A stretch of DNA of 64,000 bases from Auanema rhodensis. Taxonomy: Eukaryota > Animalia > Nematoda. Location of the stretch: the NCBI GenBank assembly GCA_964057225.1, contig OZ059898.1, positions 19,840,001-19,904,000 on the forward strand. Reading direction: 5' to 3'. The notes under the pieces are model-generated. The model was not told the origin of the DNA and did no database searches. It was given only the letters and a program-made list of their open reading frames with translations. Shown here piece by piece: positions 1 through 64,000 of this stretch (the stretch's first letter is position 1; each line of letters starts with the position of its first letter). Made by a program: the position numbers and the translations under genes.

Positions 1-17
1 GCACCGAGATATCAACT

Positions 18-39
18 GATATAAGTTCACACTTATATC
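18..39. other. Perfect 9-bp inverted repeat with 4-nt loop inside the 351-bp monomer (first copy given)
   Basis: GATATAAGT-tcac-ACTTATATC; the arms are exact reverse complements and are present in nearly every monomer. Confidence 0.9.
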
Positions 40-300
40 CTCGATTTTCACCCTGAAGAATTAATTTTTTCGTTGAATAACATTGTCCATCGTCTTTGCC
101 TTGAAAAAAGAAATCTAAAAACATTTACTTTTTGCTAAATTATTTTGAAATTTTTTGAAAAAATTTTTGTCAAAATGTTTTTGGAAGCAAGGTTGAGTGT
201 ACATGGAAACTCAACATACACTAATGCATTATTTTTCAAACGATCATAACTAATTTTTGTATTAAGCGTTTTTCAATGTAGTATAGTGCACTCGATGCGG

Positions 301-351
301 ATTTTTAAGCTGCGTCGATCTGTGTTATCAGATTTGCGCTAGCTTAAAAAT
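301..351. other. 51-bp imperfect inverted repeat inside the 351-bp monomer (first copy given)
   Basis: ATTTTTAAGCT-gcg-tcg-ATCTG-tgttat-CAGAT-ttg-cgc-t-AGCTTAAAAAT: 11-bp perfect outer stem, 5-bp perfect inner stem. Confidence 0.9.
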
Positions 352-3300
352 GCACCGAGATATCAACTGATATAAGTTCACACTTATATCCTCGATTTTC
401 ACCCTGAAGAATTAATTTTTTCGTTGAATAACAATGTCCATCGTCTTTGCCTTGAAAAAAGGAATCTAAAAACATCTACTTTTTGCTAAATTATTCTGAA
501 ATTTTTCGAAAAAATTTTTGTCAAAATGTTTTTGGAAGCAAGGTTGAGTGTACATGGAAACTCAACATACACTAATGCATTATTTTTCAAACGATCATAA
601 CTAATTTTTGTATTAAGCGTTTCTCAATGTAGTATAGTGCATTCGATGCGGATTTTTAAGCTGCGTCGATCTGTGTTATCAGATTTGCGCTAGCTTAAAA
701 ATGCACCGAGATATCAACTGATATAAGTTCACACTTATATCCTCGATTTTCACCCTGAAGAATTAATTTTTTCGTTGAATAACATTGTCCATCGTCTTTG
801 CCTTGAAAAAAGAAATCTAAAAACATTTACTTTTTGCTAAATTATTTTGAAATTTTTTGAAAAAATTTTTGTCAAAATGTTTTTGGAAGCAAGGTTGAGT
901 GTACATGGAAACTCAACATACACTAATGCATTATTTTTCAAACGATCATAACTAATTTTTGTATTAAGCGTTTTTCAATGTAGTATAGTGCACTCGATGC
1001 GGATTTTTAAGCTGCGTCGATCTGTGTTATCAGATTTGCGCTAGCTTAAAAATGCACCGAGATATCAACTGATATAAGTTCACACTTATATCCTCGATTT
1101 TCACCCTGAAGAATTAATTTTTTCGTTGAATAACATTGTCCATCGTCTTTGCCTTGAAAAAAGGACTCTAAAAACATCTACTTTTTGCTAAATTATTTTG
1201 AAATTTTTCGAAAAAATTTTTGTCAAAATGTTTTTGGAAGCAAGGTTGAGTGTACATGGAAACTCAACATAAACTAATGCATCATTTTTCAAACGATCAT
1301 AACTAATTTTTGTATTAAGCGTTTTTCAATGTAATATAGTGCATTCGATGCGGATTTTTAAGCTGCGTCGATCTGTGTTATCGGATTTTCGCTAGCTTAA
1401 AAATGCACCGAGATATCAACTGATATAAGTTCACACTTATATCCTCGATTTTCACCCTGAAAAATTAATTTTTTCGTTGAATAACATTGTCCATCGTCTT
1501 TGCCTTGAAAAAAGGAATCTAAAAACATCTACTTTTTGCTAAATTATTTTGAAATTTTTCGAAAAAATTTTTGTCAAAATGTTTTTGGAAGCAAGGTTGA
1601 GTGTACATGGAAACTCAACATACACTAATGCATTATTTTTCAAACGATCATAACTAATTTTTGTATTAAGCGTTTTTCAATGTAGTATAGTGCATTCGAT
1701 GCGGATTTTTAAGCTGCGTCGATCTGTGTTATCAGATTTGCGCTAGCTTAAAAATGCACCGAGATATCAACTGATATAAGTTCACACTTATATCCTCGAT
1801 TTTCACCCTGAAGAATTAATTTTTTCGTTGAATAACATTGTCCATCGTCTTTGCCTTGAAAAAAGGAATCTAAAAACATCTACTTTTTGCTAAATTATTT
1901 TGAAATTTTTCGAAAAAATTTTTGTCAAAATGTTTTTGGAAGCAAGGTTGAGTGTACATGGAAACTCAACATACACTAATGCATTATTTTTCAAACGATC
2001 ATAACTAATTTTTGTATTAAGCGTTTCTCAATGTAGTATAGTGCATTCGATGCGGATTTTTAAGCTGCGTCGATCTGTGTTATCAGATTTGCGCTAGCTT
2101 AAAAATGCACCGAGATATCAACTGATATAAGTTCACACTTATATCCTCGATTTTCACCCTGAAGAATTAATTTTTTCGTTGAATAACATTGTCCATCGTC
2201 TTTGCCTTGTAAAAAGGAATCTAAAAACATCTACTTTTTGCTAAATTATTTTGAAATTTTTCGAAAAAATTTTTGTCAAAATGTTTTTGGAAGCAAGGTT
2301 GAGTGTACTTGGAAACTCAACATACACTAATGCATTATTTTTCAAACGATCATAACTAATTTTTGTATTAAGCGTTTCTCAATGTAGTATAGTGCATTCG
2401 ATGCGGATTTTTAAGCTGCGTCGATCTGTGTTATCAGATTTGCGCTAGCTTAAAAATGCACCGAGATATCAACTGATATAAGTTCACACTTATATCCTCG
2501 ATTTTCACCCTGAAGAATTAATTTTTTCGTTGAATAACATTGTCCATCGTCTTTGCCTTGAAAAAAGGAATCTAAAAACATTTACTTTTTGCTAAATTAT
2601 TTTGAAATTTTTTGAAAAAATTTTTGTCAAAATGTTTTTGGAAGCAAGGTTGAGTGTACATGGAAACTCAACATACACTAATGCATTATTTTTCAAACGA
2701 TCATAACTAATTTTTGTATTAAGCGTTTTTCAATGTAGTATAGTGCACTCGATGCGGATTTTTAAGCTGCGTCGATCTGTGTTATCAGATTTGCGCTAGC
2801 TTAAAAATGCACCGAGATATCAACTGAAATAAGTTCACACTTATATCCTCGATTTTCACCCTGAAGAATTAATTTTTTCGTTGAATAACATTGTCCATCG
2901 TCTTTGCCTTGAAAAAAGGAATCTAAAAACATCTACTTTTTGCTAAATTATTTTGAAATTTTTCGAAAAAATTTTTGTCAAAATGTTTTTGGAAGCAATA
3001 TTGAGTGTACATGGAAACTCAACATACACTAATGCATTATTTTTCAAACGATCATAACTAATTTTTGTATTAAGCGTTTCTCAATGTAGTATAGTGCACT
3101 CGATGCGGATTTTTAAGCTGCGTCGATCTGTGTTATCAGATTTGCGCTAGCTTAAAAATGCACCGAGATATCAACTGATATAAGTTCACACTTATATCCT
3201 CGATTTTCACCCTGAAGAATTAATTTTTTCGTTGAATAACAATGTCCATCGTCTTTGCCTTGAAAAAAGGAATCTAAAAACATCTACTTTTTGCTAAATT

Positions 3301-6300
3301 ATTCTGAAATTTTTCGAAAAAATTTTTGTCAAAATGTTTTTGGAAGCAAGGTTGAGTGTACATGGAAACTCAACATACACTAATGCATCATTTTTCGAAC
3401 AATCATAACTAATTTTTGTATTAAGCGTTTCTCAATGTAATATAGTGCATTCGATGCGGATTTTTAAGCTGCGTCGATCTGTGTTATCGGATTTTCGCTA
3501 GCTTAAAAATGCACCGAGATATCAACTGATATAAGTTCACACTTATATCCTCGATTTTCACCCTGAAGAATTAATTTTTTCGTTGAATAACATTGTCCAT
3601 CGTCTTTGCCTTGAAAAAAGGAATCTAAAAACATCTACTTTTTGCTAAATTATTTTGAAATTTTTCGAAAAAATTTTTGTCAAAATGTTTTTGGAAGCAA
3701 TGTTGAGTGTACATGGAAACTCAACATACACTAATGCATCATTTTTCAAACAATCATAACTAATTTTTGTATTAAGCGTTTCTCAATGTAATATAGTGCA
3801 TTCGATGCGGATTTTTAAGCTGCGTCGATCTGTGTTATCGGATTTTCGCTAGCTTAAAAATGCACCGAGATATCAACTGATATAAGTTCACACTTATATC
3901 CTCGATTTTCACCCTGAAGAATTAATTTTTTCGTTGAATAACATTGTCCATCGTCTTTGCCTTGAAAAAAGGAATCTAAAAACATTTACTTTTTGCTAAA
4001 TTATTTTGAAATTTTTTGAAAAAATTTTTGTCAAAATGTTTTTGGAAGCAAGGTTGAGTGTACATGGAAACTCAACATACACTAATGCATTATTTTTCAA
4101 ACGATCATAACTAATTTTTGTATTAAGCGTTTTTCAATGTAGTATAGTGCACTCGATGCGGATTTTTAAGCTGCGTCGATCTGTGTTATCAGATTTGCGC
4201 TAGCTTAAAAATGCACCGAGATATCAACTGAAATAAGTTCACACTTATATCCTCGATTTTCACCCTGAAGAATTAATTTTTTCGTTGAATAACATTGTCC
4301 ATCGTCTTTGCCTTGAAAAAAGGAATCTAAAAACATCTACTTTTTGCTAAATTATTTTGAAATTTTTCGAAAAAATTTTTGTCAAAATGTTTTTGGAAGC
4401 AAGGTTGAGTGTACATGGAAACTCAACATACACTAATGCATTATTTTTCAAACGATCATAACTAATTTTTGTATTAAGCGTTTCTCAATGTAGTATAGTG
4501 CATTCGATGCGGATTTTCAAGCTGCGTCGATCTGTGTTATCAGATTTGCGCTAGCTTAAAAATGCACCGAGATATCAACTGATATAAGTTCACACTTATA
4601 TCCTCGATTTTCACCCTGAAGAATTAATTTTTTCGTTGAATAACATTGTCCATCGTCTTTGCCTTGAAAAAAGGAATCTAAAAACATTTACTTTTTGCTA
4701 AATTATTTTGAAATTTTTTGAAAAAATTTTTGTCAAAATGTTTTTGGAAGCAAGGTTGAGTGTACATGGAAACTCAACATACACTAATGCATTATTTTTC
4801 AAACGATCATAACTAATTTTTGTATTAAGCGTTTTTCAATGTAGTATAGTGCACTCGATGCGGATTTTTAAGCTGCGTCGATCTGTGTTATCAGATTTGC
4901 GCTAGCTTAAAAATGCACCGAGATATCAACTGAAATAAGTTCACACTTATATCCTCGATTTTCACCCTGAAGAATTAATTTTTTCGTTGAATAACATTGT
5001 CCATCGTCTTTGCCTTGAAAAAAGGAATCTAAAAACATCTACTTTTTGCTAAATTATTTTGAAATTTTTCGAAAAAATTTTTGTCAAAATGTTTTTGGAA
5101 GCAAGGTTGAGTGTACATGGAAACTCAACATACACTAATGCATTATTTTTCAAACGATCATAACTAATTTTTGTATTAAGCGTTTCTCAATGTAGTATAG
5201 TGCATTCGATGCGGATTTTCAAGCTGCGTCGATCTGTGTTATCAGATTTGCGCTAGCTTAAAAATGCACCGAGATATCAACTGATATAAGTTCACACTTA
5301 TATCCTCGATTTTCACCCTGAAGAATTAATTTTTTCGTTGAATAACATTGTCCATCGTCTTTGCCTTGAAAAAAGGAATCTAAAAACATTTACTTTTTGC
5401 TAAATTATTTTGAAATTTTTTGAAAAAATTTTTGTCAAAATGTTTTTGGAAGCAAGGTTGAGTGTACATGGAAACTCAACATACACTAATGCATTATTTT
5501 TCAAACGATCATAACTAATTTTTGTATTAAGCGTTTTTCAATGTAGTATAGTGCACTCGATGCGGATTTTTAAGCTGCGTCGATCTGTGTTATCAGATTT
5601 GCGCTAGCTTAAAAATGCACCGAGATATCAACTGAAATAAGTTCACACTTATATCCTCGATTTTCACCCTGAAGAATTAATTTTTTCGTTGAATAACATT
5701 GTCCATCGTCTTTGCCTTGAAAAAAGGAATCTAAAAACATCTACTTTTTGCTAAATTATTTTGAAATTTTTCGAAAAAATTTTTGTCAAAATGTTTTTGG
5801 AAGCAAGGTTGAGTGTACATGGAAACTCAACATACACTAATGCATTATTTTTCAAACGATCATAACTAATTTTTGTATTAAGCGTTTCTCAATGTAGTAT
5901 AGTGCATTCGATGCGGATTTTCAAGCTGCGTCGATCTGTGTTATCAGATTTGCGCTAGCTTAAAAATGCACCGAGATATCAACTGATATAAGTTCACACT
6001 TATATCCTCGATTTTCACCCTGAAGAATTAATTTTTTCGTTGAATAACATTGTCCATCGTCTTTGCCTTGAAAAAAGGAATCTAAAAACATCTACTTTTT
6101 GCTAAATTATTTTGAAATTTTTCGAAAAAATTTTTGTCAAAATGTTTTTGGAAGCAATATTGAGTGTACATGGAAACTCAACATACACTAATGCATTATT
6201 TTTCAAACGATCATAACTAATTTTTGTATTAAGCGTTTCTCAATGTAGTATAGTGCACTCGATGCGGATTTTTAAGCTGCGTCGATCTGTGTTATCAGAT

Positions 6301-9300
6301 TTGCGCTAGCTTAAAAATGCACCGAGATATCAACTGATATAAGTTCACACTTATATCCTCGATTTTCACCCTGAAGAATTAATTTTTTCGTTGAATAACA
6401 TTGTCCATCGTCTTTGCCTTGAAAAAAGGAATCTAAAAACATCTACTTTTTGCTAAATTATTTTGAAATTTTTCGAAAAAATTTTTGTCAAAATGTTTTT
6501 GGAAGCAAGGTTGAGTGTACATGGAAACTCAACATACACTAATGCATTATTTTTCAAACGATCATAACTAATTTTTGTATTAAGCGTTTCTCAATGTAGT
6601 ATAGTGCATTCGATGCGGATTTTCAAGCTGCGTCGATCTGTGTTATCAGATTTGCGCTAGCTTAAAAATGCACCGAGATATCAACTGATATAAGTTCACA
6701 CTTATATCCTCGATTTTCACCCTGAAGAATTAATTTTTTCGTTGAATAACATTGTCCATCGTCTTTGCCTTGAAAAAAGGAATCTAAAAACATCTACTTT
6801 TTGCTAAATTATTTTGAAATTTTTCGAAAAAATTTTTGTCAAAATGTTTTTGGAAGCAATATTGAGTGTACATGGAAACTCAACATACACTAATGCATTA
6901 TTTTTCAAACGATCATAACTAATTTTTGTATTAAGCGTTTCTCAATGTAGTATAGTGCACTCGATGCGGATTTTTAAGCTGCGTCGATCTGTGTTATCAG
7001 ATTTGCGCTAGCTTAAAAATGCACCGAGATATCAACTGATATAAGTTCACACTTATATCCTCGATTTTCACCCTGAAGAATTAATTTTTTCGTTGAATAA
7101 CATTGTCCATCGTCTTTGCCTTGAAAAAAGGAATCTAAAAACATCTACTTTTTGCTAAATTATTCTGAAATTTTTCGAAAAAATTTTTGTCAAAATGTTT
7201 TTGGAAGCAAGGTTGAGTGTACATGGAAACTCAACATACACTAATGCATCATTTTTCGAACAATCATAACTAATTTTTGTATTAAGCGTTTCTCAATGTA
7301 ATATAGTGCATTCGATGCGGATTTTTAAGCTGCGTCGATCTGTGTTATCGGATTTTCGCTAGCTTAAAAATGCACCGAGATATCAACTGATATAAGTTCA
7401 CACTTATATCCTCGATTTTCACCCTGAAGAATTAATTTTTTCGTTGAATAACATTGTCCATCGTCTTTGCCTTGAAAAAAGGAATCTAAAAACATCTACT
7501 TTTTGCTAAATTATTTTGAAATTTTTCGAAAAAATTTTTGTCAAAATGTTTTTGGAAGCAATGTTGAGTGTACATGGAAACTCAACATACACTAATGCAT
7601 CATTTTTCAAACAATCATAACTAATTTTTGTATTAAGCGTTTCTCAATGTAGTATAGTGCATTCGATGCGGATTTTTAAGCTGCGTCGATCTGTGTTATC
7701 AGATTTGCGCTAGCTTAAAAATGCACCGAGATATCAACTGATATAAGTTCACACTTATATCCTCGATTTTCACCCTGAAGAATTAATTTTTTCGTTGAAT
7801 AACATTGTCCATCGTCTTTGCCTTGTAAAAAGGAATCTAAAAACATCTACTTTTTGCTAAATTATTCTGAAATTTTTCGAAAAAATTTTTGTCAAAATGT
7901 TTTTGGAAGCAAGGTTGAGTGTACTTGGAAACTCAACATACCCTAATGCATTATTTTTCAAACGATCATAACTAATTTTTGTATTAAGCGTTTCTCAATG
8001 TAGTATAGTGCATTCGATGCGGATTTTTAAGCTGCGTCGATCTGTGTTATCAGATTTGCGCTAGCTTAAAAATGCACCGAGATATCAACTGATATAAGTT
8101 CACACTTATATCCTCGATTTTCACCCTGAAGAATTAATTTTTTCGTTGAATAACATTGTCCATCGTCTTTGCCTTGTAAAAAGGAATCTAAAAACATTTA
8201 CTTTTTGCTAAATTATTCTGAAATTTTCCGAAAAAATTTTTGTCAAAATGTTTTTGGAAGCAAGGTTGAGTGTACTTGGAAACTCAACATACACTAATGC
8301 ATTATTTTTCAAACGATCATAACTAATTTTTGTATTAAGCGTTTCTCAATGTAGTATAGTGCATTCGATGCGGATTTTTAAGCTGCGTCGATCTGTGTTA
8401 TCAGATTTGCGCTAGCTTAAAAATGCACCGAGATATCAACTGATATAAGTTCACACTTATATCCTCGATTTTCACCCTGAAGAATTAATTTTTTCGTTGA
8501 ATAACATTGTCCATCGTCTTTGCCTTGAAAAAAGGAATCTAAAAACATCTACTTTTTGCTAAATTATTTTGAAATTTTTCGAAAAAATTTTTGTCAAAAT
8601 GTTTTTGGAAGCAAGGTTGAGTGTACATGGAAACTCAACATACACTAATGCATTATTTTTCAAACGATCATAACTAATTTTTGTATTAAGCGTTTCTCAA
8701 TGTAGTATAGTGCATTCGATGCGGATTTTTAAGCTGCGTCGATCTGTGTTATCAGATTTGCGCTAGCTTAAAAATGCACCGAGATATCAACTGATATAAG
8801 TTCACACTTATATCCTCGATTTTCACCCTGAAGAATTAATTTTTTCGTTGAATAACATTGTCCATCGTCTTTGCCTTGAAAAAAGAAATCTAAAAACATT
8901 TACTTTTTGCTAAATTATTTTGAAATTTTTTGAAAAAATTTTTGTCAAAATGTTTTTGGAAGCAAGGTTGAGTGTACATGGAAACTCAACATACACTAAT
9001 GCATTATTTTTCAAACGATCATAACTAATTTTTGTATTAAGCGTTTTTCAATGTAGTATAGTGCACTCGATGCGGATTTTTAAGCTGCGTCGATCTGTGT
9101 TATCAGATTTGCGCTAGCTTAAAAATGCACCGAGATATCAACTGATATAAGTTCACACTTATATCCTCGATTTTCACCCTGAAGAATTAATTTTTTCGTT
9201 GAATAACATTGTCCATCGTCTTTGCCTTGAAAAAAGGAATCTAAAAACATCTACTTTTTGCTAAATTATTTTGAAATTTTTCGAAAAAATTTTTGTCAAA

Positions 9301-12300
9301 ATGTTTTTGGAAGCAAGGTTGAGTGTACATGGAAACTCAACATAAACTAATGCATCATTTTTCAAACGATCATAACTAATTTTTGTATTAAGCGTTTTTC
9401 AATGTAATATAGTGCATTCGATGCGGATTTTTAAGCTGCGTCGATCTGTGTTATCGGATTTTCGCTAGCTTAAAAATGCACCGAGATATCAACTGATATA
9501 AGTTCACACTTATATCCTCGATTTTCACCCTGAAAAATTAATTTTTTCGTTGAATAACATTGTCCATCGTCTTTGCCTTGAAAAAAGGAATCTAAAAACA
9601 TCTACTTTTTGCTAAATTATTTTGAAATTTTTCGAAAAAATTTTTGTCAAAATGTTTTTGGAAGCAAGGTTGAGTGTACATGGAAACTCAACATACACTA
9701 ATGCATTATTTTTCAAACGATCATAACTAATTTTTGTATTAAGCGTTTTTCAATGTAGTATAGTGCATTCGATGCGGATTTTTAAGCTGCGTCGATCTGT
9801 GTTATCAGATTTGCGCTAGCTTAAAAATGCACCGAGATATCAACTGATATAAGTTCACACTTATATCCTCGATTTTCACCCTGAAGAATTAATTTTTTCG
9901 TTGAATAACATTGTCCATCGTCTTTGCCTTGAAAAAAGGAATCTAAAAACATCTACTTTTTGCTAAATTATTTTGAAATTTTTCGAAAAAATTTTTGTCA
10001 AAATGTTTTTGGAAGCAAGGTTGAGTGTACATGGAAACTCAACATACACTAATGCATTATTTTTCAAACGATCATAACTAATTTTTGTATTAAGCGTTTC
10101 TCAATGTAGTATAGTGCATTCGATGCGGATTTTTAAGCTGCGTCGATCTGTGTTATCAGATTTGCGCTAGCTTAAAAATGCACCGAGATATCAACTGATA
10201 TAAGTTCACACTTATATCCTCGATTTTCACCCTGAAGAATTAATTTTTTCGTTGAATAACATTGTCCATCGTCTTTGCCTTGTAAAAAGGAATCTAAAAA
10301 CATCTACTTTTTGCTAAATTATTTTGAAATTTTTCGAAAAAATTTTTGTCAAAATGTTTTTGGAAGCAAGGTTGAGTGTACTTGGAAACTCAACATACAC
10401 TAATGCATTATTTTTCAAACGATCATAACTAATTTTTGTATTAAGCGTTTCTCAATGTAGTATAGTGCATTCGATGCGGATTTTTAAGCTGCGTCGATCT
10501 GTGTTATCAGATTTGCGCTAGCTTAAAAATGCACCGAGATATCAACTGATATAAGTTCACACTTATATCCTCGATTTTCACCCTGAAGAATTAATTTTTT
10601 CGTTGAATAACATTGTCCATCGTCTTTGCCTTGAAAAAAGGAATCTAAAAACATTTACTTTTTGCTAAATTATTTTGAAATTTTTTGAAAAAATTTTTGT
10701 CAAAATGTTTTTGGAAGCAAGGTTGAGTGTACATGGAAACTCAACATACACTAATGCATTATTTTTCAAACGATCATAACTAATTTTTGTATTAAGCGTT
10801 TTTCAATGTAGTATAGTGCACTCGATGCGGATTTTTAAGCTGCGTCGATCTGTGTTATCAGATTTGCGCTAGCTTAAAAATGCACCGAGATATCAACTGA
10901 AATAAGTTCACACTTATATCCTCGATTTTCACCCTGAAGAATTAATTTTTTCGTTGAATAACATTGTCCATCGTCTTTGCCTTGAAAAAAGGAATCTAAA
11001 AACATCTACTTTTTGCTAAATTATTTTGAAATTTTTCGAAAAAATTTTTGTCAAAATGTTTTTGGAAGCAATATTGAGTGTACATGGAAACTCAACATAC
11101 ACTAATGCATTATTTTTCAAACGATCATAACTAATTTTTGTATTAAGCGTTTCTCAATGTAGTATAGTGCACTCGATGCGGATTTTTAAGCTGCGTCGAT
11201 CTGTGTTATCAGATTTGCGCTAGCTTAAAAATGCACCGAGATATCAACTGATATAAGTTCACACTTATATCCTCGATTTTCACCCTGAAGAATTAATTTT
11301 TTCGTTGAATAACAATGTCCATCGTCTTTGCCTTGAAAAAAGGAATCTAAAAACATCTACTTTTTGCTAAATTATTCTGAAATTTTTCGAAAAAATTTTT
11401 GTCAAAATGTTTTTGGAAGCAAGGTTGAGTGTACATGGAAACTCAACATACACTAATGCATCATTTTTCGAACAATCATAACTAATTTTTGTATTAAGCG
11501 TTTCTCAATGTAATATAGTGCATTCGATGCGGATTTTTAAGCTGCGTCGATCTGTGTTATCGGATTTTCGCTAGCTTAAAAATGCACCGAGATATCAACT
11601 GATATAAGTTCACACTTATATCCTCGATTTTCACCCTGAAGAATTAATTTTTTCGTTGAATAACATTGTCCATCGTCTTTGCCTTGAAAAAAGGAATCTA
11701 AAAACATCTACTTTTTGCTAAATTATTTTGAAATTTTTCGAAAAAATTTTTGTCAAAATGTTTTTGGAAGCAATGTTGAGTGTACATGGAAACTCAACAT
11801 ACACTAATGCATCATTTTTCAAACAATCATAACTAATTTTTGTATTAAGCGTTTCTCAATGTAATATAGTGCATTCGATGCGGATTTTTAAGCTGCGTCG
11901 ATCTGTGTTATCGGATTTTCGCTAGCTTAAAAATGCACCGAGATATCAACTGATATAAGTTCACACTTATATCCTCGATTTTCACCCTGAAGAATTAATT
12001 TTTTCGTTGAATAACATTGTCCATCGTCTTTGCCTTGTAAAAAGGAATCTAAAAACATCTACTTTTTGCTAAATTATTCTGAAATTTTTCGAAAAAATTT
12101 TTGTCAAAATGTTTTTGGAAGCAAGGTTGAGTGTACTTGGAAACTCAACATACACTAATGCATTATTTTTCAAACGATCATAACTAATTTTTGTATTAAG
12201 CGTTTCTCAATGTAGTATAGTGCATTCGATGCGGATTTTTAAGCTGCGTCGATCTGTGTTATCAGATTTGCGCTAGCTTAAAAATGCACCGAGATATCAA

Positions 12301-12987
12301 CTGATATAAGTTCACACTTATATCCTCGATTTTCACCCTGAAGAATTAATTTTTTCGTTGAATAACATTGTCCATCGTCTTTGCCTTGTAAAAAGGAATC
12401 TAAAAACATCTACTTTTTGCTAAATTATTCTGAAATTTTTCGAAAAAATTTTTGTCAAAATGTTTTTGGAAGCAAGGTTGAGTGTACTTGGAAACTCAAC
12501 ATACACTAATGCATTATTTTTCAAACGATCATAACTAATTTTTGTATTAAGCGTTTCTCAATGTAGTATAGTGCATTCGATGCGGATTTTTAAGCTGCGT
12601 CGATCTGTGTTATCAGATTTGCGCTAGCTTAAAAATGCACCGAGATATCAACTGATATAAGTTCACACTTATATCCTCGATTTTCACCCTGAAGAATTAA
12701 TTTTTTCGTTGAATAACATTGTCCATCGTCTTTGCCTTGTAAAAAGGAATCTAAAAACATTTACTTTTTGCTAAATTATTCTGAAATTTTTCGAAAAAAT
12801 TTTTGTCAAAATGTTTTTGGAAGCAAGGTTGAGTGTACTTGGAAACTCAACATACACTAATGCATTATTTTTCAAACGATCATAACTAATTTTTGTATTA
12901 AGCGTTTCTCAATGTAGTATAGTGCATTCGATGCGGATTTTTAAGCTGCGTCGATCTGTGTTATCAGATTTGCGCTAGCTTAAAAAT

Positions 12988-15900
12988 GCACCGAGATATC
13001 AACTGATATAAGTTCACACTTATATCCTCGATTTTCACCCTGAAGAATTAATTTTTTCGTTGAATAACATTGTCCATCGTCTTTGCCTTGAAAAAAGGAA
13101 TCTAAAAACATCTACTTTTTGCTAAATTATTTTGAAATTTTTCGAAAAAATTTTTGTCAAAATGTTTTTGGAAGCAAGGTTGAGTGTACATGGAAACTCA
13201 ACATACACTAATGCATTATTTTTCAAACGATCATAACTAATTTTTGTATTAAGCGTTTCTCAATGTAGTATAGTGCATTCGATGCGGATTTTTAAGCTGC
13301 GTCGATCTGTGTTATCAGATTTGCGCTAGCTTAAAAATGCACCGAGATATCAACTGATATAAGTTCACACTTATATCCTCGATTTTCACCCTGAAGAATT
13401 AATTTTTTCGTTGAATAACATTGTCCATCGTCTTTGCCTTGAAAAAAGGAATCTAAAAACATTTACTTTTTGCTAAATTATTTTGAAATTTTTTGAAAAA
13501 ATTTTTGTCAAAATGTTTTTGGAAGCAAGGTTGAGTGTACATGGAAACTCAACATACACTAATGCATTATTTTTCAAACGATCATAACTAATTTTTGTAT
13601 TAAGCGTTTTTCAATGTAGTATAGTGCACTCGATGCGGATTTTTAAGCTGCGTCGATCTGTGTTATCAGATTTGCGCTAGCTTAAAAATGCACCGAGATA
13701 TCAACTGATATAAGTTCACACTTATATCCTCGATTTTCACCCTGAAGAATTAATTTTTTCGTTGAATAACATTGTCCATCGTCTTTGCCTTGAAAAAAGG
13801 AATCTAAAAACATCTACTTTTTGCTAAATTATTTTGAAATTTTTCGAAAAAATTTTTGTCAAAATGTTTTTGGAAGCAATATTGAGTGTACATGGAAACT
13901 CAACATACACTAATGCATTATTTTTCAAACGATCATAACTAATTTTTGTATTAAGCGTTTCTCAATGTAGTATAGTGCACTCGATGCGGATTTTTAAGCT
14001 GCGTCGATCTGTGTTATCAGATTTGCGCTAGCTTAAAAATGCACCGAGATATCAACTGATATAAGTTCACACTTATATCCTCGATTTTCACCCTGAAGAA
14101 TTAATTTTTTCGTTGAATAACATTGTCCATCGTCTTTGCCTTGAAAAAAGGAATGTAAAAACATCTACTTTTTGCTAAATTATTCTGAAATTTTTCGAAA
14201 AAATTTTTGTCAAAATGTTTTTGGAAGCAAGGTTGAGTGTACATGGAAACTCAACATACACTAATGCATCATTTTTCGAACAATCTTAACTAATTTTTGT
14301 ATTAAGCGTTTCTCAATGTAATATAGTGCATTCGATGCGGATTTTTAAGCTGCGTCGATCTGTGTTATCGGATTTTCGCTAGCTTAAAAATGCACCGAGA
14401 TATCAACTGATATAAGTTCACACTTATATCCTCGATTTTCACCCTGAAGAATTAATTTTTTCGTTGAATAACATTGTTCATCGTCTTTGCCTTGAAAAAA
14501 GGAATCTAAAAACATCTACTTTTTGCTAAATTATTTTGAAATTTTTCGAAAAAATTTTTGTCAAAATGTTTTTGGAAGCAATGTTGAGTGTACATGGAAA
14601 CTCAACATACACTAATGCATCATTTTTCAAACAATCATAACTAATTTTTGTATTAAGCGTTTCTCAATGTAATATAGTGCATTCCATGCGGATTTTTAAG
14701 CTGCGTCGATCTGTGTTATCGGATTTTCGCTAGCTTAAAAATGCACCGAGATATCAACTGATATAAGTTCACACTTATATCCTCGATTTTCACCCTGAAG
14801 AATTAATTTTTTCGTTGAATAACATTGTCCATCGTCTTTGCCTTGTAAAAAGGAATCTAAAAACATCTACTTTTTGCTAAATTATTCTGAAATTTTTCGA
14901 AAAAATTTTTGTCAAAATGTTTTTGGAAGCAAGGTTGAGTGTACTTGGAAACTCAACATACACTAATGCATTATTTTTCAAACGATCATAACTAATTTTT
15001 GTATTAAGCGTTTCTCAATGTAGTATAGTGCATTCGATGCGGATTTTTAAGCTGCGTCGATCTGTGTTATCAGATTTGCGCTAGCTTAAAAATGCACCGA
15101 GATATCAACTGATATAAGTTCACACTTATATCCTCGATTTTCACCCTGAAGAATTAATTTTTTCGTTGAATAACATTGTCCATCGTCTTTGCCTTGAAAA
15201 AAGGAATCTAAAAACATCTACTTTTTGCTAAATTATTTTGAAATTTTTCGAAAAAATTTTTGTCAAAATGTTTTTGGAAGCAAGGTTGAGTGTACATGGA
15301 AACTCAACATACACTAATGCATTATTTTTCAAACGATCATAACTAATTTTTGTATTAAGCGTTTCTCAATGTAGTATAGTGCATTCGATGCGGATTTTTA
15401 AGCTGCGTCGATCTGTGTTATCAGATTTGCGCTAGCTTAAAAATGCACCGAGATATCAACTGATATAAGTTCACACTTATATCCTCGATTTTCACCCTGA
15501 AGAATTAATTTTTTCGTTGAATAACATTGTCCATCGTCTTTGCCTTGAAAAAAGGAATCTAAAAACATTTACTTTTTGCTAAATTATTTTGAAATTTTTT
15601 GAAAAAATTTTTGTCAAAATGTTTTTGGAAGCAAGGTTGAGTGTACATGGAAACTCAACATACACTAATGCATTATTTTTCAAACGATCATAACTAATTT
15701 TTGTATTAAGCGTTTTTCAATGTAGTATAGTGCACTCGATGCGGATTTTTAAGCTGCGTCGATCTGTGTTATCAGATTTGCGCTAGCTTAAAAATGCACC
15801 GAGATATCAACTGATATAAGTTCACACTTATATCCTCGATTTTCACCCTGAAGAATTAATTTTTTCGTTGAATAACATTGTCCATCGTCTTTGCCTTGAA

Positions 15901-17199
15901 AAAAGGAATCTAAAAACATCTACTTTTTGCTAAATTATTTTGAAATTTTTCGAAAAAATTTTTGTCAAAATGTTTTTGGAAGCAATATTGAGTGTACATG
16001 GAAACTCAACATACACTAATGCATTATTTTTCAAACGATCATAACTAATTTTTGTATTAAGCGTTTCTCAATGTAGTATAGTGCACTCGATGCGGATTTT
16101 TAAGCTGCGTCGATCTGTGTTATCAGATTTGCGCTAGCTTAAAAATGCACCGAGATATCAACTGATATAAGTTCACACTTATATCCTCGATTTTCACCCT
16201 GAAGAATTAATTTTTTCGTTGAATAACATTGTCCATCGTCTTTGCCTTGAAAAAAGGAATGTAAAAACATCTACTTTTTGCTAAATTATTCTGAAATTTT
16301 TCGAAAAAATTTTTGTCAAAATGTTTTTGGAAGCAAGGTTGAGTGTACATGGAAACTCAACATACACTAATGCATCATTTTTCGAACAATCTTAACTAAT
16401 TTTTGTATTAAGCGTTTCTCAATGTAATATAGTGCATTCGATGCGGATTTTTAAGCTGCGTCGATCTGTGTTATCGGATTTTCGCTAGCTTAAAAATGCA
16501 CCGAGATATCAACTGATATAAGTTCACACTTATATCCTCGATTTTCACCCTGAAGAATTAATTTTTTCGTTGAATAACATTGTTCATCGTCTTTGCCTTG
16601 AAAAAAGGAATCTAAAAACATCTACTTTTTGCTAAATTATTTTGAAATTTTTCGAAAAAATTTTTGTCAAAATGTTTTTGGAAGCAATGTTGAGTGTACA
16701 TGGAAACTCAACATACACTAATGCATCATTTTTCAAACAATCATAACTAATTTTTGTATTAAGCGTTTCTCAATGTAATATAGTGCATTCGATGCGGATT
16801 TTTAAGCTGCGTCGATCTGTGTTATCGGATTTTCGCTAGCTTAAAAATGCACCGAGATATCAACTGATATAAGTTCACACTTATATCCTCGATTTTCACC
16901 CTGAAGAATTAATTTTTTCGTTGAATAACATTGTCCATCGTCTTTGCCTTGTAAAAAGGAATCTAAAAACATCTACTTTTTGCTAAATTATTCTGAAATT
17001 TTTCGAAAAAATTTTTGTCAAAATGTTTTTGGAAGCAAGGTTGAGTGTACTTGGAAACTCAACATACACTAATGCATTATTTTTCAAACGATCATAACTA
17101 ATTTTTGTATTAAGCGTTTCTCAATGTAGTATAGTGCATTCGATGCGGATTTTTAAGCTGCGTCGATCTGTGTTATCAGATTTGCGCTAGCTTAAAAAT
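12988..17199 (+). repeat. Tandem 6-monomer (2106-bp) higher-order duplication in the 351-bp array
   Basis: Private variants GAATGTAAAA (G at 14155 and 16261), CAATCTTAAC and ATTGTTCATC each occur twice, 2106 bp (6 x 351) apart. Outer boundaries are approximate. Confidence 0.85.
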
Positions 17200-20100
17200 G
17201 CACCGAGATATCAACTGATATAAGTTCACACTTATATCCTCGATTTTCACCCTGAAGAATTAATTTTTTCGTTGAATAACATTGTCCATCGTCTTTGCCT
17301 TGTAAAAAGGAATCTAAAAACATCTACTTTTTGCTAAATTATTCTGAAATTTTTCGAAAAAATTTTTGTCAAAATGTTTTTGGAAGCAAGGTTGAGTGTA
17401 CTTGGAAACTCAACATACACTAATGCATTATTTTTCAAACGATCATAACTAATTTTTGTATTAAGCGTTTCTCAATGTAGTATAGTGCATTCGATGCGGA
17501 TTTTTAAGCTGCGTCGATCTGTGTTATCAGATTTGCGCTAGCTTAAAAATGCACCGAGATATCAACTGATATAAGTTCACACTTATATCCTCGATTTTCA
17601 CCCTGAAGAATTAATTTTTTCGTTGAATAACATTGTCCATCGTCTTTGCCTTGTAAAAAGGAATCTAAAAACATTTACTTTTTGCTAAATTATTCTGAAA
17701 TTTTTCGAAAAAATTTTTGTCAAAATGTTTTTGGAAGCAAGGTTGAGTGTACTTGGAAACTCAACATACACTAATGCATTATTTTTCAAACGATCATAAC
17801 TAATTTTTGTATTAAGCGTTTCTCAATGTAGTATAGTGCATTCGATGCGGATTTTTAAGCTGCGTCGATCTGTGTTATCAGATTTGCGCTAGCTTAAAAA
17901 TGCACCGAGATATCAACTGATATAAGTTCACACTTATATCCTCGATTTTCACCCTGAAGAATTAATTTTTTCGTTGAATAACATTGTCCATCGTCTTTGC
18001 CTTGAAAAAAGGAATCTAAAAACATCTACTTTTTGCTAAATTATTTTGAAATTTTTCGAAAAAATTTTTGTCAAAATGTTTTTGGAAGCAAGGTTGAGTG
18101 TACATGGAAACTCAACATACACTAATGCATTATTTTTCAAACGATCATAACTAATTTTTGTATTAAGCGTTTCTCAATGTAGTATAGTGCATTCGATGCG
18201 GATTTTTAAGCTGCGTCGATCTGTGTTATCAGATTTGCGCTAGCTTAAAAATGCACCGAGATATCAACTGATATAAGTTCACACTTATATCCTCGATTTT
18301 CACCCTGAAGAATTAATTTTTTCGTTGAATAACATTGTCCATCGTCTTTGCCTTGAAAAAAGGAATCTAAAAACATTTACTTTTTGCTAAATTATTTTGA
18401 AATTTTTTGAAAAAATTTTTGTCAAAATGTTTTTGGAAGCAAGGTTGAGTGTACATGGAAACTCAACATACACTAATGCATTATTTTTCAAACGATCATA
18501 ACTAATTTTTGTATTAAGCGTTTTTCAATGTAGTATAGTGCACTCGATGCGGATTTTTAAGCTGCGTCGATCTGTGTTATCAGATTTGCGCTAGCTTAAA
18601 AATGCACCGAGATATCAACTGATATAAGTTCACACTTATATCCTCGATTTTCACCCTGAAGAATTAATTTTTTCGTTGAATAACATTGTCCATCGTCTTT
18701 GCCTTGAAAAAAGGAATCTAAAAACATCTACTTTTTGCTAAATTATTTTGAAATTTTTCGAAAAAATTTTTGTCAAAATGTTTTTGGAAGCAAGGTTGAG
18801 TGTACATGGAAACTCAACATAAACTAATGCATCATTTTTCAAACGATCATAACTAATTTTTGTATTAAGCGTTTTTCAATGTAATATAGTGCATTCGATG
18901 CGGATTTTTAAGCTGCGTCGATCTGTGTTATCGGATTTTCGCTAGCTTAAAAATGCACCGAGATATCAACTGATATAAGTTCACACTTATATCCTCGATT
19001 TTCACCCTGAAAAATTAATTTTTTCGTTGAATAACATTGTCCATCGTCTTTGCCTTGAAAAAAGGAATCTAAAAACATCTACTTTTTGCTAAATTATTTT
19101 GAAATTTTTCGAAAAAATTTTTGTCAAAATGTTTTTGGAAGCAAGGTTGAGTGTACATGGAAACTCAACATACACTAATGCATTATTTTTCAAACGATCA
19201 TAACTAATTTTTGTATTAAGCGTTTCTCAATGTAGTATAGTGCATTCGATGCGGATTTTCAAGCTGCGTCGATCTGTGTTATCAGATTTGCGCTAGCTTA
19301 AAAATGCACCGAGATATCAACTGATATAAGTTCACACTTATATCCTCAATTTTCACCCTGAAGAATTAATTTTTTCGTTGAATAACATTGTCCATCGTCT
19401 TTGCTTTGAAAAAAGGAATCTAAAAACATCTACTTTTTGCTAAATTATTTTGAAATTTTTCGAAAAAATTTTTGTCAAAATGTTTTTGGAAGCAATATTG
19501 AGTGTACATGGAAACTCAACATACACTAATGCATTATTTTTCAAACGATCATAACTAATTTTTGTATTAAGCGTTTCTCAATGTAGTAAAGTGCATTCGA
19601 TGCGGATTTGTAAGCTGCGTCGATCTGTGTTATCAGATTTGCGCTAGCTTAAAAATGCACCGAGATATCAACTGATATAAGTTCACACTTATATCCTTGA
19701 TTTTCACCCTGAAGAATTAATTTTTTCGTTGAATAACATTGTCCATCGTCTTTGCCTTGAAAAAAGGAATCTAAAAACATTTACTTTTTGCTAAATTATT
19801 TTGAAATTTTTCGAAAAAATTTTTGTCAAAATGTTTTTGGAAGCAATGTTGAGTGTACATGGAAACTCAACATACACTAATGCATCATTTTTCAAACGAT
19901 CATAACTAATTTTTGTATCGAAGATTTCTCACTGTAATATAGTGCTTTTGATGCGGATTTTTAAGCTGCGTCGATCTGTGTTATCAGATTTGCCCTTGCT
20001 TAAAAATGCACCGAGAAATCAACTGATATAAGTTCACACTTATATCCTCGATTTTCACCCTGAAGAATTAATTTTTTCGTTGAATAACATTGTCCATCGT

Positions 20101-22797
20101 CTTTGCCTTAAAAAAAGAATTCAAAAACATCTACTTTTTGTGCAATTATTCTAAAATTTTTCGGGAAAATTTTTGTCAAAATGTTTTTGGAAGCAATGTT
20201 GAGTGTACATGGAAACTCAAAATACACTAATGCATCATTTTTCAAACGATCATAACTAATTTTTGTATCAAGCGTTTCTCAATGTAGTATAGTGCATTCG
20301 ATGCGGATTTTTAAGCTGCGTCGATCTGTGTTATCAGATTTGCGCTAGCTTAAAAATGCACCGAGATATCAACTGATATAAGTTCACACTTATATCCTCG
20401 CTTTTCACCCTGAAGAATTAATTTTTTCGTTGAATAACATTGTCCATCGTTTTTGCCATGAAAAAAGGAATCTAAAAACAGCTACTTTTTGCTAAATTAT
20501 TTTGAAATTTTTCGAAAAAATTTTTGTCAAAATGTTTTTGGAAGCAATGTTGAGTGTACATGGAAACTCAACATACACTAATGCATCATTTTTCAAACGA
20601 TCATAACTAATTTTTGTATCAAGCGTTTCTCAATGTAGTATAGTGCATTCGATGCGGATTTTTAAGCTTATCAGATTTGCGCTAGCTTAAAAATGCACCG
20701 AGATATCAACTGATATAAGTTCACACTTATATCCTCGATTTTCACCCTGAAGAATTAATTTTTTCGTTGAATAACATTGTCCATCGTCTTTGCCTTGAAA
20801 AAAGAATTTAAAAACATCTACTTTTCGTGCAATTATTCTAAAATTTTTCGGGAAAATTTTTGTCAAAATGTTTTTGAAGCAATGTTGAGTGTACATGGAA
20901 ACTCAACATACACTAATGCATCCTTTTTCAAACGATCATAACTAATTTCTGTAGTGGGCATTTTTCAATGTAGTATAGTGCTTTCGATGCGGATTTTTAA
21001 GCTGCGTCGATCTGTGTTATCAGATTTGCGCTAGCTTAAAAATGCACCGAGATATCAACTGATATAAGTTCACACTTATATCCTCGATTTTCACCCTGAA
21101 GAATTAATTTTTTCGTTGAATAACATAGTTCATCGTCTTTGCCTTAAAAAAAGAATTTAAAAACATCTACTTTTTGTGCAATTATTTTAAAATTTTTCGG
21201 GAAAATTTTTGTCAAAATGTTTTTGGAAGCAAGGTTGAGTGTACATGGAAACTCAACATACACTAATGCATTATTTTTCAAACGATCATAACTAATTTTT
21301 GTATTAAGCGTTTCTCAATGTAGTATAGTGCATTCGATGCGGATTTTTAAGCTGCGTCGATCTGTGTTATCAGATTTGCGCTAGCTTAAAAATGCACCGA
21401 GATATCAACTGATATAAGTTCACACTTATATCCTCGATTTTCACCCTGAAGAATTAATTTTTTCGTTGAATAACATTGTCCATCGTCTTTGCCTTGAAAA
21501 AAGGAATCTAAAAACATCTACTTTTTGCTAAATTATTTTGAAATTTTTCGAAAAAATTTTTGTCAAAATGTTTTTGGAAGCAAGGTTGAGTGTACATGGA
21601 AACTCAACATACACTAATGCATTATTTTTCAAACGATCATAACTAATTTTTGTATTAAGCGTTTCTCAATGTAGTATAGTGCATTCGATGCGGATTTTTA
21701 AGCTGCGTCGATCTGTGTTATCAGATTTGCGCTAGCTTAAAAATGCACCGAGATATCAACTGATATAAGTTCACACTTATATCCTCGATTTTCACCCTGA
21801 AGAATTAATTTTTTCGTTGAATAACATTGTCCATCGTCTTTGCCTTGAAAAAAGGAATCTAAAAACATTTACTTTTTGCTAAATTATTTTGAAATTTTTT
21901 GAAAAAATTTTTGTCAAAATGTTTTTGGAAGCAAGGTTGAGTGTACATGGAAACTCAACATACACTAATGCATTATTTTTCAAACGATCATAACTAATTT
22001 TTGTATTAAGCGTTTTTCAATGTAGTATAGTGCACTCGATGCGGATTTTTAAGCTGCGTCGATCTGTGTTATCAGATTTGCGCTAGCTTAAAAATGCACC
22101 GAGATATCAACTGATATAAGTTCACACTTATATCCTCGATTTTCACCCTGAAGAATTAATTTTTTCGTTGAATAACATTGTCCATCGTCTTTGCCTTGAA
22201 AAAAGGAATCTAAAAACATCTACTTTTTGCTAAATTATTTTGAAATTTTTCGAAAAAATTTTTGTCAAAATGTTTTTGGAAGCAAGGTTGAGTGTACATG
22301 GAAACTCAACATAAACTAATGCATCATTTTTCAAACGATCATAACTAATTTTTGTATTAAGCGTTTTTCAATGTAATATAGTGCATTCGATGCGGATTTT
22401 TAAGCTGCGTCGATCTGTGTTATCGGATTTTCGCTAGCTTAAAAATGCACCGAGATATCAACTGATATAAGTTCACACTTATATCCTCGATTTTCACCCT
22501 GAAAAATTAATTTTTTCGTTGAATAACATTGTCCATCGTCTTTGCCTTGAAAAAAGGAATCTAAAAACATCTACTTTTTGCTAAATTATTTTGAAATTTT
22601 TCGAAAAAATTTTTGTCAAAATGTTTTTGGAAGCAAGGTTGAGTGTACATGGAAACTCAACATACACTAATGCATTATTTTTCAAACGATCATAACTAAT
22701 TTTTGTATTAAGCGTTTCTCAATGTAGTATAGTGCATTCGATGCGGATTTTCAAGCTGCGTCGATCTGTGTTATCAGATTTGCGCTAGCTTAAAAAT

Positions 22798-24901
22798 GCA
22801 CCGAGATATCAACTGATATAAGTTCACACTTATATCCTCAATTTTCACCCTGAAGAATTAATTTTTTCGTTGAATAACATTGTCCATCGTCTTTGCTTTG
22901 AAAAAAGGAATCTAAAAACATCTACTTTTCGCTAAATTATTTTGAAATTTTTCGAAAAAATTTTTGTCAAAATGTTTTTGGAAGCAATATTGAGTGTACA
23001 TGGAAACTCAACATACACTAATGCATTATTTTTCAAACGATCATAACTAATTTTTGTATTAAGCGTTTCTCAATGTAGTAAAGTGCATTCGATGCGGATT
23101 TGTAAGCTGCGTCGATCTGTGTTATCAGATTTGCGCTAGTTTAAAAATGCACCGAGATATCAACTGATATAAGTTCACACTTATATCCTTGATTTTCACC
23201 CTGAAGAATTAATTTTTTCGTTGAATAACATTGTCCATCGTCTTTGCCTTGAAAAAAGGAATCTAAAAACATTTACTTTTTGCTAAATTATTTTGAAATT
23301 TTTCGAAAAAATTTTTGTCAAAATGTTTTTGGAAGCAATGTTGAGTGTACATGGAAACTCAACATACACTAATGCATCATTTTTCAAACGATCATAACTA
23401 ATTTTTGTATCGAAGATTTCTCACTGTAATATAGTGCTTTTGATGCGGATTTTTAAGCTGCGTCGATCTGTGTTATCAGATTTGCCCTTGCTTAAAAATG
23501 CACCGAGAAATCAACTGATATAAGTTCACACTTATATCCTCGATTTTCACCCTGAAGAATTAATTTTTTCGTTGAATAACATTGTCCATCGTCTTTGCCT
23601 TAAAAAAAGAATTCAAAAACATCTACTTTTTGTGCAATTATTCTAAAATTTTTCGGGAAAATTTTTGTCAAAATGTTTTTGGAAGCAATGTTGAGTGTAC
23701 ATGGAAACTCAAAATACACTAATGCATCATTTTTCAAACGATCATAACTAATTTTTGTATCAAGCGTTTCTCAATGTAGTATAGTGCATTCGATGCGGAT
23801 TTTTAAGCTGCGTCGATCTGTGTTATCAGATTTGCGCTAGCTTAAAAATGCACCGAGATATCAACTGATATAAGTTCACACTTATATCCTCAATTTTCAC
23901 CCTGAAGAATTAATTTTTTCGTTGAATAACATTGTCCATCGTCTTTGCTTTGAAAAAAGGAATCTAAAAACATCTACTTTTCGCTAAATTATTTTGAAAT
24001 TTTTCGAAAAAATTTTTGTCAAAATGTTTTTGGAAGCAATATTGAGTGTACATGGAAACTCAACATACACTAATGCATTATTTTTCAAACGATCATAACT
24101 AATTTTTGTATTAAGCGTTTCTCAATGTAGTAAAGTGCATTCGATGCGGATTTGTAAGCTGCGTCGATCTGTGTTATCAGATTTGCGCTAGTTTAAAAAT
24201 GCACCGAGATATCAACTGATATAAGTTCACACTTATATCCTTGATTTTCACCCTGAAGAATTAATTTTTTCGTTGAATAACATTGTCCATCGTCTTTGCC
24301 TTGAAAAAAGGAATCTAAAAACATTTACTTTTTGCTAAATTATTTTGAAATTTTTCGAAAAAATTTTTGTCAAAATGTTTTTGGAAGCAATGTTGAGTGT
24401 ACATGGAAACTCAACATACACTAATGCATCATTTTTCAAACGATCATAACTAATTTTTGTATCGAAGATTTCTCACTGTAATATAGTGCTTTTGATGCGG
24501 ATTTTTAAGCTGCGTCGATCTGTGTTATCAGATTTGCCCTTGCTTAAAAATGCACCGAGAAATCAACTGATATAAGTTCACACTTATATCCTCGATTTTC
24601 ACCCTGAAGAATTAATTTTTTCGTTGAATAACATTGTCCATCGTCTTTGCCTTAAAAAAAGAATTCAAAAACATCTACTTTTTGTGCAATTATTCTAAAA
24701 TTTTTCGGGAAAATTTTTGTCAAAATGTTTTTGGAAGCAATGTTGAGTGTACATGGAAACTCAAAATACACTAATGCATCATTTTTCAAACGATCATAAC
24801 TAATTTTTGTATCAAGCGTTTCTCAATGTAGTATAGTGCATTCGATGCGGATTTTTAAGCTGCGTCGATCTGTGTTATCAGATTTGCGCTAGCTTAAAAA
24901 T
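22798..24901 (+). repeat. Tandem 3-monomer (1052-bp) duplication of diverged monomers
   Basis: Monomers starting 22798/23149/23500 are repeated at 23850/24201/24552, including the rare variants ACTTTTCGCT and GCTAGTTTAA. Confidence 0.85.
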
Positions 24902-27900
24902 GCACCGAGATATCAACTGATATAAGTTCACACTTATATCCTCGCTTTTCACCCTGAAGAATTAATTTTTTCGTTGAATAACATTGTCCATCGTTTTTGC
25001 CATGAAAAAAGGAATCTAAAAACAGCTACTTTTTGCTAAATTATTTTGAAATTTTTCGAAAAAATTTTTGTCAAAATGTTTTTGGAAGCAATGTTGAGTG
25101 TACATGGAAACTCAACATACACTAATGCATCATTTTTCAAACGATCATAACTAATTTTTGTATCAAGCGTTTCTCAATGTAGTATAGTGCATTCGATGCG
25201 GATTTTTAAGCTTATCAGATTTGCGCTAGCTTAAAAATGCACCGAGATATCAACTGATATAAGTTCACACTTATATCCTCGATTTTCACCCTGAAGAATT
25301 AATTTTTTCGTTGAATAACATTGTCCATCGTCTTTGCCTTGAAAAAAGAAATCTAAAAACATCTACTTTTTGCTAAATTATTTTGAAATTTTTCGAAAAA
25401 ATTTTTGTCAAAATGTTTTTGGAAGCAAGGTTGAGTGTACATGGAAACTCAACATACACTAATGCATTATTTTTCAAACGATCATAACTAATTTTTGTAT
25501 TAAGCGTTTCTCAATGTAGTATAGTGCATTCGATGCGGATTTTCAAGCTGCGTCGATCTGTGTTATCAGATTTGCGCTAGCTTAAAAATGCACCGAGATA
25601 TCAACTGATATAAGTTCACACTTATATCCTCAATTTTCACCCTGAAGAATTAATTTTTTCGTTGAATAACATTGTCCATCGTCTTTGCTTTGAAAAAAGG
25701 AATCTAAAAACATCTACTTTTTGCTAAATTATTTTGAAATTTTTCGAAAAAATTTTTGTCAAAATGTTTTTGGAAGCAATATTGAGTGTACATGGAAACT
25801 CAACATACACTAATGCATTATTTTTCAAACGATCATAACTAATTTTTGTATTAAGCGTTTCTCAATGTAGTAAAGTGCATTCGATGCGGATTTGTAAGCT
25901 GCGTCGATCTGTGTTATCAGATTTGCGCTAGCTTAAAAATGCACCGAGATATCAACTGATATAAGTTCACACTTATATCCTTGATTTTCACCCTGAAGAA
26001 TTAATTTTTTCGTTGAATAACATTGTCCATCGTCTTTGCCTTGAAAAAAGGAATCTAAAAACATTTACTTTTTGCTAAATTATTTTGAAATTTTTCGAAA
26101 AAATTTTTGTCAAAATGTTTTTGGAAGCAATGTTGAGTGTACATGGAAACTCAACATACACTAATGCATCATTTTTCAAACGATCATAACTAATTTTTGT
26201 ATCGAAGATTTCTCACTGTAATATAGTGCTTTTGATGCGGATTTTTAAGCTGCGTCGATCTGTGTTATCAGATTTGCCCTTGCTTAAAAATGCACCGAGA
26301 AATCAACTGATATAAGTTCACACTTATATCCTCGATTTTCACCCTGAAGAATTAATTTTTTCGTTGAATAACATTGTCCATCGTCTTTGCCTTAAAAAAA
26401 GAATTCAAAAACATCTACTTTTTGTGCAATTATTCTAAAATTTTTCGGGAAAATTTTTGTCAAAATGTTTTTGGAAGCAATGTTGAGTGTACATGGAAAC
26501 TCAAAATACACTAATGCATCATTTTTCAAACGATCATAACTAATTTTTGTATCAAGCGTTTCTCAATGTAGTATAGTGCATTCGATGCGGATTTTTAAGC
26601 TGCGTCGATCTGTGTTATCAGATTTGCGCTAGCTTAAAAATGCACCGAGATATCAACTGATATAAGTTCACACTTATATCCTCGCTTTTCACCCTGAAGA
26701 ATTAATTTTTTCGTTGAATAACATTGTCCATCGTTTTTGCCATGAAAAAAGGAATCTAAAAACAGCTACTTTTTGCTAAATTATTTTGAAATTTTTCGAA
26801 AAAATTTTTGTCAAAATGTTTTTGGAAGCAATGTTGAGTGTACATGGAAACTCAACATACACTAATGCATCATTTTTCAAACGATCATAACTAATTTTTG
26901 TATCAAGCGTTTCTCAATGTAGTATAGTGCATTCGATGCGGATTTTTAAGCTTATCAGATTTGCGCTAGCTTAAAAATGCACCGAGATATCAACTGATAT
27001 AAGTTCACACTTATATCCTCGATTTTCACCCTGAAGAATTAATTTTTTCGTTGAATAACATTGTCCATCGTCTTTGCCTTGAAAAAAGAATTTAAAAACA
27101 TCTACTTTTCGTGCAATTATTCTAAAATTTTTCAGGAAAATTTTTGTCAAAATGTTTTTGAAGCAATGTTGAGTGTACATGGAAACTCAACATACACTAA
27201 TGCATCCTTTTTCAAACGATCATAACTAATTTCTGTAGTGGGCATTTTTCAATGTAGTATAGTGCTTTCGATGCGGATTTTTAAGCTGCGTCGATCTGTG
27301 TTATCAGATTTGCGCTAGCTTAAAAATGCACCGAGATATCAACTGATATAAGTTCACACTTATATCCTCGATTTTCACCCTGAAGAATTAATTTTTTCGT
27401 TGAATAACATAGTTCATCGTCTTTGCCTTAAAAAAAGAATTTAAAAACATCTACTTTTTGTGCAATTATTTTAAAATTTTTCGGGAAAATTTTTGTCAAA
27501 ATGTTTTTGGAAGCAAGGTTGAGTGTACATGGAAACTCAACATACACTAATGCATTATTTTTCAAACGATCATAACTAATTTTTGTATTAAGCGTTTCTC
27601 AATGTAGTATAGTGCATTCGATGCGGATTTTTAAGCTGCGTCGATCTGTGTTATCAGATTTGCGCTAGCTTAAAAATGCACCGAGATATCAACTGATATA
27701 AGTTCACACTTATATCCTCGATTTTCACCCTGAAGAATTAATTTTTTCGTTGAATAACATTGTCCATCGTCTTTGCCTTGAAAAAAGGAATCTAAAAACA
27801 TCTACTTTTTGCTAAATTATTTTGAAATTTTTCGAAAAAATTTTTGTCAAAATGTTTTTGGAAGCAAGGTTGAGTGTACATGGAAACTCAACATACACTA

Positions 27901-30900
27901 ATGCATTATTTTTCAAACGATCATAACTAATTTTTGTATTAAGCGTTTCTCAATGTAGTATAGTGCATTCGATGCGGATTTTTAAGCTGCGTCGATCTGT
28001 GTTATCAGATTTGCGCTAGCTTAAAAATGCACCGAGATATCAACTGATATAAGTTCACACTTATATCCTCGATTTTCACCCTGAAGAATTAATTTTTTCG
28101 TTGAATAACATTGTCCATCGTCTTTGCCTTGAAAAAAGGAATCTAAAAACATTTACTTTTTGCTAAATTATTTTGAAATTTTTTGAAAAAATTTTTGTCA
28201 AAATGTTTTTGGAAGCAAGGTTGAGTGTACATGGAAACTCAACATACACTAATGCATTATTTTTCAAACGATCATAACTAATTTTTGTATTAAGCGTTTT
28301 TCAATGTAGTATAGTGCACTCGATGCGGATTTTTAAGCTGCGTCGATCTGTGTTATCAGATTTGCGCTAGCTTAAAAATGCACCGAGATATCAACTGATA
28401 TAAGTTCACACTTATATCCTCGATTTTCACCCTGAAGAATTAATTTTTTCGTTGAATAACATTGTCCATCGTCTTTGCCTTGAAAAAAGGAATCTAAAAA
28501 CATTTACTTTTTGCTAAATTATTTTGAAATTTTTTGAAAAAATTTTTGTCAAAATGTTTTTGGAAGCAAGGTTGAGTGTACATGGAAACTCAACATACAC
28601 TAATGCATTATTTTTCAAACGATCATAACTAATTTTTGTATTAAGCGTTTTTCAATGTAGTATAGTGCACTCGATGCGGATTTTTAAGCTGCGTCGATCT
28701 GTGTTATCAGATTTGCGCTAGCTTAAAAATGCACCGAGATATCAACTGATATAAGTTCACACTTATATCCTCGATTTTCACCCTGAAGAATTAATTTTTT
28801 CGTTGAATAACATTGTCCATCGTCTTTGCCTTGAAAAAAGGAATCTAAAAACATTTACTTTTTGCTAAATTATTTTGAAATTTTTTGAAAAAATTTTTGT
28901 CAAAATGTTTTTGGAAGCAAGGTTGAGTGTACATGGAAACTCAACATACACTAATGCATTATTTTTCAAACGATCATAACTAATTTTTGTATTAAGCGTT
29001 TTTCAATGTAGTATAGTGCACTCGATGCGGATTTTTAAGCTGCGTCGATCTGTGTTATCAGATTTGCGCTAGCTTAAAAATGCACCGAGATATCAACTGA
29101 TATAAGTTCACACTTATATCCTCGATTTTCACCCTGAAGAATTAATTTTTTCGTTGAATAACATTGTCCATCGTCTTTGCCTTGAAAAAAGGAATCTAAA
29201 AACATTTACTTTTTGCTAAATTATTTTGAAATTTTTTGAAAAAATTTTTGTCAAAATGTTTTTGGAAGCAAGGTTGAGTGTACATGGAAACTCAACATAC
29301 ACTAATGCATTATTTTTCAAACGATCATAACTAATTTTTGTATTAAGCGTTTTTCAATGTAGTATAGTGCACTCGATGCGGATTTTTAAGCTGCGTCGAT
29401 CTGTGTTATCAGATTTGCGCTAGCTTAAAAATGCACCGAGATATCAACTGATATAAGTTCACACTTATATCCTCGATTTTCACCCTGAAGAATTAATTTT
29501 TTCGTTGAATAACATTGTCCATCGTCTTCGCCTTGAAAAAAGGAATCTAAAAACATCTACTTTTTGCTAAATTATTTTGAAATTTTTCGAAAAAATTTTT
29601 GTCAAAATGTTTTTGGAAGCAAGGTTGAGTGTACATGGAAACTCAACATAAACTAATGCATCATTTTTCAAACGATCATAACTAATTTTTGTATTAAGCG
29701 TTTTTCAATGTAATATAGTGCATTCGATGCGGATTTTTAAGCTGCGTCGATCTGTGTTATCGGATTTTCGCTAGCTTAAAAATGCACCGAGATATCAACT
29801 GATATAAGTTCACACTTATATCCTCGATTTTCACCCTGAAAAATTAATTTTTTCGTTGAATAACATTGTCCATCGTCTTTGCCTTGAAAAAAGGAATCTA
29901 AAAACATCTACTTTTTGCTAAATTATTTTGAAATTTTTCGAAAAAATTTTTGTCAAAATGTTTTTGGAAGCAAGGTTGAGTGTACATGGAAACTCAACAT
30001 ACACTAATGCATTATTTTTCAAACGATCATAACTAATTTTTGTATTAAGCGTTTCTCAATGTAGTATAGTGCATTCGATGCGGATTTTCAAGCTGCGTCG
30101 ATCTGTGTTATCAGATTTGCGCTAGCTTAAAAATGCACCGAGATATCAACTGATATAAGTTCACACTTATATCCTCAATTTTCACCCTGAAGAATTAATT
30201 TTTTCGTTGAATAACATTGTCCATCGTCTTTGCTTTGAAAAAAGGAATCTAAAAACATCTACTTTTCGCTAAATTATTTTGAAATTTTTCGAAAAAATTT
30301 TTGTCAAAATGTTTTTGGAAGCAATATTGAGTGTACATGGAAACTCAACATACACTAATGCATTATTTTTCAAACGATCATAACTAATTTTTGTATTAAG
30401 CGTTTCTCAATGTAGTAAAGTGCATTCGATGCGGATTTGTAAGCTGCGTCGATCTGTGTTATCAGATTTGCGCTAGCTTAAAAATGCACCGAGATATCAA
30501 CTGATATAAGTTCACACTTATATCCTTGATTTTCACCCTGAAGAATTAATTTTTTCGTTGAATAACATTGTCCATCGTCTTTGCCTTGAAAAAAGGAATC
30601 TAAAAACATTTACTTTTTGCTAAATTATTTTGAAATTTTTCGGGAAAATTTTTGTCAAAATGTTTTTGGAAGCAATGTTGAGTGTACATGGAAACTCAAA
30701 ATACACTAATGCATCATTTTTCAAACGATCATAACTAATTTTTGTATCAAGCGTTTCTCAATGTAGTATAGTGCATTCGATGCGGATTTTTAAGCTGCGT
30801 CGATCTGTGTTATCAGATTTGCGCTAGCTTAAAAATGCACCGAGATATCAACTGATATAAGTTCACACTTATATCCTCGCTTTTCACCCTGAAGAATTAA

Positions 30901-33900
30901 TTTTTTCGTTGAATAACATTGTCCATCGTTTTTGCCATGAAAAAAGGAATCTAAAAACAGCTACTTTTTGCTAAATTATTTTGAAATTTTTCGAAAAAAT
31001 TTTTGTCAAAATGTTTTTGGAAGCAATGTTGAGTGTACATGGAAACTCAACATACACTAATGCATCATTTTTCAAACGATCATAACTAATTTTTGTATCA
31101 AGCGTTTCTCAATGTAGTATAGTGCATTCGATGCGGATTTTTAAGCTTATCAGATTTGCGCTAGCTTAAAAATGCACCGAGATATCAACTGATATAAGTT
31201 CACACTTATATCCTCGATTTTCACCCTGAAGAATTAATTTTTTCGTTGAATAACATTGTCCATCGTCTTTGCCTTGAAAAAAGAATTTAAAAACATCTAC
31301 TTTTCGTGCAATTATTCTAAAATTTTTCGGGAAAATTTTTGTCAAAATGTTTTTGAAGCAATGTTGAGTGTACATGGAAACTCAACATACACTAATGCAT
31401 CCTTTTTCAAACGATCATAACTAATTTCTGTAGTGGGCATTTTTCAATGTAGTATAGTGCTTTCGATGCGGATTTTTAAGCTGCGTCGATCTGTGTTATC
31501 AGATTTGCGCTAGCTTAAAAATGCACCGAGATATCAACTGATATAAGTTCACACTTATATCCTCGATTTTCACCCTGAAGAATTAATTTTTTCGTTGAAT
31601 AACATAGTTCATCGTCTTTGCCTTAAAAAAAGAATTTAAAAACATCTACTTTTTGTGCAATTATTTTAAAATTTTTCGGGAAAATTTTTGTCAAAATGTT
31701 TTTGGAAGCAATGTTGAGTGTACATGGAAACTCAACATACACTAATTCATCATTTTTCAAACGATCATAACTAATTTTTGTATTAAGCGTTTCTCAATGT
31801 AGTATAGTGCATTCGATGCGGATTTTTAAGCTGCGTCGATCTGTGTTATCAGATTTGCGCTAGCTTAAAAATGCACCGAGATATCAACTGATATAAGTTC
31901 ACACTTATATCCTCGCTTTTCACCCTGAAGAATTAATTTTTTCGTTGAATAACATTGTCCATCGTTTTTGCCTTGAAAAAAGGAATCTAAAAACAGCTAC
32001 TTTTTGCTAAATTATTTTGAAATTTTTCGAAAAAATTTTTGTCAAAATGTTTTTGGAAGCAATGTTGAGTGTACATGGAAACTCAACATACACTAATGCA
32101 TTATTTTTCAAACGATCATAACTAATTTTTGTATTAAGCGTTTTTCAATGTAGTATAGTGCACTCGATGCGGATTTTTAAGCTGCGTCGATCTGTGTTAT
32201 CAGATTTGCGCTAGCTTAAAAATGCACCGAGATATCAACTGAAATAAGTTCACACTTATATCCTCGATTTTCACTCTGAAGAATTAATTTTTTCGTTGAA
32301 TAACATTGTCCATCGTCTTTGCCTTGAAAAAAGGAATCTAAAAACATCTACTTTTTGCTAAATTATTTTGAAATTTTTCGAAAAAATTTTTGTCAAAATG
32401 TTTTTGGAAGCAAGGTTGAGTGTACATGGAAACTCAACATACACTAATGCATTATTTTTCAAACGATCATAACTAATTTTTGTATTAAGCGTTTCTCAAT
32501 GTAGTATAGTGCATTCGATGCGGATTTTCAAGCTGCGTCGATCTGTGTTATCAGATTTGCGCTAGCTTAAAAATGCACCGAGATATCAACTGATATAAGT
32601 TCACACTTATATCCTCGATTTTCACCCTGAAGAATTAATTTTTTCGTTGAATAACATTGTCCATCGTCTTTGCCTTGAAAAAAGGAATCTAAAAACATCT
32701 ACTTTTTGCTAAATTATTTTGAAATTTTTCGAAAAAATTTTTGTCAAAATGTTTTTGGAAGCAATATTGAGTGTACATGGAAACTCAACATACACTAATG
32801 CATTATTTTTCAAACGATCATAACTAATTTTTGTATTAAGCGTTTCTCAATGTAGTATAGTGCACTCGATGCGGATTTTTAAGCTGCGTCGATCTGTGTT
32901 ATCAGATTTGCGCTAGCTTAAAAATGCACCGAGATATCAACTGATATAAGTTCACACTTATATCCTCGATTTTCACCCTGAAGAATTAATTTTTTCGTTG
33001 AATAACATTGTCCATCGTCTTTGCCTTGAAAAAAGGAATCTAAAAACATCTACTTTTTGCTAAATTATTCTGAAATTTTTCGAAAAAATTTTTGTCAAAA
33101 TGTTTTTGGAAGCAAGGTTGAGTGTACATGGAAACTCAACATACACTAATGCATCATTTTTCGAACAATCATAACTAATTTTTGTATTAAGCGTTTCTCA
33201 ATGTAATATAGTGCATTCGATGCGGATTTTTAAGCTGCGTCGATCTGTGTTATCGGATTTTCGCTAGCTTAAAAATGCACCGAGATATCAACTGATATAA
33301 GTTCACACTTATATCCTCGATTTTCACCCTGAAGAATTAATTTTTTCGTTGAATAACATTGTCCATCGTCTTTGCCTTGAAAAAAGGAATCTAAAAACAT
33401 CTACTTTTTGCTAAATTATTTTGAAATTTTTCGAAAAAATTTTTGTCAAAATGTTTTTGGAAGCAATGTTGAGTGTACATGGAAACTCAACATACACTAA
33501 TGCATCATTTTTCAAACAATCATAACTAATTTTTGTATTAAGCGTTTCTCAATGTAATATAGTGCATTCGATGCGGATTTTTAAGCTGCGTCGATCTGTG
33601 TTATCTGATTTTCGCTAGCTTAAAAATGCACCGAGATATCAACTGATATAAGTTCACACTTATATCCTCGATTTTCACCCTGAAGAATTAATTTTTTCGT
33701 TGAATAACATTGTCCATCGTCTTTGCCTTGTAAAAAGGAATCTAAAAACATCTACTTTTTGCTAAATTATTCTGAAATTTTTCGAAAAAATTTTTGTCAA
33801 AATGTTTTTGGAAGCAAGGTTGAGTGTACTTGGAAACTCAACATACACTAATGCATTATTTTTCAAACGATCATAACTAATTTTTGTATTAAGCGTTTCT

Positions 33901-36900
33901 CAATGTAGTATAGTGCATTCGATGCGGATTTTTAAGCTGCGTCGATCTGTGTTATCAGATTTGCGCTAGCTTAAAAATGCACCGAGATATCAACTGATAT
34001 AAGTTCACACTTATATCCTCGATTTTCACCCTGAAGAATTAATTTTTTCGTTGAATAACATTGTCCATCGTCTTTGCCTTGTAAAAAGGAATCTAAAAAC
34101 ATCTACTTTTTGCTAAATTATTCTGAAATTTTTCGAAAAAATTTTTGTCAAAATGTTTTTGGAAGCAAGGTTGAGTGTACTTGGAAACTCAACATACACT
34201 AATGCATTATTTTTCAAACGATCATAACTAATTTTTGTATTAAGCGTTTCTCAATGTAGTATAGTGCATTCGATGCGGATTTTTAAGCTGCGTCGATCTG
34301 TGTTATCAGATTTGCGCTAGCTTAAAAATGCACCGAGATATCAACTGATATAAGCTCACACTTATATCCTCGATTTTCACCCTGAAGAATTAATTTTTTC
34401 GTTGAATAACATTGTCCATCGTCTTTGCCTTGTAAAAAGGAATCTAAAAACATTTACTTTTTGCTAAATTATTCTGAAATTTTTCGAAAAAATTTTTGTC
34501 AAAATGTTTTTGGAAGCAAGGTTGAGTGTACTTGGAAACTCAACATACACTAATGCATTATTTTTCAAACGATCATAACTAATTTTTGTATTAAGCGTTT
34601 CTCAATGTAGTATAGTGCATTCGATGCGGATTTTTAAGCTGCGTCGATCTGTGTTATCAGATTTGCGCTAGCTTAAAAATGCACCGAGATATCAACTGAT
34701 ATAAGTTCACACTTATATCCTCGATTTTCACCCTGAAGAATTAATTTTTTCGTTGAATAACATTGTCCATCGTCTTTGCCTTGAAAAAAGGAATCTAAAA
34801 ACATCTACTTTTTGCTAAATTATTTTGAAATTTTTCGAAAAAATTTTTGTCAAAATGTTTTTGGAAGCAAGGTTGAGTGTACATGGAAACTCAACATACA
34901 CTAATGCATTATTTTTCAAACGATCATAACTAATTTTTGTATTAAGCGTTTCTCAATGTAGTATAGTGCATTCGATGCGGATTTTTAAGCTGCGTCGATC
35001 TGTGTTATCAGATTTGCGCTAGCTTAAAAATGCACCGAGATATCAACTGATATAAGTTCACACTTATATCCTCGATTTTCACCCTGAAGAATTAATTTTT
35101 TCGTTGAATAACATTGTCCATCGTCTTTGCCTTGAAAAAAGGAATCTAAAAACATTTACTTTTTGCTAAATTATTTTGAAATTTTTTGAAAAAATTTTTG
35201 TCAAAATGTTTTTGGAAGCAAGGTTGAGTGTACATGGAAACTCAACATACACTAATGCATTATTTTTCAAACGATCATAACTAATTTTTGTATTAAGCGT
35301 TTTTCAATGTAGTATAGTGCACTCGATGCGGATTTTTAAGCTGCGTCGATCTGTGTTATCAGATTTGCGCTAGCTTAAAAATGCACCGAGATATCAACTG
35401 ATATAAGTTCACACTTATATCCTCGATTTTCACCCTGAAGAATTAATTTTTTCGTTGAATAACATTGTCCATCGTCTTTGCCTTGAAAAAAGGAATCTAA
35501 AAACATCTACTTTTTGCTAAATTATTTTGAAATTTTTCGAAAAAATTTTTGTCAAAATGTTTTTGGAAGCAAGGTTGAGTGTACATGGAAACTCAACATA
35601 AACTAATGCATCATTTTTCAAACGATCATAACTAATTTTTGTATTAAGCGTTTTTCAATGTAATATAGTGCATTCGATGCGGATTTTTAAGCTGCGTCGA
35701 TCTGTGTTATCGGATTTTCGCTAGCTTAAAAATGCACCGAGATATCAACTGATATAAGTTCACACTTATATCCTCGATTTTCACCCTGAAAAATTAATTT
35801 TTTCGTTGAATAACATTGTCCATCGTCTTTGCCTTGAAAAAAGGAATCTAAAAACATCTACTTTTTGCTAAATTATTTTGAAATTTTTCGAAAAAATTTT
35901 TGTCAAAATGTTTTTGGAAGCAAGGTTGAGTGTACATGGAAACTCAACATACACTAATGCATTATTTTTCAAACGATCATAACTAATTTTTGTATTAAGC
36001 GTTTCTCAATGTAGTATAGTGCATTCGATGCGGATTTTCAAGCTGCGTCGATCTGTGTTATCAGATTTGCGCTAGCTTAAAAATGCACCGAGATATCAAC
36101 TGATATAAGTTCACACTTATATCCTCGATTTTCACCCTGAAGAATTAATTTTTTCGTTGAATAACATTGTCCATCGTCTTTGCTTTGAAAAAAGGAATCT
36201 AAAAACATCTACTTTTTGCTAAATTATTTTGAAATTTTTCGAAAAAATTTTTGTCAAAATGTTTTTGGAAGCAATATTGAGTGTACATGGAAACTCAACA
36301 TACACTAATGCATTATTTTTCAAACGATCATAACTAATTTTTGTATTAAGCGTTTCTCAATGTAGTAAAGTGCATTCGATGCGGATTTGTAAGCTGCGTC
36401 GATCTGTGTTATCAGATTTGCGCTAGCTTAAAAATGCACCGAGATATCAACTGATATAAGTTCACACTTATATCCTTGATTTTCACCCTGAAGAATTAAT
36501 TTTTTCGTTGAATAACATTGTCCATCGTCTTTGCCTTGAAAAAAGGAATCTAAAAACATTTACTTTTTGCTAAATTATTTTGAAATTTTTCGAAAAAATT
36601 TTTGTCAAAATGTTTTTGGAAGCAATGTTGAGTGTACATGGAAACTCAACATACACTAATGCATCATTTTTCAAACGATCATAACTAATTTTTGTATCGA
36701 AGATTTCTCACTGTAATATAGTGCTTTTGATGCGGATTTTTAAGCTGCGTCGATCTGTGTTATCAGATTTGCCCTTGCTTAAAAATGCACCGAGAAATCA
36801 ACTGATATAAGTTCACACTTATATCCTCGATTTTCACCCTGAAGAATTAATTTTTTCGTTGAATAACATTGTCCATCGTCTTTGCCTTAAAAAAAGAATT

Positions 36901-39623
36901 CAAAAACATCTACTTTTTGTGCAATTATTCTAAAATTTTTCGGGAAAATTTTTGTCAAAATGTTTTTGGAAGCAATGTTGAGTGTACATGGAAACTCAAA
37001 ATACACTAATGCATCATTTTTCAAACGATCATAACTAATTTTTGTATCAAGCGTTTCTCAATGTAGTATAGTGCATTCGATGCGGATTTTTAAGCTGCGT
37101 CGATCTGTGTTATCAGATTTGCGCTAGCTTAAAAATGCACCGAGATATCAACTGATATAAGTTCACACTTATATCCTCGCTTTTCACCCTGAAGAATTAA
37201 TTTTTTCGTTGAATAACATTGTCCATCGTTTTTGCCATGAAAAAAGGAATCTAAAAACAGCTACTTTTTGCTAAATTATTTTGAAATTTTTCGAAAAAAT
37301 TTTTGTCAAAATGTTTTTGGAAGCAATGTTGAGTGTACATGGAAACTCAACATACACTAATGCATCATTTTTCAAACGATCATAACTAATTTTTGTATCA
37401 AGCGTTTCTCAATGTAGTATAGTGCATTCGATGCGGATTTTTAAGCTTATCAGATTTGCGCTAGCTTAAAAATGCACCGAGATATCAACTGATATAAGTT
37501 CACACTTATATCCTCGATTTTCACCCTGAAGAATTAATTTTTTCGTTGAATAACATTGTCCATCGTCTTTGCCTTGAAAAAAGAATTTAAAAACATCTAC
37601 TTTTCGTGCAATTATTCTAAAATTTTTCGGGAAAATTTTTGTCAAAATGTTTTTGAAGCAATGTTGAGTGTACATGGAAACTCAACATACACTAATGCAT
37701 CCTTTTTCAAACGATCATAACTAATTTCTGTAGTGGGCATTTTTCAATGTAGTATAGTGCTTTCGATGCGGATTTTTAAGCTGCGTCGATCTGTGTTATC
37801 AGATTTGCGCTAGCTTAAAAATGCACCGAGATATCAACTGATATAAGTTCACACTTATATCCTCGATTTTCACCCTGAAGAATTAATTTTTTCGTTGAAT
37901 AACATAGTTCATCGTCTTTGCCTTAAAAAAAGAATTTAAAAACATCTACTTTTTGTGCAATTATTTTAAAATTTTTCGGGAAAATTTTTGTCAAAATGTT
38001 TTTGGAAGCAATGTTGAGTGTACATGGAAACTCAACATACACTAATTCATCATTTTTCAAACGATCATAACTAATTTTTGTATTAAGCGTTTCTCAATGT
38101 AGTATAGTGCATTCGATGCGGATTTTTAAGCTGCGTCGATCTGTGTTATCAGATTTGCGCTAGCTTAAAAATGCACCGAGATATCAACTGATATAAGTTC
38201 ACACTTATATCCTCGCTTTTCACCCTGAAGAATTAATTTTTTCGTTGAATAACATTGTCCATCGTTTTTGCCTTGAAAAAAGGAATCTAAAAACAGCTAC
38301 TTTTTGCTAAATTATTTTGAAATTTTTCGAAAAAATTTTTGTCAAAATGTTTTTGGAAGCAATGTTGAGTGTACATGGAAACTCAACATACACTAATGCA
38401 TCATTTTTCAAACGATCATAACTAATTTTTGTATCAAGCGTTTCTCAATGTAGTATAGTGCATTCGATGCGGATTTTTAAGCTTATCAGATTTGCGCTAG
38501 CTTAAAAATGCACCGAGATATCAACTGATATAAGTTCACACTTATATCCTCGAATTTCACCCTGAAGAATTAATTTTTTCGTTGAATAACATTGTCCATC
38601 GTCTTTGCCTTGAAAAAAGAATTTAAAAACATCTACTTTTCGTGCAATTATTCTAAAATTTTTCGGGAAAATTTTTGTCAAAATGTTTTTGAAGCAATGT
38701 TGAGTGTACATGGAAACTCAACATACACTAATGCATCCTTTTTCAAACGATCATAACTAATTTCTGTAGTGGGCATTTTTCAATGTAGTATAGTGCTTTC
38801 GATGCGGATTTTTAAGCTGCGTCGATCTGTGTTATCAGATTTGCGCTAGCTTAAAAATGCACCGAGATATCAACTGATATAAGTTCACACTTATATCCTC
38901 GATTTTCACCCTGAAGAATTAATTTTTTCGTTGAATAACATAGTTCATCGTCTTTGCCTTAAAAAAAGAATTTAAAAACATCTACTTTTTGTGCAATTAT
39001 TTTAAAATTTTTCGGGAAAATTTTTGTCAAAATGTTTTTGGAAGCAATGTTGAGTGTACATGGAAACTCAACATACACTAATTCATCATTTTTCAAACGA
39101 TCATGACTAATTTTTGTATCGAAGATTTCTCACTGTAATATAGTGCTTTTGATGCGGATTTTTAAGCTGCGTCGATCTGTGTTATCAGATTTGCCCTTGC
39201 TTAAAAATGCACCGAGAAATCAACTGATATAAGTTCACACTTATATCCTCGATTTTCACCCTGAAGAATTAATTTTTTCGTTGAATAACATTGTCCATCG
39301 TCTTTGCCTTAAAAAAAGAATTCAAAAACATCTACTTTTTGTGCAATTATTCTAAAATTTTTCGGGAAAATTTTTGTCAAAATGTTTTTGGAAGCAATGT
39401 TGAGTGTACATGGAAACTCAAAATACACTAATGCATCATTTTTCAAACGATCATAACTAATTTTTGTATCAAGCGTTTCTCAATGTAGTATAGTGCATTC
39501 GATGCGGATTTTTAAGCTGCATCGATCTGTGTTATCAGATTTGCGCTAGCTTAAAAATGCACCGAGATATCAAGTGATAAAAGTTCACACTTATATCCTC
39601 GATTTTCACCCTGAAGAATTAAA

Positions 39624-42600
39624 TTATGAGATTTTTCATCATCTTACAACAAATTCATTTAAATCTAACATGAATTGTTTTTTCGTTTTAAAAAGCATTG
39701 AATTTCATTGTTTCTGGTAATATTGGATTTGATTATTGCTTCGCTTGTTTTAAGATTTTGCTTCTGCATGTCCTGTGTTTACTGCTCTAGCTGGTTTTCA
39801 CTTTTTATGAGATTTTTCATCATCTTACAACAAATTCATTTAAATCTAACATGAATCACTTTTTCGTTTTAAAAAGCATTGAATTTCATTGTTTCTTGTA
39901 ATATTGGATTTGATTATTGCTTCCTTTGTTTTAAGATTTTGCTTCTGCATAGCTTCAGTGCTCTAGCTGGTTTTCACTTTTTATGAGATTTTTCATCATC
40001 TTACAACAAATTCATTTAAATCTAACATGAATTATTTTTTCGTTTTAAAAAGCATTGAATTTCATTGTTTCTTGTAATATTGGATTTGATTATTGCTTCG
40101 TTTGTTTTAAGATTTTGCTTCTGCATAGCTTCAGTGCTCTAGCTGGTTTTCCATTTTTATGAGATTTTTCATCATCTTACAAGAAATTCAATTGAATCTA
40201 ACATGAATTATTTTTTCGTTTTAAAAAGCACTGAATTTCATTGTTTCTTGTAATATTGGATTTGATTATTGCTTTGTTAGCTTTAAGATTTTTGCTACTA
40301 CATGTGCTGTGTTTACTGCTCTAGCTGGTTTTCACTTTTTATGAGATTTTTCATCATCTTACAACAAATTCATTTAAATCTAACATGAATTATTTTTTCG
40401 TTTTAAAAAGCATTGAATTTCATTGTTTCTTGTAATATTGGATTTGATTATTGCTTCGTTTGTTTTAAGATTTTGCTCCTGCATAGCTTCAGTGCTCTAG
40501 CTGGTTTTCACTTTTTATGAGATTTTTCATCATCTTACAACAAATTCATTTAAATCTAACATGAATTATTTTTTCGTTTTAAAAAGCATTGAATTTCATT
40601 GTTTCTTGAAATATTGGATTTGATTATTGCTTCGTTAGCTTTAAAATTTTTGCTACTACATGTCCTGTGCTTACTGCTCTAGCTGGTTTTCACTTTTTAT
40701 GAGATTTTTCATCATCTTACAACAAATTCATTTAAATCTAACATGAATTATTTTTTCGTTTTAAAAAGCATTGAATTTCATTGTTTCTTGTAATATTGGA
40801 TTTGATTTTTGCTTCGTTTGTTTTAAGATTTTGCTTTTGCATAGCTTCAGTGCTCTAGCTGGTTTTCCATTTTTATGAGATTTTTCATCATCTTACAAGA
40901 AATTCAATTGAATCTAACATGAATTATTTTTTTGTTTTAAAAAGCACTGAATTTCATTGTTTCTTGTAATATTGGATTTGATTATTGCTTTGTTAGCTTC
41001 AAGATTTTTGCTACTACATGTGCTGTGTTTACTGCTCTAGCTGGTTTTCACTTTTTATGAGATTTTTCATCATCTTACAACAAATTCATTTAAATCTAAC
41101 ATGAATTATTTTTTTGTTTGAAAAAGCATTGAATTTCATTGTTTCTTGTAATATTGGATTTGATTATTGCTTCGTTTGTTTTAAGATTTTGCTTCTGCAT
41201 GTCCTGTGTTTACTGCTCTAGCTGGTTTTCACTTTTTATGAGATTTTTCATCATCTTACAAGAAATTCAATTGAATCTAACATGAATTATTTTTTCGTTT
41301 CAAAAAGCATTGAATTTCATTGTTTCTTATAATATTGGATTTGATTATTGCTTCGTTTGTTTTAAGATTTTGCTTCTGCATGTCCTGTGTTTACTGCTCT
41401 AGCTGGTTTTCACTTTTTATGAGATTTTTCATCATCTTACAACAAATTCATTTAAATCTAACATGAATTATTTTTTCGTTTTAAAAAACATTGAATTTCA
41501 TTGTTTCTTGTAATATTGGATTTGATTATTGCTTCGTTTGTTTTAAGATTTTGCTTCTGCATGTCCTGTGTTTACTGCTCTAGCTGGTTTTCACTTTTTA
41601 TGAGATTTTTCATCATCTTACAACAAATTCATTTAAATCTAACATGAATTATTTTTTCGTTTTAAAAAGCATTGAATTTCATTGTTTCTTGTAATATTGG
41701 ATTTGATTATTGCTTAGTTTGTTTTAAGATTTTGCTTCTGCATAGCTTCAGTGCTCTAGCTGGTTTTCACTTTTTATGAGATTTTTCATCATCTTACAAC
41801 AAATTCATTTAAATCTAACATGAATTATTTTTTCGTTTGAAAAAGCATTGAATTTCATTGTTTCTTGTAATATTGGATTTGATTATTGCTTCGTTTGTTT
41901 TAAGATTTTGCTTCTGCATAGCTTCAGTGCTCTAGCTGGTTTTCCATTTTTATGAGATTTTTCATCATCTTACAAGAAATTCAATTGAATCTAACATGAA
42001 TTATTTTTTCGTTTTAAAAAGCACTGAATTTCATTGTTTCTTGTAATATTGGATTTGATTATTGCTTTGTTAGCTTTAAGATTTTTGCTACTACATGTGC
42101 TGTGTTTACTGCTCTAGCTGGTTTTCACTTTTTATGAGATTTTTCATCATCTTACAACAAATTCATTTAAATCTAACATGAATTACTTTTTCGTTTGAAA
42201 AAGCATTGAATTTCATTGTTTCTTGTAATATTGGATTTGATTATTGCTTCGTTTGTTTTAAGATTTTGCTTCTGCATGTCCTGTGTTTACTGCTCTAGCT
42301 GGTTTTCACTTTTTATGAGATTTTTCATCATCTTACAACAAATTCATTTAAATCTAACATGAATTATTTTTTCGTTTTAAAAAGCATTGAATTTCATTGT
42401 TTCTTGTAATATTGGATTTCATTATTGCTTTGTTAGCTTTAAACTTTTTGCTACTACATGTCCTGTGTTTACTGCTCTAGCTGGTTTTCACTTTTTATGA
42501 GATTTTTCATCATCTTACAACAAATTCATTTAAATCTAACATGAATTATTTTTTCGTTTTAAAAAGCATTGAATTTCATTGTTTCTTGTAATATTGGATT

Positions 42601-44957
42601 TCATTATTGCTTTGTTAGCTTTAAAATTTTTGCTACTACATGTCCTGTGTTTACTGCACTAGCTGGTTTTCACTTTTTATGAGATTTTTCATCATCTTAC
42701 AACAAATTCATTTAAATCTAACATGAATTATTTTCTCGTTTTAAAAAGCATTGAATTTCATTGTTTCTTGTAATATTGGATTTGATTACTGCTTCTTTAG
42801 CTTTAAAATTTTTGCTACTACATGTCTTGTGTTTACTGCTCTAGCTGGTTTTCACTTTTTATGAGATTTTTCATCATCTTACAACAAATTCATTTAAATC
42901 TAACATGAATTATTTTCTCGTTTTAAAAAGCATTGAATTTCATTGTTTCTTGTAATATTGGATTTGATTATTGCTTCGTTTGTTTTAAGATTTTGCTTCT
43001 GCATGTCCTGTGTTTACTGCTCTAGCTGGTTTTCACTTTTTATGAGATTTTTCATCATCTTACAAGAAATTCAATTGAATCTAACATGAATTATTTTTTC
43101 GTTTGAAAAAGCATTGAATTTCATTGTTTCTTGTAATATTGGATTTGATTATTGCTTTGTTAGCTTTAAAATTTTTGCTACTACATGTCCTGTGTTTACT
43201 GCTCTAGCTGGTTTTCACTTTTTATGAGATTTTTCATCATCTTACAACAAATTCATTTAAATCTAACATGAATTGTTTTTTCGTTTTGAAAAGCATTGAA
43301 TTTCATTGTTTCTGGTAATATTTGATTTGATTATTGCTTCGTTTGTTTTAAGATTTTGCTTCTGCATGTCCTGTGTTTACTGCTCTAGCTGGTTTTCACT
43401 TTTTATGAGATTTTTCATCATCTTACAACAAATTCATTTAAATCTAACATGAATTACTTTTTCGTTTTAAAAAGCATTGAATTTCATTGTTTCTTGTAAT
43501 ATTGGATTTGATTATTGCTTCGTTTGTTTTAAGATTTTGCTTCTGCATAGCTTCAGTGCTCTAGCTGGTTTTCACTTTTTATGAGATTTTTCATCATCTT
43601 ACAACAAATTCATTTAAATCTAACATGAATTATTTTTTCGTTTTAAAAAGCATTGAATTTCATTGTTTCTTGTAATATTGGATTTGATTATTGCTTCGTT
43701 TGTTTTAAGATTTTGCTTCTGCATGTCCTGTGTTTACTGCTCTAGCTGGTTTTCACTTTTTATGAGATTTTTCATCATCTTACAACAAATTCATTTAAAT
43801 CTAACATGAATTACTTTTTCGTTTTAAAAAGCATTGAATTTCATTGTTTCTTGTAATATTGGATTTGATTATTGCTTCGTTTGTTTTAAGATTTTGCTTC
43901 TGCATAGCTTCAGTGCTCTAGCTGGTTTTCACTTTTTATGAGATTTTTCATCATCTTACAACAAATTCATTTAAATCTAACATGAATTACTTTTTCGTTT
44001 TAAAAAGCATTGAATTTCATTGTTTCTGGTAATATTGGATTTGATTATTGCTTCGTTTGTTTTAAGATTTTGCTTCTGCATGTCCTGTGTTTACTGCTCT
44101 AGCTGGTTTTCACTTTTTATGAGATTTTTCATCATCTTACAACAAATTCATTTAAATCTAACATGAATTACTTTTTCGTTTTAAAAAGCATTGAATTTCA
44201 TTGTTTCTTGTAATATTGGATTTGATTATTGCTTCGTTTGTTTTAAGATTTTGCTTCTGCATAGCTTCAGTGCTCTAGCTGGTTTTCACTTTTTATGAGA
44301 TTTTTCATCATCTTACAACAAATTCATTTAAATCTAACATGAATTATTTTTTCGTTTTAAAAAGCATTGAATTTCATTGTTTCTTGTAATATTGGATTTG
44401 ATTATTGCTTCGTTTGTTTTAAGATTTTGCTTCTGCATGTCCTGTGTTTACTGCTCTAGCTGGTTTTCACTTTTTATGAGATTTTTCATCATCTTACAAC
44501 AAATTCATTTAAATCTAACATGAATTATTTTTTCGTTTTAAAAAGCATTGAATTTCATTGTTTCTTGTAATATTGGATTTGATTATTGCTTCGTTTGTTT
44601 TAAGATTTTGCTTCTGCATGTCCTGTGTTTACTGCTCTAGCTGGTTTTCACTTTTTATGAGATTTTTCATCATCTTACAACAAATTCATTTAAATCTAAC
44701 ATGAATTATTTTTTCGTTTTAAAAAGCATTGAATTTCATTGTTTCTTGTAATATTGGATTTCATTATTGCTTTGTTAGCTTTAAAATTTTTGCTACTACA
44801 TGTCCTGTGTTTACTGCACTAGCTGGTTTTCACTTTTTATGAGATTTTTCATCATCTTACAACAAATTCATTTAAATCTAACATGAATTATTTTCTCGTT
44901 TTAAAAAGCATTGAATTTCATTGTTTCTTGTAATATTGGATTTGATTATTGCTTCGT
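39624..44957 (+). repeat. ~180-bp tandem satellite array, forward orientation (29 full monomers + partial; 176/181/182-bp subtypes)
   Basis: Marker TTATGAGATTTTTCATCATCTTAC recurs at 39624, 39805, 39981, 40157, 40339, 40515, 40697 ... 44655, 44837. Subtype tags: GCATAGCTTCAGTGCTC (176), GCATGTCCTGTGTTTACTGCTC (181), GTTAGCTT...TTTTTGCTACTACATG (182). Confidence 0.98.
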
Positions 44958-44991
44958 ATTGCTTTGTTCATTTCTCTTATTTTTATTACTA
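44958..44991. other. Pivot/spacer of the large inversion: ~11-nt local re-copy of satellite plus ~23 nt not matching either monomer
   Basis: The forward monomer stops at TATTGCTTCGT (44957). It is followed by ATTGCTTTGTT (as in the 182-bp subtype), then CATTTCTCTTATTTTTATTACTA. The reverse-strand monomer starts at TTTGAAACGAAAAAATAGTTCAT. Boundaries are uncertain by a few nt. Confidence 0.85.
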
Positions 44992-47900
44992 TTTGAAACG
45001 AAAAAATAGTTCATATTAGATTCAAATGAATTTGTTGCAAGATGATGAAAAATCTCATAAAAATGGAAAACCAGCTGGAGCACTGAAGCTATGCAGAAGC
45101 AAAATCTTAAAACAAACGAAGCAATAATCAAATCCAATATTACAAGAAACAATGAAATTCAATGCTTTTTCAAACGAAAAAATAATTCATGTTAGATTCA
45201 ATTGAATTTCTTGTAAGATGATGAAAAATCTCATAAAAAGTGAAAACCAGCTAGAGCAGTAAACACAGGACATGCAGAAGCAAAATCTTAAAACAAACGA
45301 AGCAATAATCAAATCCAATATTACAAGAAACAATGAAATTCAATGCTTTTCAAAACGAAAAAACAATTCATGTTAGATTTAAATGAATTTGTTGTAAGAT
45401 GATGAAAAATCTCATAAAAAGTGAAAACCAGCTAGAGCACTGAAGCTATGCAGAAGCAAAATCTTAAAACAAACGAAGCAATAATCAAATCCAATATTAC
45501 AAGAAACAATGAAATTCAATGCTTTTTAAAACGAAAAAATAATTCATGTTAGATTTAAATGAATTTGTTGTAAGATGATGAAAAATCTCATAAAAAGTGA
45601 AAACCAGCTAGAGCAGTAAACACAGGACATGCAGAAGCAAAATCTTAAAACAAACGAAGCAATAATCAAATCCAATATTACAAGAAACAATGAAATTCAA
45701 TGCTTTTTAAAACGAAAAAATAATTCATGTTAGATTTAAATGAATTTGTTGTAAGATGATGAAAAATCTCATAAAAAGTGAAAACCAGCTAGAGCACTGA
45801 AGCTATGCAGAAGCAAAATCTTAAAACAAACGAAGCAATAATCAAATCCAATATTACAAGAAACAATGAAATTCAATGCTTTTTAAAACGAAAAAGTAAT
45901 TCATGTTAGATTTAAATGAATTTGTTGTAAGATGATGAAAAATCTCATAAAAAGTGAAAACCAGCTAGAGCAGTAAACACAGGACATGCAGAAGCAAAAT
46001 CTTAAAACAAACGAAGCAATAATCAAATCCAATATTACAAGAAACAATGAAATTCAATGCTTTTTAAAACGAAAAAATAATTCATGTTAGATTTAAATGA
46101 ATTTGTTGTAAGATGATGAAAAATCTCATAAAAAGTGAAAACCAGCTAGAGCACTGAAGCTATGCAGAAGCAAAATCTTAAAACAAACGAAGCAATAATC
46201 AAATCCAATATTACAAGAAACAATGAAATTCAATGCTTTTTAAAACGAAAAAGTAATTCATGTTAGATTTAAATGAATTTGTTGTAAGATGATGAAAAAT
46301 CTCATAAAAAGTGAAAACCAGCTAGAGCAGTAAACACAGGACATGCAGAAGCAAAATCTTAAAACAAACGAAGCAATAATCAAATCCAATATTACCAGAA
46401 ACAATGAAATTCAATGCTTTTCAAAACGAAAAAACAATTCATGTTAGATTTAAATGAATTTGTTGTAAGATGATGAAAAATCTCATAAAAAGTGAAAACC
46501 AGCTAGAGCAGTAAACACAGGACATGTAGTAGCAAAAATTTTAAAGCTAACAAAGCAATAATCAAATCCAATATTACAAGAAACAATGAAATTCAATGCT
46601 TTTTCAAACGAAAAAATAATTCATGTTAGATTCAATTGAATTTCTTGTAAGATGATGAAAAATCTCATAAAAAGTGAAAACCAGCTAGAGCAGTAAACAC
46701 AGGACATGCAGAAGCAAAATCTTAAAACAAACGAAGCAATAATCAAATCCAATATTACAAGAAACAATGAAATTCAATGCTTTTCAAAACGAAAAAACAA
46801 TTCATGTTAGATTTAAATGAATTTGTTGTAAGATGATGAAAAATCTCATAAAAAGTGAAAACCAGCTAGAGCACTGAAGCTATGCAGAAGCAAAATCTTA
46901 AAACAAACGAAGCAATAATCAAATCCAATATTACAAGAAACAATGAAATTCAATGCTTTTTAAAACGAAAAAGTAATTCATGTTAGATTTAAATGAATTT
47001 GTTGTAAGATGATGAAAAATCTCATAAAAAGTGAAAACCAGCTAGAGCAGTAAACACAGGACATGCAGAAGCAAAATCTTAAAACAAACGAAGCAATAAT
47101 CAAATCCAATATTACCAGAAACAATGAAATTCAATGCTTTTTAAAACGAAAAAATAATTCATGTTAGATTTAAATGAATTTGTTGTAAGATGATGAAAAA
47201 TCTCATAAAAAGTGAAAACCAGCTAGAGCACTGAAGCTATGCAGAAGCAAAATCTTAAAACAAACGAAGCAATAATCAAATCCAATATTACAAGAAACAA
47301 TGAAATTCAATGCTTTTTAAAACGAAAAAGTAATTCATGTTAGATTTAAATGAATTTGTTGTAAGATGATGAAAAATCTCATAAAAAGTGAAAACCAGCT
47401 AGAGCAGTAAACACAGGACATGCAGAAGCAAAATCTTAAAACAAACGAAGCAATAATCAAATCAAATATTACCAGAAACAATGAAATTCAATGCTTTTCA
47501 AAACGAAAAAACAATTCATGTTAGATTTAAATGAATTTGTTGTAAGATGATGAAAAATCTCATAAAAAGTGAAAACCAGCTAGAGCAGTAAACACAGGAC
47601 ATGTAGTAGCAAAAATTTTAAAGCTAACAAAGCAATAATCAAATCCAATATTACAAGAAACAATGAAATTCAATGCTTTTTCAAACGAAAAAATAATTCA
47701 TGTTAGATTCAATTGAATTTCTTGTAAGATGATGAAAAATCTCATAAAAAGTGAAAACCAGCTAGAGCAGTAAACACAGGACATGCAGAAGCAAAATCTT
47801 AAAACAAACGAAGCAATAATCAAATCCAATATTACAAGAAACAATGAAATTCAATGCTTTTTAAAACGAAAAAATAATTCATGTTAGATTTAAATGAATT

Positions 47901-49887
47901 TGTTGTAAGATGATGAAAAATCTCATAAAAAGTGAAAACCAGCTAGAGCACTGAAGCTATGCAGAAGCAAAATCTTAAAACAAACGAAGCAATAATCAAA
48001 TCCAATATTACAAGAAACAATGAAATTCAATGCTTTTTAAAACGAAAAAGTAATTCATGTTAGATTTAAATGAATTTGTTGTAAGATGATGAAAAATCTC
48101 ATAAAAAGTGAAAACCAGCTAGAGCAGTAAACACAGGACATGCAGAAGCAAAATCTTATAACAAACGAAGCAATAATCAAATCCAATATTACCAGAAACA
48201 ATTAAATTCAATGCTTTTCAAAACGAAAAAACAATTCATGTTAGATTTAAATGAATTTGTTGTAAGATGATGAAAAATCTCATAAAAAGTGAAAACCAGC
48301 TAGAGCAGTAAACACAGGACATGCAGAAGCAAAATCTTAAAACAAACGAAGCAATAATCAAATCCAATATTACAAAAAACAATGAAATTCAATGCTTTTT
48401 CAAACGAAAAAATAATTCATGTTAGATTCAATTGAATTTCTTGTAAGATGATGAAAAATCTCATAAAAAGTGAAAACCAGCTAGAGCAGTAAACACAGGA
48501 CATGCAGAAGCAAAATCTTATAACAAACGAAGCAATAATCAAATCCAATATTACCAGAAACAATTAAATTCAATGCTTTTCAAAACGAAAAAACAATTCA
48601 TGTTAGATTTAAATGAATTTGTTGTAAGATGATGAAAAATCTCATAAAAAGTGAAAACCAGCTAGAGCAGTAAACACAGGACATGTAGTAGCAAAAATTT
48701 TAAAGCTAACAAAGCAATAATCAAATCCAATATTACAAGAAACAATGAAATTCAATGCTTTTTCAAACGAAAAAATAATTCATGTTAGATTCAATTGAAT
48801 TTCTTGTAAGATGATGAAAAATCTCATAAAAAGTGAAAACCAGCTAGAGCAGTAAACACAGGACATGCAGAAGCAAAATCTTAAAACAAACGAAGCAATA
48901 ATCAAATCCAATATTACAAGAAACAATGAAATTCAATGCTTTTTAAAACGAAAAAATAATTCATGTTAGATTTAAATGAATTTGTTATAAGATGATGAAA
49001 AATCTCATAAAGAGTGAAAACCAGCTAGAGCAGTAAACACAGAAAATGTAGTAGCACAAATTTTAAAGCTAACAAAGCAATAATCAAATCCAATATTACA
49101 AGAAACAATGAAATTCAATGTTTTTTAAAACAAAAAAATAATTCATGTTAGATTTAAATGAATTTGTTGTAAGATGATGAAAAATCTCATAAAAAGTGAA
49201 AACCAGCTAGAGCACTGAAGCTATGCAGAAGCAAAATCTTGAAACAAACGAAGCAATAATCAAATCCAATATTACAAGAAACAATGAAATTCAATGCTTT
49301 TTAAAACGAAAAAATAATTCATGTTAGATTTAAATGAATTTGTTGTAAGATGATGAAAAATCTCATAAAAAGTGAAAACCAGCTAGAGCAGTAAACACAG
49401 GACATGCAGAAGCAAAATCTTAAAACAAACGAAGCAATAATCAAATCCAATATTACAAGAAACAATGAAATTCAATGCTTTTTAAAACGAAAAAATAATT
49501 CATGTTAGATTTAAATGAATTTGTTATAAGATGATGAAAAATCTCATAAAGAGTGAAAACCAGCTAGAGCAGTAAACACAGAAAATGTAGTAGCACAAAT
49601 TTTAAAGCTAACAAAGCAATAATCAAATCCAATATTACAAGAAACAATGAAATTCAATGTTTTTTAAAACGAAAAAATAATTCATGTTAGATTTAAATGA
49701 ATTTGTTGTAAGATGATGAAAAATCTCATAAAAAGTGAAAACCAGCTAGAGCACTGAAGCTATGCAGAAGCAAAATCTTGAAACAAACGAAGCAATAATC
49801 AAATCCAATATTACAAGAAACAATGAAATTCAATGCTTTTTAAAACGAAAAAATAATTCATGTTAGATTTAAATGAATTTGTTGTAA
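44992..49887 (-). repeat. ~180-bp tandem satellite array, inverted orientation (~27 monomers)
   Basis: Reverse complement of the preceding family (GTAAGATGATGAAAAATCTCATAA, CTGAAGCTATGCAG, GTAAACACAGGACATG) with the same three length subtypes; ends at ...GAATTTGTTGTAA (49887). Confidence 0.98.
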
Positions 49888-52800
49888 CATGTACACTCAA
49901 CATTGCTTCCAAAAACATTTTGACAAAAATTTTTTCGAAAAATTTCAAAATAATTTCGCAAAAAGTAAATGTTTTTAGATTTCTTTTTTCAAGGCAAAGA
50001 CGATGGACAATGTTATTCAACGAAAAAATTAATTCTTCAGGGTGAAAATCGAGGATATAAGTTTGAACTTATATCAGTTGATATCTCGGTGCATTTTTAA
50101 GCTACCGCAAATCTGATAACACAGATCGACGCAGCTTAAAAATCCGCATCGAATACACTATACTACATTGAGAAACGCTTGATACAAAAATTAGTTATGA
50201 TCGTTTGAAAAATGATGCATTAGTGTATGTTGAGTTTCCATGTACACTCAACATTGCTTCCAAAAACATTTTGACAAAAATTTTTCCGAAAAATTTGAAA
50301 ATAATTTAGCAAAAAGTAGATGTTTTTAGATTTCTTTTTTCAAGGCAAAGACGATGGACGATGTTATTCAACAAAAAAATTAATTCTTCAGGGTGAAAAT
50401 CGAGGATATAAGTGTGAACTTATATCAGTTGATATCTCGGTGCATTTTTAAGCTAGCGCAAATCTGATAACACAGATCGACGCAGCTTAAAAATCCGCAT
50501 CGAATGCACTATACTACATTGAGAAACGCTTGATACAAAAATTAGTTATGATCGTTTGAAAATGATGCATTAGTGTATTTTGAGTTTCCATGTACACTCA
50601 ACATTGCTTCCAAAACATTTTGACAAAAATTTTTTCGAAAAATTTCAAAATAATTTAGTAAAAAGTAGATGTTTTTAGATTTCTTTTTTCAAGGCAAAGA
50701 CGATGGACGATGTTATTCAACAAAAAAATTATATCTTCAGGGTGAAAATCGAGGATATAAGTGTGAACTTATATCAGTTGATATCTCGGTGCATTTTTAA
50801 GCTACCGCAAATCTGATAACACAGATCGACGCAGCTTAAAAATCCGCATCGAATGCACTATACTACATTGAGAAACGCTTGATACAAAAATTAGTTATGA
50901 TCGTTTGAAAAATGATGCATTAGTGTATGTTGAGTTTCCATGTACACTCAACATTGCTTCCAAAAACATTTTGACAAAAATTTTTCCGAAAAATTTCAAA
51001 ATAATTTAGCAAAAAGTAGATGTTTTTAGATTTCTTTTTTCAAGGCAAAGACGATGGACGATGTTATTCAACAAAAAAATTAATTCTTCAGGGTGAAAAT
51101 CGAGGATATAAGTGTGAACTTATATCAGTTGATATCTCGGTGCATTTAAAAGCTAGCGCAAATCTGATAACACAGATCGACGCAGCTTAAAAATCCGCAT
51201 CGAATACACTATACTACATTGAGAAACGCTTGATACAAAAATTAGTTATGATCGTTTGAAAAATGATGCATTAGTGTATGTTGAGTTTCCATGTACACTC
51301 AACATTGCTTCCAAAAACATTTTGACAAAAATTTTTCCGAAAAATTTCAAAATAATTTAGCAAAAAGTAGATGTTTTTAGATTTCTTTTTTCAAGGCAAA
51401 GACGATGGACGATGTTATTCAACAAAAAAATTAATTCTTCAGGGTGAAAATCGAGGATATAAGTGTGAACTTATATCAGTTGATATCTCGGTGCATTTTT
51501 AAGCTAGCGCAAATCTGATAACACAGATCGACGCAGCTTAAAAATCCGCATCGAATGCACTATACTACATTGAGAAACGCTTGATACAAAAATTAGTTAT
51601 GATCGTTTGAAAATGATGCATTAGTGTATTTTGAGTTTCCATGTACACTCAACATTGCTTCCAAAACATTTTGACAAAAATTTTTTCGAAAAATTTCAAA
51701 ATAATTTAGCGAAAAGTAGCTGTTTTTAGATTCCTTTTTTCAAGGCAAAAACGATGGACAATGTTATTCAACAAAAAAATTATATCTTCAGGGTGAAAAT
51801 CGAGGATATAAGTGTGAACTTATATCAGTTGATATCTCGGTGCATTTTTAAGCTACCGCAAATCTGATAACACAGATCGACGCAGCTTAAAAATCCGCAT
51901 CGAATACACTATACTACATTGAGAAACGCTTGATACAAAAATTAGTTATGATCGTTTGAAAAATGATGCATTAGTGTATGTTGAGTTTCCATGTACACTC
52001 AACATTGCTTCCAAAAACATTTTGACAAAAATTTTTCCGAAAAATTTCGAAATAATTTAGCAAAAAGTAGATGTTTTTAGATTTCTTTTTTCAAGGCAAA
52101 GACGATGGACGATGTTATTCAACAAAAAAATTAATTCTTCAGGGTGAAAATCGAGGATATAAGTGTGAACTTATATCAGTTGATATCTCGGTGCATTTAA
52201 AAGCTAGCGCAAATCTGATAACACAGATCGACGCAGCTTAAAAATCCGCATCGAATGCACTATACTACATTGAGAAACGCTTGATACAAAAATTAGTTAT
52301 GATCGTTTGAAAATGATGCATTAGTGTATTTTGAGTTTCCATGTACACTCAACATTGCTTCCAAAACATTTTGACAAAAATTTTTTCGAAAAATTTCAAA
52401 ATAATTTAGTAAAAAGTAGCTGTTTTTAGATTCCTTTTTTCAAGGCAAAAACGATGGACAATGTTATTCAACAAAAAAATTAATTCTTCAGGGTGAAAAT
52501 CGAGGATATAAGTGTGAACTTATATCAGTTGATATCTCGGTGCATTTTTAAGCTAGCGCAAATCTGATAACACAGATCGACGCAGCTTAAAAATCCGCAT
52601 CGAATGCACTATACTACATTGAGAAACGCTTGATACAAAAATTAGTTATGATCGTTTGAAAATGATGCATTAGTGTATTTTGAGTTTCCATGTACACTCA
52701 ACATTGCTTCCAAAACATTTTGACAAAAATTTTTTCGAAAAATTTCAAAATAATTTAGCGAAAAGTAGCTGTTTTTAGATTCCTTTTTTCAAGGCAAAAA

Positions 52801-55800
52801 CGATGGACAATGTTATTCAACAAAAAAATTATATCTTCAGGGTGAAAATCGAGGATATAAGTGTGAACTTATATCAGTTGATATCTCGGTGCATTTTTAA
52901 GCTACCGCAAATCTGATAACACAGATCGACGCAGCTTAAAAATCCGCATCGAATACACTATACTACATTGAGAAACGCTTGATACAAAAATTAGTTATGA
53001 TCGTTTGAAAATGATGCATTAGTGTATTTTGAGTTTCCATGTACACTCAACATTGCTTCCAAAACATTTTGACAAAAATTTTTTCGAAAAATTTCAAAAT
53101 AATTTAGTAAAAAGTAGCTGTTTTTAGATTCCTTTTTTCAAGGCAAAAACGATGGACAATGTTATTCAACAAAAAAATTATATCTTCAGGGTGAAAATCG
53201 AGGATATAAGTGTGAACTTATATCAGTTGATATCTCGGTGCATTTTTAAGCTACCGCAAATCTGATAACACAGATCGACGCAGCTTAAAAATCCGCATCG
53301 AATACACTATACTACATTGAGAAACGCTTGATACAAAAATTAGTTATGATCGTTTGAAAAATGATGCATTAGTGTATGTTGAGTTTCCATGTACACTCAA
53401 CATTGCTTCCAAAAACATTTTGACAAAAATTTTTCCGAAAAATTTCAAAATAATTTAGCAAAAAGTAGATGTTTTTAGATTTCTTTTTTCAAGGCAAAGA
53501 CGATGGACGATGTTATTCAACAAAAAAATTAATTCTTCAGGGGGAAAATCGAGGATATAAGTGTGAACTTATATCAGTTGATATCTCGGTGCATTTAAAA
53601 GCTAGCGCAAATCTGATAACACAGATCGACGCAGCTTAAAAATCCGCATCGAATGCACTATACTACATTGAGAAACGCTTGATACAAAAATTAGTTATGA
53701 TCGTTTGAAAATGATGCATTAGTGTATTTTGAGTTTCCATGTACACTCAACATTGCTTCCAAAACATTTTGACAAAAATTTTTTCGAAAAATTTCAAAAT
53801 AATTTAGTAAAAAGTAGCTGTTTTTAGATTCCTTTTTTCAAGGCAAAAACGATGGACAATGTTATTCAACAAAAAAATTAATTCTTCAGGGTGAAAATCG
53901 AGGATATAAGTGTGAACTTATATCAGTTGATATCTCGGTGCATTTCAAAGCTAGCGCAAATCTGATAACACAGATCGACGCAGCTTAAAAATCCGCATCG
54001 AATGCACTATACTACATTGAGAAACGCTTGATACACAAATTAGTTATGATCGTTTGAAAAATGATGCATTAGTGTATTTTGAGTTTCCATGTACACTCAA
54101 CATTGCTTCCAAAAACATTTTGACAAAAATTTTTCCGAAAAATTTCAAAATAATTTCGCAAAAAGTAGATGTTTTTAGATTTTTTTTTTCAAGGCAAAGA
54201 CGATGGACAAGGTTATTCAACGAAAAAATTGATTCTTCAGGGTGAAAATCGAGGATATAAGTGTGAACTTATATCAGTTGATATCTCGGTGCATTTTTCA
54301 GCTAGCGCAAATCTGATAACACAGATCGACGCAGCTTAAAAATCCGCATCGAATGCACTATACTACATTGAGAAACGCTTGATACAAAAATTAGTTATGA
54401 TCGTTTGAAAAATGATGCATTAGTGTATTTTGAGTTTCCATGTACACTCAACATTGCTTCCAAAAACATTTTGACAAAAATTTTTCCGAAAAATTTCAAA
54501 ATAATTTCGCAAAAAGTAGATGTTTTTAGATTTTTTTTTTCAAGGCAAAGACGATGGACAAGGTTATTCAACGAAAAAATTAATTCTTCAGGGTGAAAAT
54601 CGAGGATATAAGTGTGAACTTATATCAGTTGATATCTCGGTGCATTTTTAAGCTAGCGCAAATCTGATAACACAGATCGACGCAGCTTAAAAATCCGCAT
54701 CGAGTGCACTATACTACATTGAGAAACGCTTAATACAAAAATTAGTTATGATCGTTTGAAAAATGATGCATTAGTGTATTTTGAGTTTCCATGTACACTC
54801 AACATTGCTTCCAAAACATTTTGACAAAAATTTTTTCGAAAAATTTCAAAATAATTTAGCGAAAAGTAGCTGTTTTTAGATTCCTTTTTTCAAAGCAAAA
54901 ACGATGGACAATGTTATTCAACAAAAAAATTATATCTTCAGGGTGAAAATCGAGGATATAAGTGTGAACTTATATCAGTTGATATCTCGGTGCATTTTTA
55001 AGCTACCGCAAATCTGATAACACAGATCGACGCAGCTTAAAAATCCGCATCGAATACACTATACTACATTGAGAAACGCTTGATACAAAAATTAGTTATG
55101 ATCGTTTGAAAAATGATGCATTAGTGTATGTTGAGTTTCCATGTACACTCAACATTGCTTCCAAAAACATTTTGACAAAAATTTTTCCGAAAAATTTCAA
55201 AATAATTTAGCAAAAAGTAGATGTTTTTAGATTTCTTTTTTCAAGGCAAAGACGATGGACGATGTTATTCAACAAAAAAATTAATTCTTCAGGGGGAAAA
55301 TCGAGGATATAAGTGTGAACTTATATCAGTTGATATCTCGGTGCATTTAAAAGCTAGCGCAAATCTGATAACACAGATCGACGCAGCTTAAAAATCCGCA
55401 TCGAATGCACTATACTACATTGAGAAACGCTTGATACAAAAATTAGTTATGATCGTTTGAAAATGATGCATTAGTGTATTTTGAGTTTCCATGTACACTC
55501 AACATTGCTTCCAAAACATTTTGACAAAAATTTTTTCGAAAAATTTCAAAATAATTTAGTAAAAAGTAGCTGTTTTTAGATTCCTTTTTTCAAGGCAAAA
55601 ACGATGGACAATGTTATTCAACAAAAAAATTAATTCTTCAGGGTGAAAATCGAGGATATAAGTGTGAACTTATATCAGTTGATATCTCGGTGCATTTCAA
55701 AGCTAGCGCAAATCTGATAACACAGATCGACGCAGCTTAAAAATCCGCATCGAATGCACTATACTACATTGAGAAACGCTTGATACAAAAATTAGTTATG

Positions 55801-58800
55801 ATCGTTTGAAAAATGATGCATTAGTGTATTTTGAGTTTCCATGTACACTCAACATTGCTTCCAAAAACATTTTGACAAAAATTTTTCCGAAAAATTTCAA
55901 AATAATTTCGCAAAAAGTAGATGTTTTTAGATTTTTTTTTTCAAGGCAAAGACGATGGACAATGTTATTCAACGAAAAAATTAATTCTTCAGGGTGAAAA
56001 TCGAGGATATAAGTGTGAACTTATATCAGTTGATATCTCGGTGCATTTTTAAGCTAGCGCAAATCTGATAACACAGATCGACGCAGCTTAAAAATCCGCA
56101 TCGAGTGCACTATACTACATTGAGAAACGCTTGATACAAAAATTAGTTATGATCGTTTGAAAAATGATGCATTAGTGTATTTTGAGTTTCCATGTACATT
56201 CAACATTGCTTCCAAAAACATTTTGACAAAAATTTTTCCGAAAAATTTCAAAATAATTTCGCAAAAAGTAGATGTTTTTAGATTTTTTTTTTCAAGGCAA
56301 AGACGATGGACAAGGTTATTCAACGAAAAAATTGATTCTTCAGGGTGAAAATCGAGGATATAAGTGTGAACTTATATCAGTTGATATCTCGGTGCATTTT
56401 TCAGCTAGCGCAAATCTGATAACACAGATCGACGCAGCTTAAAAATCCGCATCGAATGCACTATACTACATTGAGAAACGCTTGATACAAAAATTAGTTA
56501 TGATCGTTTGAAAAATGATGCATTAGTGTATTTTGAGTTTCCATGTACACTCAACATTGCTTCCAAAAACATTTTGACAAAAATTTTTCCGAAAAATTTC
56601 AAAATAATTTCGCAAAAAGTAGATGTTTTTAGATTTTTTTTTTCAAGGCAAAGACGATGGACAAGGTTATTCAACGAAAAAATTAATTCTTCAGGGTGAA
56701 AATCGAGGATATAAGTGTGAACTTATATCAGTTGATATCTCGGTGCATTTTTAAGCTAGCGCAAATCTGATAACACAGATCGACGCAGCTTAAAAATCCG
56801 CATCGAGTGCACTATACTACATTGAGAAACGCTTAATACAAAAATTAGTTATGATCGTTTGAAAAATGATGCATTAGTGTATTTTGAGTTTCCATGTACA
56901 CTCAACATTGCTTCCAAAAACATTTTGACAAAAATTTTTCCGAAAAATTTCAAAATAATTTCGCAAAAAGTAGATGTTTTTAGATTTTTTTTTTCAAGGC
57001 AAAGACGATGGACAAGGTTATTCAACGAAAAAATTAATTCTTCAGGGTGAAAATCGAGGATATAAGTGTGAACTTATATCAGTTGATATCTCGGTGCATT
57101 TTTAAGCTAGCGCAAATCTGATAACACAGATCGACGCAGCTTAAAAATCCGCATCGAGTGCACTATACTACATTGAGAAACGCTTGATACAAAAATTAGT
57201 TATGATTGTTTGAAAAATGATGCATTAGTGTATTTTGAGTTTCCATGTACACTCAACATTGCTTCCAAAACATTTTGACAAAAATTTTTTCGAAAAATTT
57301 CAAAATAATTTAGCAAAAAGTAGCTGTTTTTAGATTCCTTTTTTCAAGGCAAAAACGATGGACAATGTTATTCAACGAAAAAATTAATTCTTCAGGGTGA
57401 AAATCGAGGATATAAGTGTGAACTTATATCAGTTGATATCTCGGTGCATTTTTAAGCTAGCGCAAATCTGATAACACAGATCGACGCAGCTTAAAAATCC
57501 GCATCGAATGCACTATACTACATTGAGAAACGCTTGATACAAAAATTAGTTATGATCGTTTGAAAAATGATGCATTAGTGTATTTTGAGTTTCCATGTAC
57601 ACTCAACATTGCTTCCAAAAACATTTTGACAAAAATTTTTCCGAAAAATTTCAAAATAATTTCGCAAAAAGTAGATGGTTTTAGATTTTTTTTTTCAAGG
57701 CAAAGACGATGGACAAGGTTATTCAACGAAAAAATTAATTCTTCAGGGTGAAAATCGAGGATATAAGTGTGAACTTATATCAGTTGATATCTCGGTGCAT
57801 TTTCAAGCTAGCGCAAATCTAATAACACAGATCGACGCAGCTTAAAAATCCGCATCGAATGCACTATACTAAATTGAGAAACGCTTGATACAAAAATTAG
57901 TTATGACCGTTTGAAAAATGATGCATTAGTGTATTTTGAGTTTCCATGTACACTCAACATTGCTTCCAAAAACATTTTGACAAAAATTTTTTCGAAAAAT
58001 TTCAGAATAATTTCGCAAAAAGTAAATGTTTTTAGATTTCTTTTTTCAAGGCAAAGACGATGGACAATGTTATTCAACGAAAAAATTAATTCTTCAGGGT
58101 GAAAATCGAGGATATAAGTGTGAACTTATATCAGTTGATATCTCGGTGCATTTTTAAGCTAGCGCAAATCTGATAACACAGATCGACGCAGCTTAAAAAT
58201 CCGCATCGAGTGCACTATACTACATTGAGAAACGCTTGATACAAAAATTAGTTATGATCGTTTGAAAAATGATGCATTAGTGTATTTTGAGTTTCCATGT
58301 ACATTCAACATTGCTTCCAAAAACATTTTGACAAAAATTTTTCCGAAAAATTTCAAAATAATTTCGCAAAAAGTAGATGTTTTTAGATTTTTTTTTTCAA
58401 GGCAAAGACGATGGACAAGGTTATTCAACGAAAAAATTGATTCTTCAGGGTGAAAATCGAGGATATAAGTGTGAACTTATATCAGTTGATATCTCGGTGC
58501 ATTTTTCAGCTAGCGCAAATCTGATAACACAGATCGACGCAGCTTAAAAATCCGCATCGAATGCACTATACTACATTGAGAAACGCTTGATACAAAAATT
58601 AGTTATGATCGTTTGAAAAATGATGCATTAGTGTATTTTGAGTTTCCATGTACACTCAACATTGCTTCCAAAAACATTTTGACAAAAAGTTTTCCGAAAA
58701 ATTTCAAAATAATTTCGCAAAAAGTAGATGTTTAGAAATTTTTTTTCAAGGCAAAGACGATGGACAATGTTATTCAACGAAAAAATTAATTCTTCAGGGT

Positions 58801-61800
58801 GAAAATCGAGGATATAAGTGTGAACTTATATCAGTTGATATCTCGGTGCATTTTTAAGCTAGCGCAAATCTGATAACACAGATCGACGCAGCTTAAAAAT
58901 CCGCATCGAGTGCACTATACTACATTGAGAAACGCTTGATACAAAAATTAGTTATGATCGTTTGAAAAATGATGCATTAGTGTATTTTGAGTTTCCATGT
59001 ACATTCAACATTGCTTCCAAAAACATTTTGACAAAAATTTTTCCGAAAAATTTCAAAATAATTTCGCAAAAAGTAGATGTTTTTAGATTTTTTTTTTCAA
59101 GGCAAAGACGATGGACAAGGTTATTCAACGAAAAAATTGATTCTTCAGGGTGAAAATCGAGGATATAAGTGTGAACTTATATCAGTTGATATCTCGGTGC
59201 ATTTTTCAGCTAGCGCAAATCTGATAACACAGATCGACGCAGCTTAAAAATCCGCATCGAATGCACTATACTACATTGAGAAACGCTTGATACAAAAATT
59301 AGTTATGATTGTTTGAAAAATGATGCATTAGTGTATTTTGAGTTTCCATGTACACTCAACATTGCTTCCAAAACATTTTGACAAAAATTTTTTCGAAAAA
59401 TTTCAAAATAATTTAGCAAAAAGTAGCTGTTTTTAGATTCCTTTTTTCAAGGCAAAAACGATGGACAATGTTATTCAACGAAAAAATTAATTCTTCAGGG
59501 TGAAAATCGAGGATATAAGTGTGAACTTATATCAGTTGATATCTCGGTGCATTTTTAAGCTAGCGCAAATCTGATAACACAGATCGACGCAGCTTAAAAA
59601 TCCGCATCGAATGCACTATACTACATTGAGAAACGCTTGATACAAAAATTAGTTATGATCGTTTGAAAAATGATGCATTAGTGTATTTTGAGTTTCCATG
59701 TACACTCAACATTGCTTCCAAAAACATTTTGACAAAAATTTTTCCGAAAAATTTCAAAATAATTTCGCAAAAAGTAGATGGTTTTAGATTTTTTTTTTCA
59801 AGGCAAAGACGATGGACAAGGTTATTCAACGAAAAAATTAATTCTTCAGGGTGAAAATCGAGGATATAAGTGTGAACTTATATCAGTTGATATCTCGGTG
59901 CATTTTCAAGCTAGCGCAAATCTAATAACACAGATCGACGCAGCTTAAAAATCCGCATCGAATGCACTATACTAAATGGAGAAACGCTTGATACAAAAAT
60001 TAGTTATGACCGTTTGAAAAATGATGCATTAGTGTATTTTGAGTTTCCATGTACACTCAACATTGCTTCCAAAAACATTTTGACAAAAATTTTTTCGAAA
60101 AATTTCAGAATAATTTCGCAAAAAGTAAATGTTTTTAGATTTCTTTTTTCAAGGCAAAGACGATGGACAATGTTATTCAACGAAAAAATTAATTCTTCAG
60201 GGTGAAAATCGAGGATATAAGTGTGAACTTATATCAGTTGATATCTCGGTGCATTTTTAAGCTAGCGCAAATCTGATAACACAGATCGACGCAGCTTAAA
60301 AATCCGCATCGAGTGCACTATACTACATTGAGAAACGCTTGATACAAAAATTAGTTATGATCGTTTGAAAAATGATGCATTAGTGTATTTTGAGTTTCCA
60401 TGTACATTCAACATTGCTTCCAAAAACATTTTGACAAAAATTTTTCCGAAAAATTTCAAAATAATTTCGCAAAAAGTAGATGTTTTTAGATTTTTTTTTT
60501 CAAGGCAAAGACGATGGACAAGGTTATTCAACGAAAAAATTGATTCTTCAGGGTGAAAATCGAGGATATAAGTGTGAACTTATATCAGTTGATATCTCGG
60601 TGCATTTTTCAGCTAGCGCAAATCTGATAACACAGATCGACGCAGCTTAAAAATCCGCATCGAATGCACTATACTACATTGAGAAACGCTTGATACAAAA
60701 ATTAGTTATGATCGTTTGAAAAATGATGCATTAGTGTATTTTGAGTTTCCATGTACACTCAACATTGCTTCCAAAAACATTTTGACAAAAATTTTTCCGA
60801 AAAATTTCAAAATAATTTCGCAAAAAGTAGATGGTTTTAGATTTTTTTTTTCAAGGCAAAGACGATGGACAAGGTTATTCAACGAAAAAATTAATTCTTC
60901 AGGGTGAAAATCGAGGATATAAGTGTGAACTTATATCAGTTGATATCTCGGTGCATTTTCAAGCTAGCGCAAATCTAATAACACAGATCGACGCAGCTTA
61001 AAAATCCGCATCGAATGCACTATACTAAATTGAGAAACGCTTGATACAAAAATTAGTTATGACCGTTTGAAAAATGATGCATTAGTGTATTTTGAGTTTC
61101 CATGTACACTCAACATTGCTTCCAAAAACATTTTGACAAAAATTTTTTCGAAAAATTTCAGAATAATTTCGCAAAAAGTAAATGTTTTTAGATTTCTTTT
61201 TTCAAGGCAAAGACGATGGACAATGTTATTCAACGAAAAAATTAATTCTTCAGGGTGAAAATCGAGGATATAAGTGTGAACTTATATCAGTTGATATCTC
61301 GGTGCATTTTTAAGCTAGCGCAAATCTGATAACACAGATCGACGCAGCTTAAAAATCCGCATCGAGTGCACTATACTACATTGAGAAACGCTTGATACAA
61401 AAATTAGTTATGATCGTTTGAAAAATGATGCATTAGTGTATTTTGAGTTTCCATGTACATTCAACATTGCTTCCAAAAACATTTTGACAAAAATTTTTCC
61501 GAAAAATTTCAAAATAATTTCGCAAAAAGTAGATGTTTTTAGATTTTTTTTTTCAAGGCAAAGACGATGGACAAGGTTATTCAACGAAAAAATTGATTCT
61601 TCAGGGTGAAAATCGAGGATATAAGTGTGAACTTATATCAGTTGATATCTCGGTGCATTTTTCAGCTAGCGCAAATCTGATAACACAGATCGACGCAGCT
61701 TAAAAATCCGCATCGAATGCACTATACTACATTGAGAAACGCTTGATACAAAAATTAGTTATGATCGTTTGAAAAATGATGCATTAGTGTATTTTGAGTT

Positions 61801-64000
61801 TCCATGTACACTCAACATTGCTTCCAAAAACATTTTGACAAAAATTTTTCCGAAAAATTTCAAAATAATTTCGCAAAAAGTAGATGTTTAAAAATTTTTT
61901 TTCAAGGCAAAGACGATGGACAATGTTATTCAACGAAAAAATTAATTCTTCAGGGTGAAAATCGAGGATATAAGTGTGAACTTATATCAGTTGATATCTC
62001 GGTGCATTTTTAAGCTAGCGCAAATCTGATAACACAGATCGACGCAGCTTAAAAATCCGCATCGAGTGCACTATACTACATTGAGAAACGCTTGATACAA
62101 AAATTAGTTATGATCGTTTGAAAAATGATGCATTAGTGTATTTTGAGTTTCCATGTACATTCAACATTGCTTCCAAAAACATTTTGACAAAAATTTTTCC
62201 GAAAAATTTCAAAATAATTTCGCAAAAAGTAGATGTTTTTAGATTTTTTTTTTCAAGGCAAAGACGATGGACAAGGTTATTCAACGAAAAAATTGATTCT
62301 TCAGGGTGAAAATCGAGGATATAAGTGTGAACTTATATCAGTTGATATCTCGGTGCATTTTTCAGCTAGCGCAAATCTGATAACACAGATCGACGCAGCT
62401 TAAAAATCCGCATCGAATGCACTATACTACATTGAGAAACGCTTGATACAAAAATTAGTTATGATTGTTTGAAAAATGATGCATTAGTGTATTTTGAGTT
62501 TCCATGTACACTCAACATTGCTTCCAAAACATTTTGACAAAAATTTTTTCGAAAAATTTCAAAATAATTTAGCAAAAAGTAGCTGTTTTTAGATTCCTTT
62601 TTTCAAGGCAAAAACGATGGACAATGTTATTCAACGAAAAAATTAATTCTTCAGGGTGAAAATCGAGGATATAAGTGTGAACTTATATCAGTTGATATCT
62701 CGGTGCATTTTTAAGCTAGCGCAAATCTGATAACACAGATCGACGCAGCTTAAAAATCCGCATCGAGTGCACTATACTACATTGAGAAACGCTTGATACA
62801 AAAATTAGTTATGATCGTTTGAAAAATGATGCATTAGTGTATTTTGAGTTTCCATGTACATTCAACATTGCTTCCAAAAACATTTTGACAAAAATTTTTC
62901 CGAAAAATTTCAAAATAATTTCGCAAAAAGTAGATGTTTTTAGATTTTTTTTTTCAAGGCAAAGACGATGGACAAGGTTATTCAACGAAAAAATTGATTC
63001 TTCAGGGTGAAAATCGAGGATATAAGTGTGAACTTATATCAGTTGATATCTCGGTGCATTTTTCAGCTAGCGCAAATCTGATAACACAGATCGACGCAGC
63101 TTAAAAATCCGCATCGAATGCACTATACTACATTGAGAAACGCTTGATACAAAAATTAGTTATGATCGTTTGAAAAATGATGCATTAGTGTATTTTGAGT
63201 TTCCATGTACACTCAACATTGCTTCCAAAAACATTTTGACAAAAATTTTTCCGAAAAATTTCAAAATAATTTCGCAAAAAGTAGATGTTTAAAAATTTTT
63301 TTTCAAGGCAAAGACGATGGACAATGTTATTCAACGAAAAAATTAATTCTTCAGGGTGAAAATCGAGGATATAAGTGTGAACTTATATCAGTTGATATCT
63401 CGGTGCATTTTTAAGCTAGCGCAAATCTGATAACACAGATCGACGCAGCTTAAAAATCCGCATCGAGTGCACTATACTACATTGAGAAACGCTTGATACA
63501 AAAATTAGTTATGATCGTTTGAAAAATGATGCATTAGTGTATTTTGAGTTTCCATGTACATTCAACATTGCTTCCAAAAACATTTTGACAAAAATTTTTC
63601 CGAAAAATTTCAAAATAATTTCGCAAAAAGTAGATGTTTTTAGATTTTTTTTTTCAAGGCAAAGACGATGGACAAGGTTATTCAACGAAAAAATTGATTC
63701 TTCAGGGTGAAAATCGAGGATATAAGTGTGAACTTATATCAGTTGATATCTCGGTGCATTTTTCAGCTAGCGCAAATCTGATAACACAGATCGACGCAGC
63801 TTAAAAATCCGCATCGAATGCACTATACTACATTGAGAAACGCTTGATACAAAAATTAGTTATGATTGTTTGAAAAATGATGCATTAGTGTATTTTGAGT
63901 TTCCATGTACACTCAACATTGCTTCCAAAACATTTTGACAAAAATTTTTTCGAAAAATTTCAAAATAATTTAGCAAAAAGTAGCTGTTTTTAGATTCCTT
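49888..64000 (-). repeat. 351-bp tandem satellite array, inverted orientation (~40 monomers of 349-351 bp; open at right window edge)
   Basis: Reverse complement of the first family (CAGTTGATATCTCGGTGC, GATATAAGTGTGAACTTATATC); starts at CATGTACACTCAAC (49888). The 351-bp spacing of the repeated pseudo-ORFs (e.g. 54054/54405, 56157/56508/56859) confirms the period. Confidence 0.99.

Follow-up and report, generated by a model that had tools for sequence, protein, structure and literature searches.

A strand-switching 181-bp satellite island inside an inverted 351-bp satellite array: probable scar of an old fold-back or end-joining event

The window, that is the whole stretch of 64,000 nucleotides analyzed here, consists wholly of satellite DNA (G+C = 30.6%). 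Within it, an array of a ~181-bp minor satellite with an internal strand switch sits inside a 351-bp major satellite, which changes strand together with it. We propose, with moderate confidence, that an old inversion in a minor-satellite island, produced by fold-back or end joining, was later remodelled by satellite turnover and has persisted as a neutral scar.

Monomer BLAST and TRF placed the 351-bp unit on the plus strand at 1-39625 (114 matches) and on the minus strand at 49888-64000 (41 matches). Between these arrays, the 176/181/182-bp unit gave 30 plus-strand matches (39627-44965) and 28 minus-strand matches (44989-49891), and 44966-44988 is the sole stretch of the window with no monomer match. 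The inner (181) arms measure 5.34 and 4.90 kb, the outer (351) arms at least 39.6 and at least 14.1 kb, and the AT skew turns from -0.32 to +0.33 across the pivot. The features of the window are:

1-39625, plus strand: 351-bp satellite, left arm, ~113 units, bulk haplotype 105G/144T (TRF, monomer BLAST)
36522-39625, plus strand: older diverged 351 layer (337/349/350-bp variants) adjoining junction 1, with right-arm alleles and further copies at ~19.7-31.9 kb
39613-39636, plus strand: junction 1, 351 position ~330 to 181 position ~-2, once in the window
39626-44956, plus strand: ~181-bp minor satellite, left arm, 30 units (176/181/182-bp subtypes)
42918-44619, plus strand: 1.7-kb left-arm tract tiled by four exact inverted right-arm copies (753, 318, 355 and 273 bp)
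44909-44988, no strand: unpaired pivot loop of 80 nt, made of 48 nt of left monomer and a 32-nt insert (44957-44988)
44989-49891, minus strand: ~181-bp minor satellite, right arm, 28 units, with diverged monomers beside the pivot
49879-49900, minus strand: junction 2, 351 position ~120 to 181 position ~18, once in the window
49888-64000, minus strand: 351-bp satellite, right arm, ~40 units, a haplotype lineage unlike the left bulk

The initial annotation described both families as flipping strand in mirror order around an axis near 44975, and our coordinates (axis ~44975) and arm lengths match this description. Its term macro-palindrome holds for the order and strand of the families, but not for their sequence, in which both the junctions and the monomers differ between the two sides. 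The structure is a dyad of families and no true palindrome.

The same-strand alignment of the 351 and 181 units scores 99.6, which was reached in 0/500 dinucleotide shuffles and 1-5/400 block shuffles, and the opposite-strand score lies at background. Judged by this alignment, the two families are distant homologues, with a weak but significant similarity. At both junctions they are joined in the homologous sense, on the same strand. Unit lengths of ~181 and 351 bp (about 2 x 175) come close to the lengths of one and two nucleosome repeats. A test for two ~175-bp halves within the 351 unit, as expected of a dimer, gave no significance (68/100 shuffles). An Rfam search of 38-52 kb and ARAGORN found nothing, the 181-unit pattern had no match among metagenome contigs, and an exact look-up of three spurious ORFs, one of them across junction 2, matched no contig.

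At the pivot, the left 181 arm ends at monomer position 117 (44956) and the right arm starts at position 69 (44989), and 62/69 nt agree around the 80-nt loop. The first 12 nt of the insert are identical to a 182-type monomer 192 bp upstream (match at 44765), a match reached in 6/1000 shuffles (p about 0.006). The last 20 nt are unique and untemplated. With its short asymmetric spacer and partly flank-templated insert, the pivot resembles a fold-back or end-joining (TMEJ-type) junction. In C. elegans, templated insertions and inverted duplications occur at damaged chromosome ends, and junctions with a templated insert are ascribed to polymerase theta (PMC8034613). Our pivot shares with these fold-back or template-switch scars the strand switch, the short asymmetric loop, the partly flank-templated insert and the little microhomology; in contrast to them, its arms are no longer exact inverted duplicates, as may be the case for an old event overwritten by satellite turnover.

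The monomers at the inversion point are degenerate, with six variants in 69 nt of monomer R45057. The right pivot-adjacent monomer R45233 carries 175C/176A, and because this pair is found elsewhere only in three outer-left monomers, it suggests that both 181 arms began as one array. We also considered a Rhabditid Sequence For Elimination (SFE) site, a 29-nt palindrome with telomere addition, at the pivot. No palindrome with arms of at least 5 was found at 44880-45020 and no TTAGGC telomere repeat in the window, so the pivot is not an elimination site.

An assembly artefact, namely a fold-back read or a mis-join, would be easier to produce in a window that is all repeat, with a germline coverage of only ~29x. 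However, fold-back artefacts give exact mirrors, whereas this pivot agrees at 62/69 nt around a novel 20-nt insert, both junctions are unique, and the haplotype layering is smooth. A 10-kb island is probably within HiFi read length. We regard an artefact as very improbable.

The two transition zones are distinct and contain no extrinsic sequence. Junction 1 has an overlap of at most a few AT-rich bases, and junction 2 shows an imperfect 3-nt microhomology and misses the homologous register of the two families by ~10 bp. By arithmetic, one ~230-bp deletion suffices to derive junction 2 from junction 1. The cuts of the two junctions in the 181 unit lie no more than ~20 bp apart, for which arithmetic gives a chance of ~0.2; alone, this is no evidence.

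In the 181 arms, monomers at mirror positions have 10.0 differences, versus 9.1 for random left/right pairs. Not one 351 monomer is common to both arms (minimum 4 differences left versus right), the 105G/144T haplotype occurs in 67-69/114 left versus 0/41 right monomers, and the longest exact inverted match between the 351 arms is 235 bp, versus 2798 bp inside the left arm. The left and right 351 arrays belong to separate lineages. A recent exact inverted duplication by fold-back, for which near-exact mirror arms are expected, is rejected by these comparisons. For the inverted-duplication or fold-back origin put forward in the initial annotation, the anatomy of the pivot fits, but the arms are no inverted duplicate in sequence. 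Because the arms are not mirror copies now, a single fold-back is something that we infer rather than see, which counts against our reading.

The 351 monomers beside junction 1 carry 2-5 right-arm alleles each, and those of the first 19 kb carry none. These alleles common to both arms could be ancestral states of the family, a second point against our reading. In a tree, the 351 monomers cluster by arm, a pattern that does not give the order of events. The edge layer is old and was amplified anew into a higher-order repeat of irregular form. A block of some 5-7 diverged 351 units by junction 1 (35820-39625) recurs several times deeper in the left arm (19392-31959). The diverged block includes a 337-bp unit with a 14-bp deletion, and one example of the copying is an exact 1884-bp match between 19349 and 36128.

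A simple inversion with its breakpoints in two separate direct 181 islands, in which the arms were never duplicates of each other, would account for the differing junctions and 351 lineages without later remodelling. But it requires both breaks to fall in a rare minor family, and a single array is suggested by the left-type variants that flank the pivot on either side. We consider such an inversion distinctly unlikely.

The 1.7-kb tract in the left 181 arm holds nine monomers that are separated from right-arm ones by 0-1 differences; no other left monomer is identical to a right-arm one. A 332-bp exact direct duplicate flanks the tract (42457-42788 = 44617-44948). The tract suggests that the inverted 181 arms recently underwent conversion or unequal exchange with each other. 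The window records such an exchange at base level, a route by which arrays on opposite strands can be kept homogeneous.

On the basis of these observations, we suggest the following history. The ancestral state would have been 351>181>, with the 181 unit as a distant relative of the 351 unit in the same sense. A break or fork stall within the 181 island may then have left an end that was rejoined by folding back or by end joining, with a short templated insert, by a polymerase-theta or template-switch type of repair, giving 351>181> on one side of the pivot and <181<351 on the other. This would have happened long ago; unequal exchange would afterwards have replaced most monomers, in each arm separately, a small deletion would have re-cut at least one junction, and the ~1.7-kb tract would have passed by copying between the two inverted 181 arms. 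The setting may have been a germline-restricted repeat block of the nematode Auanema rhodense, under weak selection, on holocentric chromosomes that tolerate fusions.

This setting is drawn from studies of nematodes. A preprint on A. rhodense reports that elimination removes ~61% of the genome from somatic cells, chiefly in the form of tandem-repeat blocks, that these blocks are common to all autosome ends, and that the build-up of repeats is a by-product of weak selection (bioRxiv 10.64898/2026.08.27.747507). The window resembles the AT-1/AT-2 terminal repeats of A. rhodense, being >99% satellite and AT-rich, with unit sizes within the reported 167-504 nt. None of the four published A. rhodense FISH probes matches in the window, and the best match of the AT-1 probe has 12 mismatches of 28; by the criterion of this probe, the 181-bp unit is a repeat other than AT-1. 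The text of the preprint mentions neither switches in satellite orientation nor a minor family of this kind (bioRxiv 10.64898/2026.08.27.747507).

As those of a nematode, the host chromosomes are probably holocentric. CENP-A in C. elegans is independent of repeats, fused holocentric chromosomes segregate normally, and the eliminated DNA of Ascaris loses CENP-A (PMC9071541). If the host is a nematode that removes its terminal repeat blocks from somatic cells, the centromeric (CenH3) framing of the initial annotation is unlikely.

The structure might instead be functional and kept by selection, as a hairpin or cruciform, a chromatin boundary, or a landmark for germline pairing or segregation. 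As single-stranded DNA, the pivot folds strongly (-75.5 kcal/mol, z -12), which is trivial for any inverted repeat, and the inter-arm tract indicates that the arms do interact. On the other hand, the pivot monomers are the most decayed, neither an SFE palindrome nor a telomere repeat is present, and the nematode centromere findings above point away from such a role. An 80-nt AT-rich loop and a 10% mismatch at the pivot disfavour cruciform extrusion. Nothing in the window supports the cruciform or the chromatin-boundary module that had been suggested for it, and we think that selection for function is a most doubtful explanation.

The closest published architecture is that of beetles of the genus Tribolium. 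T. freemani has a TfSat03 intercalary cassette in TfSat01, a minor-satellite dyad within a major satellite (PMC12581902), and T. madens has a TmSat2 cassette in TmSat1, whose two transition zones differ and whose major and minor units are related (PMC13081366). These cassettes are (peri)centromeric and occur in thousands of copies, with pivots that are degenerate yet 97-99% conserved (PMC12581902, PMC13081366), and the T. madens paper states that Tribolium is the only genus in which macro-dyads were documented, and suggests that they have a role at centromeres (PMC13081366). The organized-cassette architecture is already published for Tribolium (PMC12581902, PMC13081366).

Measured against these accounts, the window shares with Tribolium a kilobase-scale dyad of a minor satellite in a major satellite and degenerate monomers at the inversion point, and with T. 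madens also the two non-mirror transition zones and the common origin of the major and minor units. However, the island is 10.3 kb here versus ~2-4 kb there, one copy is analyzed here versus thousands there, and the host DNA is probably the germline-restricted part of a holocentric nematode's genome. If the host is A. rhodense, a (peri)centromeric position on monocentric chromosomes is unlikely. The Tribolium monomer sizes that we compared (225/704, 166/1106, 360 and ~110 bp) show no match to 351/181. By anatomy, the window looks like one cassette of the Tribolium type; with one copy compared, we do not file it as a member.

These likenesses bear on another explanation, an amplified cassette. 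One unit running from junction 1 through the two opposed 181 arms to junction 2 would have been copied between chromosome ends by ectopic exchange, as in Tribolium, and would now mark several polarity switches, with or without a function. The T. madens-like anatomy (two different transition zones, degenerate pivot, related units) agrees with such copying, as does the sharing of terminal repeats by all autosome ends of A. rhodense. We judge it unlikely. Similarly unlikely is a fuller claim, in which the 181 dyad recurs as a cassette at several autosome ends, its pivot conserved, in the soma-absent DNA of a holocentric nematode, having evolved convergently and without a somatic centromere role. 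If this were true, the dyad would be the first cassette of the Tribolium type known from outside that genus, and the notion that centromeres are defined by macro-dyads could be put to a direct test.

If the genome is that of A. rhodense, the nested layout occurs in repeat DNA discarded from the soma, in a lineage with dispersed centromeres. In that case ordinary break repair and satellite turnover can build the architecture, so that arguments from structure to function are weakened. The window may be useful chiefly as a control outside centromeres, against which the Tribolium hypothesis could be checked.

We also notice several minor features of the arrays. Across 39626-49891, the 181, 176 (5-bp deletion) and 182 (~8 linked changes) subtypes of the minor unit alternate and give rise to local 357-bp dimers. 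At 27969-29500, the 351-bp monomers are perfectly identical (1209-bp exact match, period 351), which points to an amplification that was local and very recent. Separate higher-order periods of 1401, 2103 and 3156 bp mark the right 351 arm at 54000-64000, with a change of haplotype near 54.2 kb.
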